Notes under the pieces: generated by a model | What the model saw: only the letters and a program-made list of their open reading frames with translations | Database searches by the model: none | Told to the model about the DNA's origin: nothing | Origin: an uncultured Bordetella sp. | GTDB lineage: Bacteria > Pseudomonadota > Alphaproteobacteria > Micropepsales > Micropepsaceae | Assembly (NCBI GenBank): GCA_964446945.1 | Contig: CAYUQO010000012.1 | Coordinates: 20,194-84,193, forward strand | Direction: 5' to 3' | Length of the DNA stretch: 64,000 bases | Program-made: the position numbers and the translations under genes | Shown: piece after piece, positions 1 to 64,000 of the stretch | How the letters are laid out: every line of letters starts with the position of its first letter | Numbering within the stretch: position 1 is the first letter of the stretch

Positions 1-464
1 CCCTTCCGGGCATTTCCGGGCGCAAAGGATGCATTCAATCCGGTGGGCGTCGAAATCACACCGAGGCAGTTCGGGCCGATGATCCGCAGCAGATGCGGCC
101 GTGCCGCGTCATAGATCTGTTGCTTGAGTGCTTTGCCGGCATCGCTGCGTTCAAACCCGGCGGTGATAATGACGGCTGCTTTCGTTCCGCGGGCGCCAAG
201 TTCGGAGATCAATCCCGGCACTGTCGGAGGCGGGGTGCAGATCACCGCGAGATCCGGCGCAAATGGCAGCGATCCAACATTGGGAAAGCAAAGCACGCCG
301 GCGACAGATTTATGCTTCGGGTTTACCGGGAGGATGGGTCCGTCAAAACCACCGGAGAGCAAATTCTCCATCGTGACCAATCCAGCCGAGCACGGACGAT
401 TGGTCGCGCCAATCAATGCGACTGATCGAGGACGGAATACCGCGTCAAGATTGCGGACAGACAC
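1..464 (-). CDS. ADP-forming acetate--CoA ligase / acyl-CoA synthetase family protein, N-terminal CoA-binding part (gene runs off the window)
   Basis: Not in the ORF track because there is no stop in the window. Reverse translation reads VRNLDAVFRPRSVALIGATNRPCSAGLV...PVNPKHKSVAGVLCFPNVGSLPFAPDLAVICTPP...LLRIIGPNCLGVISTPTGLNASFAP (CoA-binding fold, GPNCLG motif). Candidate GTG start at 464 overlaps the flavodoxin gene end. Confidence 0.6.
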   Translation of the reverse strand, partial: MSVRNLDAVFRPRSVALIGATNRPCSAGLVTMENLLSGGFDGPILPVNPKHKSVAGVLCFPNVGSLPFAPDLAVICTPPPTVPGLISELGARGTKAAVIITAGFERSDAGKALKQQIYDAARPHLLRIIGPNCLGVISTPTGLNASFAPGNARK

Positions 465-1011
465 CCGGCAACGTCCTGGCTGGCGATTTTACGAATTCCG
501 AGACAAACGTTTTAACCGCATCGTAGTCAGTAAGGTCGTAGTCCCGCGAGGTCACGGTCTGCTGACCGCGGCGAGCGGCAATGAACTTGATCGCCAGCCG
601 CTTGAAGAAATCGTACTGGCTGTAACGGATCGCTCCGGCCGCATGGTAGGTTGCCGTTGGCTTCCACATCGTCTCGTTCTGGAAGTGCGCCACACATTGC
701 TCGAGGCCCTCCCAGTCGTCGGGGTTCTCGCCAGCGGCTGACAGCGATACAGAAATGAAGGCGCTGGGCTTTTGATTCAGAATTTCATGGTGTGCGCGTG
801 CGAATTCGACAAGCGGCGCCTGATACCGGCCGACGTGAAGAGACGCCGCAAGGAACACCAAATCATATGTGCGCGGATCAGGTATTGCATTCTTGCCACC
901 GGCTTCCCTGACGATCACCTCCTGTCCGTCCTGCCGCAGGCAGTTGGCGGCGAATTCCGACAGTTCACGCGTATGCCCCTCGGTGGTCCCGTATACGATC
1001 AAGATGCGCAT
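445..1011 (-). CDS. Flavodoxin-domain protein
   Basis: 188 aa starting MRILIVYGTTEGHTRELSEF (flavodoxin FMN-binding loop). Overlaps the upstream Prs-like gene by 13 nt. Confidence 0.8.
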   Translation of the reverse strand: MRILIVYGTTEGHTRELSEFAANCLRQDGQEVIVREAGGKNAIPDPRTYDLVFLAASLHVGRYQAPLVEFARAHHEILNQKPSAFISVSLSAAGENPDDWEGLEQCVAHFQNETMWKPTATYHAAGAIRYSQYDFFKRLAIKFIAARRGQQTVTSRDYDLTDYDAVKTFVSEFVKSPARTLPGVCPQS

Positions 1012-1910
1012 AAAGGAATCTCTGGCGGTTGGAGTTCAGCAATGCAGGATACAATAACGCTCGTGACGTCGACGGCATTTGTTGCATGCGAAATCGTATT
1101 CGAAGTGACGACGGTAGCTCCTTCTGCAGCAAGCTTCTCGTCGGACCGGTCGGCAAAAATTCCATGTACCGCGATGCAAACGGGCCGCGCCGGATGCTTT
1201 TTTACGATGAGGCGAACGGTTTCGAGCATGGTTTGGCCCGATGCGACAATGTCATCGACAATGACCGGCGTCCGTCCCTGAAGTTCATTGTCATTCGGTA
1301 ACTGGATTTCGACTTCGCGGTCGCCACGCCGGATTTTTTTCAGGATAACAAACGGAGTTTTGGCTGTTTCAGCAATGGCGCAGACCCATTGCTCGCTTTC
1401 CCGATCTGGGCCGATCAGGATTGGATTCTGCACATGTTTCGCCATCCATGCTGCCATCAGCGGCGCCGCGTGACCGGCGCGCGCGGGAATCGCATAGATG
1501 GCAGACAGCGAATGCTGACGGTGCAAATGCGGATCGATCGTCACCAGCCAGTCGAACGCGCCGCAAATCTCCCGGGCCAGGCAGCGGGACGTGACAGCTT
1601 CACCGGGACGAAAACGCTGGTCCTGGCGCATATAGGCCAGATATGGCGCGACAAGTCCGACGCGCCTTGCGCCGAGCTCGCGCGCAGTTCGGGCGGCGAA
1701 CAACAGGGGCAGGAATTTAGTATCAGGCCGATCGAGCGTGCAGACAATCGCAATGTCATGTCCCCCCGGATCGCTCGCGTAACGCAACCAGGATTCGCCA
1801 TCCGGAAACCGGCGGGTTTCAAGCACTCCAGGTTGGCCATCAATGGTGCGGGCGATGTTTGCGGCCATCGCCTCATTGGAAGGCATCGCGAAGATCAGCA
1901 TGCCGCTCAC
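999..1910 (-). CDS. Ribose-phosphate pyrophosphokinase-like phosphoribosyltransferase
   Basis: 303 aa with Prs-like N-terminal domain and PRPP-binding loop (VIVDDIVASGQT). GTG start forms a GTGA overlap with the stop of the upstream gene. Confidence 0.8.
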   Translation of the reverse strand: MSGMLIFAMPSNEAMAANIARTIDGQPGVLETRRFPDGESWLRYASDPGGHDIAIVCTLDRPDTKFLPLLFAARTARELGARRVGLVAPYLAYMRQDQRFRPGEAVTSRCLAREICGAFDWLVTIDPHLHRQHSLSAIYAIPARAGHAAPLMAAWMAKHVQNPILIGPDRESEQWVCAIAETAKTPFVILKKIRRGDREVEIQLPNDNELQGRTPVIVDDIVASGQTMLETVRLIVKKHPARPVCIAVHGIFADRSDEKLAAEGATVVTSNTISHATNAVDVTSVIVSCIAELQPPEIPLCAS

Positions 1911-3436
1911 CTTGCGATGTGGAAAATGCCGGGATTGGCCGAAGCGTAATCCATGGCATAGGCAAGTTCACCCGGGCTCTGGGCGTGGACAATGGAGAGT
2001 GGCTGTTTTGCCTCGATAGAATCCCCGAGACGCACGCACATCTCCACCCCGGCGGCTTTCGCCTCAGGCGCGCCGGCGAGTTTGGCGACGGTGCTGAGTT
2101 TGCGATTGTCGATGGCGGCCAACCGGCCTGCATGCGCCGCAAGAATCGGCATCCGGTGCGAAGATGCCGGCGGGGCGCGCAGCCCGCCTTGCGCTTTGCA
2201 GATGCGTTGAAATTTCGCCCAGGCGCGGCCATCATCGAGACACCGGGCGGCGAGTACGCTTCCATTGCCGTCACCTGTGACCCCGCAGAGTTCCAGCAGA
2301 GTTCCGGCGAGCGCAATTGCGCGTGCGCGCAAGTCCGCCGGTGCATCTTTTGTCCCCTGCAAGACTTCGAGAACGTCACGAGCCTCGAGCGCAGGACCAA
2401 TGCCGCGACCAACCGGCTGGTCACCCTGTGACGGTACGATCCTGACCTTGATGCCGAAGACTTCGGCAATTTCGGTCAGGCGAGAGGTTAAACCCCGGGC
2501 CGCCTCCTGCGTTCGAACCTTGGCCGTCTCGCCCACCGGCATGTCGATGACGAGGTGCGTGGCGCCCGCGGCGATTTTCTTTGACAGGACGGACGCAATG
2601 AGTTGGCCTTCGGTATCGATGTCCAGAGCGCGTTCCACGCGAATGAGAATATCGTCCGCGGGGCTCAGCCGCACGGCACCACCCCAGACGATGCAGCCAC
2701 CCTCATTTTCGACCACGCGGTGAATTGCCGGTAGATCAAGATCGACCGGCGTCAGCGTTTCCATTGCGTCAGCCGTTCCGGAAGGCGAGGTGATCGCGCG
2801 CGAAGAAGTTTTGGGAATGGTCAATCCCAGGGCAGATGCGATCGAAACAACAATTGGTGTCGTGCGATTGCCGGGAAGACCGCCCACCGAATGTTTGTCG
2901 GCGACAATATCGGCGTTCCACGACAGCCGGTCTCCGGAATTGACCATCGCTTTCGTCAGTGAAAGCACTTCGGCACGATCCAGCGGGCGCGTCGCGCAGG
3001 CGGTGATGAACGCTGAAATCAGGATTTCCGAATAATGGCCATCAACGATGTCGCAAATGACGGCATGCAGGGAATTGTCGTTAAAGCGGTGTCCAAGAAT
3101 GCGGCTGCGTACGTGGCTGAGTGAGGGGATCGGCTCCGGATGCTCGACCGAAAGCAAATCGCCGGGCTGGAGCCGAAGCTCCACCCATGCGCTCTCGGAG
3201 AGGCCCGCTTCATGGGTTCCGACGAGGCCATCAACGGATTGAAACAATGTCGCGATGATATGCCGATCCCGATGGCGAAGGAGTACGCGATTGTGAGGGA
3301 TGAAACCCTCTGAGCGGCATACGGGACAGTTGCGATTCATCAGGACGATGAATTCGGAGCCGGACTCGATCGCGAGCCGCCGGACGGACAAGTGGCGGCG
3401 CGGAGCGAAATTCTGCTGCAACACGTCCGCGCTCAT
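1907..3436 (-). CDS. Thymidine phosphorylase family protein with N-terminal extension (AMP-phosphorylase-like)
   Basis: Glycosyl-transferase family 3 / pyrimidine-nucleoside phosphorylase motifs (DKHSVGGLPGNRTTPIVV, TSSRAITSPSGTADAME) plus a ~90-aa N-terminal domain. ATG at 3436 forms an ATGA overlap with the stop of the upstream MBL gene. The longer track ORF (to 3475) was rejected. Confidence 0.8.
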   Translation of the reverse strand: MSADVLQQNFAPRRHLSVRRLAIESGSEFIVLMNRNCPVCRSEGFIPHNRVLLRHRDRHIIATLFQSVDGLVGTHEAGLSESAWVELRLQPGDLLSVEHPEPIPSLSHVRSRILGHRFNDNSLHAVICDIVDGHYSEILISAFITACATRPLDRAEVLSLTKAMVNSGDRLSWNADIVADKHSVGGLPGNRTTPIVVSIASALGLTIPKTSSRAITSPSGTADAMETLTPVDLDLPAIHRVVENEGGCIVWGGAVRLSPADDILIRVERALDIDTEGQLIASVLSKKIAAGATHLVIDMPVGETAKVRTQEAARGLTSRLTEIAEVFGIKVRIVPSQGDQPVGRGIGPALEARDVLEVLQGTKDAPADLRARAIALAGTLLELCGVTGDGNGSVLAARCLDDGRAWAKFQRICKAQGGLRAPPASSHRMPILAAHAGRLAAIDNRKLSTVAKLAGAPEAKAAGVEMCVRLGDSIEAKQPLSIVHAQSPGELAYAMDYASANPGIFHIAR

Positions 3437-4800
3437 GACAGTGTCTCCGTTTGCGCAAAATCCGGGACCACGCATTTCCAGCCGAATTTTTCGTCAATGC
3501 GGCGGCGGAGTGCATCGGATTCCGAAGGTTCGCCATGGGTTATGAAGGTGGTCCGCGGCGCTTTTGAAAAGCAGCTCAGCCAGCGGAGAACCTCATCGGC
3601 GTCAGCATGCGCAGACAGCCCCTCGATCTGTCGTACTGCCGCGCGGACCGGCACATATTCTCCGTGAATCTTGACCGACTCAGCCCCGGCGAGGATCGCC
3701 GCACCGCGCGTACCGCCGGCCTGAAATCCGGTGAATATGATCGCGTTCCGGGCATCCGGGGCATAGTGCTTGAGATGATGCAGAATGCGGCCGCCGGTCG
3801 CCATGCCGCTCGCCGACAGGATAATCTTTGTTTCGGTGCTGGCCGTAAGGGTTTTTGACGATTCCATGTCGCGGACATAGATCGCGCCGCCAAAGATCTG
3901 TCTGCATTGCTCCGTATCCAGCCGGTGGTCCTGAGGATGCTTCTGGAAGATATCGGTGGCGTCCTGGGCCATGGGACTGTCCAGGTAAACCGGCAGGTTT
4001 GCGGGAATCCGGCCGGAGCGCTTCAGGCGATGGAGAAAATAGAGAATCTCCTGGGACCGGCCGACTGCGAATGCCGGGATCAGAACTGTTCCGCCGGACG
4101 CGATTGTTGCGTTGATTGTCTGTGAAAGCATTTCGGCGGGATCGCGTGTGTCGTGCCGGCGGCCGCCATAGGTCGATTCGCAGATCAGATAATCGGCGTG
4201 ATGAATGGAATCGGGCGCCTGCACCAGCGCATCGTCAAATCGTCCAAGATCACCGGAGAACAGAATAGTGATTCCTGCGCAGCGCAATTCCACCGAAGCC
4301 GCGCCGATGGTGTGTCCCGCGCGATGGAGGAAAAACTCCATTTCATCGTTGAGACTGCACCAGCGATGGAATTCGACCGGTTCAAGCAGCCGCAGCGAAT
4401 TGCGTGCGTCCTGTTCCGTGAACAGCGGCAGGGCCGGCTTGTGTTTCGAGAAACCGTGCCGGTTGGCAAATTCCGCATATTTCTCTTCGAGATGTCCGGT
4501 ATCCGGCAAAAGTATGGCGCAAAGATCGGCGGTGGCGCCGGTACACCAGACTGCTGCGTTGTAGCCCTGCTTCGCGAGGAGCGGCAGATAACCCGAGTGA
4601 TCGATGTGGGAATGTGTCAGGACAATGTTGCCGATCGATGACGGACGTATCGGGAAGGGATTCCAGTTTTTCAGGCGCAGGGCCTTGAAGCCCTGAAACA
4701 GGCCGCAATCCACGAGCACGCGATGGCGCGCCGTCTCGACGAGGTAACGCGACCCGGTCACCGTTCCGGCAGCGCCGAGGAATGAAATCTTGACCGTCAC
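3433..4800 (-). CDS. MBL-fold metallo-hydrolase with beta-CASP / RNA-specificity domain
   Basis: 455 aa with HSHIDHSG metallo-beta-lactamase motif, beta-CASP middle region and C-terminal HGE. GTG start; FNR/FixK-type box 63.5 nt upstream. Confidence 0.85.
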   Translation of the reverse strand: MTVKISFLGAAGTVTGSRYLVETARHRVLVDCGLFQGFKALRLKNWNPFPIRPSSIGNIVLTHSHIDHSGYLPLLAKQGYNAAVWCTGATADLCAILLPDTGHLEEKYAEFANRHGFSKHKPALPLFTEQDARNSLRLLEPVEFHRWCSLNDEMEFFLHRAGHTIGAASVELRCAGITILFSGDLGRFDDALVQAPDSIHHADYLICESTYGGRRHDTRDPAEMLSQTINATIASGGTVLIPAFAVGRSQEILYFLHRLKRSGRIPANLPVYLDSPMAQDATDIFQKHPQDHRLDTEQCRQIFGGAIYVRDMESSKTLTASTETKIILSASGMATGGRILHHLKHYAPDARNAIIFTGFQAGGTRGAAILAGAESVKIHGEYVPVRAAVRQIEGLSAHADADEVLRWLSCFSKAPRTTFITHGEPSESDALRRRIDEKFGWKCVVPDFAQTETLS

Positions 4801-4856
4801 GTTTAACCCGCGCCCGATTGTCAGGGATGCACTAGCCGTTTCGCGAGGGGCAGGAA

Positions 4857-4870
4857 TTGACCTGCCTCAA
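4857..4870. promoter_or_regulatory. FNR/FixK-type box TTGACCTGCCTCAA
   Basis: Matches TTGA-N6-TCAA. The centre is 63.5 nt upstream of the GTG at 4800 (minus-strand operon), consistent with a class II -41.5 site plus a ~22-nt leader. Confidence 0.6.
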
Positions 4871-4952
4871 TGGCCGGAGGCGCGATCCGGCCTAATTGAC
4901 GGTCATGTGCCGGGATGACCGGCCGCAATTCGCGAACGGAATCCGGGCCGAA

Positions 4953-5705
4953 ATGCCGCAACAGCAGGCCGTCACCAATTTGCGCGAAGCGCCGCTCCGG
5001 CGTCCGGCCGTATTTCGGGCCGAGTCCCTGACCAAGGACTATCTGACCGGCGAATTCGCGGTCCATGCGCTCCGCGGCATCTCATTCGATATCTATGAGG
5101 CCGAGCTGATGGTTTTGCTTGGACCTTCCGGATCGGGAAAATCGACGCTTTTGAATATTCTCGGCGGACTGGATTGCGCCACGACGGGCAAAGTGTTCTT
5201 CCGCAACCACGATCTGACCGCAATGAATGATCGTGAATTGACGCTGTACCGGCGGCAGCATGTCGGCTTTGTGTTCCAGTTCTACAATCTGATTCCGAGC
5301 CTGACAGCGCGGGAAAATGTCAGCCTGGTGACTGAAATCTCACCCAATCCGATGGCGCCCGAGGAAGCTCTGGGACTGGTGGGCCTGCAGAACCGGCTGG
5401 ATCACTTTCCGGCGCAGTTGTCGGGCGGCGAGCAGCAGCGCGTGGCGATCGCCCGTGCGATTGCCAAGCGTCCCGAGCTGCTGCTTTGCGATGAACCGAC
5501 CGGAGCGCTCGATTGCGCGACTGGCATTGCCGTGCTGGAAGCGATCACCCGGATCAATGCCGAACTCGGAACCACGGTCGTCGTGATCACGCATAACGCG
5601 GCGATTGCCAGGATGGCGGACCGCGTGGTTTGGTTCGCGAACGGACAGATTGCAAAAATCACGGCCAATCCGGCGCGCTCCCCGGTGCAAAGCATTTCGT
5701 GGTAG
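4953..5705 (+). CDS. ABC transporter ATP-binding protein (MacB/DevA-like)
   Basis: Walker [10 protein letters not shown], signature LSGGEQQR, Walker B LLLCDEPT. Start is uncertain: the track ORF begins at TTG 4896, ATG 4953 was chosen, and TTG 4980 is also possible. Confidence 0.8.
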
Positions 5706-5709
5706 CCGG

Positions 5710-8070
5710 ATGCGCCCGCTCAACCGGAAACTCCTTCGCGATCTTTGGCGCATCCGGATGCAGGCGGCGGCGATCGCGCTGGTCATGGCCTGCGGCATTG
5801 CCATTATGTTGATGAGTTTCGGCGCAATGCGCTCGCTCTCCGAGACACGCGACACATATTACGAGCGCTATCAATTCGCGGACATTTTCGCGAATGTTAC
5901 GCGCGCGCCATTCTCCGCTGCCGCAAAAATCGCAGCTATTCCCGGCGTGGCCGCTGTTGATGCGCGGATCGTCCACAATGTGACTTTGGATATTCCGGAT
6001 CTCGACCAGCCTGCGATCGGCGAGCTGGTGTCCTTGCCGGCGGGCGGCCATTCACGCACGAACAATATCCTTCTGCGGCAGGGGCGGCTGCCGCGAACCG
6101 GCAGTGACGAAGTGCTGATGAGCGAAAATCTCGCCAATGCCAATCATTACCGGCCGGGAGACCGTCTGCAGGCGACGATCAATGGCAAGCAGCGCAGCCT
6201 GACCGTGGTTGGAATCGCACTGTCGCCGGAATTCGTCTACGTGCTTGGCCCCGGGCAACTGGTGCCGGACAACCGCAGCTTCGGCATTCTCTGGCTCGAT
6301 CGGGAGACGCTGGAAGCGGCATATGACCTGAAGGGCGCGTTCAACAATCTCAGTGTCGCGCTGATGCCGCATGTTTCCCAGGCGGACGTGATTTCCCGGA
6401 TGGATGACATTCTCGACCGCTATGGGGGAACCGGCGCCTATGGCCGCGACGATCAATTGAGCCATGCCTTCATCCAGCAGGAACTCGATCAACTCTGGAC
6501 GCTCGCGACCATATTGCCGCCGATCTTTCTCTGCGTGGCAGCTTTCCTGATCAACATGATCATGTCGCGGCTGATCGACCTGGATCACGAACAGATCGGC
6601 CTGCTGAAAGCATTCGGCTATTCCAATGCGGCGGTCGGCTGGCATTACCTGAAATTCACCGCGATCATTGCGTGCCTCGGAATTTTTCTGGGCACGTTCG
6701 CGGGACTTCTGCTGGGCGCGCGAATGACCCGGATGTACCAGGAATATTTTCACTTCCCGTTTCTGTTTTTGCGGACCGATCCGGCGGTGCTGGCTTTATC
6801 TGCCGGCGTTGCGCTGGCGGCATCGGTTGGCGGAACGGGAGCGGCCATCATGCGTGCCGTTCGTCTTGCCCCGGCCGTGGCGATGATCCCCCCCGCCCCG
6901 ACGAATTATCGCTCCGGTATCCTCGACCGGCTGAATCTGACGCGGTTCCTTTCCGAGCCGACGCGCATGATTTTCCGGCATATCGGCCGGTGGCCGCTGC
7001 GGTCCTTGCTGACTGCGTTCGGCATCTCGCTGGCAGCCGCGGTGCTGATCGCGGCGTTTTTCATGTTCGATGCCATCGAAGAAATGGTCGACAGCACTTA
7101 TTTCCGGATCAACCGGCAGGACGCGACAGTGACCTTTTATGAACCACGCAGCATGAAATCCGCATTCGATGTGGCACATTTGCCGGGCGTGAGAGAGGTC
7201 GAGCCGATCCGCCAGGTATCTGTCCGGCTGCATCACGGCCATCTCGTGCAGCGCGTGCAGATTTACGGCAGCGGTACGGAAGCCCGTTTGAAAAGGCTGC
7301 TGGATTCGAATGACCGGCCGATCACCGTTCCAGCGGAAGGCATTGTCCTGTCATCGAAGCTGGCGGAACTCCTGGACATGCATCGGGGCGAGGTGGTTGC
7401 GGTGGACATACTGGAAGGCGCGCGGCGCAAGACCGAAGTCCCGGTGAGCGGGATCGTTTCCGAATATATCGGCGTCTCGGCATATATGAACATCAATGCG
7501 CTGAACCGGTTGACCGGAGAAGCGGAGTCGATCAGCGGCGCCCATGTACTGCTGGATACCAACCGGACGGCGGAATTCTTTGCGGCGCTGAAAAACAACC
7601 CTTCGACGGGAATTGTAACCCTGCGGAGTTCGGCAATTCGCGCGTTCCGCGAAACCATGGCCCGCAGCATGCTGATCGTCATTTCGTTTTATGTCGGGTT
7701 CGGCGCCGTGATCTCATTTGGCATCTGCTACAACACGGCACGCATCGCAATTTCCGAGCGGGGGCGCGAACTCGCCAGTCTGCGCGTGCTCGGATTCACC
7801 AAAATCGAGGCCGGATATATTCTGCTCGGCGAACTGGTAGTGCTGGTGTTGCTGGCGCTGCCATTTGGCGCGATCTTCGGTTACGGACTGTCGTGGTTCA
7901 TGAGTTCGCGCATGGAGACCAAATTGTTCCGTGTGCCGTTCATCATCCAGCCTTCCACATATGGCACGGCCTTGGTGATACTGATCGTCAGCGCGGCGAT
8001 ATCCCTGATTGCCGCGGCGATCCGGGTGGGACGGATCGATCTGCTGTCGGCACTGAAAGCGCCGGAGTAG
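5710..8070 (+). CDS. ABC transporter permease with two FtsX domains (DevC/MacB-like)
   Basis: About 786 aa from ATG 5710 ([25 protein letters not shown]), 5 nt after the ATPase stop. Large periplasmic loops and repeated FtsX-type TM bundles. Confidence 0.85.
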
Positions 8071-8074
8071 CGGA

Positions 8075-9265
8075 ATGGCGGTCGGACGCATATTCGGCTG
8101 GTCGGTTGCGCTGCTGATCGTGGCGGCGGCGCTGGCGTGGAGCTTCTGGCCGCAACCCGTCGCGATCGATGTTGCGCAGGTGACGCGCGGTCCGCTTCAG
8201 GTCAGCGTCGAAGATGAAGGGCGTACGCGGGTGAAGGATGCCTATGTGGTGTCCGCGCCGGTGGCGGGCCGGCTGCTGCGGATCGGGAATCGCGCCGGAG
8301 AACAGGTGACTGCGGGCGAAGTGGTTGCCCAATTGCAGCCGAGCTTACCCGGCTTTCTCGATGCCCGCGCGCGCGCCCAGGCCGAGGCGGCGGTGAAGGC
8401 GGCGGAAGCGGCGCGCAATTCGGCGGCAGCGGTGGTTGCCGAGGCGCAGGCGGATGTCGAGCACGCCGAACCGGAATTGCGGCGCAATGAATTGCTCGCT
8501 TCCCGCGGGCTGACGGCGACGATGCTGCTCGAGGATGCGCAACGGCAGGAAAGGCTGGCGGTCGCGGCGCTGGAAGCGGCCAAAGCCGCATTGCGGGTGA
8601 AGGAATTCGAGCTGGAAAATGCACGGGCTTTGCTCGCCGACTTCCGCGACGCGAATGCACAGGCGGTTATTTCGCTGAAAGCGCCGGTGAGTGGGAATGT
8701 CTTTCGGGTGTTGCAACAAAGCGAAACCGTTGTGCCAGCAGGCACTGCAATCATGGAGATCGGCGATCCGCATGATCTGGAGGTCATGGTGGAGTATCTT
8801 TCGACGGATGCCGCCAAGGTGGTTCCCGGAGCCGAGGCCATCATCACGGACTGGGGTGGCGAGAAGGATCTGTCGGCCACGGTGCGCCTCGTGGAGCCTT
8901 CCGGCTTCACGAAGATCTCGGCGCTCGGCGTCGAAGAGCAGCGCGTTCGTGTGATCCTCGACATCAGAGAGCCGGCTGCGGTGTGGCGGCAGCTTGGAGA
9001 TGGTTTTCGCGTCAATGCGAAGATTGTGGTCTGGCAGACCGCCGATGCGATCCGGGTTCCGCTCGGCGCGCTGTTCCGCAACGGAAATGTCTGGCAGACA
9101 TTCGTGGTGCGGAATGGGCGCGCAGTGCGCACGACTGTTTCGATCGGGCGCAGCAATGACAGCGTCGCACAGGTGCTCGCCGGTTTGCGCCCGGGAGACC
9201 AGGTGATTCTCCACCCAAGTGATCAGATCACGGACGGCACGCGGCTCGCCGTCAGGGCCGGGTGA
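8075..9265 (+). CDS. HlyD-family periplasmic adaptor subunit
   Basis: 396 aa with N-terminal TM, coiled-coil Ala/Glu-rich hairpin region and barrel-sandwich motifs. Immediately follows the permease. Confidence 0.85.
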   Translation: MAVGRIFGWSVALLIVAAALAWSFWPQPVAIDVAQVTRGPLQVSVEDEGRTRVKDAYVVSAPVAGRLLRIGNRAGEQVTAGEVVAQLQPSLPGFLDARARAQAEAAVKAAEAARNSAAAVVAEAQADVEHAEPELRRNELLASRGLTATMLLEDAQRQERLAVAALEAAKAALRVKEFELENARALLADFRDANAQAVISLKAPVSGNVFRVLQQSETVVPAGTAIMEIGDPHDLEVMVEYLSTDAAKVVPGAEAIITDWGGEKDLSATVRLVEPSGFTKISALGVEEQRVRVILDIREPAAVWRQLGDGFRVNAKIVVWQTADAIRVPLGALFRNGNVWQTFVVRNGRAVRTTVSIGRSNDSVAQVLAGLRPGDQVILHPSDQITDGTRLAVRAG

Positions 9266-9374
9266 GCGCCTCGCGGCGGCAGCCCTGATTTTTGGACGTC
9301 AGCGTATCACCTGATCGAGGACTGACCGGCAGAGCGTCACCGTCGTCCAACCGGTTCTGCGCTGCCAGGGCCCG

Positions 9375-9518
9375 TTATTCGAAATGCATCCAAAGATCGG
9401 CCGCGAAGAGGCCTGCCGCCAGCACGCACAAAGCGAGCAGCGGCAGCCAAAACACAATCAACGGAAAGCGCGGGAGTTTCTTCCGGCGCGCTGCACGACC
9501 ATGCGTATGCAGACTCAT
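9375..9518 (-). CDS. Hypothetical 47-aa single-TM membrane protein (below ORF-track threshold)
   Basis: MSLHTHGRAARRKKLPRFPLIVFWLPLLALCVLAAGLFAADLWMHFE. Basic N-terminus plus one hydrophobic helix; GAGG 5 nt upstream of the ATG. Confidence 0.35.
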   Translation of the reverse strand: MSLHTHGRAARRKKLPRFPLIVFWLPLLALCVLAAGLFAADLWMHFE

Positions 9519-9557
9519 GGCTGCCTCGCTGTGGGATGTGGAAGTGCAGGCGTCTCG

Positions 9558-9686
9558 CTATTGTTGCCTGTTGTTGTTTGATTGAATCCGGTTGTTGGGC
9601 AGGCACGCCCCCGGCGCAGCGAGTGCGGGAACCGCAACAAGGGCCACAACGGCGAGGGACAATAGCGTAAGCGTGTTTTTCATCAT
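9558..9686 (-). CDS. Hypothetical 42-aa exported peptide
   Basis: MMKNTLTLLSLAVVALVAVPALA/APGACLPNNRIQSNNNRQQ. Sec-type signal peptide then an Asn/Gln-rich 19-aa tail with one Cys; GGAGAG Shine-Dalgarno upstream. It is the last 42 codons of the spurious 279-aa track ORF 9558..10397. Confidence 0.4.
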   Translation of the reverse strand: MMKNTLTLLSLAVVALVAVPALAAPGACLPNNRIQSNNNRQQ

Positions 9687-9739
9687 GACGGCTCTCCGTT
9701 GAAACAACGGTTTTTGTAATCCGTTGTGTTCTTTACGGA

Positions 9740-9753
9740 TTGATCCATCGCAA
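9740..9753. promoter_or_regulatory. Degenerate FNR/FixK-type box TTGATCCATCGCAA, possibly bidirectional
   Basis: Left half-site is perfect; right half-site matches 3/5. The centre is 61.5 nt from ATG 9808 (exoD-like, +) and 60.5 nt from ATG 9686 (small peptide, -). Confidence 0.4.
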
Positions 9754-9807
9754 AGACGACTAGAATTTGCCGGGCAAATTTCATCAGGGCGGCTGGTGGA
9801 ATAAGAT

Positions 9808-10467
9808 ATGGACGAAGCCATCGTGGAGGTGCTTGCGAGCACGGAACAGACTGCTGCAGCTCTCCATTTCTCCGCGATACTTGAGAAATTTGCGGAGTCG
9901 CAAATATCGGATCGGATCGAGATCGGCGCCCTGGTGCATGCCATGGAACACCGCTCGGTTGGCGCGCTGGTCCTGATACTTGCCCTTCCCATGGTGGTCC
10001 CGATTCCGGCGCCTGGTATTTCGGTGCCGTTCGGGATTTTCCTGATGCTTATCTCAACCGAGTTGATGTTTGCGCGAGGACAGGTGTGGCTGCCGCGAGG
10101 TCTCGCGGCGCGCACGATCCGTCGCCAGGACTTTATGCGCTTCGCCAAGCGTGCGGTTCCCGTGCTCCGGCGCGTGGAGCAACTCGCGCGGCCGCGTATG
10201 TCCGGGTTTACCGGCGGTTGGGCCATAAGAATTGTGGGCCTTACGTGCCTGATACTCGCGACCATCATCGCGCTTCCGATTCCCATGGGCCACTTCCTGC
10301 CGGGAAGCGTGATCTGTTTGCTGGCGGTAGGGTTGATCGAGTGCGACGGATTGTTGATCGCGATCGGGCTGGTTGCCGCCGCATTCGTGCTCGGCATCGT
10401 AACCTGGGCGTCAGCGCTGTTAGTCAGTTTCGTGCGCGGCTATTTCAATGGCCATGTGCACAGCTGA
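9808..10467 (+). CDS. exoD: Exopolysaccharide synthesis ExoD family membrane protein
   Basis: 219 aa. Typical ExoD layout: IEIGALVHAMEHRSVGALVLILALP...PAPGIS then hydrophobic helices. Confidence 0.75.
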   Translation: MDEAIVEVLASTEQTAAALHFSAILEKFAESQISDRIEIGALVHAMEHRSVGALVLILALPMVVPIPAPGISVPFGIFLMLISTELMFARGQVWLPRGLAARTIRRQDFMRFAKRAVPVLRRVEQLARPRMSGFTGGWAIRIVGLTCLILATIIALPIPMGHFLPGSVICLLAVGLIECDGLLIAIGLVAAAFVLGIVTWASALLVSFVRGYFNGHVHS

Positions 10468-10504
10468 ATCCGACACACTCGCTAATTCAATCGCGGGACC
10501 GCTG

Positions 10505-10518
10505 TTGATTCAGGTCAA
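10505..10518 (+). promoter_or_regulatory. FNR/FixK-type box TTGATTCAGGTCAA
   Basis: TTGA-N6-TCAA, centre 65.5 nt upstream of ATG 10577. GGAGG Shine-Dalgarno at 10564-10568. Confidence 0.6.
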
Positions 10519-10576
10519 TGATCAGTCCGCCGTTGGTTGGCATGCTGACTGGCATTTATGAACGGAGGAATCTGGG

Positions 10577-11011
10577 ATGATCAAGTGGGGCAACATGGTG
10601 ATGTGCGCCGCAATGTCCGCGACGTTGGGCTTGGCGGCGGGTGTTTGTCCGGCCATTGCGCAGACGGAATCGGCGTCACCGCAAGTCAATGAGCGCATTA
10701 TCATTGAAGCGCCGCGTTATGTCCTGAAGCGCCTGCCCGTACCCGGCCGCAAAAACAATCCCGTCAATGCCGAGGTTGCTTCCATATCGCATCCGGTCGG
10801 CTACAGCGATCTCGATCTTTCAAGGGCCGAAGATGCTGCGACGCTGAAGAAGCGTGTGAACGAGACAGCGACCCAGATTTGTATCGAGTTAAACTCGAAA
10901 TATCCTAAGACGCAATTCCGTGTCGTGTATGGCAAGGAAGACTGCGTGAAGTCGGCGGTCGATGAAGCCATGGTGATCGTGAATGAGGTCATTCAAGCCT
11001 CAGCGAGTTGA
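10577..11011 (+). CDS. UrcA family protein (exported)
   Basis: 144 aa with signal peptide and the UrcA signature V.Y.DLDL....A..L..R.....IC (VGYSDLDLSRAEDAATLKKRVNETATQIC). Confidence 0.75.
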   Translation: MIKWGNMVMCAAMSATLGLAAGVCPAIAQTESASPQVNERIIIEAPRYVLKRLPVPGRKNNPVNAEVASISHPVGYSDLDLSRAEDAATLKKRVNETATQICIELNSKYPKTQFRVVYGKEDCVKSAVDEAMVIVNEVIQASAS

Positions 11012-11121
11012 TGCATTCTCAAAGGCTGCGGCCCATGATCAGGGTGTTTCCGCGTTATGCGCGACAGCAACAATTTCGGCCGTTGAAGGCGCGGGCCGCA
11101 AAAATGCTATTTGTTACGGTT

Positions 11122-12264
11122 CTATTGTGAAACGTCCGGCCGGACGGGTTGCGCGGCCAGCAGATCCAGTGTTGCGAAAGCGGTCTGTTCCTTTCTGTCG
11201 CGCAAGAGACTGACCCGAACGGACGTACCCGGCGCTTTCTGGCCGATCAGATTGCGCAATTGGCTGCTGCCCGAAATCGCTGTCCCATCGATAGATATGA
11301 TAACGTCTCCTTGTCGGATTCGTGCCTTCGCTGCTGCAGATTCGGGTTGAACTTCGGCGACGACCGCGCCCTCAAGCAGATTCAGGTTCATCGCCTGGGC
11401 GAGGTCGGGCGTGAGGTCCTGCACAGTCAGTCCAAGCGTGCCGCGCGTCATTTTACCCGACGCAATCAACTGCTCGGCAACACCGATGGCCATATCGACC
11501 GGAATGGCAAATCCGACACCAACATTGCCGCCGCCATTGCTCAATATTGCTGCATTGATGCCGATCAGACGTCCCTTCATATCAACGAGGGCGCCGCCGG
11601 AATTTCCCGGATTAACCGACGCATCGGTCTGAATGAAATCCTCGTAGCTTTCGATTCCGAGGCCCGTTCTTCCCAGCGCGCTGACAATGCCGAAGGTCGC
11701 GGTCTGTCCCAATCCGAACGGGTTTCCGATAGCGACGACATAATCCCCCTGCTTCAGGGATTTCGAATCACCAATAGGAATGGCGGTGAGCCGGTCAGGA
11801 TCGATCCTCAGAACAGCTATATCGGTTTGAGGGTCTGTGCCTACGACTTTGGCATCGAGCCGCCGATGATCCTTGAGCGTGACCTGAATTCTGTCGGCGC
11901 GATCAATGACATGATTATTCGTCAGCAGGTAGCCGCGTCGCTCATCGATAATTACGCCCGAACCCACAGCGCGAAATCTTTGTGTAGTGGGTGTTTGGGA
12001 GCGGGGAAGGCCGAAGTAACGGCGGAATATCGGGTCTTGAAATAACGGGCTCTCCTGAACCTCCCCCGTCCCTTGAACTGACACGTTCACGACGGCCGGC
12101 GAAGTTGCGGTGAGGATCGGCGCCAGTGTCGGCAGCGGTGCTGGGCTTTCCATCGCACCTGAGGGCGAGGCGGTGATCGCCTGGGGAACAACATGTTGCG
12201 CGAGGCCCAGAATAAGCGCGATCGGCAAGAGCATCAGCAAAATGGATTTTACGGACATCGGCAT
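11122..12264 (-). CDS. HtrA/DegP-family periplasmic serine protease (trypsin domain + PDZ)
   Basis: Catalytic motifs TNNHVI, D...DIAVL, GNSGGAL, and a C-terminal PDZ. ATG 12264 (MPMSVKSILLMLLPIAL) was preferred over the track start at 12312. Confidence 0.85.
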   Translation of the reverse strand: MPMSVKSILLMLLPIALILGLAQHVVPQAITASPSGAMESPAPLPTLAPILTATSPAVVNVSVQGTGEVQESPLFQDPIFRRYFGLPRSQTPTTQRFRAVGSGVIIDERRGYLLTNNHVIDRADRIQVTLKDHRRLDAKVVGTDPQTDIAVLRIDPDRLTAIPIGDSKSLKQGDYVVAIGNPFGLGQTATFGIVSALGRTGLGIESYEDFIQTDASVNPGNSGGALVDMKGRLIGINAAILSNGGGNVGVGFAIPVDMAIGVAEQLIASGKMTRGTLGLTVQDLTPDLAQAMNLNLLEGAVVAEVQPESAAAKARIRQGDVIISIDGTAISGSSQLRNLIGQKAPGTSVRVSLLRDRKEQTAFATLDLLAAQPVRPDVSQ

Positions 12265-12359
12265 TTTCCCCTGAAGTCGGGGGCAAATTACCCGAAGCCC
12301 CGGGCTGGCCATTGACCCGGATCAAGAATGTCTGCGCGCCGACAAAACGGGAGGATTGT

Positions 12360-13105
12360 TCAACCGAAAATGTTCCGGGCACGCCAAAGGACTGTGATTC
12401 CGGTGGTGAACATCAGAAGAATGGCCATTCGCCGAAGCCAGATTTCGCTGAACAGGGCAAGCCAGCGCCGGGATATCATGATGGCAAAGACGGCCCCGGA
12501 GCCGGCGACAATGCCTTCGAGAACGGAACCTGCAGGCAGGACGCCAAGCGATCCATAGGTTGCGATTTTGGCAATCTGGATGAACAGAGAGTGCACTGCG
12601 CCCGTCGCAATCATGCGCTCGCGGGTGAGCCCGTAATTCAGATAAAACGGCATGGAAATCATGCTGCTGCCACCGACAACTCCCGAAATGATCCCCACGG
12701 AAAGTGATACCGGCACGAACCATCGGAGCGTCATGGGGAATGAGCGGGGATTTTTGCCAAATCGGTATTGAACCGGCGTCGATAACAGGAACATCCCGAT
12801 AATTACATCAAGGCTGCCTGCGCTCGCCCAACGGAACAGGAACTCCCAACCACTGCGCCGGCGATCGCACCGGGCAGGTACCATCTCACGACTTGCCAGT
12901 CGATGTAATACCACCACGTTATGATTCGCGCCGGGCTGGCCATAACACCCACAATTGTCACAACTGGAGGTATCGTCTTTATACGGACTGCATATGACAA
13001 AAGCGCAATCAGAACGACACTGCCGGACCCGCCGGCCAATGTGCTGATGATCCAGGCTGCGCAACCGGCAGCGAACAGCAGCAAGGACGTCTGAACATCT
13101 GGCAT
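12360..13105 (-). pseudogene. TauE/SafE sulfite-exporter family gene interrupted by a frameshift near 12841-12855
   Basis: The N-terminal 86 aa (MPDVQTSLLLFAAGCAAWIISTLAGGSGS...PGAIAGAVVGS) are in one frame (track ORF 12803..13105). The rest (WEFLFRWASAGSLDVIIGMFLL...to the stop at 12360) is in another frame. Joined, they give a normal ~248-aa TauE protein. Confidence 0.7.
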
Positions 13106-13160
13106 AAGTTGGCGGCCTGACGGTGTCGCGCCGCAAATACATCAAATAGTTTGAAGATTA

Positions 13161-13174
13161 CTGATGCAGGTCAA
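13161..13174 (-). promoter_or_regulatory. Degenerate FNR/FixK-type box (minus strand TTGACCTGCATCAG)
   Basis: 4/5 + 4/5 match to TTGAT-N4-ATCAA. Centre is 62.5 nt upstream of ATG 13105 (TauE-like gene). Confidence 0.35.
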
Positions 13175-13229
13175 GCTGCCTTAGCTACGCGGAAAGCCCA
13201 GGACGCCTGCGAATAGACCATTGGGCTGA

Positions 13230-13243
13230 TTGATATGCATCAA
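13230..13243 (+). promoter_or_regulatory. Perfect FNR/FixK box TTGATATGCATCAA
   Basis: Perfect palindrome TTGAT-N4-ATCAA, centre 63.5 nt upstream of ATG 13300. Confidence 0.65.
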
Positions 13244-13299
13244 TGCCGGGCCTCCGATCGGCATTTACTTTTGCCGCAATTGTCGAAGGAGGCGTTGCC

Positions 13300-13743
13300 A
13301 TGTCGTCCAGCAAATTCCTGATCACCGGTTTCTTGACGGTTGTTGTGCTAAGCGCTGCCGCCACGACTTATTCGGCAAGTGAAGCGCAGCCCTATGGCGG
13401 CGGTTTCGGACCCGGCATGATCGGCGGCTATGGGATGGGACCCGGCATGATGGGCGGCATGATGGGTGCACGCAACAGGGCGTGCAATCCGGATGGCTCG
13501 GTTCCGAATTTCGGATTTCGCACCAATGCAGGCGCGCTCAATCTCTCGGCGGCTGATGTGAGGAAATATCTCGAGAGCCGCATCGCCTGGAGCGGCAATC
13601 CCAATGTCAAAACGGGGGACGTGACGGAACGTGATGCCAATACCATTACGGCGATGATCGTCACCCAGAACAATTCGCTGGTTTCCGAATTCGCATTCGA
13701 CCGTCATACCGGCTTCTCATGCTTCGTCGTGGCACAGAAATAA
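13300..13743 (+). CDS. Exported Gly/Met-rich hypothetical protein
   Basis: ATG 13300 is preceded by GAAGGAGG. Signal peptide MSSSKFLITGFLTVVVLSAAATTYSA, then GGGFGPGMIGGYGMGPGMMGGMMG, then a ~90-aa globular C-terminus. Confidence 0.6.
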   Translation: MSSSKFLITGFLTVVVLSAAATTYSASEAQPYGGGFGPGMIGGYGMGPGMMGGMMGARNRACNPDGSVPNFGFRTNAGALNLSAADVRKYLESRIAWSGNPNVKTGDVTERDANTITAMIVTQNNSLVSEFAFDRHTGFSCFVVAQK

Positions 13744-13801
13744 GGGCCGTGTCTGACGCAGGCGGAGGCAGTGGCCATTCGACAGTGATCAGGGCGTAAA
13801 G

Positions 13802-14485
13802 ATGCTGAAAGCTTCCGATGTGATGTCACCGGGCGCGATATGCGCGACTGAAGACATGCCCGTCCGGGCTGTCGTTCAGCTGATGCTGAAGAATCGCATA
13901 AGCGGTTTGCCGGTTGTCGATTCAAAAAGGAATCTCACCGGAATAGTCACGGAGGGCGACCTGCTGCGCCGCGTTGAACTCGCGACCGCGCGCCGGCGCT
14001 CGTGGTGGGCGAACCTGTTCAATCCGGCACAAAATTCCAAAGACTATATTGCCTCTCATGGACGGCGCGCCGCCGACGTCATGACGCGCAAGGTCCATAC
14101 GGTAGAGTTAAACACTCCGCTGGACGAGATCGTGGCGCTCATGGAAGGCAACGGCGTAAAGCGGCTGCCTGTCATGGAGAATGGGCATGTCGTAGCGGTT
14201 GTGAGCCGTGCCGATCTGCTCAAGGTCATGGCGAGAATTCCGGAGGGTCAGATCGAGCAGCCTGCGCCCGACGATGTGATTCAATCCAGCTTGCTTGAAG
14301 AACTCGGGAAGCAACCCTGGTGGACGAAACACTCACGCGTCGTCGTCGTGGATGGCATAGTGACGCTTCGAGGTGTCGCGTTTGATGAAGAGGAACGGCA
14401 GGCTCTACGCATCGCCGCAGAGAATACAGCCGGTGTCAAGAACGTCCGCGATGAGCTGGTTTGCGCCGCATCCGATTTGCATTAG
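13802..14485 (+). CDS. CBS-pair plus BON domain protein
   Basis: 227 aa: two CBS motifs (ISGLPVVD..., VKRLPVMENGHVVAVVSRADLL) and a C-terminal BON domain (VVVVDGIVTLRGVAFDEEERQALRIAAENTAGVKNVRDEL). Confidence 0.8.
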   Translation: MLKASDVMSPGAICATEDMPVRAVVQLMLKNRISGLPVVDSKRNLTGIVTEGDLLRRVELATARRRSWWANLFNPAQNSKDYIASHGRRAADVMTRKVHTVELNTPLDEIVALMEGNGVKRLPVMENGHVVAVVSRADLLKVMARIPEGQIEQPAPDDVIQSSLLEELGKQPWWTKHSRVVVVDGIVTLRGVAFDEEERQALRIAAENTAGVKNVRDELVCAASDLH

Positions 14486-14494
14486 CCAGCGTAA

Positions 14495-15375
14495 TCAGTG
14501 AAAGAGCAATACCGGAAGCGCGGCGCCCTTCAGGACGTGTTCGGTGAATCCGCCGAAAATGTATTCTCGCTGCCGGCTATGGCCATAAGCGCCCATGATC
14601 AGCAGATCGGCGCCGGAATCCTGAGCGCAATCCAGCACTACCTCCGCTGCGGTTCGAGCGCCGGTGGTGACAAAAAGCCCCTTTGCATTGAAGCCATGCC
14701 AACCCAGATAGCGCAGGATGTTCTCATGTGACGTGGCGCGCCCGTCGCGCTTTGCGCCCCCTTCCTCGGCACAGATAAGTTCAATGTGTTTCGCCTGTTT
14801 CAGCAGCGGCATCGCTGCTGTTAAAGCACGCGCTGCTTCCGCGGTATCCTTCCAGGCAATGGCGACTGTGCCGAATGGACCTGTTGCCTTCGCGGCCGGG
14901 GCGAGCAGCACTGGACGGCCACTTCCCATGATAATCGTGCCGAGCGCGGCTTCCGATAATCTTCCCGCAGGATTGATGCCACCGCCGAGCACGAGTGCAT
15001 CGTAATAGCGCGACAATCTCAGAATGCTATCCACTTCCTCTCCCGTGTCCTCACGGTAGTTGGTGCTGACTGAGTGCGGGCTGGCTGGTTCCGATAAAAC
15101 GGTGAGTTTTGCGTCGCGACGGAAAGAGTCGAAATTGGCCTTGCCGATCTGGTGCGTTCGCTGGTTTCCTGCTCAAGCCGTGTCAGCCGGTCGGACAGGT
15201 TGATCCAGCCGCCCATACCGAGTTGGTCGATTTGTGTCGCGACGGCATTCAGATCCGGAATGACCCGCAGGCATTCCATATGCCCGGCTTGTTCATTGGC
15301 CAGGCGAAGACCGAGCGCAAGCGTTGATGCGTCGCAATCCGAGCCCGTCAGATGCGCCAGTATGGTTCGAAACAT
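14495..15375 (-). pseudogene. Tandem-domain universal stress protein gene interrupted by a frameshift (about 15120-15172)
   Basis: The N-terminal part (MFRTILAHLTGSDCD...LEQETSERT) is in the frame of track ORF 15019..15423. The protein-like continuation (HQIGKANFDSFRRDAKLTVLSEPASPHSVSTNYREDTGEEVDSILRLSRYYDALVLGG...GAYGHSRQREYIFGGFTEHVLKGAALPVLLFH) is in the frame of 14495..15034. That second frame is closed by a TGA at 15173-15175. Confidence 0.7.
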
Positions 15376-15394
15376 GGCCGCGGCACTTTCGAGC

Positions 15395-15487
15395 TTAAAA
15401 CGCGAGATATTGGTGAGCTGCAAACAAAAGCAGCACGACGGTGGTCAGGATGACAATCAGCAATATGAAGCCCATATCCGAAGTCAT
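15395..15487 (-). CDS. Hypothetical 30-aa hydrophobic peptide upstream of the USP gene
   Basis: MTSDMGFILLIVILTTVVLLLFAAHQYLAF. AGGTGA lies 8 nt upstream of the ATG, the stop is 19 nt before the USP ATG, and an FNR-type box is centred 67.5 nt upstream. Confidence 0.35.
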   Translation of the reverse strand: MTSDMGFILLIVILTTVVLLLFAAHQYLAF

Positions 15488-15547
15488 TTGGTAATCACCT
15501 GTTCCGGATTGATCGCGGCAGATTTGCAGACCTTATCTGCCACGTCA

Positions 15548-15561
15548 TTGAGCAGGATCAA
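15548..15561 (-). promoter_or_regulatory. FNR/FixK-type box TTGAGCAGGATCAA
   Basis: TTGA-N6-TCAA overlapping the stop of the ATPase gene. Centre is 67.5 nt upstream of the small-ORF ATG at 15487. Confidence 0.6.
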
Positions 15562-18158
15562 TTCGCGGCCGGCCTCTTGTCGGCGCATGAGGCCGGCGCA
15601 TCCTGCCGGCCCAGGATGGCGCGCAACACCGGTTTGGCCATTTCCAGCAACGCCAGAACCGCGAATCCGGCGCCCAGCGCATAAGCGAGATCGTCAGCGT
15701 GGAGCGGACCGAAATGGAACAGGTCCTTCACAACCGGCCATTTGAGTGACAAAGCAAGAACTCCGGCAACAAAGAACAGGACGACAGCGAGCGCCGGATT
15801 GGGCCGGCGAAACGCGCTGATCAGCGATGCGCTGAACGAACGATTGACGAAAATCAGCGCCACAATTGCTGTCACCAGCGCAAAGAAGGTGATCGCGCGC
15901 ACTTCGTTTTCCGGCATGCCATTGCGCACCGCCAGAAGATAGACCGCGAGCGGAAGCGCCAATGCCGCGATGCCCTGAATTGCACTCCAGGCCGCAAATC
16001 GCGGCGAGAACAACGGCTGGGTGGGCGATCGCGGCGGCCGCGCCATGATGTCGGGTTCGGCAGTTTCGGCTTCGAACACCAGCGAGCAAACCGGATCGAT
16101 GATCATCTCGAGAAAGGCGATGTGGATCGGGCCGAAAATGATCGGCAGGCCGGAAATAAGCGGGGCAAGTGCAAGTCCCGCGACCGGGATATGGACAGCC
16201 AGGATGAAACCCATGGCCTTGCGCAAATTGTCGTAGATCCGGCGTCCGAGACTGATGGCCTTGACGATGGAGCCAAAATCGTCATCCAGCAGTACGATGG
16301 ATGACGCCTCGCGCGCGACATCCGTGCCGCGGCCTCCCATCGCGACACCGATATGGGCGGATTTCAGCGATGGCGCATCATTCACTCCGTCGCCCGTCAT
16401 CGCCACGATCTCGCCATTGGTTTTCAGCGCGTTCACGATGCGCAGCTTCTGTTCCGGCAGAATGCGTGCGAAAACAGTGGCGGTTCGAACCCGTTCTGCG
16501 AGTTCCGAATCCGGCATGCGCGCAAGCTCTTCGCCGGTGATGACCTCACCAGTATCGAGCCCGGCTGCGCGGGCAATCGCGCTGGCTGTCGCCGGATAGT
16601 CGCCGGTGATCATCACAACCCGGATTCCGGCAGAGCGGCATTCGCGGACAGCAGCAGGCACAGCTTCACGCAAGGGATCGGCCAAACCTGCGAGGCCAAG
16701 AAAGCGAAACTGAAAAACTTCCGGACTGTCCGGCAGAGCGTGGTCAGGAATTTGCGCGCAGGCGATGCCAAGCACGCGCAGGCCATTCTGGGCCATTTCG
16801 TCGGTCTGCGCTTTCAGCGCGGCAAGCTGTTCTGGCGAAAATTCGCACAGCCGCGCAATCGATTCCGGCGCGCCTTTCGTGGCAACGAGAAGAGCGGATT
16901 CGTTGCCGTGGCGCCAGACCTGCGTGACCGCCAGCAAATCCGGGCGCAGGCCATAGCTACGGATTAGCGCCCAGTTGCGCGGCGGCGCGAGTCCGGCTCC
17001 CTGGTGTGCGCCCAAATCGTGAAACGCCTTTTCCATCGGATCGAAAGGATTGGGCGCACTCGCAAGAATCGCATACCGGACAAGATCGGCAAATCTGTCG
17101 GGCAGCGTGTCTCCGCGTTGTTGTCCAACGGCACAAACACCACCATTCTTCAATCGCAGTTCTGCGACTACCATGCGATTGACCGTGAGCGTCCCGGTCT
17201 TGTCGGTGCAGAGCACGGTGGCTGCGCCCAGCGTTTCGATCGCCGCGGCGCGGCGGGTCAGAACGCGGGCGCGTGAAATCCGCCATGCGCCCATGGCCAT
17301 GAATACTGTCAGAACGACGGGAAATTCTTCCGGCAACAAGGACATTCCGACCGCGATACCGGCGAGCACCGCCGCCAGCCAGCCGCCGCGAAAGATTCCG
17401 AACAGCAGCACAACGAGAAGACTGACCGCAGCTCCAATTGCGGCGAACACGCGGACGATCCGCCGTGTCTCGGTGTGCAGCCGGGGCGGTTCGGTCGAGA
17501 GCGTGGACAGCGATTGCCCGATTTTACCGATTTCGCTGTTCAACCCGGTGGCGGTGACTTCGGCGATGCCGCCTCCGCGCACGATCAACGCGCCGGAAAA
17601 TACGTAAGGCAGATCATCGCCGCCGGGGCGGGCGCGGGATGCTGCGGATTGCGTCCCGCTGGCGGTCTTGCGCACCGGCGCCGATTCCCCGGTCAGCAGG
17701 GATTCATCGGCCTGCAATTCGCTGGCTTCGAGCAAAACCCCATCGGCGGGAATGCGATCACCTTCGGAAAGCATTATCAGGTCACCGCGCACAACTTCGC
17801 GCCCCGGAATTCGTATCCGCTCGCCGTTGCGGATCACTAGCGCGCGGGGGCTGGTGAGATCACGCAGCGCCTCGAGTACGCGTTCGGTCCGGCTTTCCTG
17901 GACCACGGTGATGATGACGGAAAGCGTGGCAAACACCAGCAGGATCAGTGCTTCCTGAAGATCGCCCAGCAACAGATAGATCACGCCGCCGATGACCAGC
18001 AGCGCGAGCATTGGTTCGCGCATCACCTCGCCAATGATGCGAAAAACGGTTCTGCTTTCCGGACGGGGTAGCTCATTGAAGCCATCGCGTGTAAGCCGCC
18101 CGGCGGCTTCTTCGCCGGTCAGACCAGGCATCTGATTATCAACTAAATTATTGTTCAC
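15558..18158 (-). CDS. Cation-transporting P-type ATPase (P2-type, Ca/Mg-like)
   Basis: 866 aa with phosphorylation motif CTDKTGTLT, TGES actuator motif (LTGES), MITGD and GDGVNDAPSLK. Confidence 0.9.
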   Translation of the reverse strand: MNNNLVDNQMPGLTGEEAAGRLTRDGFNELPRPESRTVFRIIGEVMREPMLALLVIGGVIYLLLGDLQEALILLVFATLSVIITVVQESRTERVLEALRDLTSPRALVIRNGERIRIPGREVVRGDLIMLSEGDRIPADGVLLEASELQADESLLTGESAPVRKTASGTQSAASRARPGGDDLPYVFSGALIVRGGGIAEVTATGLNSEIGKIGQSLSTLSTEPPRLHTETRRIVRVFAAIGAAVSLLVVLLFGIFRGGWLAAVLAGIAVGMSLLPEEFPVVLTVFMAMGAWRISRARVLTRRAAAIETLGAATVLCTDKTGTLTVNRMVVAELRLKNGGVCAVGQQRGDTLPDRFADLVRYAILASAPNPFDPMEKAFHDLGAHQGAGLAPPRNWALIRSYGLRPDLLAVTQVWRHGNESALLVATKGAPESIARLCEFSPEQLAALKAQTDEMAQNGLRVLGIACAQIPDHALPDSPEVFQFRFLGLAGLADPLREAVPAAVRECRSAGIRVVMITGDYPATASAIARAAGLDTGEVITGEELARMPDSELAERVRTATVFARILPEQKLRIVNALKTNGEIVAMTGDGVNDAPSLKSAHIGVAMGGRGTDVAREASSIVLLDDDFGSIVKAISLGRRIYDNLRKAMGFILAVHIPVAGLALAPLISGLPIIFGPIHIAFLEMIIDPVCSLVFEAETAEPDIMARPPRSPTQPLFSPRFAAWSAIQGIAALALPLAVYLLAVRNGMPENEVRAITFFALVTAIVALIFVNRSFSASLISAFRRPNPALAVVLFFVAGVLALSLKWPVVKDLFHFGPLHADDLAYALGAGFAVLALLEMAKPVLRAILGRQDAPASCADKRPAAN

Positions 18159-18235
18159 TGGCGCATGAACTCATGACCGGACGGCAGCAGCACAGATTCC
18201 CGACGAGCGATGACCTACCGGAACCAATCCGGAGA

Positions 18236-19885
18236 TTAATACCCCACCGGCTCCATTTCGATCATGCGGGGCTCTCCGAGGTGCTCTATGAGGCCCTTAA
18301 TGTCGACCGGGGGGTGATGATCAGTGCCACTGCCTGAGGCATGGGCTTCCAGGTCACTCAGCGTGAAATCCGGCCGATTGACGTAGCTTCGTTCGGTCTG
18401 ATTCCGGAGCCGCTGTTCTGCATGGTACCAATGTTGTTTGACTTCGTCATCCGCGCAACCCGCAAGTTCGCCGGGCTCTGTGGCTCCCCAGCGGCGTTCG
18501 ATACAGTGATACGGATCGAAGTCCATCCGGAACAGACGGTCCAGGAGATCATCGAAGGCAATCGTGATCTGCACGCCCCGGCTGGTCGTGTATGCAATAC
18601 TGCAATTTGCGGATTCATTCGCATAGGCAGCTTGCAGATCATCCTTCAACGAGGCGCCGTCGTAACCCGTTTGCGGAGCGTTTGGTTGCCACGTAAACGC
18701 CATCCGTGAAATGTCGGTGTAGAGCAGCGCGATCGAATTCCTGATACCTGCATCCCGCGCCGGGGTCGACCAGGACTCCCACACAGGATCATCGGATTGA
18801 TAGATATTGGCGGGGAGATGTGAAGGCTGAGGCTTTTTGTCGATGCCGGCCCTGATTGCGGTGTCGACGAAATTCTGCCGGGACCGGAAATTTTCGCAAA
18901 TCGACCGCATCTGCGATCTCAATTCGTCGACCGGATTGAAATCGGCCTTGCCTCCAGACAGCGAGGCGCGGACGAATTCAAAAAATCCCAACGGCATGCC
19001 GGCGTATTCAAACCGTGCGTCCGCCCCGTCGCCCTCGACACCCGCCACGTTTCCGCGATATTGTTCCAGTGACGCATCGGCGATTTCGTCGTCACCAGCA
19101 GCAACAATATGCCCGCCGATGTAGTTACCCAACGAGGTGCGGAGCCCACCGGCAAGTTTCAGCGGGCGGAAATTCTTGAAGCCGCCGCCATGCCATGCCG
19201 TGCTCTGGCCGAATTGTGGCCCATAAACACCGCGGGACACGGTGTAATCCGGATTGGCCTCGAGGTAGCGAATGCGGCCATCATCCGCGACATCATACAC
19301 AATAACAACGTGGCCATTCGGATCGTAGATGACCGTGCCTGCATGGATCGATCCGGGTTGGATTTTCGGGGAGTAGAAATCCGGAATGACGGGGCCGCGC
19401 CCGATGGCCGCGTCCATACGATACGTCGCCGACCAGACATGTGCGCGAATGTCGCTAAGGGTGGCGCTTGTCGAAATTCCATTCCCGTGATCGACAACTT
19501 CACGCCGCGCTTTTGGTTTATTGCCGGCCGCGCTGAATCGTGGGTCCCACGCATCGGCGCCGGCGATTTGACTGATATAGGAAAATGGCAGCCCGTTTTT
19601 CGCAGCAAAATATGCGCGGAGCATGTACGCGAATTTTGCGCAGTCGGCGTCGAAGCTTAGCGGTTTTACGTCGGTGAAGCGGTATGCGTTTGCAGGACCG
19701 TTCAGGCAATCGGATGTGGTCGTACAGCCGCTCCTCGCAATCGAGGCGACGAAGTCGCCGAACTGCTTTTCGTCAGCTGCGCTCCATTCTGTCCTGGTAA
19801 TTCTCCAAACGGACTCCGCCGCCCGTGCCGAAGGCGGCAAGCCCAGAAAAACGAGCAGTGCAATTCCTGTGATGATCTTGCTCAT
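18236..19885 (-). CDS. Exported hypothetical protein (~549 aa)
   Basis: ATG 19885 gives the signal peptide MSKIITGIALLVFLGLPPSARA. An alternative GTG at 19912 forms a GTGA overlap with the upstream lipoprotein stop. No recognisable family by eye; it contains a Cys...His pair (DADCAKFAYMLRAYF ... GHVVIVYD). Confidence 0.6.
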   Translation of the reverse strand: MSKIITGIALLVFLGLPPSARAAESVWRITRTEWSAADEKQFGDFVASIARSGCTTTSDCLNGPANAYRFTDVKPLSFDADCAKFAYMLRAYFAAKNGLPFSYISQIAGADAWDPRFSAAGNKPKARREVVDHGNGISTSATLSDIRAHVWSATYRMDAAIGRGPVIPDFYSPKIQPGSIHAGTVIYDPNGHVVIVYDVADDGRIRYLEANPDYTVSRGVYGPQFGQSTAWHGGGFKNFRPLKLAGGLRTSLGNYIGGHIVAAGDDEIADASLEQYRGNVAGVEGDGADARFEYAGMPLGFFEFVRASLSGGKADFNPVDELRSQMRSICENFRSRQNFVDTAIRAGIDKKPQPSHLPANIYQSDDPVWESWSTPARDAGIRNSIALLYTDISRMAFTWQPNAPQTGYDGASLKDDLQAAYANESANCSIAYTTSRGVQITIAFDDLLDRLFRMDFDPYHCIERRWGATEPGELAGCADDEVKQHWYHAEQRLRNQTERSYVNRPDFTLSDLEAHASGSGTDHHPPVDIKGLIEHLGEPRMIEMEPVGY

Positions 19886-19908
19886 CGTGTTGCCGCACGC
19901 CGGCCAGA

Positions 19909-20451
19909 TCACGCTGCCGGTCGCTGACCCGGTGCCGCCGGCACAAGGCGGTCCAGAACCTGGCGGGCTGGTATGGCTCCGGGACGGCTCGCTGCCTGTT
20001 CATTCGTCAGCATCACGATTTCCGCATAAGCGGTGTAGCGGGTGACCGGAAGGATCGTCCCATCCCACATCGGGGGATATGGCCAGCTCGACCAATACCA
20101 GAAACTGGACGCATACCAGGACTGCGGTCCGAATGTGTGGGGCCAGGTATCAAAACTTGTACGGTAGTAGGTGCTTGCTTCCATCGAGCGCGTGTCAAAC
20201 GCGAAAAATGGATAGCCCGCCAGGGCGGTGACTTCGGCGGCCCGGCGCAGCAAATAATCCTCAACCTCCGGCCGCGATGTGCCGGAGCTTCCGGTGAACG
20301 TCACGCGGTAGCGATTCGGAGCAAGCTGAGTGTCCGTATAGCCCGTGGTTTCGCCTGATCCCATCGGCTTATATGCCGGGCCGGTTGCGCACGCAGCAGT
20401 TAGAACGAGAGCGATTGCGGAAAGACCAGACAGAAATCGGCTGGGTGTCAT
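19909..20451 (-). CDS. Lipoprotein (CC0125/CC1285-like family)
   Basis: ATG 20451 gives MTPSRFLSGLSAIALVLTAAC with lipobox LTAAC. Motifs TGYTDTQLAPNRYRVTFTG and Y.LLRAAEVT are typical of this small lipoprotein family. Confidence 0.65.
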   Translation of the reverse strand: MTPSRFLSGLSAIALVLTAACATGPAYKPMGSGETTGYTDTQLAPNRYRVTFTGSSGTSRPEVEDYLLRRAAEVTALAGYPFFAFDTRSMEASTYYRTSFDTWPHTFGPQSWYASSFWYWSSWPYPPMWDGTILPVTRYTAYAEIVMLTNEQAASRPGAIPARQVLDRLVPAAPGQRPAA

Positions 20452-20506
20452 GACATGGGCCTTCCAGATTGCCGTATCATGCAATCCGAAAACTGGACTT
20501 CGCGCA

Positions 20507-20520
20507 TTGCGATAAGTCAA
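20507..20520 (-). promoter_or_regulatory. Degenerate FNR/FixK-type box (minus strand TTGACTTATCGCAA)
   Basis: One perfect half-site. Centre is 62.5 nt upstream of ATG 20451 (lipoprotein / 549-aa protein / ATPase transcription unit). Confidence 0.45.
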
Positions 20521-20580
20521 TGTATGCGCAATCGCCCGGGATTTAATCTTCAGCAGATTGTCGTAGCGGAGTTATGTCAG

Positions 20581-20739
20581 ATGCTGTGGAATCACCCTTA
20601 TACCGGGCCTTACGCGTTTGCGGAGTGGTTGTTGTCAATCGCCTTCTGCCTCAGCATTTTGGCGCTGATCGGCGCGTGGGCGATCGCCTGGCTGGGCCAG
20701 TATCGCCGCAATTCGACCCGGCGTGACGATCGCTCGTGA
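20581..20739 (+). CDS. Hypothetical 52-aa membrane protein
   Basis: MLWNHPYTGPYAFAEWLLSIAFCLSILALIGAWAIAWLGQYRRNSTRRDDRS. One TM helix followed by a basic tail; GGAG 9 nt upstream. It is the C-terminal part of track ORF 20455..20739. Confidence 0.3.
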   Translation: MLWNHPYTGPYAFAEWLLSIAFCLSILALIGAWAIAWLGQYRRNSTRRDDRS

Positions 20740-20745
20740 TGCGCG

Positions 20746-21033
20746 TCAGCCCTTCGCGACAGGTCCGATAATATCCTGTCTCTTCTGCAGGTATTCGTCG
20801 CGATTGATTTCTCCACGAGCATAACGGTCGTCGAGAGTTGAACGTCCGGACGACCGTCCTGATGCCGGCAAGTCCGGCCTGTGCCACTGTCCCATAAAAC
20901 GATGACGCGGGGCGATGATCGCCCTCACCGCGGCGATGCCCAAAACGAAGATCAGCAGCTAGACGAACATGACGGGGAAGGGCATCCAGGCCATTCCGCC
21001 GAAACCGCCAAAACCATAAGGTCCCCACATCAT
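20746..21033 (-). pseudogene. SHOCT-domain small membrane protein gene with an in-frame TAG at codon 25 (20959-20961)
   Basis: The single frame reads MMWGPYGFGGFGGMAWMPFPVMFV-TAG-LLIFVLGIAAVRAIIAPRH...STLDDRYARGEINRDEYLQKRQDIIGPVAKG. This is a Gly-rich N-terminus, a TM helix and a C-terminal SHOCT motif. The track only shows the 65-aa TTG-started tail. Confidence 0.6.
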
Positions 21034-21182
21034 GTCAGTTCTCGCTGGGTTTCTAAATTCCGTTGCGCCGGTCACGGGCCAAGCGCTGAACAGGCGTTTT
21101 TATCCACGATTACGCGAATGTCGACGAGGTGCAGACTGCATCAGCGCACGGCCCCGCACATTCGGAATTCGCGTAACGGAAA

Positions 21183-21500
21183 CTACTTGGTTCGCCGGGA
21201 CGGGTTTCGCCCAACTGTTACGTTGTTTGTCACGGCGAAAACGCCACACAGCGGCCGAATCGCGGCTTCAGCGGCACTACGCTGATGTTCGAACTCAACG
21301 TGACCGGTGAGCGTAATGCTGCCGTTGTGGGCGGTGGCTCTGATGGCGTTGGGAGGAACAAGTGCGTTCCAGATGAGGATGTGAGCCACCCGGCTCTCAA
21401 GTTTGTCGTCCGGCACGGAATATCCCGGAGCGATACTGGCGGCTTCGTCGGCGCGCCAACCCATTCCCCCGGATGAGCCCGGATTTTCCACTTTCCTCAT
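21183..21500 (-). CDS. BON-domain protein
   Basis: 105 aa from ATG 21500. BON signature: IRATAHNGSITLTGHVEFEHQRSAAEAAIRPLCGVFAVTNNVTV. Confidence 0.75.
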   Translation of the reverse strand: MRKVENPGSSGGMGWRADEAASIAPGYSVPDDKLESRVAHILIWNALVPPNAIRATAHNGSITLTGHVEFEHQRSAAEAAIRPLCGVFAVTNNVTVGRNPSRRTK

Positions 21501-21545
21501 CACAGCAAAAGTCTCCTTAAACTCACAGCAAAAGTCTCCTTAAAC
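21500..21545. repeat. Perfect 23-bp tandem duplication (2 copies) in the BON gene leader, duplicating its Shine-Dalgarno
   Basis: Plus strand TCACAGCAAAAGTCTCCTTAAAC x2. Minus strand GTTTAAGGAGACTTTTGCTGTGA x2; the last A is the A of the ATG at 21500. Confidence 0.95.
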
Positions 21546-21584
21546 GGCACATTCAGTTGAATGCACCGGAATGCGAATGCCGCA

Positions 21585-21598
21585 TTGATCGGAATCAA
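21585..21598. promoter_or_regulatory. Perfect FNR/FixK box TTGATCGGAATCAA
   Basis: Perfect TTGAT-N4-ATCAA. Centre is 91.5 nt from ATG 21500 (68.5 nt if one 23-bp repeat copy is removed) and 115.5 nt from ATG 21707 on the other strand. Confidence 0.65.
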
Positions 21599-21706
21599 AA
21601 CCGTCCAATGGTTTTGGGGCGGCCGGTAAGGATTACTCCTTATTTTTCGGCGATCCGGATTCACCTAGGTTGGAATTACACGGGAGAACTTCCCTGGAGA
21701 CTGTCA

Positions 21707-22105
21707 ATGAGCGAGCAACATCACACGGTTTACGTTGTCGACGACGATGACGACGTGCGCGATTCAATGCGCGCGCTTCTGGAATCGTGCAATTTCACCG
21801 TGCGTGATTTCAGCTCGGCCAGTGATTTCCTGATCGCGCGCCGGAAGAGCCATGGCGATTGCCTGGTGCTGGACCTGCACATGCCGCAGCTCGACGGGAT
21901 TTCCGTGCTCGCGCAAATGCGCGCCGAAGGATCGAAGCTACCGGCGATTGTCATTACTGGTAGGAGCGATCCGGCGCTTAAACAACGCGCGTTGCAGAAC
22001 GGCGCATTTGCGCTGTTCGACAAGCCGGTGCCCGAAGATGTGCTGTTGAATGCGATCGATTGCGCCATCGCATCGCGTGCAATGCATTCTCATATCAGCG
22101 GCTGA
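21707..22105 (+). CDS. Stand-alone receiver-domain response regulator (FixJ-type receiver, no output domain)
   Basis: 132 aa from ATG 21707: TVYVVDDDDDVRDSM...LVLDLHMPQLDG...AIVITGRSD...FALFDKP. The longer TTG-started track ORF was rejected. Confidence 0.85.
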   Translation: MSEQHHTVYVVDDDDDVRDSMRALLESCNFTVRDFSSASDFLIARRKSHGDCLVLDLHMPQLDGISVLAQMRAEGSKLPAIVITGRSDPALKQRALQNGAFALFDKPVPEDVLLNAIDCAIASRAMHSHISG

Positions 22106-22121
22106 ATGAGGAGATTTCGAC

Positions 22122-22454
22122 ATGCGCAGACACATCGCCGTTTTGGCAGTTTCACTTACGATCTCCGGGCCTGCATTCTCCCAGGAATCCGGCAGCGTGA
22201 TGCAGGGCCAGGAATTGGCCCAGACTGTTTGCGCGGAATGTCATGCGGTGGCGTCCGGCGCCATCCGTTCGCCCAATGCACATGCGCCGACTTTCGAAAG
22301 CATCGTGCGTACACCAGGCATGACACCAATGGCTATCCGCATCTGGCTAAGAAGCGGGCACAAGGAGATGCCGAACATCATGTTGAGCCGGGATGAAACC
22401 GACAACGTGATCGCATATCTGGTGTCGCTGAAGGCGGGCGGTGCGGAGCGGTGA
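22122..22454 (+). CDS. Monoheme c-type cytochrome
   Basis: 110 aa with signal peptide, CAECH haem-binding motif and a distal Met (HKEMPNIM). Confidence 0.8.
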   Translation: MRRHIAVLAVSLTISGPAFSQESGSVMQGQELAQTVCAECHAVASGAIRSPNAHAPTFESIVRTPGMTPMAIRIWLRSGHKEMPNIMLSRDETDNVIAYLVSLKAGGAER

Positions 22455-22597
22455 TCCTGCAAAGGCCGAACGACGTAGGCGCCGACCTGCTGGTGATGGG
22501 TGCATACGGGCACAGCCGGATTCGCGAACCGGTATTCGGCGGCTTTACGCAACGGGTGCTCGACGGAGTGGATCTGCCGGTTCTGATGTTTCACTGA
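22448..22597 (+). pseudogene. C-terminal remnant (~50 codons) of a universal stress protein gene
   Basis: The frame reads ...AVILQRPNDVGADLLVMGAYGHSRIREPVFGGFTQRVLDGVDLPVLMFH*, i.e. a USP C-terminal ATP-binding G-2x-G-9x-G(S/T)-type region. There is no N-terminal part; the 5' side runs into the cytochrome c gene end. Confidence 0.6.
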
Positions 22598-22609
22598 AGC
22601 GGTTGGAGG

Positions 22610-22933
22610 ATGGCAATGCTGGATTGGAGATCGGCACGAAATGTGCTGGCGACCGCAGCAATCGCGGGAATGACTGCGTGGGGTTACCAGGCGGTCAGTG
22701 CTCCGGGCCCCAAAACTCAGCAGGCTTGGAGCTTTGACATGTGGTGTCTTGAAATGCAGCTCTATCCGTCGAAGCGCTGCGATGCTCGTCTGACCGAAGA
22801 TATGAAAGATTACGAGGCCTATCGCGCGGACGTTGAAAAATATCACGAGGAACAGCAGTCGAAGGACAAGCGCGATCAGGAGATTCTGGATCGCCAAAAT
22901 CGCAATCTGCCGGGTAGCCCGTTAGCCAAGTAA
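22610..22933 (+). CDS. Hypothetical protein (107 aa)
   Basis: GGAGG directly upstream; the second ATG at 22616 has better spacing. N-terminal hydrophobic segment and a charged C-terminal helix (EDMKDYEAYRADVEKYHEEQQSKDKRDQE). Confidence 0.5.
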   Translation: MAMLDWRSARNVLATAAIAGMTAWGYQAVSAPGPKTQQAWSFDMWCLEMQLYPSKRCDARLTEDMKDYEAYRADVEKYHEEQQSKDKRDQEILDRQNRNLPGSPLAK

Positions 22934-23089
22934 GCTGTAGCGTGCAACGCTGGTTGGGCTCGCCTACGCGAATGACCGCAAGGCGGCCGGGTAGCCCATT
23001 CCCGACAGCGAGGGTCCCGTGTTTTCCCAAGGAATTCCCAAACAGCTCAGCTGCGCAGGGCCGAAATCGGCGCAAGTGCTTGAAAAAAC

Positions 23090-23164
23090 TGGAGCGGGCG
23101 ACGCGAATCGAACGCGCGACCCTAACCTTGGCAAGGTTATGCTCTACCCCTGAGCTACGCCCGC
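23090..23164 (-). tRNA. tRNA-Gly (anticodon GCC), encoded CCA end
   Basis: The reverse complement GCGGGCGTAGCTCAGGGGTAGAGCATAACCTTGCCAAGGTTAGGGTCGCGCGTTCGATTCGCGTCGCCCGCTCCA folds as a cloverleaf. Acceptor GCGGGCG/CGCCCGC, anticodon loop TTGCCAA, T-loop TTCGATT. Confidence 0.95.
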
Positions 23165-23215
23165 GCTCCGTCGAGTTTTATTGCAACTGTCCCGCCAAGT
23201 TTCAATAGTCGGGCC

Positions 23216-23761
23216 ATGAACAATCCCACGCAATCCGGTGAAATCCCCGATTTGTCCGGCCCCGATCAGCGCGAAAAAGCCCTTTACCGGCGGTTCTCCG
23301 AACTCGGGATCACCTGGTTAACCCATGCTCACGCTGCCGTCTTCACAGTCGAAGAGGCCCGGGACCTTCGGGGCAGCCTGCCCGGACTGCACACCAAGAA
23401 CCTGTTCCTGGAAGACCGCAAAGGCCGTTTCTGGTTGGTGGTCGCGCGCGAAGAATTGGCCGTCGACCTGAACGCCCTCGCGAAGTCGCTTCCCGCGCCA
23501 CGCTTCTCCTTCGGCAAAACCCAGGACCTGATCGCACTGCTGGGTGTCGCGCCAGGTTCCGTCAATCCGTTTGCCGTGATGAACGACCACGGCAGGCGTG
23601 TGACGGTGGTTCTCGACGAAGAACTTGCGCGTGGCGGCACAGTCAATTTCCATCCCATGCGCAACGACCGCACCACCGCCATTTCATCGGACGCGCTGGT
23701 CAGGTTTCTCGAAGCTAGCGGTCACCGGCCGGTCATTGTCAACCTGCCGGAGCGCGCCTGA
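23216..23761 (+). CDS. YbaK/ProX-type aminoacyl-tRNA deacylase (prolyl-tRNA synthetase associated domain)
   Basis: 181 aa with HTKNLFLEDRKGRFWLVV...VDLNALAK...GVAPGSVNPFAV, typical of the ProX family. Confidence 0.8.
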   Translation: MNNPTQSGEIPDLSGPDQREKALYRRFSELGITWLTHAHAAVFTVEEARDLRGSLPGLHTKNLFLEDRKGRFWLVVAREELAVDLNALAKSLPAPRFSFGKTQDLIALLGVAPGSVNPFAVMNDHGRRVTVVLDEELARGGTVNFHPMRNDRTTAISSDALVRFLEASGHRPVIVNLPERA

Positions 23762-23803
23762 TCCGTGCTATTGATGCGCATGCTCCACATCTGAGATGAA
23801 CCC

Positions 23804-24280
23804 ATGACGGCGCATGATTTCGAATTCAAATCAATCGACGGCAAGCCGCTGAAGCTGAAAGACTTTGCCGGTCACCCGGTACTCGTCGTCAACACGGCCT
23901 CCGAATGCGGGTTCACGCCGCAATATGCCGGCCTCGAATCGCTCTGGCGCAAATACAAGGACCGCGGTCTTATCGTGCTCGGCGTCCCTTCCAATGATTT
24001 CGGGCGCCAGGAACCCGGCACCGAATCCGAGATCCGGAATTTCTGCACGAGGAATTACGGCGTTTCCTTTCCCATGACCGCCAAATGTGAGGTCAGCGGC
24101 AGGAATGCGCATCCGTTCTATCACTGGATCACCGCTCAGGCCGGCGATGCCGCGGCGCCGCGCTGGAACTTCCATAAATATCTGGTCGACGGCAAAGGCG
24201 AACTCGTGGGCATCTATCCGTCCAAAGTCGCGCCGGAAGACAAGAAGCTGGTGACAGAGATTGAGGGCCTGCTGGGCTAG
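23804..24280 (+). CDS. Glutathione peroxidase
   Basis: 158 aa with VNTASECGFTPQY and LGVPSNDFGRQEPG signatures. Confidence 0.9.
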   Translation: MTAHDFEFKSIDGKPLKLKDFAGHPVLVVNTASECGFTPQYAGLESLWRKYKDRGLIVLGVPSNDFGRQEPGTESEIRNFCTRNYGVSFPMTAKCEVSGRNAHPFYHWITAQAGDAAAPRWNFHKYLVDGKGELVGIYPSKVAPEDKKLVTEIEGLLG

Positions 24281-24292
24281 GACCGCGCCGAA

Positions 24293-25360
24293 CTATTTCT
24301 TCAGTCGCTGAATCTGCATATTCGCCAGGAACGGGATCAGCGGATGGGTCCCCATCGCCACCATGGAGGGCACATCCATTTCCTTCAGCGCGCGCCGCTG
24401 CGCATCCGTTAGCCGGAATTTCGCCGCATAGGCGGAAGCATCATCGATGAACTGTGTGCGTGCCGCCTCGTCATGGGCAAGTCCGTGCAGTGCAGCGGTC
24501 AATTCCACCAATTCCGGTGCGATGGCCGGGTAATGCGCGGCCGGCTCGGGCGAGGGCGGGGAGAAAAATCCCACAGATGCATAGTTGTGATGCCATGACG
24601 GATCGAGCTGCAGCACATCCGGCTTGCGCTCGCCCAGTGCGCCGGCGGCGCAGGCCCAGCATCTGAGTTCGATATTGCCCTTATCGTCCAGTTCGGATTC
24701 GGCAATTCCCGCGAGCGCCTTGAGGTTGCCCGCCCGAATGCGCGCAAGCACCGCTTTGTCCCAATCCAGTTCAGGATTGGAATAACGGTTCGTACCCGGA
24801 AAATGCGACATGCCTCCGCTCGCCAGCACGACTGTGCGCAGCCCCAGAATCGCGGCCGCGCGTGCGATCGCCTGACCAAATGCATAGCAGCGTGCCACCG
24901 GTGGCTGCGGCGGCAGATAAGCGTTCACGTAAATCGGCAGCACGGCATCCGAATGGTTCAGATGGGTCAGCGGGATGCCCATCGCGTAATCGACTTTCGC
25001 GGTGCTGGTGAAGGCAGGATCGAAACCCTGTTCGTAAAGCAAACGGGTCAGCGCCAGCCCGATTTCGCCGGGAATGCGGAAACGGAACGTGCGGCCGGCA
25101 AATTCGCCCGAAGCCTCGGCCCCGGTGTGAATCGTGAATGGCGGCGCCGTGTTGTGGAAAAACTGCTCTGCATGATCATTCGAGAACAGGATCCACAAGT
25201 CGGGTTTCAGCGCGCGCAGGTTCTCGCCGATTTGCGCCGCCACGGCACGCACGCGCGCCACGGTTGCTTTGTCCTCGGTCTCGGGCATAGTGAAGAACTG
25301 CGGAGCATGCGGAAGAAATGCGCCACCAACGATGCAGGAATTCGTCGGCTTGTCGCTCAT
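24293..25360 (-). CDS. Class III extradiol ring-cleavage dioxygenase (LigB-type) with a C-terminal LigA-like extension
   Basis: 355 aa. LigB-type core (LPHAPQF..., SNDHAE, ASGGMSHFPG) followed by a ~90-aa helical tail resembling the LigA subunit. 4-nt overlap with the upstream beta-subunit gene. Confidence 0.75.
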   Translation of the reverse strand: MSDKPTNSCIVGGAFLPHAPQFFTMPETEDKATVARVRAVAAQIGENLRALKPDLWILFSNDHAEQFFHNTAPPFTIHTGAEASGEFAGRTFRFRIPGEIGLALTRLLYEQGFDPAFTSTAKVDYAMGIPLTHLNHSDAVLPIYVNAYLPPQPPVARCYAFGQAIARAAAILGLRTVVLASGGMSHFPGTNRYSNPELDWDKAVLARIRAGNLKALAGIAESELDDKGNIELRCWACAAGALGERKPDVLQLDPSWHHNYASVGFFSPPSPEPAAHYPAIAPELVELTAALHGLAHDEAARTQFIDDASAYAAKFRLTDAQRRALKEMDVPSMVAMGTHPLIPFLANMQIQRLKK

Positions 25361-25830
25361 ATCGGCACCGCCATTGCCTCAAATGCCGCGTCGCAATTGA
25401 TCAGGTTCACCCGCTTCTGCACGATCTTCCAATCCTGGCCCTCGCGGCGCAAACAATGGCGCTGGCGTCCGGCAAATATCCGCTGCTTCTCGTTCCGATA
25501 TTCCACCATGATCACCGTGGAAGCGACGGCATATTCGTCCGGCACTTCGGATTTTTCGACCGTAACATTTCCGATCAGATGCGCGGTCCGTGACGGCGGC
25601 GTCTGTATGTGAATCCGCGGATGTTCGAGTCGCGCGATCCGGGTCTGCATCAACTCGCGATCATCGTAAAACAGCGACGCCTGATCGAACGGACTTTCCT
25701 GATCTGGCACGGCCGGAACCCAATAGGTTCCGTCCTCGGCAAACAATCCCATCCATTCGCGGAAGCGGCGCTCGTCCAAAAGCCGGGCTTCGTGAAACAG
25801 GAGGCGTTCGGCGTCACGCGCATCCATCAC
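25357..25830 (-). CDS. Aromatic ring-hydroxylating dioxygenase beta subunit
   Basis: 157 aa, SnoaL-like beta-subunit pattern (FHEARLLDERRFREWMGLFAEDGTYWVP...). 4-nt overlap with the alpha gene. Confidence 0.85.
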   Translation of the reverse strand: MMDARDAERLLFHEARLLDERRFREWMGLFAEDGTYWVPAVPDQESPFDQASLFYDDRELMQTRIARLEHPRIHIQTPPSRTAHLIGNVTVEKSEVPDEYAVASTVIMVEYRNEKQRIFAGRQRHCLRREGQDWKIVQKRVNLINCDAAFEAMAVPI

Positions 25831-27128
25831 ACTGTGCTCTGCATATAGTCGAGCCAGGCGTGGTATTGCGCGCGCACCACCATTTCGTGGGTCGCCAACT
25901 CCCGTGTCGCGTTCAGTCCGCGGTCCGGTTCTTCTTCTCCAAGCCCGCGTGAAATATCCACCCAGTCACCGCCCTGGCTGAGCAGCCCATTCTGCACACG
26001 GACGAATGCTTCCAGGTCGTCGGTTTGCACGAATGACGCCGCCGAATGGGTGACATTCAGCAGCCGGATATTGCCGAAATTCATCGCCGCCGGCGCGCCG
26101 ACCAGGCGCACCGGAAATATCGTGACTTCGGTGCGGTCAACCGCAACCGGATTGATCACCCGCACATGGATGTTCAAGCCCATGATCGACATGTTGGGAT
26201 AGATCAGGGAATTGTGCAGCCTCGGCGTCAGGATCTGTTGCGCGCGCCCGGCGCCGACCTTCTCCGCCAGCACGCGCCGGTATTCGTCGAATGCGGGACT
26301 CGAACGTTTGCCATCATCCAGCAGTGTATTGCTGGTCCAGCCATGGCCATTGCCGCTGACATAGCTCCGCCGCTGTTTCCACGGCGCTGCGGTGCGGTTC
26401 TTGTCCGCGTCGACCACAGCGGCGCCCGCTTTGTCACCCTCGCGCCGGGCGAACTGCACGCCCTTGTCGTTCACGGTCGAGGCATGGCTGAACGGCACGT
26501 GATAGGAATCGAGAACGTTTTCGACCTGTAGCTTCCAATTGCCGTCGAAGACATAACGGTGACGTCCTGCATCGAGCGCGAGTTCACCGTCGGGTGCGCG
26601 GTCCACAAGATCGTCGATCGACGACTTCATCGGCCCGATATGATCTTCGAAACTGATGCCGGAATTGGCGAGGCTGGCAAAGACGAAGCCGCGGTAAATG
26701 CCCATGCGGGGCACCGGCGTCAGGCCAAAATTCTGCCTGTCGAATGTGGCAGCGCAGCCTTCCGGCACCGGCACGTTCAGCAGTGTGCCATCGCTGTCAT
26801 AGGTCCAGCCGTGATAGCAGCAGATGAGCCGCGGCGCGCTTCCGGCCCGCAACGGCGCGAGTTTTGCCCCGCGATGACTGCAGCGGTTGAACAATAACTT
26901 AATGCTGTCGTTGCTGTGCCGGATCATGATCACCGGCTGGCGCGCCAATTCGATGGTGATGTAATCCCCGGGCTTCGGTACCTGGCTCGTATGGCCGGCA
27001 AACAGCCAGGCCCGGCCGAAAATTCGCTCCATTTCCAGTTCGAACAGGTCCGGATCGGTATAGACGCGCCGATGCACGCGCCCGGGCTGGATTAGCGCGG
27101 CAAGACCAGAAGACGAACCGTTGTGCAT
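25827..27128 (-). CDS. Rieske-type aromatic ring-hydroxylating dioxygenase alpha subunit
   Basis: 433 aa with Rieske motif CSHRGAKL...CCYHGW and a catalytic-domain His/Asp region (DSYHVPFSH). Confidence 0.9.
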   Translation of the reverse strand: MHNGSSSGLAALIQPGRVHRRVYTDPDLFELEMERIFGRAWLFAGHTSQVPKPGDYITIELARQPVIMIRHSNDSIKLLFNRCSHRGAKLAPLRAGSAPRLICCYHGWTYDSDGTLLNVPVPEGCAATFDRQNFGLTPVPRMGIYRGFVFASLANSGISFEDHIGPMKSSIDDLVDRAPDGELALDAGRHRYVFDGNWKLQVENVLDSYHVPFSHASTVNDKGVQFARREGDKAGAAVVDADKNRTAAPWKQRRSYVSGNGHGWTSNTLLDDGKRSSPAFDEYRRVLAEKVGAGRAQQILTPRLHNSLIYPNMSIMGLNIHVRVINPVAVDRTEVTIFPVRLVGAPAAMNFGNIRLLNVTHSAASFVQTDDLEAFVRVQNGLLSQGGDWVDISRGLGEEEPDRGLNATRELATHEMVVRAQYHAWLDYMQSTV

Positions 27129-27242
27129 GGCGGTACCCCTCGGAAGCAGTTTATTTCAAAATCTGCCTGCTCCGGCAACAGCATGGATTTGACGGTGGTG
27201 CCATTTGTCTGAAAAGCTGCCGGGGTGATCCGGGGGACTGCG

Positions 27243-28682
27243 ATGACCGCGACCGACACAGTCATTCATGGCGCTGGCGTATCTTCTCACGGGAATCTCC
27301 GCCGTGCTGCGGGGATCGCGATTGGACCACTCGCTGGCGTGGTTGTGTGGTTTTCCCCGATTGCGCCCGATCCGGTCATTGCGCATGCGCTGGCGATCAC
27401 GGTTTTCATGGTCGCGTACTGGATCTTTGAACCCGTCGAACACGGCATCACCGGCCTGATCGGCTGTTACCTGTTCTGGGCCCTGGGTGTTGCGAAATTC
27501 GCGATTGCCTTCTCGGGTTTCACCGACAATTCGCCGTGGTTCCTGTTTGGCGCCGTGTTGATGGGCGAAGCCGCTTCCAAATCCGGACTCGCGGCACGCA
27601 TCGGCAGAGTTGGCATGAGTGTCGCCGGGACGTCCTATGCCGGCCTGCTGCTCGCGGTGATCGTGCTGGTCCTGCTGCTGAACTTTGTTGTGCCCTCCGG
27701 CATGGCGCAGCTCGCAATTCTGGCCCCCATGGTCATGGGCATTGTGAACGCATTCGGCGTCGAAAAGGGCAGCCGCATCGGGCGCGGGCTATTCGTGATC
27801 CTCACCTATAGCTGCGGGTTGTTCAATAAGATGATCCTCGCCGGCGGCGCGACCGTGCTCGCGCGCGGTTTGGTCCAACGGATCACCGGGCAGGCGATTC
27901 CGTGGAGCACATATTTCATCGCCTATCTGCCGGCGATCCTCGTCACTGTGGTGGCGTCATGGCTGGTCGTGATGTGGCTTTATCCGCCGGAACGCCGCCG
28001 GATTGTTAAAGGCAGCGCCACCGGTCAATCCATGAACCGCAAGCCCTGGAGCGCAGCCGAGAAAAAAACCGCGCTTGTACTTCTCATTGCAATTCTCCTA
28101 TGGGCGACGGATTTCGCGCACCACATCGATCCTGCCGTCGTGGCGCTTGGCGCCGGGCTCGTTGTGGTTCTGCCGGGAATCGGCGTGCTGACCACGAAAG
28201 ACGTTCGCGGCGTGAATTTTCTGCTCACAATTTTTCTCGGCACGGCCCTCAGCATGGGAGCCATATTGATCCAGACCGGCGCATTGAATGTGCTGACCGG
28301 CGCCATGGTTTCGTGGATGACGCCGTATCTCGGCGGCACGTTATGGGGCCCTAGCGTGCTCTATTGGGCGGGCTTCTTCTATCACTTCCTGCTGGGCAGC
28401 GAACTGTCCATGCTCAGCACCTCGCTGCCGGTGATGATCGGATTTTCTCACGCGCATGCGCTCAATCCCATCGCCATTGCCATGGTGCTGGCCTTTGCTT
28501 CGGGCGGCAAACTGTTCGTGTACCAATCATCGGTTCTGGTGCAGGGGCTGTCCTATGGCTATTTCGACAGCCGGGACATGTTCAAGATCGGCCTCGCGCT
28601 CAGTGTGATCGAAGGCGTGGTTCTGTTTGTGCTGGTGCCGCTCTATTGGCCCCTTGTCGGCATCAGCTGGACCGCGCCCTGA
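27243..28682 (+). CDS. DASS/SLC13-type anion (di/tricarboxylate or sulfate) permease
   Basis: About 479 aa polytopic membrane protein of the ArsB/NhaD-DASS superfamily by overall pattern. ATG 27243 was chosen. Confidence 0.7.
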   Translation: MTATDTVIHGAGVSSHGNLRRAAGIAIGPLAGVVVWFSPIAPDPVIAHALAITVFMVAYWIFEPVEHGITGLIGCYLFWALGVAKFAIAFSGFTDNSPWFLFGAVLMGEAASKSGLAARIGRVGMSVAGTSYAGLLLAVIVLVLLLNFVVPSGMAQLAILAPMVMGIVNAFGVEKGSRIGRGLFVILTYSCGLFNKMILAGGATVLARGLVQRITGQAIPWSTYFIAYLPAILVTVVASWLVVMWLYPPERRRIVKGSATGQSMNRKPWSAAEKKTALVLLIAILLWATDFAHHIDPAVVALGAGLVVVLPGIGVLTTKDVRGVNFLLTIFLGTALSMGAILIQTGALNVLTGAMVSWMTPYLGGTLWGPSVLYWAGFFYHFLLGSELSMLSTSLPVMIGFSHAHALNPIAIAMVLAFASGGKLFVYQSSVLVQGLSYGYFDSRDMFKIGLALSVIEGVVLFVLVPLYWPLVGISWTAP

Positions 28683-28691
28683 CGTGATATT

Positions 28692-29558
28692 TCAGAACTG
28701 ACCAAAGCTGAACGGACCCGTGACATTGTCGCACTGGTTGGAGAATTCATTGCGGCCGGGGCGCAGCAGCGGCGGAGCAGCATTCGGCCCGCCGACGGCC
28801 GCAACCCGCGTCAGCAGCGGCTCGCGCGCCAGCGCCGTCTGTTGCGCCGGGCTGCCGTTCTGCGAAATTTCCAGCACCAGCTTGCGCCGCATTCCGGCGG
28901 CATAGTCGCGGTAACTGCGCACCACGATCACAAACGAACCGCGCCCGCCTGCAACACAGGCCGCGTAATATTTGTCGAGATCGGGGAAATAGCCATTCGC
29001 CTGTTGATCCATCACAGGCAGCCCGTTGATCACGATGCCGGTGGCGACGGTACGATCATGCACCGGCTGCATGTGATTGCCCCAATTGTTCGGACCGTCG
29101 CCGGAGACATCGATCACCTTGCGGCTGGCGGTGATGCCGTTGTCGCTACTCTCCAGCAGCGCCGTACCAAGTTCGAGCACGCTGCTGATCGAAGTCCGGT
29201 GGCCGACTGAGCGTGGGATTTTGCGTATCATGTCGGCGAATTGCTGCGCCGACTGCCGGTCACGGATGATGTGCCAGTCCGCGACGATCTTGTTGTAGGG
29301 ATCACTGGAGAAGTCGATCATGGCGACGGCGATCCGTCCGAGCGAGCCATTTTGGATCGCACGCGCGACTTCAGGGTCGGCGAACGCATCCGCCGTGCCT
29401 TCGCGTTCCAGCTGCAATTCGTCATTGTCGATGCTGCCGGACACGTCCATCGCCAGCACCAGCTTGAGATCGACCTCCTGCTGACCTGCGGCTGAGGACG
29501 CCTGTTGCGGAAGGAATGCAAGCGCGCCAAGCAGCAGGGCGACAGTCGAACGGTGCAT
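28692..29558 (-). CDS. DUF1194 (von Willebrand A-like) exported protein
   Basis: 288 aa with signal peptide and MIDAS-like LVLAMDVSGSID; the DUF1194 pattern continues through VNGLPV. Strong GAGGAGG Shine-Dalgarno. Confidence 0.8.
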   Translation of the reverse strand: MHRSTVALLLGALAFLPQQASSAAGQQEVDLKLVLAMDVSGSIDNDELQLEREGTADAFADPEVARAIQNGSLGRIAVAMIDFSSDPYNKIVADWHIIRDRQSAQQFADMIRKIPRSVGHRTSISSVLELGTALLESSDNGITASRKVIDVSGDGPNNWGNHMQPVHDRTVATGIVINGLPVMDQQANGYFPDLDKYYAACVAGGRGSFVIVVRSYRDYAAGMRRKLVLEISQNGSPAQQTALAREPLLTRVAAVGGPNAAPPLLRPGRNEFSNQCDNVTGPFSFGQF

Positions 29559-29586
29559 CGTGTGCCTCCTCAGGCTGGACGGCTAC

Positions 29587-29859
29587 TCAGTTTGGCGCGT
29601 TTTCTCTGCCGCGGGGGGGCGACCATGAACGGCGAAGGATGCGGTCAGCTGTTTCAATTGCGCGGCGAGTGTCCGCCGTCGCTGCATGCGATGTGTTTAT
29701 GGAATATCTCACGCTGGCGCGGTTCTCCCTCAACTCGAAGCACCGGAATGTCGCCTCATTGATTGCGACGTAGGCTTTCGCCAGTGCTTCCGTCGCGCGT
29801 GCCGTCGCATCGCGACAAAGCACTTCCTCATCCTGCTGCACGCGCCTCTCCTGGTTCAC
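29587..29859 (-). CDS. Hypothetical ~90-aa protein, translationally coupled to the GlcG-like gene
   Basis: GTG 29859 forms a GTGA overlap with the upstream stop. Helical, charged sequence (VNQERRVQQDEEVLCRDATARATEALAKAYVAINEATF...). GC3 is consistent with coding. Confidence 0.35.
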   Translation of the reverse strand: MNQERRVQQDEEVLCRDATARATEALAKAYVAINEATFRCFELRENRASVRYSINTSHAATADTRRAIETADRILRRSWSPPRGRENAPN

Positions 29860-30359
29860 TTCGTGGTTGCAGTCTTGCCGAACACCGCGTCGATTCCGGC
29901 CTGAGCGCATTTCTCGCCATCGCCGCTCGAAACTCCCATCGCACCCACGACCTGCCCATCGACGACGATCGGAAGCGCACCCGGCATCGGAAAATCGCCG
30001 CGGATATAAGTGGGTGCAAGATTTTGTCCGCTGCGCACGATCTGCGCGGTTTCCGAGCTCGGCCGCCGCCAGCGCAGCGCATTGCGGGCTTTCAGCAATG
30101 CGGTATCAATGGCATTCGGCGCCGCGCCTTCCATGGCATGGGACTCGATCAGGTTACCGCCCCAGTCCAGCACCGCCATCGCAACCGTGGTGTGATTCTT
30201 TTCCGCCCAGGCCGTGCAGCCCTCGACCAGTCCGCGCGCACCAGCCGAGCTCAGTATCCGGATCGTACGCAGTGGCGATGCGGCAGGCGCGGCAGAAGAT
30301 GCGGATGCGGCCAGAACCGCGATTGCAGCAATGGAAACAAACAAGCCAAGTCTGCCCAT
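29856..30359 (-). CDS. GlcG/HbpS-like (DUF336) haem-binding protein, exported
   Basis: ATG 30359 is preceded by GGAGGG. Signal peptide and the DUF336 C-terminal motif GALPIVVDGQVVGAMGVSSG. Confidence 0.8.
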   Translation of the reverse strand: MGRLGLFVSIAAIAVLAASASSAAPAASPLRTIRILSSAGARGLVEGCTAWAEKNHTTVAMAVLDWGGNLIESHAMEGAAPNAIDTALLKARNALRWRRPSSETAQIVRSGQNLAPTYIRGDFPMPGALPIVVDGQVVGAMGVSSGDGEKCAQAGIDAVFGKTATTK

Positions 30360-30424
30360 GATGTCCCTCCCGAGGCACAAGGCAATGACACTAGACCATT
30401 TTATCGCGGGCAGGTACGCGCATC

Positions 30425-32578
30425 TTACGCCGGGCTGATCCGGCAGCGGCGGCCGCGCGTATCGGCCGATCCCGACATCGGGTCCCAGGGTCCATCGTAA
30501 CTCACTGCGGCGTTGATATTAATTTCATATGCACCGTGGAATGCCGCCGTCGCCCCTGGCTTCCACCAGCCCATCCCGGTGCTGACCACCCTTGGCGGCG
30601 TGGCGTCGGTCACCTTCAGCTTCAGCATGCATGTGCCGGCCAGATGTTCGGTTTCCAGCCGCACCCATGCGCCGTCTTCAAAAGACAGCTCGCGCGCCGT
30701 TTCGGGATGGATCAGCAGACGCGGATCTGGCGACACCTTCTGCGCCCAATCCTGTTCGCGGAATCGCGAATGGTGATAGGTCTTTTCCCGATCGCCAGTC
30801 AGCAGAAGCAGCGGGAATTTCGCGCGCATTTCGGGCCGCGATGCATCGGCTGCGGGGGGAATGAAATTCGGCAGCGGATCAAGACCGAGATCGGCCAGTC
30901 TGGTCGCGAAAAGCTCGATCTTGCCGCTGGGAGTGGGGAAGGGGCGCTCGGCAAAATCGCCCAGCCGGTAATCGAAACGCGCATAACCATCGCGGCGCAA
31001 GTCCTCGATTCTGATTCCGCAGTCGCCGAGCAGGAACTGCGTGAACTCCGATTGCGTGCGCCAGCGGAACAGGTTTTTCGTCACCGCTCCACGCGCCTGC
31101 ATCCGGTCGACAATGGCTATCGCAATATCCAGATCACAGCGCGCTTCGCCCTGCGGCGGCACCGCCAGATTGGTGTAGGTGACGCAGCCGCCGGGCGAGA
31201 GTTTGACGTCTTCCTCTTCCACGCCGGTCGTCTTCGGCAACACGATATCCGCCAACGCGGCTGTCGGCGTCATCATGTCGGCGGCAACGGCGAGGAAATC
31301 CACCGATTTCAGCGCCGCAACAGTCTTGTGGGTATCCGGATAGGTCACCACCGGATTGACGCCGCTGACATACATCGCGCGCAAGGGATAGGGAGTGCCG
31401 GTCAGTATCGCATCGATCGCCGACGGATTGTGGCAGGCGGCCTGCCAGCCTTCGGGCCCCGACCACAGCGGGAATTGCGCTGCACCGATACGCTGTTCCT
31501 CGATTTCACGCGGCAGCCGGAAAGCCGGGTCGTGGACTACCTGGCCGTAATCGCGGAAACCGCGCGGCTTCTTCACCCGCAGATTTCCGCCGCGCCGGTC
31601 GACATTGCCGCTGATCGCAACCAGACAATGGAAAGCACGGAATGTCTGCACCCCCGCGCTGAACGCATCGATGCCGTGGCCGCTGACGAATGTGGACGGC
31701 CCATCGGCATAGATACGCGCCGCCAATTCGATATCGGCGGCACGAACGCCGCTCATGCGTTCCGCAGCTTCCGGCGTGAACTCCGCAACGCGCTGCCTTA
31801 ATTCATCAAATCCGCGGCACCAGGCAGCAACGAATTCACGGTCGTACAAAGAATCGCGGATCAGCACATTCATCATGGCGAGGCCAATCGCGGCATCGGT
31901 ACCGGGCCGCGGCCGCAGCCATAGATCGGCGATTTCGACCGCCGGAGTCCGCTTCGGATCGAGCACGATGATCCGGCCGCCGCGCTTTTTCAGATTCTTC
32001 AGTGCCGTCCATTCGACCGGATTGGCCGCATACGAGTTCCGTCCAACCACCAGAGCGCAATTGGCATGCTCGACATCTTCGCCGCGCACAATATCGAGAC
32101 CGGTGACGCGGCTGCTGACGCCACGGCAGCCGCCGCACAGATCCTGATTGATCAGCACATTCGGCGAACCCAGCGACCGCAGCAGCAGCGGCACGGTGAC
32201 ACCGCGGTTGCAGTTGGCATTGCTGACAGCACCGGCGAGCGACAGCGGGCCATATTTCGCCCGTGCCGCCGCGAGCCCGTCGGCAAGTTCATCTAGCGCT
32301 TCGTCCCAGGAGATACGCTGCCAATTGCCCGCACCGCGTTCCCCAACGCGCCGCAGCGGATGCAAGAGGCGCATCCTGTGATAGGTCAGCCCGGTCAGCC
32401 CGCGGATGCCCTTGATGCAGAACGCTCCCTGCGAATAGGGATGATCGGGATTGGGCGCAACATGGGTCACGCGCTCGTCACTGACCGTCAGCAGCGCGCC
32501 GCAATGCGCCGAACACTCCGCGCAGGTGGTCGGAACCGTCTGCGAGTGGTTCACTGTTTCAGCAGTTTGAATGTCCAT
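30425..32578 (-). CDS. Molybdopterin (bis-MGD) oxidoreductase, MopB/DMSO-reductase superfamily
   Basis: 717 aa with an N-terminal 4Fe-4S Cys cluster (CAECSAHCG...C) and no Tat signal. The start overlaps the PQQ dehydrogenase gene end by 28 nt. Confidence 0.85.
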   Translation of the reverse strand: MDIQTAETVNHSQTVPTTCAECSAHCGALLTVSDERVTHVAPNPDHPYSQGAFCIKGIRGLTGLTYHRMRLLHPLRRVGERGAGNWQRISWDEALDELADGLAAARAKYGPLSLAGAVSNANCNRGVTVPLLLRSLGSPNVLINQDLCGGCRGVSSRVTGLDIVRGEDVEHANCALVVGRNSYAANPVEWTALKNLKKRGGRIIVLDPKRTPAVEIADLWLRPRPGTDAAIGLAMMNVLIRDSLYDREFVAAWCRGFDELRQRVAEFTPEAAERMSGVRAADIELAARIYADGPSTFVSGHGIDAFSAGVQTFRAFHCLVAISGNVDRRGGNLRVKKPRGFRDYGQVVHDPAFRLPREIEEQRIGAAQFPLWSGPEGWQAACHNPSAIDAILTGTPYPLRAMYVSGVNPVVTYPDTHKTVAALKSVDFLAVAADMMTPTAALADIVLPKTTGVEEEDVKLSPGGCVTYTNLAVPPQGEARCDLDIAIAIVDRMQARGAVTKNLFRWRTQSEFTQFLLGDCGIRIEDLRRDGYARFDYRLGDFAERPFPTPSGKIELFATRLADLGLDPLPNFIPPAADASRPEMRAKFPLLLLTGDREKTYHHSRFREQDWAQKVSPDPRLLIHPETARELSFEDGAWVRLETEHLAGTCMLKLKVTDATPPRVVSTGMGWWKPGATAAFHGAYEININAAVSYDGPWDPMSGSADTRGRRCRISPA

Positions 32579-34236
32579 AGTGAGCCGCCGCGCGGGACAT
32601 GCTGCAAATTCGGATCGGGCTGACGGATATAGACGCCGCCAATTCCGCTCGTCACCGAAACATATTGCTCGCCGTTCTTCTCCCAGGTCACCGGTTGTCC
32701 GATGATTCCGGACGGCGTCTGGAACTGCCAGAGAATCTTGCCGCTATTCGCATCCACCGCGATGAACTCGCCGGTGAGCTCGCCGGTAAATACCAGCCCG
32801 CCCGCGGTGACCAGGGTTCCGGAGTAATTCGGGCTCTTGAATCCGGTTTGCCACTTCGCTTGGCCGGTCAGCGGGTCGACCGCCTTCAGATAGCCACGCG
32901 CTTCGCCTTCGGGATAGATGTTCTTCACCTTCACGGTGTTTCCGCCGCTGCGGTCGCCGGGTTGGAGGTCACCCAACTGTCCGGGCGGCAGCGGCTCATA
33001 TTCCTCGCCAATATTGAATGTATTGACATAGGCCAGACCCGTTTGCGGGCTGAAGGACATCGGAAACCAGTTGGTGCCGCCGGCGGTGAACGGCCAGCTC
33101 TCGACATGCGCGACGTGATCGAGGATTTGTTTGGTGGATTCCGACCATACCGGCCGGCCTGTCGCCATATCGACGCGGTCGGCCCATGTGACTTTCACAT
33201 ATTTATTCGCCGCCAGCAGTTTGCCGGTCGCGCGGTCGAGCACGTAAAAAAATCCATTGCGCGCCGCCTGCATCACCACTTTGCGCGGCTGCCCGCCGAC
33301 ATTCACATCCGCCAGCACCAACGAATTGACATTGTCGTGGTCGAACGGATCGTTCGGCGAAGTCTGGTAATGCCAGACGATTTCTCCGGTTTTCGGCCGG
33401 ATCGCCAGGATTGAATCCGTATAAAGATTATCGCCCCTGCGGTCGAGCGGGTTCCACGGCGACGGATTGCCCGTGCCCCAATAGACCAGGTCGAGATCGG
33501 GATCATAGGACCCTGTGATCCAGGTGCTGCCGCCCGCGGCTCTGCGCGCATTGTCTGGCCAGGTATCTGCGCCGCCCTCGCCCGGGGCCGGAATGGTGTA
33601 GCGCCGCCACAAGCGCTTGCCGGTCTGCGGATCATAGCCGTCGATATAACCGCGGATGCTGAATTCCGAACCCGCAACGCCGACGATGACCACCCCATTA
33701 GCGATCAGGGGCGCACCGGTCATCGCGATGCCTTCTTTGGTATTTCCGGCACGAGCGACCCAGATTTCTTTTCCGGTCTTCGCGTCCAGCGCCTGCACCC
33801 GCCCGTCGAGCAGCGTGCGGTAGAACCTGCCATTGTAGAGAGCGCCGCCGCGGTTCACGATCCCGCAGCACACCACCTTCACGGTGTCTTCGGGATAAAT
33901 AACCGGCGTTTTCCAGATTTCCTTGCCGGTCAGCGCATCCAGCGCCACCGTTTTGTCGTGGCTCGTGATGTACATCACCCCGTCCATGACCAGCGGCTGC
34001 GATTCTTCGCCTTTGTCGCTTTCGAGGCTGTAGGACCACGCCGGCACCAGCCGGTTGACGGTCTGCGGGTTGATCTCCCTCAGCGGACTGAACCGCTGCT
34101 CGCTATAGCTCATGCCATAAGTGAGGACACGGTCCGGTGTCTTCGCCGCATTCTTCAGATCGCTGTCGGTCTGGGCCAAAACCGCGGTTGTGCCGGCGAC
34201 CATGAATGCCGCTGCAAGCAGGTGAATTCGATTCAT
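32551..34236 (-). CDS. PQQ-dependent dehydrogenase, methanol/ethanol family (no cytochrome domain)
   Basis: 561 aa with signal peptide, vicinal disulfide VVCCG, eight-bladed propeller W-motifs and NGFFYVLDRATGKLL. Confidence 0.9.
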   Translation of the reverse strand: MNRIHLLAAAFMVAGTTAVLAQTDSDLKNAAKTPDRVLTYGMSYSEQRFSPLREINPQTVNRLVPAWSYSLESDKGEESQPLVMDGVMYITSHDKTVALDALTGKEIWKTPVIYPEDTVKVVCCGIVNRGGALYNGRFYRTLLDGRVQALDAKTGKEIWVARAGNTKEGIAMTGAPLIANGVVIVGVAGSEFSIRGYIDGYDPQTGKRLWRRYTIPAPGEGGADTWPDNARRAAGGSTWITGSYDPDLDLVYWGTGNPSPWNPLDRRGDNLYTDSILAIRPKTGEIVWHYQTSPNDPFDHDNVNSLVLADVNVGGQPRKVVMQAARNGFFYVLDRATGKLLAANKYVKVTWADRVDMATGRPVWSESTKQILDHVAHVESWPFTAGGTNWFPMSFSPQTGLAYVNTFNIGEEYEPLPPGQLGDLQPGDRSGGNTVKVKNIYPEGEARGYLKAVDPLTGQAKWQTGFKSPNYSGTLVTAGGLVFTGELTGEFIAVDANSGKILWQFQTPSGIIGQPVTWEKNGEQYVSVTSGIGGVYIRQPDPNLQHVPRGGSLWTFKLLKQ

Positions 34237-34348
34237 CTTTCTCTCCCAACCGTCTGTTTTCCGGAAATTACTCTGGTGAGTGTCTGCCGCAAAGCCTCAC
34301 AACGCCCGAAATTTAATGATAAAGTGCGGCATCCTCAGTGGCTGGACG

Positions 34349-34816
34349 ATGAGCGAACGCGTCTCTCTTAATGTCAACGGCACGGCGCACAGCGTCGAGG
34401 TCGACGACCCCGATATGCCGCTGCTTTATGCCTTGCGCGACGATCTGGAGTTGAACAATCCGCGGTTTGGCTGCGGTCTTGGCCAGTGCGGCGCGTGTAC
34501 CGTGCATGTGGACGGCAAAGCGGTGCGCGCGTGCCAAATTCCCGTCTCGGCAGTCAAATCGGCAAAAATCGTCACTCTTGCCGCGCTCGGCACACCGGAA
34601 AAACCGCATCCGCTGCAGACCGCCTGGATTGAGGAGCAGGTCAATCAGTGCGGCTACTGCATCAATGGCTGGATCATGACCGCGGCCGCGCTGTTGGCAG
34701 AAAATCCCAAACCGACCGATGCTGAGATTCGCCGTGCATTGTCCCCGCTGATTTGCCGCTGTGGCACCCATCGCGCCGCGCTTCGCGCGGTCAAGCGCGC
34801 CGCCCGAACTTTGTGA
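34349..34816 (+). CDS. (2Fe-2S)-binding small subunit of a xanthine-dehydrogenase-family aldehyde/isoquinoline oxidoreductase
   Basis: ATG 34349 (MSERVSLNVNG). Motifs GCGLGQCGACTV and CGYCINGWIM...CRCGTH. Confidence 0.9.
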   Translation: MSERVSLNVNGTAHSVEVDDPDMPLLYALRDDLELNNPRFGCGLGQCGACTVHVDGKAVRACQIPVSAVKSAKIVTLAALGTPEKPHPLQTAWIEEQVNQCGYCINGWIMTAAALLAENPKPTDAEIRRALSPLICRCGTHRAALRAVKRAARTL

Positions 34817-37077
34817 TGAACGCCAACACATTCACTCGTCGCGCTTTCATTGCTGCCTCCGGGGCACTCGTCGTCGGCCTTTGCGCGGATCCCGTGTCCG
34901 CCGAAGCGATCCGGCCGGGAGCAATCAAACCGCAGCTCACGCCTGACCAGCTCGATTCATGGCTTTCTATCGATCCGGACGGATACGTCACGATTTTCTA
35001 TGGCCGTATCGACGGCGGGCAGGGGCTGGAAATCTCCATCGGCCAAATGGTGGCGGAAGAGCTCGACATTCCGTTTGAGCGCACACGGATGGTGATCAGC
35101 GATACGTCTCTGACGGTCAATATGGGCGGCGCGTCCGGCGCGCTCGGAGTGTCGCGCAGCGGGATGCAGTTGCGTTCCTGCGCGGCCGAAGCACGGCGTC
35201 TCCTGATCGAATTGGCCGCATCGCAGCTGGGGCTTGCGCCGGAAGGCCTCGCCGTGAGCGATGGTGTCATTCACGCGATTGCGGATCTCGCGCGGAAAAT
35301 TTCTTACGCCGAGCTCATTGGCGGCCGTTACTTCGCCGCCAAACTCGATTGGAACGGCAAATATGGCAATGAGCTAACGGTCTCTGGCCGGGCCAAACTG
35401 AAATCGCCTTCCGAATTCAACGTGATTGGCCAATCGATCCGGCGCAAGGACCTGCCGAAAAAAGTTTTCGGTCAGCTCGACATGGTCGCTGACGTGCGGC
35501 TTCCCGGAATGCTGCACGCGCGCATGATCCGGCCCGCTGTCGCCGGCGCCGTTCCGGTCAGCGTGGACGAAAGCTCGATCTCCGGCATTCCTGGCGCGCA
35601 GGTCGTTCATATCCGGAATCTGCTCGCGGTTGTCGCGCCGAAAGAATGGAATGCGATCCGCGCGGCGCAGAAACTGAAAGTAACGTGGTCAGAATCGGAC
35701 CCGCATTTTCCCGGCCACGAGAAACTGCACCAGCACATCCGCAATGCCCCCGTGATCCGGCGCGAGATTCAGGCCGAGAACGGCAATGTGGACGGTGGTC
35801 TGAAACAGGCGGTCCGGATCATCGAGGGGGAGTACGAATATCCGACCCAGTCCCACGCCAGTACCGGCCCAGGCTGTGGCCTTGCCGATGTGCGCGATGA
35901 TGCAGCGACGGTTTGGACCAGCACGCAAAAGCCGCATTACGCGCGGGACGGTATTGCCGAACTCATCGGACTGCCCAAAGACAAGGTGCGCGTGATCTGG
36001 ATTTACGGCACCGGTTCATATGGACGAAATGATCAGGGCGATGCAACCGCAGATGCCGCAGTGCTGTCGCAGCACCTGAAACGTCCGGTGCGCGTGCAAT
36101 ACATGCGTTTCGAAGGTCTAGCGTGGGATCCAAAGGGAACGGCGTCAGTGAATCGCAGCCGCGCCGGACTCGATGCATCAGGCAAAGTGATTGCCTACGA
36201 AAATATCAGCAAGGCCTTTTCGCGGCTTGACATCGCGACGAACGAGGGCAGCCCGTCCTATGTTCTCGCAGGACATCTGCTTGGCGCGCCAATAAAACCG
36301 CAACTCTCATTTGAGGTTCCAGTCGCGTCATATACGTTCGACCACAAGCGGCTGGGCTGGGAAATTATCCCGCCGCTCATGGACCGGGCTTCGCCGCTGC
36401 GCACCACCCATTTGCGCGATCCCTATGGCCCGCCGATCCTGTTCGGCAGTGAATCCTTCATTGATGAGGTTGCGGCGGCAACGGGCAGTGATCCGGTGCA
36501 ATTCCGGTTGCGATATCTCACCCACCCGCGCGACCGCGATGCTGTCCGGACCGCAGCGGAGAAATATGGTTGGGATGAACGGTCCTCGCCGCGCAACCGC
36601 GGCCGCGATGCCGCTGTTGCCACCGGCCGCGGGATCGCGTTTCGGCGCCATTTCGATACTTTCATCGCGCTGATCGCCGAGGTGCGCGTGCATCGCGACA
36701 ATGGATTGATCGAACCGGTGCGCTATGTCTGCGCGCACGACAATGGTCTCATCATCAATCCGGAAACGCTCACGCATGTGATCGAACGGCAGCTGGTCTA
36801 TGGCACCAGCCGCGCGCTGTTCGAAGAAGTGCGGTTCGATGACAAAATGGTCACCAGCGTGGACTGGATTTCGTATCCCGTTCTATACCTGGACCGGGCG
36901 CCGGAGACGATCGATATCCACCTGATCAACCGCCCCGAGGCGGCGCCTTCGGGTGCGGCAGAAATGGCGCTGGGTCTTGTTCCTGCGGCGATCGGAAATG
37001 CCGTGTTCGATGCGACTGGTGTGCGCCTGCGCCGCGTGCCCTTCACGCCGGAACGCGTTAAACAGGCGCTCGCCTGA
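34816..37077 (+). CDS. Molybdopterin-binding large subunit (IorB/aldehyde oxidoreductase-like), Tat-exported
   Basis: ATG 34816 overlaps the small-subunit TGA (TGATG). Tat motif TRRAFIAASGALVVG. Xanthine dehydrogenase family a/b hammerhead and Moco domains. Confidence 0.9.
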   Translation: MNANTFTRRAFIAASGALVVGLCADPVSAEAIRPGAIKPQLTPDQLDSWLSIDPDGYVTIFYGRIDGGQGLEISIGQMVAEELDIPFERTRMVISDTSLTVNMGGASGALGVSRSGMQLRSCAAEARRLLIELAASQLGLAPEGLAVSDGVIHAIADLARKISYAELIGGRYFAAKLDWNGKYGNELTVSGRAKLKSPSEFNVIGQSIRRKDLPKKVFGQLDMVADVRLPGMLHARMIRPAVAGAVPVSVDESSISGIPGAQVVHIRNLLAVVAPKEWNAIRAAQKLKVTWSESDPHFPGHEKLHQHIRNAPVIRREIQAENGNVDGGLKQAVRIIEGEYEYPTQSHASTGPGCGLADVRDDAATVWTSTQKPHYARDGIAELIGLPKDKVRVIWIYGTGSYGRNDQGDATADAAVLSQHLKRPVRVQYMRFEGLAWDPKGTASVNRSRAGLDASGKVIAYENISKAFSRLDIATNEGSPSYVLAGHLLGAPIKPQLSFEVPVASYTFDHKRLGWEIIPPLMDRASPLRTTHLRDPYGPPILFGSESFIDEVAAATGSDPVQFRLRYLTHPRDRDAVRTAAEKYGWDERSSPRNRGRDAAVATGRGIAFRRHFDTFIALIAEVRVHRDNGLIEPVRYVCAHDNGLIINPETLTHVIERQLVYGTSRALFEEVRFDDKMVTSVDWISYPVLYLDRAPETIDIHLINRPEAAPSGAAEMALGLVPAAIGNAVFDATGVRLRRVPFTPERVKQALA

Positions 37078-37098
37078 TCCCCCGCCCCCGCCCTCCTG

Positions 37099-38016
37099 AT
37101 GCTTTGGCTGATTTTTGCGCTGCTGGGCCCGCTGTCCTGGGCCGCTTCAACTCACATCGACAAATATCTGGTCGAAAAATATTTCAAGGACAGCAACACC
37201 GCGGTCCTGATGGTCTTCACGGCCATCGTCGGTGTGATTGCACTGCCGCTGATCTGGTTGTTCCAGCCGTCGGTATTGACGCTTCCATTCAGGGAATCTG
37301 CGATCGTGGCGCTATCCGGCGCCATGTATATGGGCGCGATGCTGTTCTATCTGCGCGCCATGCAGTCCGAAGAATCGTCGGTCGTGGCGCCACTGTTCCA
37401 GTTTTCCACGGTATTCACCCTGGTGCTCGCCTGGCTGTTTCTGCGCGAGTTGCTGTCATGGTCGCAACTCGGCGGCGTGGCGCTGATTTTGGCCGGAGCC
37501 CTGGTCGTTTCCATGCACAGCCGCGCTTTTCTGCGCCAGTTCAATTTGTGGCTTGTAGTGCTGATGGCGGTCTCAACTCTGATCCTCGCCGCTTCGACGG
37601 TGCTGTTCAAATATTTCGCCATCTCAACCGGATTCTGGGAGACCACATTCTGGATGTTCACCGGCGAAGCAATATTTGGCGCCGGAATCCTGTGCGTGCC
37701 ATCCCTGTTTCGCGAGTTCGTCGCGCTGTTCAAACGCAGCCCGGGCGCCGTCGTCGGTATCAATGCCGCAAATGAACTGGTTAATCTCGGCGGCGGTCTG
37801 GCTGTGCGCTTCGCTTCGCTGCTGGCGCCCGTCGCGCTGGTGTCGGCGGTTTCGTCGACGACCACATTGTTTGTATTTGCGCTGGGATTCCTGTTGACGG
37901 AATTTTTCCCGGGCCTCGGCCGCGAAGATCTCTCTGCACGCAATCTGGTGCAGAAGGGCGCCAGTGCCTTGTTGGTGACCGCCGGCGTCCTGCTCGCCAA
38001 CAGCCATTCGATTTGA
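37099..38016 (+). CDS. EamA/DMT-family transporter
   Basis: 305 aa, 10 predicted TM helices, duplicated EamA-like halves. Confidence 0.8.
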   Translation: MLWLIFALLGPLSWAASTHIDKYLVEKYFKDSNTAVLMVFTAIVGVIALPLIWLFQPSVLTLPFRESAIVALSGAMYMGAMLFYLRAMQSEESSVVAPLFQFSTVFTLVLAWLFLRELLSWSQLGGVALILAGALVVSMHSRAFLRQFNLWLVVLMAVSTLILAASTVLFKYFAISTGFWETTFWMFTGEAIFGAGILCVPSLFREFVALFKRSPGAVVGINAANELVNLGGGLAVRFASLLAPVALVSAVSSTTTLFVFALGFLLTEFFPGLGREDLSARNLVQKGASALLVTAGVLLANSHSI

Positions 38017-38019
38017 TGG

Positions 38020-38307
38020 CTACTGTTTCCCGTAATTGGCCGCGAGATAGGCCGCTGCCCTGGCCGCATCGGCCTGGGGAATTGGCGCACCATAGGCGTT
38101 GATCATTTTGTTGACCTCTGCCGTCCAGCCTTGTTTGTCGAGGAAGGGTGAGTTCAGCGGGATGTAGTCGAGGCTGTGGCAACCCGAGCACATCGCTTCG
38201 ACGGTGTCCATGCCGGGCCCGTTCTTCAGCGCGACAGCCCGCTCGGCGGCCCATGCTGCCGGTGCGGCAATTGCCAGTACAAAGACGAGTGTCGAGAGGT
38301 TCTTCAT
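38020..38307 (-). CDS. sorB: Monoheme cytochrome c, SorB-like partner of sulfite dehydrogenase
   Basis: ATG 38307 gives MKNLSTLVFVLAIAAPAAWA and the haem motif CSGCH. It lies directly downstream of the SorA-like gene; an alternative GTG at 38316 overlaps the upstream stop. Confidence 0.7.
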   Translation of the reverse strand: MKNLSTLVFVLAIAAPAAWAAERAVALKNGPGMDTVEAMCSGCHSLDYIPLNSPFLDKQGWTAEVNKMINAYGAPIPQADAARAAAYLAANYGKQ

Positions 38308-38312
38308 CGCAG

Positions 38313-39539
38313 TCACGCAATCACGATTGTGGTCGGCCGCACCACATTATTGTGGTAGCCGGCGCCGTTGAAAATCAGGGTTTCGACCTGGGTTTGACCC
38401 AGCCGGTTGGTTGCTCTCGCGCGGATCGTCTGCGAACCGGGCCCTGGCGCAGTGAACCGATAGGTCCAGCTCCGAAAGGCATATTTGCCCGAATCCTCGC
38501 CGAGGGTTGCGTCGCGCCAGCTCGCCCCGTTGTCGGTGGAGACAACGACCGAGCGGATTCCATATCCGCCATCCCACGCAAGTCCCGTGACGGTGACGGC
38601 CTCGCCGATCCGGAATCTCGCGCCTTCGACAGGCGAAGTGATCAGCGAATTCACCACCATCTCGGTAATCGGAGTCGTCATCTCGTTTTGCTGCGTCGCG
38701 AAAATCTGCACCGTGGGGAACATGCCGGTGGGAATGCGATAGGCAGCCTTCATCCAGAATCCGTCGAACGGCTTCATCACCGGTTCGATCGAGGTCAGAT
38801 GCTTCATCCAGTAGGTGCCGGTCCAGCCGGGCGCAATCAGGCGCGCAGGGTATCCGTTGAAGTGGGGGAGCGGCGCGCCATTCATCTCCAGCGCGACAAT
38901 GGTGTTTTCGTCCATCACTTTGGCGATGGGCAGGCTTTTGACGAAATCGGGCGTGGTCGTCAGAGGCGGGCCATCTGCGCCATTGAACACGACCTCGACT
39001 GCGCCTGGCTTCATGCCGGCTTTGGCGAGGATGTCCTTCATCCTGGGGCCGCGCCAGCGGGCGCATCCCATCGCGCCCACACTCCACTGCACGCCGGGAA
39101 CATGCGGATCGGACAATCCGCGGCGGTTGCCGGAACACTGGCACACCGCCGCCACTTCGACCTGTTCGAAATTTCTTTGCAGGTCCTGAAAACCCAGTTG
39201 CAGCGGCGTCGCCACCCCCTCGCCACCGACCGCGACCCGCCATTGCTGAACGTCAATCTGCGGCGGAATCCCGGACAGATGATAGCGCACGAAGAACTGG
39301 TCGTTCGGCGTGAACGGTGTTGAGAATGCCGACAGTGGCGCCTCATAATTTGGCGGGCGCGCTGTCCATTCGATCATTGGCCGCTTGCCGGGAAGAGTTC
39401 CCATCTGCGCGTCGCCATAGGCACCCGCAGGCAAGCCGTAAGTCAGGCCAAGCGCTTCTGCAGCCTGGGCCTGAAGAGAGCCAAAAACCGGTAATGCCGC
39501 GGCACCGCCCACGGCTTGGAGAAATTGCCGTCGAAGCAT
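38313..39539 (-). CDS. sorA: Sulfite-oxidase-family molybdoenzyme (SorA-like sulfite dehydrogenase), Tat-exported
   Basis: 408 aa with Tat signal MLRRQFLQAVGGAAAL, Moco-binding Cys region (AVCQCSGNRRG) and a C-terminal Ig-like dimerisation domain. Confidence 0.8.
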   Translation of the reverse strand: MLRRQFLQAVGGAAALPVFGSLQAQAAEALGLTYGLPAGAYGDAQMGTLPGKRPMIEWTARPPNYEAPLSAFSTPFTPNDQFFVRYHLSGIPPQIDVQQWRVAVGGEGVATPLQLGFQDLQRNFEQVEVAAVCQCSGNRRGLSDPHVPGVQWSVGAMGCARWRGPRMKDILAKAGMKPGAVEVVFNGADGPPLTTTPDFVKSLPIAKVMDENTIVALEMNGAPLPHFNGYPARLIAPGWTGTYWMKHLTSIEPVMKPFDGFWMKAAYRIPTGMFPTVQIFATQQNEMTTPITEMVVNSLITSPVEGARFRIGEAVTVTGLAWDGGYGIRSVVVSTDNGASWRDATLGEDSGKYAFRSWTYRFTAPGPGSQTIRARATNRLGQTQVETLIFNGAGYHNNVVRPTTIVIA

Positions 39540-39669
39540 GTCTGCTCCAGGAAATCTACAGCTTCGCTACGTAAAACGTCCTGCCTCGGGCTGCAAGGCG
39601 CAACTGGCCGCAGCATCAAAGGTTGCGCCTCTAGCCCATTAATCTTAAGCCAATAATATAAGGGCGCGC

Positions 39670-40491
39670 ATGAAGGATTACTCATCAATGCCGGCAGAAC
39701 AGGGCAGCTTCACGACTTCAGACGGATGCGAGATATCCTATACGCTGCATCGCCCGTCTGGCCCGGCTGCTCCAAGACTTGCGCTGATTCACTCCCTGGC
39801 GCTCGACCGCTCCATTTGGGACGGCGTTGTCGAACGGCTTCAGCCGCGGGCCGAAATCGTCACCTATGACTGCCGCGGGCATGGCCGGTCCGCACGGCCC
39901 CATATGGCCTACACCGCCGAACTTTTTGCCCGCGATCTGGCGCAGCTTTTCGTCCATTTGGACTGGCGCGACGCGACCGTCGCAGGCTGCTCCATGGGTG
40001 GCTGCGTTGCGCAGGCATTTGCCGGCTTGCATGGGTCCCGCGTGCGCGCCCTGACATTGATCGACACCACCGCGTGGTACGGACCAGAGGCGCCAAAACA
40101 GTTCCGGGAACGTGCAGCCGCGGCAAAAGCCAAGGGAATGCAGGGACTGATCGATTTTCAGATCACACGCTGGTTTTCGGAAAAATTCGTCACCGCCAAC
40201 CCGGAGTCCGTGCAGCGAGCTACCCGGGTGTTCCTCGCCAATGACTTCGATTGTTATGCGGCCAGTTGCGCGCTGTTGGGCGACGCCGATCTCCGGCATT
40301 ACCTGCCGTCGCTCCACATGCCGGTGGCGGTTGTTGTGGGTGAGGAGGATTACGCAACGCCAGTGGCGATGGCCAATGCGCTGCACGCTGCGATCCCGCA
40401 ATCGAGTCTGAAAGTCATCGCCGGCGGCCGCCATCTCACGCCCATTCAGTGTCCGGGCGAAATCGCCGAAACAATCGCCGGATTGCTGTAA
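39670..40491 (+). CDS. Alpha/beta-fold hydrolase (3-oxoadipate enol-lactonase-like)
   Basis: 273 aa with HSLALD, nucleophile elbow GCSMGG and a C-terminal His (GGRHL). Confidence 0.85.
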   Translation: MKDYSSMPAEQGSFTTSDGCEISYTLHRPSGPAAPRLALIHSLALDRSIWDGVVERLQPRAEIVTYDCRGHGRSARPHMAYTAELFARDLAQLFVHLDWRDATVAGCSMGGCVAQAFAGLHGSRVRALTLIDTTAWYGPEAPKQFRERAAAAKAKGMQGLIDFQITRWFSEKFVTANPESVQRATRVFLANDFDCYAASCALLGDADLRHYLPSLHMPVAVVVGEEDYATPVAMANALHAAIPQSSLKVIAGGRHLTPIQCPGEIAETIAGLL

Positions 40492-41885
40492 TGACAATAG
40501 AGGCCGCGGCCGGAACTGTTGCACTGCAGCCGGGGGCGCCGGCGGATTCCGCCAGAGCCGCTGAACTGATTGCGCGCATTGAATCGGTTCCGTTCTCGCG
40601 CTGGCATGTTCGTCCATATGTCATCATGGGCAGCGCGACCTTCTTCGACGCGTTCAGCGCGCTGGCACTCGCCTCCGCAACTCCGGTGCTGGTGCGGCTG
40701 TGGCATCTCACTCCGGCCGATGTCGGTTATCTGCTCGCGGCCAGCTATATCGGTCAGTTTGCCGGCGCGCTGATTTTCGGCTGGCTGGGTGAGAAGCTCG
40801 GCCGGGTGAAAAGCGCGACTTACGCGACATTGATCATGGCGGTGGTCAGTCTCGCCTGCGCGTTCACCGGTAATTTCACCCAGATGTTCGTGTGCCGTCT
40901 GGTGCAGGGAATTGGCGTCGGCGGCGAGATGCCGGTCGCCGCCACCTACATCAATGAGCTGTCGCGTGCGCGTGGCCGTGGCCGCTTTTTCATGATCTAT
41001 CAGCTGATCTTTCCGATCGGTTTTCTGGCCGCGGCAATTCTGGGCGCACAACTGGTGCCGCTTTACGGCTGGAATGTGCTGTTCATACTCGGCACGGTTC
41101 CAGGCATCATCATCACCTTTCTGGTGTCGCGTCTGCCGGAATCGCCACGCTGGCTGATCCGCCACGGACGGTTCGCCGAAGCGGAAGCGATCGTCGGCAG
41201 TCTGGAAAAAAGTACGCCTGAACGGAATCTCGTCGCCCCGCAGCCAGCCGGAATTTCCACTGCCGGCCGCGCCAGCCGCTGGAGCGAGTTGTTTTCGCCG
41301 GTCTATCGTGCGCGCACACTGATTGTCTGGGTGATCTGGGCGACGGCCTATGGCGTCACCAATGGCCTGAACAACTGGATGCCGACGCTCTACAACACGG
41401 TTTACCACCTGCCGCTGAAAACTTCGCTGAATGCAGCGCTGTTGACCAATGCCATGCAGGTGCTGGTTTTGCTGGTTTGCGTATTCGTCATCGACCGGGT
41501 CGGACGCAGGGCATGGATGACCGCCTGCTTTGTGCTGGGCGCCATTCCGCTGGCTGTGCTCGGATTGACCGGCACCGGTGAAGTGACGCGCGTCATTGCC
41601 GGAGTGACTCTCGGATACGGGGTTATGAGCACGATCAACACCGTACTCTATCTCTACACGCCGGAAATTTATCCGACCCGGATGCGCGCCATCGGAACGG
41701 CGGCAGCAACCAGCTGGCTGCGCGCGGCCTCGGCCGCGGGACCGGCTGTCGTTGGCGTGATGGTATTCACCCACGGCATAGGATCGGTGTTTGTGATGTT
41801 CGCGGCCATCGCGCTCATCGGCGCGTTGGCGGCTTCGCAGGCGATCGAAACCCGGAATCGCCGGCTCGAAGAAATCGCGCCTTAG
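40491..41885 (+). CDS. MFS transporter (aromatic acid/sugar-porter-like)
   Basis: ATG 40491 overlaps the hydrolase stop (TAATG). 12 TM helices and MFS motifs GWLGEKLGRV and PESPRWL. Confidence 0.85.
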   Translation: MTIEAAAGTVALQPGAPADSARAAELIARIESVPFSRWHVRPYVIMGSATFFDAFSALALASATPVLVRLWHLTPADVGYLLAASYIGQFAGALIFGWLGEKLGRVKSATYATLIMAVVSLACAFTGNFTQMFVCRLVQGIGVGGEMPVAATYINELSRARGRGRFFMIYQLIFPIGFLAAAILGAQLVPLYGWNVLFILGTVPGIIITFLVSRLPESPRWLIRHGRFAEAEAIVGSLEKSTPERNLVAPQPAGISTAGRASRWSELFSPVYRARTLIVWVIWATAYGVTNGLNNWMPTLYNTVYHLPLKTSLNAALLTNAMQVLVLLVCVFVIDRVGRRAWMTACFVLGAIPLAVLGLTGTGEVTRVIAGVTLGYGVMSTINTVLYLYTPEIYPTRMRAIGTAAATSWLRAASAAGPAVVGVMVFTHGIGSVFVMFAAIALIGALAASQAIETRNRRLEEIAP

Positions 41886-42712
41886 AAATCTGCCTGGTTC
41901 GCCTGCGGGACCTTGTTGTCGAACAAACCCGTGTCCCTGGTGTTCTCGGCACAAACCTGTTCGTCCATTGGCCCCTGCTGCACCTTGCGGTAGCGCTGGA
42001 TTGCCGACCACGGCTCATTGAATGTGTCAGGGTCCTCAACCCAAATCAGGTTTTCAAGCACCCGCCCATCATTGGTCAGCCGATAACGCTCCACGACATG
42101 CAGCTTCTCCGTGTGCGGCGTACGATAATTGTCCAGGAAGGTGCGGCTATTAAGGCCGATGGTATCGACCACCAATGTGTCGCCTTCATAATGCCCGACA
42201 GATTCACCGTACCAGGATGGCTTGGCATTGGTGCTATGCGGGACGTTCATCCACACCCGGCGCACCTGCTGGTCGCCGGAATAGATCATCAGGATCTCTT
42301 TGGCTGATTGCACGAAGTATACCGGCTCCACGACGAAAAGGGAGAAACCCGGTACGCCCGCGGGCATGCAGCTGGACCGCGCGGTAAAGGGAAACTTGCC
42401 CGCCAACGCTTCTTCGTTCGATTTTCTCATCGCATCGGCGGCCCAAGGTTTCAGATTTGGACTTGTCACGTCCGCAATCCTGAATGTCGCGTTGGGAATA
42501 TATGGATGGGCCGGATCCGCGCGCGTCGGGCCATAGCCGGATGGCGGCGCGGCCAATCCGTCCCGGTTCGCGACCACCCAGCCGGCATTTCCGGATTGGA
42601 AATCGGGAATAGAAGACGGGTTTTGCGCGACAACCGGCGCTGTATTCGCGATGCACAGCGCGACGGCACCCGGAATGATGTAGTGGCGGTGCGGAGCGAA
42701 GTACCTTGTCAC
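41882..42712 (-). CDS. Exported protein, tandem paralog family member P1
   Basis: GTG 42712 has AAAGG upstream. Family motifs SSIPDFQSGNAGW, PSGYGP, SCMPAGVPG, KPSWYGESVGHYEGDTLVVDTIGLN, DNYRTPHTEKLHVVERY, VCAEN; ends VPQANQADF. The 5' 82 codons of the track ORF were rejected. Confidence 0.8.
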   Translation of the reverse strand: MTRYFAPHRHYIIPGAVALCIANTAPVVAQNPSSIPDFQSGNAGWVVANRDGLAAPPSGYGPTRADPAHPYIPNATFRIADVTSPNLKPWAADAMRKSNEEALAGKFPFTARSSCMPAGVPGFSLFVVEPVYFVQSAKEILMIYSGDQQVRRVWMNVPHSTNAKPSWYGESVGHYEGDTLVVDTIGLNSRTFLDNYRTPHTEKLHVVERYRLTNDGRVLENLIWVEDPDTFNEPWSAIQRYRKVQQGPMDEQVCAENTRDTGLFDNKVPQANQADF

Positions 42713-42737
42713 GTGAATTGCCTTTCGCCGATGACGT

Positions 42738-43598
42738 TCAGAAATCCGCCCTGTCGGCTTGTGGGATCGGCTCCATATCATAATGCAGATAATTGACCGG
42801 CGCTTCGGCGCAGGACGATTCGCGGATCGGTCCCTGTTCCACCCGGCGATATTTCTGCACCGCATGCCAAGGCATGGTGAAGGCGCCCGGATCGTCCACT
42901 GCGACATCCACCGACAGCCCTTTGGCGCCGGGATCGATCCTGAACCGCTCAACGACATGCAGTTGCACCGTGTGTGGCGTACGAAAATTGTCGATGTAGG
43001 TTTTGTCGTTCAGGCCGATCGTATCGACCACAAGCGTGTCGCCATTCTCATAATGGCCGATGGATTCGCCAAACCATGACGGCTTGAGATTGGCCGAATG
43101 TTTATCGGTCAGCCAGACGTGGCGGAATTCCGCATTGGGCGGCCAGATCATCACCACCTCTTTCGGCGTCTGGACAAAATAGATCGGCTGGGCCGGATGC
43201 AGCAGGAACGCCGGAACGCCGACCAGCTTGCAACTCGCCTGCTCGGTAAAGCCGCCGCCACCCGCGGCGACATGGTCATTGACCTTCTTCAGGGCTTCGC
43301 GCGCCCAGGGCTGCAGGATCGGATTGCTGAGATCGGCCATCGCAAAGATCGGCTGGCCCAAAGCGAGATCGTTCGCGACGCGCTTCCGCCCGGGCATGTC
43401 CATCACCGGTCCCGGTCCGGACGGCGGGGGCAGCAACACCACGCCGGCCGCCTGCCAACCGCCATTCATAAACGCGAATGGCGGCACATCTTGTGATGAA
43501 TTAGCTGCGGCTGCTGCCGGCATGGCGGACAGCGATATCGCGGCAGCGGCCGTGCCGATCAGGATTTTCATGCGATGCGAAGCAAGGATACCGCTCAT
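42738..43598 (-). CDS. Exported protein, tandem paralog family member P2
   Basis: 286 aa with signal peptide. Motifs SCKLVGVPAF, KPSWFGESIGHYENGDTLVVDTIGLN, DNFRTPHTVQLHVVERF, SCAEA; ends PIPQADRADF. Confidence 0.85.
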   Translation of the reverse strand: MSGILASHRMKILIGTAAAAISLSAMPAAAAANSSQDVPPFAFMNGGWQAAGVVLLPPPSGPGPVMDMPGRKRVANDLALGQPIFAMADLSNPILQPWAREALKKVNDHVAAGGGGFTEQASCKLVGVPAFLLHPAQPIYFVQTPKEVVMIWPPNAEFRHVWLTDKHSANLKPSWFGESIGHYENGDTLVVDTIGLNDKTYIDNFRTPHTVQLHVVERFRIDPGAKGLSVDVAVDDPGAFTMPWHAVQKYRRVEQGPIRESSCAEAPVNYLHYDMEPIPQADRADF

Positions 43599-43623
43599 GT
43601 GAATCCCCTACGGCAGAAGCCAT

Positions 43624-44478
43624 TCAGAAATCCGGTTTGCTCGCGCTCGGCGCGCCCACCCAGCCAGGAAGATTGAAGGTGTTGTCGTTGTTTTCCGAAC
43701 AATTCTCTTCCAGCATCGGCCGGTTGCGCACCTTCGTGTAGTGCTGCATCGCCTGCCACGGCTGATAGAAGGTGCCAGGATCATCCACAAACAGATCGGT
43801 CTCGAGCTGCTTTCCTCCATCGATCATGTGATAGCGCTCGATGACATGGAGCTTGTCCGTATGCGGCGTGTGGTAATTGTCGATTACCGCCTTGGGCGAC
43901 AGTCCGATCGTATCCACGACCAGTGTGTCGCCTTCGTAGTGTCCGACCGATTCGCCGTACCATGATGGCTTCGGATTCTGGTTATGCGACACATTCAGAT
44001 AGACATGCCGGATCTCGCGATTGCCGGAATAGATCAGCAGCACCTCTTTGGGTGATTGCACGATATAGACCGGCTCGATTACGAACAGCGAAAACCCGGG
44101 TACGCCGCCCGGCAGGCAGCTCCAGCGCGGCGTGACGCCGAGCTGACCGGCAAAAACCAGGTCATTGTATTTTTTCAGTTCGGCTATGGCCCACGGCATC
44201 AGGTTCGGGTTGTTCAGGTCAGCCACGCGATAGGTCGCTGGCCCCGGTTCGTCGTTGCGCCGGAATGGATATTTCCGGTCGAAGGTGACCGGCTTCGGTC
44301 CGGGACCGGGCACCGGCGTGAAATCGGAGTTGATTGCGAGCCAGCCGTCCTGAAATGAGGAAAAATCCGGAATTTCGCTTGCTTCCGGCCTGTCAGCTGC
44401 TGCGGCGGCCGCGGCCATCGCCAGTACAGAACACGTCAATGCCATTCCGAAAAAATTACGCAAACGCATGCCGATCAT
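43624..44478 (-). CDS. Exported protein, tandem paralog family member P3
   Basis: 284 aa. Motifs SEIPDFSSFQDGW, PGPGPKP, SCLPGGVPG, KPSWYGESVGHYEGDTLVVDTIGLS, NCSEN; ends APSASKPDF. An alternative ATG lies at 44469. Confidence 0.85.
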   Translation of the reverse strand: MIGMRLRNFFGMALTCSVLAMAAAAAAADRPEASEIPDFSSFQDGWLAINSDFTPVPGPGPKPVTFDRKYPFRRNDEPGPATYRVADLNNPNLMPWAIAELKKYNDLVFAGQLGVTPRWSCLPGGVPGFSLFVIEPVYIVQSPKEVLLIYSGNREIRHVYLNVSHNQNPKPSWYGESVGHYEGDTLVVDTIGLSPKAVIDNYHTPHTDKLHVIERYHMIDGGKQLETDLFVDDPGTFYQPWQAMQHYTKVRNRPMLEENCSENNDNTFNLPGWVGAPSASKPDF

Positions 44479-44542
44479 TTCTCCAGTGATTGGGCGGGAC
44501 TGTAGCAGGTTTGATGTCGGTGAAACCGCGGGCGAGCGAGCC

Positions 44543-45382
44543 TCAGAAATCCGCTGTCATGGCGGTCGGCAGCGGATCGAGATCGAAATTGAAATAGTTG
44601 TAGTTGCCCTCGATGCAGGTCGATTCCTGCATTGGTCCAACTTCGATCCGCCGGTAAATCTGCTGTGCGCTCCAGGGCACGGTGAATGCGCCCGGATCCT
44701 CCACTGTCACCGTGACTTCGATTCGGGTGTCGACGTTGGTGAGTTTGAAACGTTCGACGACATGTAGTTTGTCGGTGTGTGGCGTTCGATAATTGTCGAC
44801 AAAAGTGCGCGTGTTCAGACCGATGGTATCCACCACCAGAGTGTCGCCATTTTCGTAATGGCCGATCGATTCGCCGAACCAGGACGGCTTCGGATTGGGC
44901 GAGTGTTTGTCGGCGAGGTAAATGTGCCGGACCATGTGGTCGGCCTGCCACGTCATCACCACTTCTTTCGGGGTCTGCACGATATAGACCGGTTGCGCCG
45001 GATAAAGCAGGAAACTAGGAACACCGAGCGGCCAGCAGCGCACCTGTGGCGGGAAATTGTCACCTTTGCCGGAGAGTGTGCGCTCATTGACTTTGCGCAG
45101 GGCTTCTTTCACCCACGGCTGCAGGATCGGGTTATTGATATCCGCAACCCGCAGCGTCGGCTGCCGCCCGCGGTTGTTGTTCAGCACATAAGGATGTGCC
45201 GGATCGGGCGTCACCGGATGCGGACCCGAAGGCATGGCGATGAATTCCGTCCCCCGGGCAATCCACCCCACAGTCGGATCGTCATCCGAAAAATCGGGAA
45301 TTTTCTGCTGAGCGGCCGCGCTGAGCAGTGGCGCTGCACACAATCCAAACACAAGACCTGCGCGCGCCGCTACCTTCAGCAT
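44543..45382 (-). CDS. Exported protein, tandem paralog family member P4
   Basis: ATG 45382 (MLKVAARAGLVFGLCAAPLLSAAA) lies 17 nt after the P5 stop, with GAGG upstream. Motifs KIPDFSDDDPTVGW, RCWPLGVPSF, KPSWFGESIGHYENGDTLVVDTIGLN, TCIEGN; ends PLPTAMTADF. Confidence 0.85.
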   Translation of the reverse strand: MLKVAARAGLVFGLCAAPLLSAAAQQKIPDFSDDDPTVGWIARGTEFIAMPSGPHPVTPDPAHPYVLNNNRGRQPTLRVADINNPILQPWVKEALRKVNERTLSGKGDNFPPQVRCWPLGVPSFLLYPAQPVYIVQTPKEVVMTWQADHMVRHIYLADKHSPNPKPSWFGESIGHYENGDTLVVDTIGLNTRTFVDNYRTPHTDKLHVVERFKLTNVDTRIEVTVTVEDPGAFTVPWSAQQIYRRIEVGPMQESTCIEGNYNYFNFDLDPLPTAMTADF

Positions 45383-45399
45383 TTCTCGTTCCTCGTGAT

Positions 45400-46236
45400 T
45401 CAAAAATCGGCTTTTGCCGCAACCGGAATCGGCTCCGCCTGCTGCGCAAAGGGATTGTTCATTTCCCCGTCCGCGCAGCGCGATTCCGTCATCGGCCCCT
45501 GCACCTTGCGCCATTGATGCACCACGTGAAGCGGCTGCTTCAGTGCACCGGGATCTTCAATCGTGATGTCGGCCTGCAGCTTCTCGCCGCCTTCGATCAG
45601 GTGAAATCGTTCCATCACATGCAATCTGTCACTGTGCGGCGTGCGATAATTGTCGATGAAGGTCTGCGTGTTCTGGCCGACGGTATCGACCACCAGCCCG
45701 TCGCCTTCGTAATGCCCCACGGATTCGCCGTACCAGGACGGCTTCGGCGCGCTCGAGTGCGGCACATCGAGATAGATGTGGCGGACCTGCTGATCCATTT
45801 GCCACATCATGGTGATCTTCTTCGGCTCCTGCAGGATGAAAGTCGGCTGCGCCGGATTGAGCAGATAGGTGGGAACGCCGGTCATCCAGCAGCGCGACTC
45901 GCGCGCATACATGGCAAATCCGGCCAGCACCATGTCGTTGGAGCGCTTCAGTCCCTCACGGGCAAATTCCGTGAGATTTGGATTGTTGGTGTCGGCCACC
46001 CGGAACGTCGGCTGCGTGCCCGAGCCGTTCGGAACATACCGGTGCGCCGGATCATAAGTGACCGGCTGCGGGCCGCCGGGCACCCCGACATAATCGGTGC
46101 CGATCGACACCCATCCGGCATTGCCGGCGGAAAAATCCGGATGGGCTGCATTTTGAGCATCCGCGCCCGCGGCCCAGGTCAGCGCCAGGGCCGCCGCAAC
46201 CGGCACTGCATGTCTCGCCTGCTCAATTAATGACAT
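45400..46236 (-). CDS. Exported protein, tandem paralog family member P5
   Basis: 278 aa with GGGGAGG Shine-Dalgarno. Motifs HPDFSAGNAGW, RCWMTGVPT, KPSWYGESVGHYEGDGLVVDTVGQN, RCADG; ends PIPVAAKADF. Confidence 0.85.
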   Translation of the reverse strand: MSLIEQARHAVPVAAALALTWAAGADAQNAAHPDFSAGNAGWVSIGTDYVGVPGGPQPVTYDPAHRYVPNGSGTQPTFRVADTNNPNLTEFAREGLKRSNDMVLAGFAMYARESRCWMTGVPTYLLNPAQPTFILQEPKKITMMWQMDQQVRHIYLDVPHSSAPKPSWYGESVGHYEGDGLVVDTVGQNTQTFIDNYRTPHSDRLHVMERFHLIEGGEKLQADITIEDPGALKQPLHVVHQWRKVQGPMTESRCADGEMNNPFAQQAEPIPVAAKADF

Positions 46237-46273
46237 TGGATTCCTCCCCGAATCACAATGCCGCAGCTCGTCC

Positions 46274-47230
46274 TCAGAAGTCTGGTCTATTCGCCTGCGG
46301 AATTGGAAACAGCTTTTGGTGAAAGAAGATCGCGTCGTTGTTGTTCTCGGAGCACACGGTCTCGATCAGCGGATTCCGCACCTTGTGCCAGGTCTGCATC
46401 ATGTGGATCGGCTCGTTGAACGTATCCGGGTCATCCACGCTCACCACGGCGCGTAGCGTTTTGCCGTCGGGTGAAATCGTGAACCGCTCGACGACATGTT
46501 CTTTCAGCGAATGCGGCGTGCGGAAATTGTCGATGTAATTGTTCTTGGTCACCATGCCGATGGTATCGACCACCAGCGTGTCGTTGCCTTCGTAATGGCC
46601 GATGGATTCGCCGAATGACTGCGGATTGAGATTGGGCGAGTGTTTATCGGTCAGATAGATGCGGCGAACCATATGGTCGCGCTGCCAGATCATCCACACT
46701 TCCCTGGGCGTCTGAATAAAGTAAGCGGGCTCGGCCGGATACAGATCCTGCCCCGGTACCCCTCCCGGCCAGCAGCGCGCCTGCGCCGCAAACGGCACGT
46801 CGAGTTTGCCGGACAGCGCCTCGTCATTGCTCGCTTTCATGAATTCCGCCGCCCAGGGCTTGAGCACCGGATCGCGATAATCGCCGATGCGCAATGTCGG
46901 TTGCTTTCCTTGCCGGATCGCATCGACATTGCCGAGGAACGGATGGTCGGGATCATTCTTGATCCGCCCGTGGCCCACTGTTCCCGCCGGAGGGTCCATC
47001 CAGTCGGCGCCATCGGACAGCCAGGCAAACTGGATTGAAGCCAGGTTGGGAATGCCGTTTTTCGTGACGGAATAGTCGAGATCGGCGGGTTGCGAGCGGT
47101 CGACCAGATCCGCCTCGCGTGGGCGCTGGTTTTGGGCCGACGATGCCGGCGACAAGGCCAGCACCGCGAAACTCGCACCAACAATCGCGCATTTGACGCA
47201 GGATGAAATCACATCATGGGAAGCCGGCAT
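46274..47230 (-). CDS. Exported protein, tandem paralog family member P6
   Basis: ATG 47230 is preceded by GGAG, 22 nt after the P7 stop. Longer N-terminal region. Motifs RCWPGGVPGQ, QSFGESIGHYEGNDTLVVDTIGM, DNFRTPHSLKEHVVERF, VCSEN; ends PIPQANRPDF. Confidence 0.85.
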   Translation of the reverse strand: MPASHDVISSCVKCAIVGASFAVLALSPASSAQNQRPREADLVDRSQPADLDYSVTKNGIPNLASIQFAWLSDGADWMDPPAGTVGHGRIKNDPDHPFLGNVDAIRQGKQPTLRIGDYRDPVLKPWAAEFMKASNDEALSGKLDVPFAAQARCWPGGVPGQDLYPAEPAYFIQTPREVWMIWQRDHMVRRIYLTDKHSPNLNPQSFGESIGHYEGNDTLVVDTIGMVTKNNYIDNFRTPHSLKEHVVERFTISPDGKTLRAVVSVDDPDTFNEPIHMMQTWHKVRNPLIETVCSENNNDAIFFHQKLFPIPQANRPDF

Positions 47231-47252
47231 TCGTTTCTCCAGGGGGCGTGGT

Positions 47253-48125
47253 TCAGAAGTCGGATGTTTTCGCTTCAGGCAGCGGAAACAGATTCTGGCG
47301 GAAAAAATCATCATTGTTTTCGGCGCACACCGTCTCCGCCATGGGCTCGTTCACCTTGAACCAGCGCTGCTGCATGGTCAGCGGCTCGTTGAACGTCCCG
47401 GGATCGTCCACCGTCGCAATGGCGGTCAAATTCTTGCCATCCGGACTGATCGTGAACCGCTCCACGACGTGGAGGTCTTCCGTGTGCGGCGTGCGGAAAT
47501 TATCGATATAGCTGTTCTTCGCCGAAAGCCCGATCGTATCGACAACAAGAGTATTGCCGTTTTCATAATGGCCGATGGATTCGCCGAACCATGACGGCTT
47601 CACGTTCGGCGAATGTATGCCGGTCAGGAATACGCGCCGCACCATGTGGTCGCGTTGCCAGATCATCCACACTTCCTTCGGCGTCTGGACGAAATAGAGA
47701 GGCTCGAACGGAAACAGCAGTTGCCCCGGAACTCCGCCCGGCCAGCAGCGCGCCTGCGCTGCAAACGGCACCTGCCGGATACCCTTCAGCGCTTCCTCGT
47801 TGGAATCGGCCATGACTTTCGCCGCCCACGGCTTGAGCACGGGATCCTTGCTGTTGCCGATGCGCAGCGTCGGTTGCGCGCCAGCCCTTCCGGCATCCGC
47901 ATTGCTCAGGAATGGATGCGCCGGATCGTCCGTGATCGGCCCGTGCCCATGCCCCGGGGGCGGCGCCTGCCAGTCCGCGACGTTGGTTTGCCAGCCAAAA
48001 TCGGGGGAAGCGAATTTGGGAATGGCTGTCGAATCGCCGGGTTCGCCGGATGCAATGCCGGCAGTCACCAGAACTCCGCCCAGGATAAGGATCGGCAGCA
48101 AAGACAATTTCGGCAGTGGTTTCAT
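47253..48125 (-). CDS. Exported protein, tandem paralog family member P7
   Basis: ATG 48125 gives MKPLPKLSLLPILILGGVLVTAGIASG. Motifs SPDFGW, RCWPGGVPGQ, KPSWFGESIGHYENGNTLVVDTIGLS, VCAEN; ends PLPEAKTSDF. Closest paralog is P6. Confidence 0.85.
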   Translation of the reverse strand: MKPLPKLSLLPILILGGVLVTAGIASGEPGDSTAIPKFASPDFGWQTNVADWQAPPPGHGHGPITDDPAHPFLSNADAGRAGAQPTLRIGNSKDPVLKPWAAKVMADSNEEALKGIRQVPFAAQARCWPGGVPGQLLFPFEPLYFVQTPKEVWMIWQRDHMVRRVFLTGIHSPNVKPSWFGESIGHYENGNTLVVDTIGLSAKNSYIDNFRTPHTEDLHVVERFTISPDGKNLTAIATVDDPGTFNEPLTMQQRWFKVNEPMAETVCAENNDDFFRQNLFPLPEAKTSDF

Positions 48126-48331
48126 GCGACGGCGCCTCGCGATTGGTGCTATCCGCAACCTGATGGTAAGTAAATTTTAAGGTGAATGGGAGCGCGCGGC
48201 AATCACCTAAGCACCGGTCATCCACGGGGTTGCGCCGTTCCCCGGCAAAAAATACTATTTGAGTTCAGAGCTGTAACCCGCCGGCTGCGACTTTGCCGTG
48301 GCCGGAGATTTTGTTTGCGAGGCCGGAAGCG

Positions 48332-48535
48332 ATGGAATGGAACGCCAAACTTGATTGGGCGGAAGAAGTTTACACGCTGCTGGTCGTCCTGCCGGTGCCG
48401 ATCGTTGCGGTTGCCATTCTATGGTCCATCGCGCCCTGGCTCCATCGGCGCAGCTTCTTGCGCAAGCAATCGGAGCAGGCGGTCCCCGCAGTGGAGATCG
48501 AAGTCAGTGGAACACCGGCGGCCGAAAGAACGTAA
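48332..48535 (+). CDS. Hypothetical 67-aa single-TM protein on the opposite strand, inside the array gap
   Basis: MEWNAKLDWAEEVYTLLVVLPVPIVAVAILWSIAPWLHRRSFLRKQ... One TM helix followed by a basic stretch. Its 3' end overlaps the convergent membrane-protein gene by 32 nt. Weak Shine-Dalgarno. Confidence 0.3.
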   Translation: MEWNAKLDWAEEVYTLLVVLPVPIVAVAILWSIAPWLHRRSFLRKQSEQAVPAVEIEVSGTPAAERT

Positions 48536-49025
48536 TCAGCCGCCCGCATATCAATACCGCAATCCAGCACGACAGTGACGTTCCGGCGATGATTTTGGCG
48601 CGCAATGGCGCGTCATCTCCGGGTTCGAGCCGCTGCACCGCGGCATAGGCCGGTGTGGCATAGAACAGCGCCGCATTGACGCCCGCGATCATCACGAATG
48701 TCACCAGAAGCTGGAACGACGGATTGTAGAAATACTGTTCGGGAAAACCGAAAAAGAACACCACACCCGTTGTCAGATTGACCAGAAAGCCGGCGATGCC
48801 GAACGGGATCAGGCGATGCAGCTTGGCCGGTGCGATCTGCCGGCCCATGCCGAGCACGCGCAAGTCGAACAATCCGACCGTACCGAGCAACAGTGAAAAG
48901 CCGAGATAATGAATCGACTGAAGCGCCGGCCACAGCCACTGACCGTGCGCAGAAATGAAATGGTGCAACCCGCTGGCGCGTATCCACTGCTCCCACGGCT
49001 CCGGATTTAGTGGTTCGGTGAACAT
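48504..49025 (-). CDS. Polytopic membrane protein M1 (173 aa), embedded in the paralog array
   Basis: Four or five hydrophobic helices and a C-terminal CWIAVLICGRLITFF motif shared with the neighbouring M2. No family recognised by eye. Confidence 0.75.
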   Translation of the reverse strand: MFTEPLNPEPWEQWIRASGLHHFISAHGQWLWPALQSIHYLGFSLLLGTVGLFDLRVLGMGRQIAPAKLHRLIPFGIAGFLVNLTTGVVFFFGFPEQYFYNPSFQLLVTFVMIAGVNAALFYATPAYAAVQRLEPGDDAPLRAKIIAGTSLSCWIAVLICGRLITFFRPPVFH

Positions 49026-49028
49026 CGC

Positions 49029-49544
49029 CTAAAAACCACCCGGGACGCCGACCAGCAGCCATTTATAGGTGTAGGCGAGCAGCCGTCCGGCGATCAGCAC
49101 TCCCGCCCAGCAGGCGAGCGACAGAATTGCAAGAATTTGGGAATTCGCCACGATCGCGTGTCGCGCGGGAATCTGCCAGGGCGGCGCCCGCAAGACGCCG
49201 TCCCTGATCCGGACTGCGAGATAGACCCCGCACGCCACCAGCGACAGCTTCACGTAGAACAGGGGATTGGTGAACGCCTTGTAGGGATAGGCGTCGAGCA
49301 GCAACAATCCCGATGCGATATTCAGCGCCAGCGCCGCCCACAGCACCGGATAGAAGCGCTCGAACAGCGCCGCCGGAACGCCGCGCGCGACGCCCAGCAG
49401 CCGGAATGCCACCGCGGCGCCGGTGCCGGCGATAAAACCGGCGCCGAGAACATGTGCGGTCAGAATCAACGGGAAAGCGAATGAGCCGCCGCGAATGAAC
49501 TGACTCAGATCGGTATGCTCAAGCCAGCCGAAAAACCCCTCCAC
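49029..49544 (-). CDS. Polytopic membrane protein M2 (171 aa), distant paralog of M1
   Basis: GTG start with strong AAGGAGG 10 nt upstream. Motifs NPLFYVKL and CWAGVLIAGRLLAYT parallel M1 (NPSFQLLV / CWIAVLICGRLITFF). The stop is 3 nt before the M1 ATG. Confidence 0.75.
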   Translation of the reverse strand: MEGFFGWLEHTDLSQFIRGGSFAFPLILTAHVLGAGFIAGTGAAVAFRLLGVARGVPAALFERFYPVLWAALALNIASGLLLLDAYPYKAFTNPLFYVKLSLVACGVYLAVRIRDGVLRAPPWQIPARHAIVANSQILAILSLACWAGVLIAGRLLAYTYKWLLVGVPGGF

Positions 49545-49562
49545 GGCGCGGTGTCCTCCTTA

Positions 49563-49662
49563 AGCGCAATCCGCCGAAGTGTGAGCGGTTCAGCGGCCAT
49601 TTGCGCGACAATTAAAGAATCTAGAGCGTGATCCGATTCGATTTAATCGGATCATGCTCTAG
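49563..49662. repeat. ~100-bp intergenic repeat, copy A (conserved 5' block plus 18-bp-stem hairpin at 49621-49662)
   Basis: AGCGCAATCCGCCGAAGTGTGAGCGGTTC...TTGCGCGACAAT...CTAGAGCGTGATCCGATT-CGATTT-AATCGGATCATGCTCTAG. Second copy at 53175..53275. The hairpin contains the TAG stop of P8. Confidence 0.85.
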
Positions 49663-50492
49663 AAATCCCGTTTCTTCGCTTCAGGAATTGGCAAAAAGCC
49701 CTGGCCGAAGAAATCCGTGTTGTTTTCGGCGCAAACCGCTTCCTCCATGGTGTCGTGCGGCGCGCGCCGGAAAATCTGGCGCGCCGTCCATGGCATCTTG
49801 AATGCGCCGGGGTCGTCCACCGTGACCGTCAACTCCAGACGCTTGCCGGATGAGTCGGGATGAAATCGCTCGACCACATGCAGCGATTTCGTGTGCGGGG
49901 TCAGGTAATTGTCGACGTAGGTCTTGTCGTTCAAGCCGATAGTGTCGATGACGAGATCGCCATTCTCATAATGGCCGACCGATTCTCCGTACCATGAAGG
50001 TTTCGGATTCCGCGAATGCGGCACATTCATGAACACGTGGCGATACTGCGCATCACCTTCGTTCATGATCACGACTTCATTCGGCCGCTGCAGGAAATAA
50101 ACCGGGCGCAATCGCGAGAATACGTCATAACCGGGCACGCCCGCCGGCCAGCAAGTCTCGCGCGGAGAAAACGGCACATGGCCGGAAAGCGAATTGGCAT
50201 TCGCCTTTTGCAGGCGGTCTCGAACCCAGGGCTGGAGAATCGGATTGTTCAGATTGGCCACCCGCCAGGTCGCCTGTTTGCCGCTCTGGTTGCTGTAATA
50301 GGGATGGGCCGGATCCGAAACCACGGGACCCGGACCCGAAGTGGGCGGCTGGAAGTCGTCGCTCACCGGAAACCAGCCGGTATCGGCGTGGGACAGATCC
50401 GGGATTTTTGACGCTGAATCCGCATTCGCGCTCGGGCTGACGCAGGCGCATGACGCCGCGACGAAAAAAAATCCATACACTGACAATCGCAT
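49659..50492 (-). CDS. Exported protein, tandem paralog family member P8
   Basis: ATG 50492 overlaps the P9 stop (TAATG). MRLSVYGFFFVAASCACVSPSANA. Motifs KIPDLSHADTGW, TSGPGPV, TCWPAGVPG, KPSWYGESVGHYENGDLVIDTIGLN, VCAEN; ends PIPEAKKRDF. The upstream 193 codons of the 470-aa track ORF were rejected. Confidence 0.85.
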   Translation of the reverse strand: MRLSVYGFFFVAASCACVSPSANADSASKIPDLSHADTGWFPVSDDFQPPTSGPGPVVSDPAHPYYSNQSGKQATWRVANLNNPILQPWVRDRLQKANANSLSGHVPFSPRETCWPAGVPGYDVFSRLRPVYFLQRPNEVVIMNEGDAQYRHVFMNVPHSRNPKPSWYGESVGHYENGDLVIDTIGLNDKTYVDNYLTPHTKSLHVVERFHPDSSGKRLELTVTVDDPGAFKMPWTARQIFRRAPHDTMEEAVCAENNTDFFGQGFLPIPEAKKRDF

Positions 50493-51367
50493 TAAAAATC
50501 GGGCCTTTCTGCAATAGGTACCGTGGCTGTCGCGCCGGCGTAATAATCGGCGGTATTTTCGGGGCAGGCAATCTCTCCCCACTCCATAACTGACGACCGC
50601 CGGTACGCGACGGCGCTGCTCCAGCTGCGGGTGAAGGCTCCGGCATCGTCGACCGTGAACTCCACTTGCAGGCCCTTTCCACGGTAGTCGAAGTCGACAT
50701 AAACCGGTTCGGTCGTCGGCCGGCCATATTCGTGCTCGCTTCGCTCCTGCTCCTGCTTCGCCGCCTCGCCATCGATCAGCCGGTAGCGTTCGACCACGTG
50801 CAGCGCGGGCGTGTGCGGTGTCCCATACATGTCGATCAGCGAACCGGGCCGGGTCTTGATCCCGACCGTGTCGATGACCAGCGTGTCCCCTTCGTAATGG
50901 CCGACGGAGTCGCCATTCCATGACGGCACCACGTTTGCCGGATGGCTCGCATTCAACCGCACCTGCCGGAACTGGTGATCCTGAATATAAAGGATGGTGA
51001 TGCGATCCTTCTCCTGCAGCATCTGCATCTGCGCGATCCGCAAGACATAGGGCGGCGGCAGCGGCCGGCACTCATTCGAAAGATCGGGATAGGATTTGCC
51101 CGCGAGCGAAATCGCGCCGTGCTGTTTGACAATGTTCGCGGCCCAGGGTTGCAGAATGGGATTGTTGTAGTCGCCCACCAGCTTGAATGCGTCGCTGGTG
51201 CCGTTGGGCCGGCGTGCAAGATTCTTGAGCGGCCCTGGTCCGCTCCCGCCGAGATCATAGCCAAAGGTCGTCCGCGCCCAGATTCCGGAAAAATCCGGAG
51301 CAGCATCGGCTCCGGAGGGTGCAGCCAGGCACAGCGCCAATAATGAGACTGCCGCGCCTGCGCGCAT
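50492..51367 (-). CDS. Exported protein, tandem paralog family member P9 (PDFSG-W subfamily)
   Basis: 291 aa. Signal peptide then APDFSGIWARTTFGY, GSGPGPL, ECRPLPPPY, VPSWNGDSVGHYEGDTLVIDTVGI, TPHTPALHVVERY, ACPEN; ends VPIAERPDF. Confidence 0.85.
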   Translation of the reverse strand: MRAGAAVSLLALCLAAPSGADAAPDFSGIWARTTFGYDLGGSGPGPLKNLARRPNGTSDAFKLVGDYNNPILQPWAANIVKQHGAISLAGKSYPDLSNECRPLPPPYVLRIAQMQMLQEKDRITILYIQDHQFRQVRLNASHPANVVPSWNGDSVGHYEGDTLVIDTVGIKTRPGSLIDMYGTPHTPALHVVERYRLIDGEAAKQEQERSEHEYGRPTTEPVYVDFDYRGKGLQVEFTVDDAGAFTRSWSSAVAYRRSSVMEWGEIACPENTADYYAGATATVPIAERPDF

Positions 51368-51368
51368 G

Positions 51369-52232
51369 TCAGAATTCCGGCCGGTCGGCGCGGGGAATAT
51401 CGGTCAACCCGCCGCTGTAATATTCATAGGCGTTTTCGGCGCAGACATTTTCCACCCAGCCGCCGGCACGCCGCCAGGTGACGACCGCCGACCAGGGCTT
51501 TTTGAACACGTTCTTGTCTTCGACCGTGAACTCGATCTGGAGCCCCTTGCCTTTATACCCTTCATCGACCTCGGCAGCCTGTTCGGTCGCGACCGGCCCC
51601 GCTTCGCGGATATTTTTGTCCTGCGCCGCTTTTGCCACGGCGTAATCGACCGACCGGTAACGCTCGACGACGTGCAATGCGTCGGTGTAGGGCGAGCCAT
51701 ACATATCGAGCACGGGTTCGCGCGCAACTCTCGCGCCAATCGTGTCGACGACCAGCGTGTCACCTTCGTAATGCCCAACCGAATCTCCATACCACGAGGG
51801 TGTGACCTTCGCCGGATGCGTGGAATTCAGCCTGACGCGGCGGACCTGATGATCCTGCATGAAGACGAAAACGATTTCGTCCTTCTTCTGCAGCATCTGC
51901 ATCTCCTGGACGCGGAAGATGTAGGGGGAGACCATCGGCCAGCAATTCAGCGACGGGTTCGGATAGTCTCGGCCGCTGCGCAAAATTTCGCTGCGCTGCT
52001 TCACGATTGCCGCAGCCGACGGTGTCAGGTTCGGGCTTTCGAAATTGCCGCCGACATTCGATTGATTGTGATACCGGCCGATCGGTCCCTGGCCGCTTGC
52101 AGGCCGCTCATATCCGAAAGTCAGGCGCGCCCAGGCGCCGGAAAAGTCCGGCGCAGATGCCGGTTGCGCGGCCTCCGAAGGCAGTGCGGACACCGCCAGA
52201 GTGAGGCCGATGATCGTGCTTGCTACCCTCAT
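51369..52232 (-). CDS. Exported protein, tandem paralog family member P10 (PDFSG-W subfamily)
   Basis: ATG 52232 is preceded by GGGAGG. Motifs MRVASTIIGLTLAVSALPSEA, APDFSGAWARLTFGY, NCWPMVSPY, TPSWYGDSVGHYEGDTLVVDTIGA, VCAEN; ends IPRADRPEF. The stop is 1 nt before the P9 ATG. Confidence 0.85.
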   Translation of the reverse strand: MRVASTIIGLTLAVSALPSEAAQPASAPDFSGAWARLTFGYERPASGQGPIGRYHNQSNVGGNFESPNLTPSAAAIVKQRSEILRSGRDYPNPSLNCWPMVSPYIFRVQEMQMLQKKDEIVFVFMQDHQVRRVRLNSTHPAKVTPSWYGDSVGHYEGDTLVVDTIGARVAREPVLDMYGSPYTDALHVVERYRSVDYAVAKAAQDKNIREAGPVATEQAAEVDEGYKGKGLQIEFTVEDKNVFKKPWSAVVTWRRAGGWVENVCAENAYEYYSGGLTDIPRADRPEF

Positions 52233-52266
52233 CACAACGCCTCCCTGAAGGAATTGCGAAACCGTT

Positions 52267-53115
52267 TTAGAAGTCGGGTTTTCCCGCTGTGGGCATGGGA
52301 CGCACTTTATAATTGAACAGATTTTCGTTGTTCTCGGCGCACGGGGTTTCTTCGATCGGTCCGCGCGCAGTCCTTTTCCAGCGCTGCAAAGCGGTCCACG
52401 GCATGTTGAACGCGCCCGGATCTTCCACCCGTATGTTGTCAATCAGCGTCTTTCCCCCATCGGTCAGCCGATACCGCTCGATGACATGCATTTGGTCGGT
52501 ATGCGGGGTCCGGTAATTGTCGACAAAGGTGAGGTTGTTCAGGCCGATGGTGTCGACGACCAGGTCATCGCCCTCGTAGTGACCGACCGATTCCCCGGTC
52601 CATGATGGTTTCGGATGGGCGCTGTGCGGCACGTTCATATAGATGTGCCGTACCTGGAAATCGTTCTGATGGATCATCAGGATTTCCTTCGGCGTCTCGA
52701 TGAAGACCGTGATGTTGAATGGTGGTTCGAGCACATAGGCGGGCACGCCGGCGGGCCAGCAGCGTTCGCGCGGCACATAGGGAATCCCGCCGTTCAGCAC
52801 GTCCTGATTGGCCTTGCGCATCTGTTCTGCCGCCCACGGCTTCAAGATGGGGTTCGTCACGTCGGCAATGCGATAAGTCGGCTGATTGGGGCCGCCGGGA
52901 ACCGTCGGCACGAAGGGATGTGCCGGATCGTAAACGACCGGCCCCGGCCCGGTTTGCGGTGAAATGAAATCGTCCCCGTCGGCGTGATCGACCTGCCAGG
53001 CAGTGGCGACATCGGGAGCAAAGCGGAGCTGCTGTGGTGCCGCGCTGTCCGCAGCAGTAACGGCTGCTGCCGTGGCGCATCCGGCGATGGTGAAAACACT
53101 CACAATGCGGAGCAT
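52267..53115 (-). CDS. Exported protein (possible lipoprotein), tandem paralog family member P11
   Basis: ATG 53115 is preceded by GGAG. MLRIVSVFTIAGCATAAAV has a lipobox-like IAGC. Motifs TGPGPVV, RCWPAGVPA, KPSWTGESVGHYEGDDLVVDTIGLN, PCAEN; ends PMPTAGKPDF. Confidence 0.85.
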   Translation of the reverse strand: MLRIVSVFTIAGCATAAAVTAADSAAPQQLRFAPDVATAWQVDHADGDDFISPQTGPGPVVYDPAHPFVPTVPGGPNQPTYRIADVTNPILKPWAAEQMRKANQDVLNGGIPYVPRERCWPAGVPAYVLEPPFNITVFIETPKEILMIHQNDFQVRHIYMNVPHSAHPKPSWTGESVGHYEGDDLVVDTIGLNNLTFVDNYRTPHTDQMHVIERYRLTDGGKTLIDNIRVEDPGAFNMPWTALQRWKRTARGPIEETPCAENNENLFNYKVRPMPTAGKPDF

Positions 53116-53174
53116 TCCGTCACTCCATATCGCAGGCCGGCGGAACTTCCACGAATGTCGCGCCGCGCTGCCAG

Positions 53175-53275
53175 AGCGCAATCCGGCGAAGTGTGAGCGG
53201 TTCGCCGTTAGATTGCGCGACAATCAAAGGAAGCCAGCGCATGATCCGATTCCATTTAATCGGATCATGCGCTGG
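53175..53275. repeat. ~100-bp intergenic repeat, copy B (hairpin 53234-53275)
   Basis: AGCGCAATCCGGCGAAGTGTGAGCGGTTC...TTGCGCGACAAT...CCAGCGCATGATCCGATT-CCATTT-AATCGGATCATGCGCTGG. Same orientation as copy A. Lies between P12 and P11. Confidence 0.85.
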
Positions 53276-53346
53276 CGCTTCAAGCAAAAAAATCGGCCGC
53301 AGAACCGTGTGGTTCTGCAGCCGACCGGTAAGCGTTCTCCGGACTA

Positions 53347-54120
53347 TCAGAGGCCGGGAATGCGGCCCGCCGCGATTGCCGCGCGCGCCTGCGTAATGCC
53401 GTTGACTTTGGAAATGTCGCGGTGCTGTTCGCCGCAGACATAGTCTTCGAGACGGACATCGTTGCGCAGCGTGTAGACAAAACGCGTGCCGAAGTCGCGG
53501 GTGTAATAGGTCGGATCGTGGATCGTCACCACGTCCTCGAGCTGGGTCGGGCTGATTTTGCGGAACCGCTCGGTCGTGACCAGCATGTCGTCGTGCGGCA
53601 GGCCGGTTGCGTCGAGGAAGGTTTTCTCATTGAAGCCGGCGGTCTGCACGACCAGCGTGTCGCCTTCCCAATGGCCGACCGAATGGCCGTTGTAGAACGG
53701 ATACGGCACCAGCTCGTCATAGCTCGGCAGCGGCTTGTCCATCGCCACGACGCGGATCTGATGGTTCAGCTCGTGCACAATGGTGACCTGTCCGGGCGGA
53801 GCCTGGATGATTTCGAACGGATAGGGGGATGCCATGGTGCGCGGAATACCGTCGGGAACGCAGAATTTGCGCGCCGCATCCGTGATCGAGCCATCCTTCA
53901 GGCCAGCCTGATTCATCGCATAGGCCTTCTGGCCTTCCGCATTCAGCGGCGGCGCGCCACCGCCCTGCAGAACCAGTTTCGGATGATATTCCGTGGCCCA
54001 GTAAGTTCCGGAAATGTCGGGCGTCGCGCCGGCGCCCAACGCCGACCCGGCCATCATCGACAAGGCCAGAACTGCTCCCAGAGCCGTACCGCCGCGCGCA
54101 ACAACCCGAATATCGATCAT
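53347..54120 (-). CDS. Exported protein, divergent tandem paralog family member P12
   Basis: ATG 54120 is preceded by GGGAGG. Motifs TPDISGTYW, FCVPDGIPR, FYNGHSVGHWEGDTLVVQTAGFN, LPHDDMLVTTERF, VCGEQ. Lacks the ...DF tail (ends GRIPGL). Confidence 0.8.
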   Translation of the reverse strand: MIDIRVVARGGTALGAVLALSMMAGSALGAGATPDISGTYWATEYHPKLVLQGGGAPPLNAEGQKAYAMNQAGLKDGSITDAARKFCVPDGIPRTMASPYPFEIIQAPPGQVTIVHELNHQIRVVAMDKPLPSYDELVPYPFYNGHSVGHWEGDTLVVQTAGFNEKTFLDATGLPHDDMLVTTERFRKISPTQLEDVVTIHDPTYYTRDFGTRFVYTLRNDVRLEDYVCGEQHRDISKVNGITQARAAIAAGRIPGL

Positions 54121-54261
54121 GCAACCCTCCCAGAGTTTCATTGGCCCACCCGGCGAAACCCGCTCATCGGTTGCTTCGCCCGCATGGAGACATTTCTAAC
54201 GTTTAACATTGTACCGATTGAAAAAAAAGGCGGCAGGTTCCCGCTTTTCTTCTTTCGCGGG

Positions 54262-54693
54262 CTAGTGCTGCCCGTTGACAGGTTCGGCCTTGTATGCCGT
54301 TTCGACAACAGCTTGACTATTCCACCAGCCGCCGCCGAGCGCCTGAAACAGCGCCGCCGTGTCGGCGAAACGGCTGGCCTGCGCCTGAATGCGGGTGATC
54401 AGCGCCTGCTCATACGCCTGTTGCGCCGTCAGCAAGCCGAGATACTGGATTTGACCGAGTTCCAATTGCCGTCGCGCAATATTCAGGCTGCGCAATGCCG
54501 CTGCTTCCGTGGCCGAGGCGGCATTCAGCAATTCGGCGTCCGACTGCAACGCGTACAAGGTGTCGGCAACATTCTGCAATGCGGTCAGCACGGTGTTGCG
54601 GTAATTCGCGGCCGATTGGTCATAGGCGGCTTCGGCGGCGCGCGTCAGATGCTTCACCCGGCCGCCTACGACGACCGTGGCTCGTTGATGCAT
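54262..54693 (-). pseudogene. 3' remnant of an outer-membrane efflux factor (NodT/OprM family) gene
   Basis: Only the last ~130 residues are present (AAYDQSAANYRNTVLTALQNVADTLYALQ...LFQALGGGWW). The ~330 N-terminal codons are missing; the divergent response-regulator gene starts 96 nt away. Confidence 0.7.
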
Positions 54694-54788
54694 TTTGTAT
54701 ACTTACGACAGTTCGACATGACAGGGATTGACCTTGCTCATTCGCGCAGAAAATTCTTTCCTCTGCCAGTCGCGAATACGGATGCCAT

Positions 54789-55463
54789 ATGAGACTGCTG
54801 CTTGTCGAAGACAATGAAACGCTTGCCGGCCTGCTCGAAAAGGGGCTGACCGCGGCGGGGTTTTCCGTCGATACGGTCAAGACGGTTGCGGAAGCACTCG
54901 ATGGACTGGCGGCGAAACGCTTCTCCGCGATTATTCTCGATCTTGGTTTGCCGGATGGCGACGGTTACGCGGTATTGCATTCTTTGCGCAGCAAAGGCGA
55001 TTCGACTCCGGTGCTGATACTCACAGCGCGCAGCGCCGTGGACGATAAGGTAAAAGGCTTCCAGCGCGGTGCCGATGATTATCTCGGCAAGCCTTTTGCG
55101 CTGGAAGAACTTATCGCGAGGTTGCAGGCCCTGTTGCGCCGCCCTGGAGTACTGCTCGGCGCCGCGCTCAGACTCGGACGTTTGACGTTCGACACCACAG
55201 CGCGCGAAATCACTGTCGGCGGGCAGCTGGAATTGGTGCCCCCACGCGAAGCCGCGGTGCTCGAAGTGTTGCTGCGCAGAAGCGGCCGCGTCGTGCCAAA
55301 ACAGGTCATTGAGGATCAGCTCTATGGCCTGTCCGAGGAAGTGAGCTCGAACGCGATCGAGGTCTATGTTCACCGGCTTCGCAAACAACTGTCGGACGCG
55401 AATGCCGGGGTCGAAATTCACACCATCAGGGGCGTCGGTTATCTCATTCGGGAAGCAGCATGA
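54789..55463 (+). CDS. OmpR/PhoB-family response regulator
   Basis: 224 aa: receiver (MRLLLVEDN...ILDLGLPDGDG) plus a winged-helix output domain (VYVHRLRKQL...IHTIRGVGY). Confidence 0.9.
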   Translation: MRLLLVEDNETLAGLLEKGLTAAGFSVDTVKTVAEALDGLAAKRFSAIILDLGLPDGDGYAVLHSLRSKGDSTPVLILTARSAVDDKVKGFQRGADDYLGKPFALEELIARLQALLRRPGVLLGAALRLGRLTFDTTAREITVGGQLELVPPREAAVLEVLLRRSGRVVPKQVIEDQLYGLSEEVSSNAIEVYVHRLRKQLSDANAGVEIHTIRGVGYLIREAA

Positions 55464-56839
55464 GATTGCGGTTCAAATCCATTCTGCAAAGAATCATTTC
55501 GCTGCATGTGCTGGCGCTGGCCGGCGTGTTCGGCGCGATTACATTTGCGGTGTGGTTTGTTCTCGGCGCAACCGCCAACAATTTTGAAGAACGCCTGTTG
55601 CTCGACCACGCGACGACTGTCGCCCAACATCTCCGGCTGGATGGAGATCGATGGACGGTCGATCTGCCGCCGGATCTGGCGGCGCTCTATGGCCGCGGCT
55701 ATGGCGGGTATGCGCTGACCATCATCGACGAAAACGGACGTGTCGTTTCTTCCTCACTGCCGCGCCGGGAGGCGCTGTTCACGCCGGATACGCCGCTGCA
55801 GGCTCCAGCATATTTCCAGCAGAGGCGCGGCAAGGCTGCGTTCTACGGGATTGATTTCCCGGTTCGTAAAGACAATCACAGCGCCACCATTGAAGTGGCC
55901 CAGGATCTCGCAAACGCCGATGTGATTGTCGATGATGTCGTTGCCGGTTTTGTAAGCCGGCTGGCCTGGGTGGTGCTGCCGATGTTTGCGCTGCTTCTCG
56001 CGCTCGATGTCCTGATCGTGCGCAGGGCGCTGAAGCCGATCACCACAGCCTCGCAACGTGCGCGCAATATTCACCCGGGGACCATCAGATTGCGGCTTCC
56101 TGAATCCGGGCTTCCCGATGAGGTCCTGCCGCTGGTGGTCGCGGTCAACCAGGCGCTCGATCGTCTGGAACGCGGTTTTCAGATGCAGCGCGACTTGACC
56201 GCCGATGCCGCCCACGAACTGCGAACGCCACTCGCGATCCTGATGACCATGATCGATGTTTCGGCAGACCAGAAGCTGGCGGCCGAATTGCGGCCCCAAA
56301 TCCTCGGCATGAGCCGGATCGTCGGGCAACTGCTCGAGCTCGCCGAACTCGAATCGTCCTCCATCGGTGAGGAGGACGCGGCCGATCTGCGTGCGGTGTG
56401 TTCCGATGCCGTCAGCCTCATGGCGCCCGTCGCTCTGGCGCAGGGAAAAACGATCGAGCTCAATGCGCCGCCTGCGCCAGTCTGGGTGCAGGGAAATGCG
56501 GAATTACTGGTCCGCGCCGTGCGCAATCTGGTCGAGAATGCGATCCGGTATACTGCGGCAGCAACGGCGGTCGAAGTGGACGTCCTCGCGTCGGGTGCCG
56601 TGACTGTGAAAGACCGTGGTCCGGGCGTTCCTCCGACCGAACGCGAACTCATCTTCCGGCGCTTCTGGCGGCGCGACCGGCGCGGTGGCCCAAATGCCGG
56701 ACTCGGTCTTTCGATCGTGCAGCGCGCGATCCAGATTCATGGAGGCAATGTCGGCGTGGGCGAGCGCGAGGGTGGCGGTGCGGTATTTTCAATTGCCCTG
56801 CCGGTCCGCCAAAAAACCGTAAGCCATTTAGCTATTTGA
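55460..56839 (+). CDS. Sensor histidine kinase (two TM helices, HAMP, HisKA, HATPase_c)
   Basis: 459 aa with H-box AAHELRTPL, N-box NLVENAIRYT and G-boxes DRGPGV / GLGLSIV. 4-nt overlap with the regulator gene. Confidence 0.9.
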   Translation: MRLRFKSILQRIISLHVLALAGVFGAITFAVWFVLGATANNFEERLLLDHATTVAQHLRLDGDRWTVDLPPDLAALYGRGYGGYALTIIDENGRVVSSSLPRREALFTPDTPLQAPAYFQQRRGKAAFYGIDFPVRKDNHSATIEVAQDLANADVIVDDVVAGFVSRLAWVVLPMFALLLALDVLIVRRALKPITTASQRARNIHPGTIRLRLPESGLPDEVLPLVVAVNQALDRLERGFQMQRDLTADAAHELRTPLAILMTMIDVSADQKLAAELRPQILGMSRIVGQLLELAELESSSIGEEDAADLRAVCSDAVSLMAPVALAQGKTIELNAPPAPVWVQGNAELLVRAVRNLVENAIRYTAAATAVEVDVLASGAVTVKDRGPGVPPTERELIFRRFWRRDRRGGPNAGLGLSIVQRAIQIHGGNVGVGEREGGGAVFSIALPVRQKTVSHLAI

Positions 56840-56945
56840 TAGATTCTATAATCATTAACGCTGTCGACGGCGCCATCAGAGATGTAAGCCTGTTGTCAGC
56901 CATTTCGCATTTTCTGATTTATTTTTCATTTTTCATTCATAACCG
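56840..56945 (+). promoter_or_regulatory. AT-rich intergenic segment with reiterated ATTTT(T)C motifs upstream of the TonB-dependent receptor (candidate promoter/operator)
   Basis: GCATTTTCTGATTTATTTTTCATTTTTCATTCAT at 56907-56940, in an otherwise ~60% GC region. A TTGACC hexamer at 56946. No experimental support. Confidence 0.3.
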
Positions 56946-57114
56946 TTGACCATTCGCAAATTTCGGCTAACGCTGAAGTTGTGGAGTCACCGATGCGATG
57001 AATGGTGTCTCCACGGGGGTAAGCATTCGTTTCAGGCCGTAGCTCTGTTCTCGCCGTCAGCGGGAGCAGGTTCACACGCAGATGCTTTGGCGCATCCGCG
57101 AGGGCAGGGGGACC

Positions 57115-60100
57115 ATGAATCCGAAGACATCGAGACTTGCATCTTTGTTGGGATCTGCATCGCTGTTGGCGATGTCCAGCGCCGGTGGCGCGTCGGCGCA
57201 ACAGGTTGCGCAGGATCAGATGGCCCAGGCCAATCCGAATGAAGTGCAAGAGCAGGTGCTGATCACCGGGTCACTCATTCGTGGCACCGTCGCGGTCGGC
57301 GTACCGGTCACCAATCTTGGGCCGCAGGATTATGCGCAGACCGGCGCGCTGACCACAGCCGACCTGTTCAGAACCACACCATTTGCGAATGTGAGCCCAG
57401 GCCCGGTCGGCACAAATGCCAATAACAATATCGGTAAGGAGACCCGGGTTAATATCCGCGGCCTCGATCCCAATGACGGTACGCGTGCACTGTTGATGGT
57501 TGATGGCTATCGCTTCCCGGGCCAGGGCGAAGCGCTCTGTGCTATCGATCCTTCGATTATTCCCGCACTCGCGCTGGACCGCATCGATATCCTGGTGGAT
57601 GGCGCATCGGCGACTTATGGCTCCGATGCGGTTACCGGCGTGGTCAACATCATCCTCAAGCGCGGCTACGATGGTGCAATCACGCAATTACGAACCACCC
57701 AGGCCGATGGAAAATCGGAATATCAGGCCTCCCAACTCTGGGGCCGAACCTGGGAAGGCGGCGATATCACCCTGACCTATGAATGGGACGACGATTCGCC
57801 GCTGAAGGCTAGTGCGCGTTCGCGTTTGTCCTATGACTTCACCCCATGGGGCCTGGACAACCGCACGCCGATCCGGTCCTCCATTCCCGGTACCATTTCA
57901 GTCGGCAATCCGGTCCAGACGCCCGAGACGTCACTGAACCCGTCGGCCGGCACCGGTGGCGCCGGCGCCTTTGGGCGCGCCTGCAACAACTGCTATGCCA
58001 TTCCGGCAGGCGCCGGTTCGAACTACACGGCGGCTCCCAATCCGCTGGTTTGGTCAAGCTTTGCGGTCGCCGCCAACGGCGGCGCCGGCAACGACCTCAA
58101 CGGTACGCGCAACGAATTCAATCCCTACTCGATTGCGTGGTACGACGCGGCGCAGCAGCGCAATGCCGTCGTTGGAACATTCGACCAACGCCTGTTCAGC
58201 TGGGTGTCAGTCTTTGCCGAAGGTTTTTATGACAATCGCCGGGCGCAATATCTGAATCCCGCGACTCTCTCGCCGACGTCGGGCAATGACCTTCTGGTCC
58301 AGGTCCCGACATCCAATCCGTATTATCCGATCGGCGCCCCCAACAATCTCAAAGTCAATTACAACATTTCACTCGAGGCTCCTCCTCTCACATCGGCTTT
58401 TGAGATCGCAGATCGTTATCTTGGCGGGTTTAATCTCGATCTGCCGTTCGGCTGGGAAGGAAAGATCTTTTACGGGGAGAGCTTCAACGACACGGGCTCC
58501 GCGGTCCACGCCGTTAATCCCAATATGGTTTCCGCGGCTCTCGGCTGGACCATGCCGGCGAGCGCCGGCGTCGGCACATTTCCAGGCATCGGGACATGGA
58601 CCAGGCCTTCAACCGTTCCCTATCTCGATCTTTTCTGCGATCCGCACGCGTTTCAGTGCAATTCGCCCGCGACAATCGGTTATATCCAGGGCGTGCGCGC
58701 CTATCTTTCGGAAGACTGGGTGAACGAGAAAGGCGCCACGTTTGATGGCCCGCTGTTTGCGCTGCCGGCAGGCGATGTGAAGCTGGCGGTAGGCACCGTG
58801 TACATATCCTCACAGTTCGCTTTCCATGTCTATGACAGCACCGCCTCGCCGACGCCTTTGGTGCCCAGCCTTCTCGATGCCGCAAGCAAGCAATGGTTTG
58901 CCGTCTTCTCGCAATTGAACGTGCCGGTGGTCAGTGACGCCAATTCTTTCCCGCTGGTGCGCCGCTTCGACCTGGAAGGATCATGGCGTCATGACCAGTA
59001 CCATCAGCTCGGCGGTTTCAACGGCGGCACCAGCAATCCGAAGGTCGCGTTCAACTGGACGCTGACCGAGGATTATGGCCTGACCGTGCGTGGCGCGTGG
59101 GGCACCTCATTCCGCGCGCCAGGATTCGCCGAGGAATCGCCATTGGCGAAGACTGCGATCGCTGCCTGGAACTCCTCACTGTTCGCACAGAATTCCCAGA
59201 TCACTGTCAACTGCAATCCGGCGGCGGATTCAATGGCCGGACGGCTGTTGAATCCCGGCGCAGGATTCACCGGTTGGAACGGCCAGACGAACAATGGCGG
59301 AACACCGGGCGTTAGTTGCGGCACCAAGGCGGCGCCAATCGGAATGGCGCTTCTCGGCGCCGCCGGGGTGGCCAATGCAGCCGGAATGCGGCTTTACACC
59401 AATACCGCTGGCCAGCACCTGCATCCCGAAACCGCAACGAACTACGCATTGACGGCGGAATTCGCGCCAACCGCTTTCCTGCGCGGACTCGACATACAGG
59501 CCACCTGGTATCAAATTAAGATTGACGGCGCGCTCAGAGGCTTTGCCAATCCCAACACAACTTCGGTCAACGATCCCGGCCTCGGCTTTTCCTACATCGT
59601 GCCGACCGATATCGCCAAAGCCGGTGTTGATGTTGCAGGTTGCAGCAACAACAACACGCCGACGACCTGCCCCGAATTCGAGAACATGGTGGCCGGGCTG
59701 CTTGCCAGTCCGCGTAATCCCGTGTCGCCGCAGGTCCTCACCACAGTGGTGTGGATTAATGACGGCGCAACGTTCAACGCCGGTTACATCAAAGCCCAGG
59801 GTATCGATTTCACCGCCAGCTATGATCTCGACCTCGGCGATCTCGGCGCGTGGAACACGGGTATTGTCGGTACCTATTATCTGCACCAGAATAGCGCGAA
59901 CTTTCTCAGCGCGACGGATCCCGAAGCCGGCACGGTACAGGATCTGTTTCACACCACGCTTGGCACGCTGAACGGAATTCCGCAGGTCGGGGTCGAATCG
60001 CTCCCGCGGCTGCGTTATCGCGGGCGCCTGGGTTGGAGCGATGGCCCATTGTCGGTGACGGGCTTCGTCAATTACACCGGTCACTTTTACAACACGCAGA

Positions 60101-60426
60101 ATGCCCCGCCGAATGTCAATTTCGCCTGCTTGACCGCCGGCGGGACCATCGGCGGCGGAAGTTTCCCCTGCGCCATCAGCAATTATTCGGATATCGAGCC
60201 GTCCTATTACACATTCGACCTGTCATTCGGCTACGACACTGGCGATCAGCCGGCGAATATCTATCTGAAGCATGTGCAGCTGCAGCTCGTGGTCCAGAAT
60301 ATTCTCAACCGACTTCCGGCCTTCGAATATCGCATTGGTACAGGAGCCGGAAATCCTGCCACCTATGATATTTCGCAGAGCGCGCAGGGTCGAACCTTTG
60401 GGATTGTCCTGACCAAGACGTGGTGA
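57115..60426 (+). CDS. TonB-dependent receptor (unusually large, ~1103 aa)
   Basis: ATG 57115 gives a signal peptide and TonB box/plug (EQVLITGSLIRG..., VNIRGLD, DRIDILVDGASATYGSDAVTGVVNII). Long beta-barrel ending ...FGIVLTKTW. Confidence 0.9.
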   Translation: MNPKTSRLASLLGSASLLAMSSAGGASAQQVAQDQMAQANPNEVQEQVLITGSLIRGTVAVGVPVTNLGPQDYAQTGALTTADLFRTTPFANVSPGPVGTNANNNIGKETRVNIRGLDPNDGTRALLMVDGYRFPGQGEALCAIDPSIIPALALDRIDILVDGASATYGSDAVTGVVNIILKRGYDGAITQLRTTQADGKSEYQASQLWGRTWEGGDITLTYEWDDDSPLKASARSRLSYDFTPWGLDNRTPIRSSIPGTISVGNPVQTPETSLNPSAGTGGAGAFGRACNNCYAIPAGAGSNYTAAPNPLVWSSFAVAANGGAGNDLNGTRNEFNPYSIAWYDAAQQRNAVVGTFDQRLFSWVSVFAEGFYDNRRAQYLNPATLSPTSGNDLLVQVPTSNPYYPIGAPNNLKVNYNISLEAPPLTSAFEIADRYLGGFNLDLPFGWEGKIFYGESFNDTGSAVHAVNPNMVSAALGWTMPASAGVGTFPGIGTWTRPSTVPYLDLFCDPHAFQCNSPATIGYIQGVRAYLSEDWVNEKGATFDGPLFALPAGDVKLAVGTVYISSQFAFHVYDSTASPTPLVPSLLDAASKQWFAVFSQLNVPVVSDANSFPLVRRFDLEGSWRHDQYHQLGGFNGGTSNPKVAFNWTLTEDYGLTVRGAWGTSFRAPGFAEESPLAKTAIAAWNSSLFAQNSQITVNCNPAADSMAGRLLNPGAGFTGWNGQTNNGGTPGVSCGTKAAPIGMALLGAAGVANAAGMRLYTNTAGQHLHPETATNYALTAEFAPTAFLRGLDIQATWYQIKIDGALRGFANPNTTSVNDPGLGFSYIVPTDIAKAGVDVAGCSNNNTPTTCPEFENMVAGLLASPRNPVSPQVLTTVVWINDGATFNAGYIKAQGIDFTASYDLDLGDLGAWNTGIVGTYYLHQNSANFLSATDPEAGTVQDLFHTTLGTLNGIPQVGVESLPRLRYRGRLGWSDGPLSVTGFVNYTGHFYNTQNAPPNVNFACLTAGGTIGGGSFPCAISNYSDIEPSYYTFDLSFGYDTGDQPANIYLKHVQLQLVVQNILNRLPAFEYRIGTGAGNPATYDISQSAQGRTFGIVLTKTW

Positions 60427-60483
60427 GGTACGGAGCGGCGGTTTGCCAGTTCGGTGAACATCGCGCTAGACTTCCGCGCGAGA

Positions 60484-61800
60484 ATGAATCAATCACCGCT
60501 GCTGCAGGCCCTCGAGTATTACAAAATCGGCCGGTTTGAGCCTGCTGCCGAATTGCTGCACGCCTGTCTTCAGAGTTCGCCGGCCGATGGTCCGGCCAAT
60601 CATCTGCTGGGGGTGATCTATTACCGGCAAGGCAGGCTTGCGGGGGCCCGCGATCACCTGGCGCGCGCCTGCGCCATGCCGGGCGCCACGCCGGAAATGT
60701 ACAACAACTATGGCGCTGCGCTGGACGGCCTGGGTGATTTGCGAGGCGCGGTCGCCGCGTATCGCAGTGCGCTCGCGCTCGATCCCAATTACGCAGACGC
60801 ACTCAGCAATCTTGGCGTGATTTATCTCAAGCAGGGCGAAACGCAGAGGGCGATCCAAACGCTGCGCCGCGCGATTGCGCTGAAGCCCGAACTGACAGAC
60901 GCGCAGCTGAATCTGAGAAATGCCTACCGGGAGGTCGTGCCTCCCTGGCATTTCGCGATGGTCAATGACCGGCCGCGCAACGCAGCGTATCGCAACGCAA
61001 TCGCGCGGATGGTTCCGGGAAAGCGCGTACTGGATATCGGAACGGGCGCCGGACTGCTCGCGATGATGGCGGCGCGGGCTGGCGCTGCGAGCGTCACCAC
61101 CTGCGAAGCGAATGCCGTAATCGCCGAGCGGGCAAAGGACATCGTCGCGTCCAACGGATTTGCCGATCGTGTATCTGTCATCGCAAAACATTCCACAGCA
61201 CTTCGGGTTGGGCAGGACCTGGATCAAAGAGCTGAGATCCTCATCACTGAAACTTTCGCCAGCGATTTACTGAGTGAGGGTATTGTTCCCGCGGTCGAGC
61301 ACGCGCATCGCGAATTGCTGATCCCGGATGCAACAATCATTCCGCGTCACGCTGCGGCCGTCGGATATCTGGCCGGCGGCCCGGAGATCGAGACCATGCT
61401 ATTCGCCGGCGCCAGCGAAGGATTCGACATTTCCGGGTTCAACGATTTCGCACCACCCGTGTTTCCCGCGACCCTGAACAATGTGCCGCCCGACATCCTT
61501 TCCGATGATTTCGAACTGCTCAGCCTTGATTTGCGGTCGCACCTGTTTGCAATGGAACAGCGCATGATTACGATTCCGGTGGTTAAATCGGGCACTGCAG
61601 CTGCCGTGGTGCAGTGGATTCGTCTCGATCTCGACGGCCTTCACCAATACGAGAACCGGCCCACGCCGGATCCCCGGGCCGAGACGCACTGGACCCAGAT
61701 TCTTTACCGGTTTCCGCAGCCATTTCCGGTCAGCGCTGGAACAGTGGTGAATCTTGCGGTCGGTCACAACCGCCGCCAGTTGTCTGTCGTCCTCGCTTGA
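60484..61800 (+). CDS. TPR-repeat protein fused to a protein-arginine-methyltransferase (PRMT)-like catalytic domain
   Basis: N-terminal TPRs (~150 aa). PRMT-like motifs follow: PPWHFAMVNDRPRNAAYRNAI, motif I VLDIGTGAGLLAMMAARAGA, post-I VTTCEAN, double-E loop ITETFASDLLSEG (E-x8-E), LIPDATIIPRHA, and THW loop AETHWTQILY. ATG 60484 was chosen; the track ORF starts at GTG 60454. Confidence 0.8.
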   Translation: MNQSPLLQALEYYKIGRFEPAAELLHACLQSSPADGPANHLLGVIYYRQGRLAGARDHLARACAMPGATPEMYNNYGAALDGLGDLRGAVAAYRSALALDPNYADALSNLGVIYLKQGETQRAIQTLRRAIALKPELTDAQLNLRNAYREVVPPWHFAMVNDRPRNAAYRNAIARMVPGKRVLDIGTGAGLLAMMAARAGAASVTTCEANAVIAERAKDIVASNGFADRVSVIAKHSTALRVGQDLDQRAEILITETFASDLLSEGIVPAVEHAHRELLIPDATIIPRHAAAVGYLAGGPEIETMLFAGASEGFDISGFNDFAPPVFPATLNNVPPDILSDDFELLSLDLRSHLFAMEQRMITIPVVKSGTAAAVVQWIRLDLDGLHQYENRPTPDPRAETHWTQILYRFPQPFPVSAGTVVNLAVGHNRRQLSVVLA

Positions 61801-61884
61801 GCGCCGGCCTATTGCGCAGCTCCGTCGAGATCGCGACGAATCCGCCAGACTTAATCCAGACCGGGCGGAAAGGCGCTTCCATCA

Positions 61885-63630
61885 TTGCCCAATAGCCGGA
61901 CTCGCCGTAATGGCCAGAGCGGAGACGAAACCGCGACAGCCCAGGCGGCACTGCGGGCCGGCCGATTGGCGGAAGCCGAAGTACACCTGTTGCGCATATT
62001 GAGTCGAAATCGGAGCAACGATTTTGCCCTGGCGCTGGCCGGCGAACTGCGGGTTGCACAGCAACGGCTTCGGGATGCGGCATTGCTTTACGCGCAGGCG
62101 GTGACGCTGCGCCCGGATGTTGTTTCATATAAGGAGCGTTTCGCCGAACTCGCCAGACGGATGCATGCCGCCGAATGGGACCCATTGCTCGCAGATGCTT
62201 TGACAGCCTGCCTTCGAACTCCGGAAATCGATTGCACGCGCCTCTCCGGATTTTGGTCCAGCCTGGTACTGCAACAGCCGGCAATCAAATCGTTCGTGAG
62301 CAATCCGGATCTGGTTGCACCCGCCCTGTCCACTCCGCTGCTGACTGAGGGGCTGAAGCGGCTTTTGGTATATGACGCGCCCACGGAAGACTTCATCTGC
62401 CATTTGCGCTGCCGGTTGTTATTCCATCGACAGCAAAGCGTATCGCGCGACTGGGTGGCGCTTGCGACCGCGCTCGCACGTTATGCGTTCAATTCCGATT
62501 ACATTCTGGACCTTTCCGAAGACGAGCAATCCGCCGTGGCGCAATTGCGCGGACGCGTCGAGGCCTCCCGAGAACCAGCGGCGATTGCTGTTCTTGCCTG
62601 CTACTGTCCGCTGTGGGCGCTTCCGAATTCCGGGGACATTCTGGCCCAACATGGTCGATCGGGCCCATTGAAAGACCTGGTAAAGCTGCACATTGCCGAT
62701 GCCCTGGAGTTTCGCGCGGCAGCGCAGGAAGTCGCAACCCTGACCACTATCGGCGATGGAGTTTCGGCCGCGGTGCGCCGTCAATACGAGGATTTTCCTT
62801 ATCCGCGCTGGCAGCCGGTTGCGCGGCAGAAGCTCGTCAGGGATTGGGAAAACGAGGAATGCAACCGTTCGACCGAACACCTGTTGCGTGGCAAGGCGGC
62901 GCGCATTCTGGTGGCCGGATGCGGTACCGGGAAAGAGGCGGTGATGCTGGCCACGATTTTTCCGGATGCGCAGATCATTGCAGTGGACCTCAGCCGCACC
63001 AGTCTGGGTTATGCGGCCGTGATGGCGAAGCGATGTGGGATCAGCAATGTCTCATTCCATCACGCCGACATCACGCAGCTCGGTTCGCTGAATGAGAAAT
63101 TCGATTACATTTCGGCCGTGGGCGTGCTGCATCACCTGGAGGACCCCGCTGCCGGATGGAAAATCTGTACAGAGCTGCTCAAGCCCGGGGGGCTTATGCG
63201 TATTGGCCTTTACAGCCAGGCCGGACGTTGGGCGGTGGTCGCGGCGCGCGAAGTGATCGCGCGCGGCGGATATGGTGCGGACGCCGAAGGAATGCGTAGA
63301 TTCCGCCGGGGCAGCCCGGCGCTCCTGCCCGAACCGGTGCTCGATGATTTGAGGCGGTTCACGGATTACTACCAGCTCAGCATGTATCGCGATCTTCTGT
63401 TCCATGTTCAGGAACGTCGCTTCACGATTCCGCAGATTGCAGAGTTGCTGCACAATTTTCGCTTGACGTTTGCCGGGTTCTACCTGCCGGCCCATGTTCT
63501 GGCGCGCTACAGCGCCGCATTCCCCGAAGACCGCGCCCGTACCGATCTGCAGAACTGGCATCGCTTCGAACAACAGAATCCGGAAACATTCCGGAACATG
63601 TATATTTTCTGGTGCCGTAAGACCGGATGA
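61885..63630 (+). CDS. Class I SAM-dependent methyltransferase with a long helical/TPR-like N-terminal region
   Basis: 581 aa with motif I ILVAGCGTGKEAVMLA, AVDLSRTSL and FDYISAVGVLHHLEDP. Start uncertain: TTG 61885, with no in-frame ATG for ~95 codons. Confidence 0.75.
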   Translation: MPNSRTRRNGQSGDETATAQAALRAGRLAEAEVHLLRILSRNRSNDFALALAGELRVAQQRLRDAALLYAQAVTLRPDVVSYKERFAELARRMHAAEWDPLLADALTACLRTPEIDCTRLSGFWSSLVLQQPAIKSFVSNPDLVAPALSTPLLTEGLKRLLVYDAPTEDFICHLRCRLLFHRQQSVSRDWVALATALARYAFNSDYILDLSEDEQSAVAQLRGRVEASREPAAIAVLACYCPLWALPNSGDILAQHGRSGPLKDLVKLHIADALEFRAAAQEVATLTTIGDGVSAAVRRQYEDFPYPRWQPVARQKLVRDWENEECNRSTEHLLRGKAARILVAGCGTGKEAVMLATIFPDAQIIAVDLSRTSLGYAAVMAKRCGISNVSFHHADITQLGSLNEKFDYISAVGVLHHLEDPAAGWKICTELLKPGGLMRIGLYSQAGRWAVVAAREVIARGGYGADAEGMRRFRRGSPALLPEPVLDDLRRFTDYYQLSMYRDLLFHVQERRFTIPQIAELLHNFRLTFAGFYLPAHVLARYSAAFPEDRARTDLQNWHRFEQQNPETFRNMYIFWCRKTG

Positions 63631-63645
63631 CCAAAGCTCAGCTCA

Positions 63646-63683
63646 GCAAACAGGCCGCGGGAGGGATCCCGCGGCCTGTTTGC
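63646..63683. terminator. Perfect 17-bp-stem hairpin between convergent genes (terminator-like)
   Basis: GCAAACAGGCCGCGGGA-GGGA-TCCCGCGGCCTGTTTGC followed by TTT on the plus strand. Lies between the stop at 63630 (+) and the stop at 63695 (-). Confidence 0.7.
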
Positions 63684-63694
63684 TTTCGCAGCTG

Positions 63695-64000
63695 CTACCA
63701 GGTCTTGGTGACAATCAGGTCAAAGGTTCGTCCCTGGTCGCTCTTCAGGATGTCGAAGGCCGCGGGGTTTCCGCCACCGGTGCTGATACGGTACTCGAAC
63801 GGCGGCAGCCGGTTTGTGATGTCTTCGATGACAAGCTGGATTCCGATATTCTTCAGATAGTTATTGGCCGGAAGGTCGCCGGTATTGTAACCCAGCGAAA
63901 GATCGAACGTGTAATAGGACGGTTCGATGTTGGTGTAATTGCTGATCGCGCAGGGGAATGTCCCGCCGCCTGTCGTGCCCCCGGCCGCCGTGCACTGGAA
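63695..64000 (-). CDS. TonB-dependent receptor, C-terminal 101 codons (5' part beyond the window); paralog of 57115..60426
   Basis: Reverse translation reads FQCTAAGGTTGGGTFPCAISNYTNIEPSYYTFDLSLGYNTGDLPANNYLKNIGIQLVIEDITNRLPPFEYRISTGGGNPAAFDILKSDQGRTFDLIVTKTW*. About two-thirds of positions are identical to the C-terminus of the other receptor. Confidence 0.85.
   Translation of the reverse strand, partial: FQCTAAGGTTGGGTFPCAISNYTNIEPSYYTFDLSLGYNTGDLPANNYLKNIGIQLVIEDITNRLPPFEYRISTGGGNPAAFDILKSDQGRTFDLIVTKTW

Follow-up and report, generated by a model that had tools for sequence, protein, structure and literature searches.

Twelve homologous exported proteins, from a very large family without any database description, in one array with a membrane-protein pair

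Introduction

Several described systems resemble the proteins discussed here in part. The calycins (FABP, CRABP, myelin P2 and the lipocalins, including siderocalin) are antiparallel up-and-down β barrels, in which the barrel is preceded by helices and the first strand carries a G-x-W motif. FABP and CRABP hold carboxylates with an Arg/Tyr clamp, and siderocalin has a cationic calyx. YceI is a periplasmic lipocalin-like barrel, encoded together with cytochrome b561 (YceJ), a four-helix membrane protein of about 175 aa with conserved His. Copper import by CopC/CopD uses a small periplasmic protein whose mature form starts with His, and an eight-helix membrane unit. The Bug/TctC binding proteins of the tripartite tricarboxylate transporters are a massively expanded exported family, with orphans scattered near catabolic genes and far fewer candidate membrane partners. 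We compare with these systems a tandem array of exported proteins found in the window, by which we mean the whole stretch of DNA analysed, 64,000 nucleotides long.

Results

Layout and age of the array

Positions 41882-54141 of the window carry, on the minus strand, twelve homologous genes (P1-P12) and an embedded pair of membrane-protein genes, M1 and M2 (Table 1). Pairwise identity within the array is 27-66%, all pairs are significant (the weakest BLASTP E-value being 9.6e-12), and the family HMM matches all twelve copies. The sequence-only reading had described twelve consecutive homologous genes, and this observation of the array as a whole is confirmed, as are the spacings that it listed. 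The gaps from P1 up to P7 are 25, 25, 64, 17, 37 and 22 nt; there follow 378 nt, M1, 3 nt, M2 and 114 nt before P8, and then gaps of −1, 1, 34 and 231 nt up to P12.

The same reading had called the gene spacing operon-like. P12 and P11 are separated by two strong terminator hairpins, and the 378-nt gap between M1 and P7 contains a promoter-like site. The array is thus not one operon, but consists of at least three transcription units, of which P12 is a separate one. The second hairpin after P12 is part of a repeated double-hairpin element of about 105 nt.

Another Micropepsaceae genome (L009) contains one-to-one orthologs of P1-P10 in collinear order, at 80-93% identity, and three more genomes (L005, L006 and L010) contain such orthologs of P1-P7 at 59-80% identity. 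Positions that are fixed within ortholog groups and differ between groups are concentrated at residues 109-135, 147-152, 197 and 203. In the model described below, these positions belong to the helix, loops and turns next to the barrel strands; the core of the barrel does not vary. Judged from these alignments, the array is not a recent amplification: all twelve copies are old specialists, each conserved in its own right.

Table 1. Features of the array and its surroundings, in window coordinates (for P1-P12 the stop codon is included)
Feature	Position	Strand	Remarks
α/β hydrolase	39670-40491	+	Pfam; convergent with P1
MFS/Sugar_tr transporter	40449-41885	+	Pfam; convergent with P1
P1	41882-42712	-	276 aa; GTG start; identical to P0045; L009 ortholog 83% identity
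P2	42738-43598	-	286 aa; alignment and family HMM
P3	43624-44478	-	284 aa; copy used for AF2 model
P4	44543-45382	-	279 aa; alignment and family HMM
P5	45400-46236	-	278 aa; alignment and family HMM
P6	46274-47230	-	318 aa; longer N-terminal linker; 66% identity to P7
P7	47253-48125	-	290 aa; alignment and family HMM
M1	48504-49025	-	173 aa; inner-membrane, 4 long helices, DUF6644-like
M2	49029-49544	-	171 aa; paralog of M1
Double-hairpin element, other copy	49563-49663		
P8	49659-50492	-	277 aa; start overlaps P9 stop by 1 nt
P9	50492-51367	-	divergent copy; ~28-aa insert after strand 6
P10	51369-52232	-	divergent copy; sister of P9, 48% identity
P11	52267-53115	-	282 aa; possible lipobox IAG|C
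Terminator-like hairpins 3′ of P12	53172-53326	-	MFE -60.3 kcal/mol, z = -9.6
P12	53347-54120 (alternatively 54141)	-	257 aa; most divergent, ~30% identity to other copies
OmpR-type response regulator	54789-55463	+	Pfam Response_reg + Trans_reg_C; divergent from array
Sensor kinase	55460-56839	+	Pfam 2CSK_N + HAMP + HisKA + HATPase_c; divergent from array
TonB-dependent receptor	57082-60426	+	1114 aa; Plug domain E 1.7e-12

Export, conserved residues and predicted fold

All twelve copies have, as read by eye, an N-terminal stretch that is basic and hydrophobic, with an AxA-type site after it, in line with the signal peptides previously claimed. The signals are Sec-type, and the proteins are presumably periplasmic. 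The motifs quoted in the sequence-only reading are also present, in relaxed form in P9, P10 and P12 (CRPLPPP and GHSVGHWE are examples), as are its two conserved cysteines, which occur in all copies and are invariant across the superfamily. The Cys pair probably locks the barrel described below, in what would be a disulfide. The invariant polar residues are R157, S177, H180, E182, D200, H206, E214, R215 and D233.

The AF2 model of P3 (pLDDT 87.4, pTM 0.83) has an 8-stranded β barrel at residues 137-250, with an N-terminal wrap. All 50 PDB matches listed by Foldseek are FABP, CRABP or myelin P2, with probabilities of 0.97-1.0 and E-values from 1e-3. They are weak (target-normalised TM 0.42-0.53, rmsd 4-5 Å), but since they are the only fold matches, the predicted fold is described here as calycin-like. 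The G-x-W motif of calycins takes the form PDFSG-W, in which the Trp is invariant. In sequence, the proteins resemble none of the Pfam calycin families.

No sequence match for the family was found in Pfam, NCBIfam, PADLOC or the PDB. The earlier statement that it resembles nothing characterised is borne out by HMM, structure and literature searches. The family contains 15,479 clusters at 50% identity, and every named relative bears the label “hypothetical”. This is a very large exported family without any database description.

Membrane pair and genomic neighbourhood

M1 and M2 are paralogs (29% identity, E 2e-17), as had been proposed. M1 matches PF20349 with an E-value of 4e-5 and 24.1 bits, which is under the 27-bit cut-off; it has 811 homologs, many of them already annotated as PF20349. 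No fold in the PDB, including those of the known haem or copper membrane proteins, matches the AF2 model of M1 (pLDDT 92). The DUF6644 pair has an invariant His in the first membrane helix and a conserved periplasmic face.

The M2-type gene is always directly upstream of the M1-type gene, and in 80 metagenome loci centred on M-type genes, these occur in adjacent pairs wherever the contig extends far enough. A P gene is found beside the pair in 17 of the 80 loci, and in 9 of the 32 that are at least 3.5 kb long. Other examples of DUF6644 pairs adjoining P genes are found in L009, L086/L087, L089, L090 and L093. This neighbourhood check, which the sequence-only reading had suggested, makes the membrane pair a recurrent partner of P genes.

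The hydrolase and MFS transporter next to P1 are syntenic with the array in the four genomes with collinear orthologs and in L053. The adjacent two-component system and large TonB-dependent receptors noticed earlier were both identified, and a second receptor of the same type begins at the end of the window. Homologs of the 1114-aa receptor are near family genes in four further loci (L004, L033, L064 and L065). In cultured Sphingomonadales, the family occurs in conserved operons with TonB-dependent receptors (TBDR), DUF6644 pairs and DUF6152, a small exported protein. The gene order is TBDR-P′-DUF6152-DUF6152-P-MFS-MarR in Alteraurantiacibacter, DUF6152-DUF6152-P-TBDR-MarR in Croceibacterium and Permease-P-TBDR in Novosphingobium PP1Y. 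In Sphingobium, P-D-P-D faces M-M-TBDR, and in Novosphingobium KACC 22771 the receptor and P genes overlap by 4 nt.

Discussion

Because the same family is encoded beside outer-membrane import channels in other bacteria, it probably handles imported small molecules. Our preferred reading, put forward tentatively, is that the P proteins are calycins that handle ligands in the periplasm once these have been imported across the outer membrane. The sequence-only reading had likewise suggested a binding or processing component for receptor imports; the Sphingomonadales operons and the recurrence of the membrane pair support this indirectly, whereas in the window's own subfamily only 5 of 80 loci have a TonB-dependent receptor within 10 kb.

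P1-P12 would then be Sec-exported periplasmic proteins of about 27 kDa, with a calycin-type (FABP-like) up-and-down barrel core and an N-terminal extension around it. Each would take a small molecule that has passed the outer membrane, often via a TonB-dependent receptor, and hold it in the barrel or at the barrel mouth. Its invariant Arg/Ser/His/Glu core would hold on to a group that the ligands have in common, probably anionic or phenolic, and paralog-specific residues around the mouth would set the specificity. The invariant Arg residues recall the FABP/CRABP clamp and the siderocalin calyx. The ligand would be handed to periplasmic enzymes, to a DUF6644 heterodimer of M1 and M2, or to MFS transporters. 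We infer the binding, the nature of the ligand, the hand-off, and any physical contact with DUF6152, DUF6644 or receptors. If true, this would be small-molecule handling by a route that nobody has studied. Against it, there is no nearby P gene for about 70% of DUF6644 pairs, MFS transporters normally work without binding proteins, and so many invariant polar residues are more usual in an enzyme or a cofactor site than in a binding pocket that diversifies.

The P proteins could instead be periplasmic enzymes, which we think doubtful, although it deserves serious consideration. The barrel would serve as a scaffold for catalysis, as in a hydrolase, lyase or isomerase, with plant-derived phenolic esters, lactones or oligomers as possible substrates. 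Its active site would be made up of the invariant polar residues, variable residues at the mouth would determine substrate specificity, and the products would enter via MFS transporters. The strongly invariant motif G-E-S-[VI]-G-H (formally GxSxG then His), together with R157, E214-R215, D200 and D233, fits this, as do the neighbours of P loci, which are mostly exported hydrolytic or oxidative enzymes: NHL propellers and, directly downstream, metallo-β-lactamase-fold proteins with signal peptides, besides a tannase that is embedded in the L006 and L010 arrays. The α/β hydrolase and MFS transporter are syntenic with all Micropepsaceae arrays, and a breakdown step in the periplasm, between receptor and MFS importer, is a logical position for an enzyme. 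However, the predicted fold is not that of an α/β hydrolase, and S177 and H180, three residues apart on one strand, should face opposite sides. In distant members Arg or Lys stands in place of H180, and H206 and H211 vary. No known enzyme family showed any similarity in HMM, structure or literature searches.

Less probable, and on balance unlikely, is a role of the P proteins in a periplasmic module for redox reactions or metal handling, in which DUF6152 and the DUF6644 pair would bind metal or haem. Such a module would reduce, oxidise or de-metallate complexes imported by the receptors, or service periplasmic dehydrogenases. The mature N-terminus of DUF6152 is His-His, like a histidine brace, and its A-H-H-S and N-P-H are invariant. 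Two loci (L037 and L060) have the operon DUF6152-cytochrome c-cytochrome c-P-P-metallo-β-lactamase, P genes adjoin PQQ dehydrogenases and cytochromes c in seven others (L015, L035, L038, L042, L055, L066 and L074), and in L084 and L085 the DUF6644 pair is beside a cupredoxin and a CxxCH protein. The metallophore receptor FyuA is the closest match (E 1e-26) for the receptor of the Erythrobacteraceae operon, and a cytochrome b561-YceI fusion adjoins this module in L176. On the other hand, the window contains no DUF6152 gene, and only one P His is near superfamily-wide, and even that one varies. The P signals are Sec and not Tat, and there is neither a CxxCH motif nor any similarity to CopC, CopD, cytochrome b561 or YceI. 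The known haem or copper membrane proteins give no fold match for M1, and dozens of copies per genome would be unusual for a metal chaperone.

Tandem arrays of small exported barrels are typical of immunity or inhibitor islands (small β barrels such as MliC/PliC or the protease inhibitor Inh), and the mobile-looking hairpin element inserted twice might suggest neutral or selfish amplification, but both are very improbable given the highly diverged copies with one-to-one orthologs in kept order across several genomes, the lack of toxin, T6SS or defence neighbours and of any PADLOC match, and the operons shared with receptors, transporters and catabolic enzymes.

Comparison with known systems

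The P proteins share with calycins the predicted barrel, its preceding helices and the G-x-W strand. They differ in being exported and about twice the size, with an N-terminal wrap of about 100 residues, a conserved Cys pair and far more invariant polar residues. The combination of a periplasmic barrel and a four-helix membrane protein with conserved His is also that of YceI and cytochrome b561, but hhalign gives a probability below 1% both for P against YceI and for M1 against cytochrome b561. DUF6152 and the membrane pair (2 × 4 helices) recall CopC/CopD, but have no Pfam CopC or CopD match; apart from the cupredoxin already mentioned, there are no copper genes nearby, and DUF6152 is not encoded in this window.

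There are many P loci per genome, scattered and orphan-like beside catabolic and periplasmic enzymes, among them metallo-β-lactamase-fold proteins and NHL propellers with signal peptides, PQQ dehydrogenases, tannase, amidohydrolase_2 and UbiD. In this they resemble expanded orphan binding-protein families such as Bug/TctC, whose TctC genes are frequent neighbours of P genes, and we count this in favour of the ligand-handling reading. The Bug/TctC proteins have a Venus-flytrap fold, unrelated to the P barrel, and their partners are TctA/TctB, in contrast to two 4-helix proteins for P. The likeness is one of genome organisation only, extending to the small number of candidate membrane partners.

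The array and its transcription units

The array consists of 12 minus-strand ORFs within 41882–54141 (P1 to P12), in a window of about 60% G+C. The ORFs can be aligned over their full length (alignment A1), were given high coding scores by a codon-usage model, and are matched by the family HMM in all 12 cases. Pairwise identities are 27–66%, and the weakest pairwise BLASTP match has E = 9.6e-12, so the similarity on which the sequence-only reading had based its twelve homologous copies is significant. The motifs that it listed are present in the array, but are relaxed in P9, P10 and P12. It had also proposed signal peptides throughout, and all 12 N-termini, read by eye, have a basic, hydrophobic stretch that leads into an AxA-type site; P11 is additionally compatible with a lipobox.

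The intergenic distances are 25, 25, 64, 17, 37 and 22 nt from P1 to P7, and −1, 1, 34 and 231 nt from P8 to P12, which reproduces the earlier list, including the −1 overlap. The spacing had been described as operon-like, but the array is not a single unit: two strong terminator hairpins 3′ of P12, and upstream of P7 a gap of 378 nt that contains a promoter-like site, imply at least three transcription units. The paralogous membrane-protein pair reported in mid-array corresponds to M2 and M1 (see table).

Two copies of an intergenic element of about 105 nt lie inside the array. The element forms a perfect 19-bp hairpin and then another, bipartite one (MFE −60.3 kcal/mol, z = −9.6); the two copies differ in the outer 8 bp of the first hairpin, which nevertheless remain complementary. 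It has no Rfam match. Because the orthologous P8–M2 gap is merely 16 nt in L009, a locus from a Micropepsaceae MAG, it looks like either a REP/MITE-type insertion or a hairpin specific to the lineage that serves as a terminator or in regulation. An Rfam scan of 41500–57200 at E ≤ 1 gave no riboswitch or leader.

Features of the window, and tannase genes of two comparison loci
Feature	Position	Strand	Remarks
DegP-like Trypsin_2+PDZ protease gene	11122–12312		
DUF1194 (von Willebrand A-like) gene	28692–29558	−	
M1	48504–49025	−	between P8 and P7; 29% identical to M2, E 2e-17
M2	49029–49544	−	between P8 and P7; paralog of M1
Repeated intergenic element, copy 2	49563–49663	−	~105 nt; inside array
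Repeated intergenic element, copy 1	53172–53278	−	~105 nt; inside array
143-aa ORF, probable outer-membrane efflux protein remnant	54262–54693	−	matches only the C-terminal half-repeat of PF02321
1114-aa probable TonB-dependent receptor	57082–60426		Plug domain, E 1.7e-12
Tannase/feruloyl-esterase gene in array	L006 6165–8003; L010 8125–9783		PF07519, E ~1e-118

The array is flanked by a convergent MFS transporter and alpha/beta hydrolase, by a divergent OmpR-type two-component system, and by two methyltransferases (the first with TPR repeats) followed by the start of a second receptor. This agrees with the two-component system and TonB-dependent receptors already placed next to the array, the first receptor being the 1114-aa protein. 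The PF00593 barrel domain was not reported for that protein at E ≤ 1e-3, and its matches to PDB sequences are weak and confined to Cir and PirA over the plug; its length, and a 60%-identical homolog in locus L065, are consistent with a receptor. The 143-aa ORF is probably a truncated remnant where the two-component/receptor block meets the array. A related array (L086) has a full-length efflux gene of 494 aa at a similar position. Further upstream the window has genes for aromatic ring cleavage and for dehydrogenases, both PQQ-dependent and molybdenum-dependent. DUF1194 genes, of which the window has one, also recur near P genes (members of the P1–P12 family anywhere) in L027, L032 and L056.

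Age of the copies

The closest relative of the window is L009, with protein identities of 80–93%, and the window itself most probably derives from a Micropepsaceae genome. P1 to P10 have one-to-one orthologs there, in the same order and within that range, and P1 to P7 have orthologs in L005, L006 and L010 at 59–80%. Paralogs of the window share only 27–66% identity, so the duplications are older than the split of these lineages, and each copy has been retained. Positions that are conserved within ortholog groups and different between them cluster at residues 109–135, 147–152, 197 and 203, in a helix, loops and turns flanking the strands of the predicted barrel, while the strands themselves are invariant. 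The combination of a predicted invariant barrel and variable flanks would fit a shared chemistry or anchor group with a specificity particular to each copy.

A large family without annotation

Pfam and NCBIfam scans at E ≤ 1, made for 10 of the 12 copies, gave no match, including to any calycin or SBP family model, and no Pfam family recurred among 90 members scanned at E ≤ 5. PADLOC models did not match P3, P9, P12, M1, M2 or DUF6152 (a small exported protein described below). A search of PDB sequences with the family profile gave a single spurious match to an MBP fusion (E 1.7), and a literature search on lipocalin-like, TonB-dependent and uncharacterized periplasmic proteins returned nothing relevant. 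The earlier statement that the family matches nothing characterised therefore holds for the HMM and PDB-sequence searches, and Foldseek gave marginal matches only. It is concluded that the finding is real, and is unexplained by the databases or literature searched.

The family is large. There are at least 8,000 matches at 90% clustering, every one labelled "hypothetical", and 15,479 clusters at 50% identity (E ≤ 1e-3), 8,775 of them at E ≤ 1e-10. Species-representative genomes contain at least 567 loci, the best 80 of which are all in MAGs (Micropepsaceae, Xanthobacteraceae and unclassified soil Alphaproteobacteria); these genomes often hold many loci each. Across the family, some genomes have dozens of copies. 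A distant second subfamily of more than 5,400 proteins, wholly unannotated, is found in cultured Erythrobacteraceae and Sphingomonadaceae. Proteins of about 500 aa in which two family domains are fused head to tail are common (P0001–P0005, P0121 and others; L174 9001–10527), and P genes frequently occur as adjacent pairs. Together these hint that a dimer may be the functional unit.

Predicted structure and conserved residues

P3 was modelled with AlphaFold2 on a 90-sequence alignment (pLDDT 87.4, pTM 0.83). The model has a short strand at the conserved "G-W" (45–48), a long loop, a helix (95–109), another, shorter helix, and a run of eight strands (137–250) predicted to form an antiparallel up-and-down β-barrel. 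All 50 matches listed by Foldseek against the PDB are FABP, CRABP or myelin P2, with probabilities of 0.97–1.0 but marginal E values of 1e-3 to 2e-2, target-normalised TM scores of 0.42–0.53 and rmsd of 4–5 Å. We provisionally regard the P family as a new, much enlarged branch of the calycin fold, as modelled; it belongs to no described calycin family, there being no Pfam or NCBIfam calycin match. It is, on this prediction, a new family on a known fold.

The first strand has the motif PD(F/L/W)SG-W with invariant Trp46, a candidate for the G-x-W motif of calycins, in which a conserved basic residue packs on the Trp; R157 and R215 are also invariant. Across the superfamily the invariant features are the PDxSG-W strand, Cys121, Cys260, R157, S/T177-x-G179, an aromatic residue at 181, E214-R215, W241 and E257; the subfamily of the window adds H180, E182, D200, H206 and D233. 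In a distant clade (L088 15573–16520, L104 1047–1928, L163 9065–10276) Arg or Lys replaces His180, and a D-x-(D/N)-x-D-G loop resembling calcium-binding loops is inserted in the strand 4–5 hairpin. Nearly all members of the window's subfamily (P1–P11 and alignment A2) end in a conserved (P/A)-D-F-COOH, preceded by a tail of some 25 residues modelled with low confidence, a terminus that the Sphingomonad subfamily does not have.

Two familiar classes were considered and do not fit. A periplasmic solute-binding protein (ABC, TRAP or TTT) is not indicated, as there is no SBP HMM match for the 10 copies scanned and the prediction is an all-β barrel and not a two-lobe α/β protein. Similarly, an alpha/beta-hydrolase serine esterase has no Abhydrolase HMM match in its favour, and the invariant G-E-S-V-G sits in a predicted β-strand of the barrel.

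Gene neighbourhoods

No single obligatory neighbour was found for the family, since the commonest non-family gene occurs in at most 14 of 84 loci. The 150 genes immediately adjacent to P genes in 80 P-centred loci include metallo-beta-lactamase (8), MFS (7), DUF6152 (7), PQQ dehydrogenase (5), glyoxalase (5), alpha/beta hydrolase (4), TctC, cytochrome c and NHL (3 each) and tannase (2), and many P-gene neighbours have signal peptides. Other Micropepsaceae arrays, of 9–12 copies, have a tannase at the place that M1/M2 take in the window (11–12 copies in L006 and L010), and all of them keep the MFS and hydrolase pair at the array end. In the window's own subfamily the link to TonB receptors is weak: only 5 of 80 loci have a receptor no more than 10 kb away. 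One conserved Micropepsaceae operon (L037 5387–10887 and L060 316–5897) has the order DUF6152 – multihaem cytochrome c – cytochrome c – P – P – exported metallo-beta-lactamase-fold protein, and is the clearest redox-flavoured context of the family.

The most informative neighbourhood result is that of the distant subfamily in cultured strains. Here Alteraurantiacibacter aquimixticola has TBDR – P′ – DUF6152 – DUF6152 – P – MFS – MarR (TBDR, TonB-dependent receptor; P′, a further P-family gene), Aurantiacibacter has P′ – DUF6152 – DUF6152 – P, and Croceibacterium atlanticum has DUF6152 – DUF6152 – P – TBDR – MarR. Among the products of the Croceibacterium operon are WP_053833712.1 (P) and WP_046903031.1 (DUF6152). 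The P and receptor genes of Novosphingobium KACC 22771 overlap by 4 nt. In Sphingobium TomTYG65, P – DUF6152 – P – DUF6152 faces DUF6644 – DUF6644 – TBDR, and in Novosphingobium PP1Y and N. humi the P and DUF6152 genes are adjoined by DUF6644 pairs. A metagenomic P–P fusion protein is likewise encoded beside DUF6152.

DUF6644 is the family to which M1 and M2 appear to be related. Their PF20349 scores (24.1 and 16.8 bits) are below the gathering threshold of 27 bits; homologs 60–86% identical to M1 carry a precomputed PF20349, those of Novosphingobium humi are named 'DUF6644 family protein' in RefSeq, and the 90% cluster of M1 contains a Micropepsaceae protein. M1 is highly conserved, and is predicted by AlphaFold to have four long helices (pLDDT 92); a Foldseek search of the PDB with this model had no match below E = 1. 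Its strongly conserved segments are the N-terminal PWE-W-R-LH, His39, the FPEQYFYNP loop and the C-terminal RPP-FH, which we infer, by applying the positive-inside rule by eye, to face the periplasm. DUF6644 genes are adjacent pairs wherever the contig extends far enough. A P gene adjoins DUF6644 in 17 of 80 metagenome loci (9 of 32 among loci of at least 3.5 kb), and DUF6152 does so in 5. As such pairs recur beside P genes, M1/M2 are not an accident of the window's array: the DUF6644 pair is a recurrent, not obligatory, partner.

Where DUF6644 pairs have no P neighbour, a small DUF1761 membrane-protein gene is often upstream on the same strand (14 metagenome loci, for example L134 218–634, L149, L154 and L110), making a recurrent uncharacterised three-gene membrane module. 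In Xanthobacteraceae (L084/L085 6287–10491, also L157 and L158) the pair has a 360-aa beta-propeller on one side and, on the other, a 463-aa protein whose N-terminal part contains CxxCH, and then a cupredoxin (PF00127). Proteins of about 430–450 aa near the module in L093 and L085 were considered as a shared fourth component and rejected, being mutually unrelated (that of L093 is GH39-like).

DUF6152, which has no gene in the window, is small and exported. The A-H-H-S at its signal-peptide cleavage site is invariant, as is an N-P-H. Its profile found no homolog in the PDB, and the full match list of one DUF6152 protein contains DUF6152 only, at E ≤ 1e-5. A full-text literature search found no paper mentioning DUF6644 or DUF6152. 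P, DUF6152 and DUF6644, three families without, to our knowledge, any characterised member, make up a conserved gene module that is new.

Discussion

Our preferred reading, a tentative one, is that P proteins are calycin-type proteins that handle ligands in the periplasm once these have been imported across the outer membrane, with twelve specialised copies in the window, and that they would pass cargo on to periplasmic enzymes or inner-membrane proteins. The gene context suggests ligands that are plant-derived, aromatic or phenolic and probably anionic. It includes tannase, PQQ dehydrogenases, a LigAB-like dioxygenase, FyuA-like receptors, regulators of the MarR/TetR type and an MFS transporter that strongly matches Sugar_tr (PF00083). 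The invariant polar motif and a neighbourhood rich in hydrolases could also point to a catalytic barrel, which we think rather unlikely. A redox or metal module acting with DUF6152 and DUF6644 would account for the operons with cytochromes c, PQQ dehydrogenases and cupredoxin, and is less likely again. An array of inhibitors or immunity proteins is highly improbable, as both the orthology pattern and the context speak against it.

P, DUF6152 and the DUF6644 heterodimer could together form an undescribed TonB-receptor-coupled system of periplasm and inner membrane, its soluble part expanded to conserved arrays of 9–12 genes in Micropepsaceae; we consider this a possible but doubtful reading. 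Such a system may be a small permease (2 × 4 helices) of a new class that depends on binding proteins, or a module linked to quinol or metal in which aromatic or metal-chelate cargo is released or transformed after import.

As far as we know, little has been established for soil and marine Alphaproteobacteria on the passage through the periplasm, after TonB-dependent import, of substrates other than siderophores, haem and B12. The P family is a concrete candidate for this missing step, because its genes are repeatedly found between receptor and inner-membrane transporter genes. Since homologs occur in cultured strains (Croceibacterium atlanticum, Alteraurantiacibacter aquimixticola, Novosphingobium sp. 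PP1Y, N. humi and Sphingobium sp. TomTYG65), the function can be tested by genetics and biochemistry. Uncharacterised receptor-associated periplasmic families are no surprise in themselves; what is notable is the family size, the conserved array and the receptor linkage. A mundane function would still leave a new family defined, and DUF6152 and DUF6644 with their first conserved genomic partners.

Some known systems invite comparison. CopC/CopD copper uptake, considered for DUF6152 with DUF6644, is not indicated, as M1 and M2 match neither CopC (PF04234) nor CopD (PF05425) at E ≤ 1. The A-H-H-S and N-P-H of DUF6152 resemble N-terminal-histidine metal sites, though as a resemblance only. In Alteraurantiacibacter (L176 9000–10307), a cytochrome b561 (Ni_hydr_CYTB)–YceI fusion directly follows TBDR – P′ – DUF6152 – DUF6152 – P – MFS – MarR. 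The fusion has no detectable homology to P or M1, and hhalign gave probabilities below 1% both for the P profile against the YceI domain and for the M profile against the cytochrome b561 domain. Cytochrome b561, a four-helix membrane protein, and YceI, a barrel, are themselves known partners.

Follow-up and report, generated by a model that had tools for sequence, protein, structure and literature searches.

We find that a bacterial gene within the 64,000-nucleotide stretch of DNA analysed here (the window) encodes a 438-aa protein in which a TPR array directly precedes a PRMT module, and that this protein (TPR-PRMT) is, on sequence and model grounds, probably a cytoplasmic SAM-dependent protein arginine N-methyltransferase of the PRMT7/PRMT9 lineage. 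Reviews of PRMTs treat arginine methylation as a eukaryotic protein modification (PMC11871472, PMC13639276); proteomics reports methyl-arginine in bacterial proteins as well and calls it understudied, and neither of these reports (bioRxiv 10.1101/2023.06.29.546327; PMC8466066) names a writing enzyme. Judged by sequence, the family to which TPR-PRMT belongs could include an enzyme that methylates arginine in bacterial proteins, and the catalytic residues of PRMT7/9 combined with a PRMT9-like TPR front end make its members concrete, clonable candidate writers. The origin of PRMT7 and PRMT9, a subject that in the words of a recent review "warrants further investigation" (PMC8399567), is a further question on which the family bears, and with its single module TPR-PRMT offers a simple system for asking how substrates pass from a TPR array into the active site of a PRMT.

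The reading frame ends at 61800 on the + strand and has two possible starts, GTG 60454 and ATG 60484. ATG 60484 is the likely start codon, because close homologues begin with MNQ and an identical 438-aa product is called on four independent public contigs. No hydrophobic N-terminal segment, which would be a sign of export, is seen in the TPR-PRMT sequence, and the 64-kb window holds neither a second PRMT copy nor a GT41 gene. The parts of the gene are as follows, with residue numbers that follow the 438-aa protein.

60484-61800, + strand: TPR-PRMT coding sequence, 438 aa, stop codon included (ORF list, homologue starts, public gene calls).
60493-60936, + strand: TPR array, residues 4-151, nine helices that make up four TPR motifs and a capping helix (Pfam, AF2 helices, PDB sequence matches).
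60946-61002, + strand: N-terminal PRMT helices alphaX/alphaY, WHFAMVNDRPRNAAYRNAI, residues 155-173 (alignments, conservation).
61012-61317, + strand: Rossmann-fold SAM-binding domain, residues 177-278 (alignments, AF2, conservation).
61027-61086, + strand: motif I, VLDIGTGAGLLAMMAARAGA, which contains VLDIGTGAGLL, residues 182-201.
61093-61113, + strand: post-I VTTCEAN with E208, residues 204-210.
61243-61281, + strand: double-E loop ITETFASDLLSEG (ITE256TFASDLLSE265G), residues 254-266, in which E256 and E265 form E-x8-E.
Residues 279-290: motif LIPDATIIPRHA.
61318-61794, + strand: PRMT beta-barrel domain, residues 279-437, with a helix-loop-helix arm at ~300-322 (Pfam PRMT_C, AF2, Foldseek).
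61678-61707, + strand: THW-type loop AETHWTQILY (H402, W403), residues 399-408.

Members of the PRMT superfamily share a motif I of the form VLDxGxGxG, an acidic post-I residue for binding the ribose of SAM and a double-E loop that clamps the guanidinium. Every sequence motif picked out in a sequence-only reading of this DNA is present at its position, and by alignment and structure model the PRMT module is complete, with N-terminal helices, Rossmann domain, double-E loop, beta-barrel, arm and HW loop; Pfam PRMT_C (PF22528) scores 32.1 bits on TPR-PRMT, with a gathering cut-off of 27. Conservation was assessed in two sets, 31 close homologues (51-83% identity) and 143 diverged representatives (≤50% identical to one another). 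W155, H156, F157, M159, D162, R165 and N166 are invariant in the close set, as are GTGxGLL, CE208, TE256xF, E265 and H402-W403. The diverged set retains W155 in 141/143, R165 in 143/143, the glycines G186, G188 and G190 in 142-143 of 143, E208 in 143/143, and the double-E residues E256 and E265 in 141/143 and 139/143, respectively. As far as alignment can assign them, the residues used for SAM binding and guanidinium clamping in solved PRMTs are thus all conserved across a large bacterial family. The THW loop had been taken to be intact as such; its HW is present and the Trp is constrained (W403, 141/143), whereas the Thr is incidental, occurring in just 2 of the 31 close homologues, and H402 is kept in only 70/143. 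The His of this loop is likewise variable among eukaryotic PRMT5 and PRMT9.

The AF2 model of TPR-PRMT (pLDDT 92.1, pTM 0.77) contains a Rossmann fold, barrel strands and a helix-loop-helix at 300-322. Foldseek ranks full-length PRMT9 (8rbk; E=3.7e-28, TM 0.71) first, with 453 aligned columns that include the TPRs, and all 50 of the best 50 matches are PRMTs. This fold search had been set beforehand as a refuting test of the assignment; none of the best 50 matches is a small-molecule or rRNA methyltransferase, and the Glu and HW positions align by HMMER. The proposal of a TPR-fused PRMT fold with intact catalytic loops is therefore borne out by both the Foldseek matches and the residue alignment.

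The similarity of TPR-PRMT to known PRMTs is, at the sequence level, far beyond chance. A phmmer search of PDB sequences gives E=2.8e-40 for mouse PRMT7, 7.6e-39 for Bos taurus PRMT9 and 6.8e-37 for human PRMT9, followed by TbPRMT7, PRMT2, PRMT6, PRMT1, PRMT3 and CARM1 at 1e-18 to 1e-10. The likeness had been described as one to type I enzymes, an assignment that we correct: TPR-PRMT is most closely related to PRMT7 (type III) and PRMT9 (type II), which score 131-142 bits (142 and 137, respectively) against 58-68 for PRMT1/2/3/6 and 40-68 for type I overall. Over the Rossmann region TPR-PRMT shares 47% of its residues with mouse PRMT7, 39% with PRMT9, 34% with TbPRMT7 and 31% with PRMT1, and the alignment to PRMT1 shows 24.6% identity over 301 aa (E=2e-19). 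In HMMER alignments E256 and E265 fall on the double-E glutamates of PRMT7 (ITELFDTELIGEG) and PRMT9 (VTETVDAGLFGEG), and ETH402W403TQ is aligned with DHWMQ of PRMT7 and TCWEQ of PRMT9. A 2014 study of human PRMT7 RXR specificity by Feng et al. reportedly concerns the acidic double-E-loop residues D147 and E149, which we take to correspond to A259 and D261 in TPR-PRMT, leaving only one acidic counterpart; D261 varies within the bacterial family.

Hallmarks of type I enzymes are absent, with PPWHF replacing YFxxY and the near-invariant W155 (141/143) standing where PRMT1 has Ile. A small aliphatic residue (Ile) at this position, that of F71 in TbPRMT7, permits asymmetric dimethylation in type I enzymes. 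W155 itself aligns with TbPRMT7 F71, and PRMT9 also has Trp here. E172 and E181 of TbPRMT7 bind the guanidinium, and the mutants F71I and E181D gain dimethylation (PMC8226133). PRMT9, which makes symmetric dimethyl-arginine (SDMA), and TbPRMT7, which makes monomethyl-arginine (MMA), share the aromatic residue and the Glu, and sequence alone does not fix the product type. A neighbour-joining tree puts mouse PRMT7, TbPRMT7 and PRMT9 close to the bacterial family or within it, at bootstrap values <50; the tree was computed from 133 Rossmann columns, with partial eukaryotic sequences taken out of PDB alignments and a single type I enzyme as outgroup.

The TPR region is matched by Pfam TPR_1/2/8/11/16, and its AF2 helices run from H4-14 to H138-151. 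Its best PDB sequence matches are OGT and consensus TPRs, with E=1e-49 for the OGT TPRs. The array also carries an OGT-like asparagine ladder, N39, N75, N109 and N143, which lines up with the SNLG/CNLA asparagines of the OGT TPRs and is conserved among the close homologues (27/30, 30/31, 31/31 and 31/31, respectively).

Relatives of TPR-PRMT occur in at least 505 bacterial species genomes, mostly of Pseudomonadota; 682 clusters at 50% identity reach E≤1e-30, and bacterial-to-bacterial divergence within the family extends down to 38% identity. Several paralogues occur per genome in Micropepsaceae, two-module bacterial relatives exist (P0131, P0135 and P0174), and at least two carriers, Magnetovibrio blakemorei MV-1 and Caenimonas soli S4, are cultured. 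The earlier impression of rarity holds in that the members are uncharacterised, but not for the genes themselves. Nor is the family new to databases: many members are named "type II protein arginine methyltransferase" in IMG, a KEGG-style name, and comparative-genomic work of 2011-2012 had already reported PRMT relatives in bacteria. That work, which is comparative genomics only, places them in peptide/secondary-metabolite operons or inside peptide synthetases (Aravind et al., PMC3417536). A full-text literature search, with subscription journals outside its coverage, found no experimental paper on a bacterial TPR-PRMT.

The following genes surround TPR-PRMT in the window.

54789-55463, + strand: OmpR-type response regulator, upstream of the receptor (Pfam Response_reg/Trans_reg_C).
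55460-56839, + strand: sensor histidine kinase, upstream of the receptor (Pfam HisKA/HATPase_c/HAMP/2CSK_N).
57082-60426, + strand: TonB-dependent receptor, 1114 aa, 57 nt upstream of TPR-PRMT (Pfam Plug only).
61885-63630, + strand: second methyltransferase, 581 aa, class I SAM (Pfam Methyltransf_25/31/11/12).
63695-64000, − strand: 3' end of a second, convergent TonB-dependent receptor of the same family, which runs off the window (tblastn, gene call).

TPR-PRMT does lie directly after a TonB-dependent receptor, as the sequence-only reading had it, and no terminator-like site was found in the 57-nt gap. The ATG at 57115 may be the real start of this receptor. The partial receptor at the window's end is 69% identical to the final 101 aa of the first (tblastn), and on contig L081 its gene call extends to 828+ aa. 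Linkage between the TPR-PRMT gene and this one family of ~1100-aa TonB-dependent receptors recurs in the Micropepsaceae-type clade. Receptors of the family adjoin PRMT homologues at 12 loci, with either gene coming first, and the PRMTs concerned fall into three subclades whose identity goes as low as 50%; searching the surroundings of the paralogues with an HMM built from this family recovered no other TonB-dependent receptor family, and the family itself at those 12 loci only. The response regulator and histidine kinase pair recurs beside PRMT homologues in three loci (L001, L002 and L009), and TPR-GT41 genes adjoin PRMT homologues in 15 related loci. To the question raised earlier of whether the gene always stands next to such receptors, the answer is that it does so repeatedly within this clade, with mixed neighbours elsewhere. 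Outside it the flanks, assigned by eye, are heterogeneous with lineage-specific synteny: Methylotenera has an MsbA-like ABC transporter, CstA, RadC and CoaBC, Desulfobulbaceae have multihaem cytochromes, and one paralogue clade has lpxB. These flanks point to no universal partner or substrate. A promoter and terminator scan returned fewer sites than in shuffles and is uninformative, and a search of 54000-64000 for a riboswitch or other RNA element, which might give a clue to the receptor ligand, found nothing near threshold.

The downstream gene had been described as a second TPR/SAM methyltransferase; its SAM domain is confirmed, but its N-terminal 338 aa have no Pfam TPR match. Some of its homologues show weak TPR matches. 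Against the PDB it matches the Rv2067c structure 8hkr at E=2e-25 and Rickettsia PKMT1 at E=9e-12, and by sequence it resembles the protein-lysine methyltransferase Rv2067c. We considered and rejected it as a conserved partner, as it stands beside PRMT homologues in 0 of 80 related loci (tblastn). A homologue search with its C-terminal 326 aa yielded four neighbourhoods, which are heterogeneous, one of the four having a TonB-dependent receptor ~5 kb away.

As an enzyme, TPR-PRMT would bind an extended stretch of substrate polypeptide in its TPR groove and present an arginine to the active site, where E256 and E265 would grip the guanidinium during methyl transfer from SAM to one of its terminal nitrogens. 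Activity in PRMTs requires a homodimer or a pseudo-dimer, and the AF2 model contains an arm-like element; by analogy with single-module TbPRMT7, TPR-PRMT would probably form a homodimer via the arm. MMA or SDMA would be a more likely product than asymmetric dimethylarginine, because the pocket, with Trp at the F71 position and Glu as the second double-E residue, resembles that of PRMT7/9 and not that of type I enzymes.

Other readings of the same protein differ in substrate, chemistry or origin. In place of a folded cellular protein, the substrate might be free arginine, a small metabolite with a guanidino group, or a peptide natural product of ribosomal or non-ribosomal origin, a reading made conceivable by the secondary-metabolite operons in which bacterial PRMT relatives sit (PMC3417536); the neighbouring TonB-dependent receptor might then serve for uptake or re-uptake of the compound. 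We nonetheless consider this unlikely, given that genes for NRPS, PKS, RiPP precursors, dioxygenases and amine oxidases are absent from the surrounding 10 kb and from the related loci, that the conserved TPR array and its asparagine ladder point to an extended polypeptide ligand, and that the context in other taxa consists of housekeeping genes. A PrmA-like protein methyltransferase acting on another nucleophile (lysine, glutamine or the N-terminus) strikes us as quite improbable. Its basis would be weak Pfam PrmA (28.7 bits) and MTS matches, along with IMG names such as "Ribosomal protein L11 methyltransferase (PrmA)" or "RsmD" for some members; however, these matches span only the generic Rossmann motif at residues 188-265, the NCBIfam PrmA equivalogs reach 29-31 bits against cut-offs of 183-269, and the beta-barrel, double-E loop and HW are PRMT-specific, in keeping with the exclusively PRMT composition of the best 50 fold matches.

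There is very little chance, in our estimation, that the protein lacks catalysis and serves as a PRMT-fold scaffold (a pseudoenzyme or "prozyme"), binding partners via its TPRs only. Examples of PRMT pseudoenzymes are the TbPRMT1 prozyme and, in PRMT7 and PRMT9, the C-terminal module (PMC8399567, PMC8226133), and the presence of several paralogues per Micropepsaceae genome also speaks for this reading. In pseudo-PRMTs described so far, however, the double-E, THW or SAM motifs are gone, and this family keeps all of them near-invariant in ~140 diverged members. At 47% identity over the Rossmann region, TPR-PRMT is closer to animal PRMT7 than is usual for a bacterial protein, which could be read as recent transfer from a eukaryote or as eukaryotic contamination. 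This we find scarcely credible, since the gene is flanked by bacterial genes, its GC content of 0.60 equals that of the remainder of the window, the same gene arrangement surrounds it on four independent contigs, and the family is both widespread and deeply diverged among bacteria, as described above.

Returning to a protein arginine methyltransferase as the preferred reading, the target of the predicted activity probably lies within the receptor uptake or regulation module, because in this lineage the gene is linked to a TonB-dependent receptor family and a two-component system. We further offer a speculation, with a low chance of being right in full, that TPR-PRMT, beside an Rv2067c/PKMT-like gene, may write arginine methylation on an outer-membrane uptake module, either on the receptor precursor, by analogy with Rickettsia PKMT1/2 acting on OmpB, or on the OmpR-type regulator, by analogy with methylated MtrA, and that the family, with its co-located TPR-GT41 genes, may represent the prokaryotic stock of eukaryotic PRMT7/PRMT9. 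If TPR-PRMT does write on the uptake module, this would be the first enzyme-substrate pair for bacterial arginine methylation.

Among known systems, animal type II PRMT9 (PDB 8rbk, 6pdm, 7rbq) shares with TPR-PRMT the placement of N-terminal TPRs directly before the PRMT module, and the two are collinear (query 87-292 versus chain 58-265), with a near-identical WHFxMxNDxxRNxxY helix motif, Trp at the TbPRMT7-F71 position and a double-E loop of the form TETxxxxLxxEG. PRMT9 differs in having three TPRs and two tandem PRMT modules arranged as a pseudo-dimer (PMC10984984), whereas TPR-PRMT combines four TPRs and a capping helix with one PRMT module in a protein that ends at residue 438; PRMT9 also has TCW in place of THW, a Rossmann identity of just 39% and a eukaryotic substrate, SF3B2. 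Type III PRMT7 (mouse 4c4a; Trypanosoma brucei 4m36/4m38/5eku) gives the top sequence score and aligns across 279 residues, barrel and HW loop included, and its second double-E residue is Glu, not Asp, as is E265 of TPR-PRMT. TbPRMT7 is likewise a single module, and it homodimerizes via its arm (PMC8226133); PRMT7 lacks a TPR domain, and the animal enzyme has two modules and a zinc finger (PMC8399567). The type I enzymes PRMT1, 3, 6, 8 and CARM1 match TPR-PRMT in fold and in the SAM-binding, double-E and THW motifs, with an alignment that runs end to end, but they score 40-68 bits against ~140 and differ at the PPWHF and Trp positions noted above. The peptide methylases of Aravind et al. (PMC3417536) are likewise bacterial members of the PRMT radiation; they occur in a secondary-metabolite context, whereas the present family is TPR-fused and found in a receptor/two-component or housekeeping context. 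O-GlcNAc transferase (OGT/SPINDLY, GT41), finally, resembles TPR-PRMT in its TPR array and in the asparagine at the equivalent repeat position, and differs in its unrelated catalytic domain, a GT-B glycosyltransferase where TPR-PRMT has a PRMT methyltransferase.

We find that the TPR-PRMT gene is real and conserved, and that it encodes an enzyme of the PRMT fold whose active site is intact. The best description is a bacterial relative of PRMT7 and PRMT9 in which one PRMT module is fused to TPRs. The likely start is the ATG at 60484: close homologues open with MNQ, and four independent metagenomic contigs carry public gene calls for an identical 438-aa product, with the gene order unchanged.

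Genes at and around the TPR-PRMT gene (window positions)
57082-60426: TonB-dependent receptor, 1114 aa; Pfam matches the Plug domain only
60454 (GTG) or 60484 (ATG) to 61800, + strand: TPR-PRMT open reading frame, from the ORF list
61885-63630, + strand: second methyltransferase, 581 aa, class I SAM by Pfam
63695-64000, - strand: second TonB-dependent receptor, 3' end only since the window ends inside it; same family as the first receptor, with 69% identity across the last 101 aa

The receptor is separated from the TPR-PRMT gene by 57 nt, and the latter from the second methyltransferase by 84 nt; a promoter/terminator scan, which performed no better than shuffles, gave no terminator-like site between receptor and TPR-PRMT gene. 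GC content is 0.60 in the gene, as in the rest of the window, which is ordinary alphaproteobacterial chromosome. The sequence-only reading had the order right, with a receptor before and a SAM methyltransferase after, and its quoted motifs were all located in the sequence where it put them, but the TPRs it gave to the second methyltransferase are not borne out by Pfam, which matches nothing in the N-terminal 338 aa of that protein.

Pfam places TPR families over residues ~15-160 of the TPR-PRMT protein and detects PRMT_C, the oligomerisation/barrel subdomain of arginine methyltransferases, at 32.1 bits (cut-off 27), with weak matches to generic Rossmann families. With the C-terminal 295 aa as query, the full set of PDB sequences returns mouse PRMT7 (E=2.8e-40; 279 residues aligned, barrel included), PRMT9 from Bos taurus (E=7.6e-39) and human (E=6.8e-37), T. 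brucei PRMT7 (TbPRMT7; E=4e-18), PRMT2, 6, 1 and 3 (E=1e-17 to 1e-13) and CARM1 (E=1e-10). In these alignments the double-E loop ITE256TFASDLLSE265G falls on PRMT7 ITELFDTELIGEG and PRMT9 VTETVDAGLFGEG, and ETH402W403TQ on PRMT7 DHWMQ and PRMT9 TCWEQ. An AlphaFold2 model built from 31 homologues is confident (pLDDT 92.1, pTM 0.77) and shows nine TPR helices (4-151), after which come the two N-terminal helices of the PRMT module, its Rossmann domain and a beta-barrel that bears a helix-loop-helix arm at 300-322. Its best Foldseek match in the PDB is full-length Bos taurus PRMT9 (8rbk; E=3.7e-28, TM 0.71), aligned over 453 columns with the TPRs included, followed by PRMT7 (mouse, trypanosome, worm), human PRMT9 and PRMT3/6/2/1. 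The 50 best fold matches are all PRMTs, so that no small-molecule or rRNA methyltransferase lies closer, in agreement with the fold first proposed.

The alignment with type I enzymes in that same reading is weaker than that with PRMT7 and PRMT9. In the PDB sequence search PRMT7 and PRMT9 score 131-142 bits, about twice the 40-68 bits of type I enzymes, and by sequence the protein is not type I. On PDB-verified fragments (the PRMT1 core used is 100% identical to 8z2z), the Rossmann region shares 47% identity with mouse PRMT7, 39% with PRMT9, 34% with TbPRMT7 and 31% with PRMT1. The PRMT9 helix motif WHFIMLNDTKRNTIY nearly matches WHFAMVNDRPRNAAY of the TPR-PRMT protein, and the invariant W155 aligns with F71 of TbPRMT7 and a Trp of PRMT9, whereas PRMT1 has Ile. 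TbPRMT7 gains dimethylarginine production through an F71I or E181D substitution (PMC8226133); both the aromatic residue and the Glu at these positions are retained here, which argues for a narrow PRMT7/9-like pocket whose product would be monomethyl- or symmetric dimethylarginine, not separable between the two. In a neighbour-joining tree over 133 columns, the branching of PRMT7, TbPRMT7 and PRMT9 with respect to the bacterial sequences has bootstrap values below 50.

Residues that do not vary across 31 homologues of 51-83% identity include W155, H156, F157, M159, D162, R165, N166, G186-T-G-x-G-L-L, C207-E208, T255-E256-x-F258, E265, H273 and H402-W403. With 142 representatives at most 50% identical pairwise (counts out of 143), R165 and E208 are kept in all 143, E256, W155 and W403 in 141 each, E265 in 139 and H402 in 70, while just 2 of the 31 close homologues have the Thr of 'THW'. 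Judged from these counts, the catalytic glutamates and W403 are under selection and the literal 'THW' is incidental, so that the earlier claim of intact double-E and THW loops survives for the Glu pair and the Trp.

The TPR-PRMT family is large. A word-indexed search finds at least 966 related proteins among 8000 candidates scored, the closest named of these are Micropepsaceae MAG proteins, for which NCBI uses the label 'tetratricopeptide repeat protein'. When the catalytic domain alone is searched exhaustively, 682 clusters (50% identity) reach E<=1e-30 and 3567 clusters E<=1e-10; relatives occur in at least 505 genomes of GTDB species representatives, and in terms of genomes the family is not rare in bacteria. 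The GTDB matches listed cover Alpha- and Betaproteobacteria, Desulfobulbia, Magnetococcales and one acidobacterium, and include the cultured Magnetovibrio blakemorei MV-1 and Caenimonas soli S4. Paralogues number three to five or more in Micropepsaceae-type genomes. The N-terminal extension of relatives is 180 aa long at the median and 540 aa at most; one relative, P0143, has an additional domain ahead of the TPRs. Some others (P0131, P0135, P0174) have two tandem PRMT modules, resembling the pseudo-dimer layout of PRMT7/9; of these, P0131 and P0135 have a degenerate-looking N-terminal module, with the WHFPM/GTGTGLL motifs in the C-terminal one.

We called and clustered ORFs in 80 related loci (numbered L001 onwards). 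Receptors of the window's ~1100-aa TonB-dependent family adjoin the PRMT homologue in 12 loci (the window's own, L001, L002, L003, L005-L008, L020, L023, L031, L032), at some on its upstream side and at others on its downstream side, across three PRMT subclades and down to 50% PRMT and 39% receptor identity. Inherited synteny alone is hard to reconcile with both gene orders at such low identity, and the pattern suggests a functional link between receptor and PRMT. As to whether the gene always lies next to such a receptor, these 12 loci speak for the association, but outside the Micropepsaceae-type clade flanks are lineage-specific. An OmpR-type regulator and histidine kinase lie upstream in the window and recur in L001, L002 and L009.

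The second receptor is convergent with the two methyltransferase genes, which are therefore bracketed by paralogous receptors. In L001 (80% identical) a convergent PRMT paralogue, a TPR-GT41 gene and another receptor replace the second methyltransferase. In this closest related genome (80% identity; L001/L023, contig DASUHP010000076.1) a pair of TPR-PRMT paralogues is arranged tail to tail, and each member faces a linked-family receptor of its own, suggesting that a receptor-PRMT unit was duplicated.

TPR-GT41 genes (OGT/SPINDLY-like; Glyco_transf_41, E=6e-83, Pfam) flank PRMT homologues in 15 loci of several orders, distant taxa included, so that two 'eukaryote-like' TPR-fused families of protein-modifying enzymes co-locate; examples are L001 (10679-12889, - strand), L005, L008, L036, L037 (three in tandem), L040, L050, L051, L059 and L067.

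Other neighbours were also recorded. Four tandem paralogues of ~260-320 aa, probably secreted (49659-54141, - strand), have in common the motif SW(Y/T)G(D/E)SVGH(Y/W)EGDxLVVDT; this family has no Pfam or PDB match and adjoins PRMT paralogues in nine loci (the window, L017, L018, L020, L025, L026, L032, L033, L035). At 48504-49544 (- strand) are two adjacent paralogous membrane proteins of ~170 aa, one weakly DUF6644 (24 bits, below cut-off). A 143-aa ORF ending in QALGGGWW (54262-54693, - strand) looks by eye like NodT/OprM-type outer-membrane efflux proteins at their C-terminal end only, and may therefore be a gene remnant. In Desulfobulbaceae and related MAGs (L036, L040, L050, L059) the PRMT homologue sits within a conserved block whose translations, read by eye, include CxxCH-rich multihaem cytochromes, SurA/PpiC-like and NHL-repeat proteins, a large beta-barrel-like protein and a TPR/radical-SAM-like protein.

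The best solved relative of the second methyltransferase is the protein-lysine methyltransferase Rv2067c of M. tuberculosis (8hkr, E=2e-25, ~220 residues), with Rickettsia PKMT1 and PKMT2 as weaker PDB matches. The Rv2067c substrate trough resembles that of PKMT1/2, multiple methylators of the outer-membrane protein OmpB (PMC10739865), which raises the idea that an Arg- and Lys-methyltransferase pair might act on the flanking outer-membrane receptors. This idea is speculative, since homologues of the second methyltransferase (a family of >1200 members in varied neighbourhoods) reveal no consistent receptor linkage; the enzyme itself adjoins a PRMT homologue in this genome and in none of the 80 related loci.

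Automated annotation already recognises the TPR-PRMT family, many relatives carrying the IMG label 'type II protein arginine methyltransferase', and full-text literature searches yielded no experimental work on a bacterial TPR-PRMT. Proteomics has reported arginine methylation in bacteria, including on TamA and the response regulator MtrA, with the writer enzyme named by neither source (bioRxiv 10.1101/2023.06.29.546327; PMC8466066), and a review calls for more work on how PRMT7 originated and was duplicated in evolution (PMC8399567). TPR-PRMT is a candidate writer of this modification, and its family a clue to PRMT7/9 ancestry.

In the PDB, the TPR domain is closest to consensus TPR proteins and to the superhelix formed by the TPRs of O-GlcNAc transferase (OGT; E=1e-49). 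Successive A-helices carry an Asn every ~34 residues, conserved among homologues (N39 27/30, N75 30/31, N109 31/31, N143 31/31) and aligned with the SNLG/CNLA asparagines of OGT. The OGT asparagine ladder binds extended substrate peptides, and this match suggests that the TPR groove may hold an unfolded stretch of polypeptide. In the mechanism that we consider most likely, the enzyme would act as a homodimer and a groove-bound polypeptide would present an arginine to the active site for SAM-dependent methylation; the chemistry and the substrate class are probable. The full-length protein and PRMT9 align collinearly, the alignment running on from TPRs to Rossmann domain (query 87-292 versus 58-265). 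PRMT9 comprises three TPRs and two tandem methyltransferase modules (PMC10984984), whereas the bacterial protein, with four TPRs and a cap, has just one module and in this resembles TbPRMT7, a homodimer of single-module chains.
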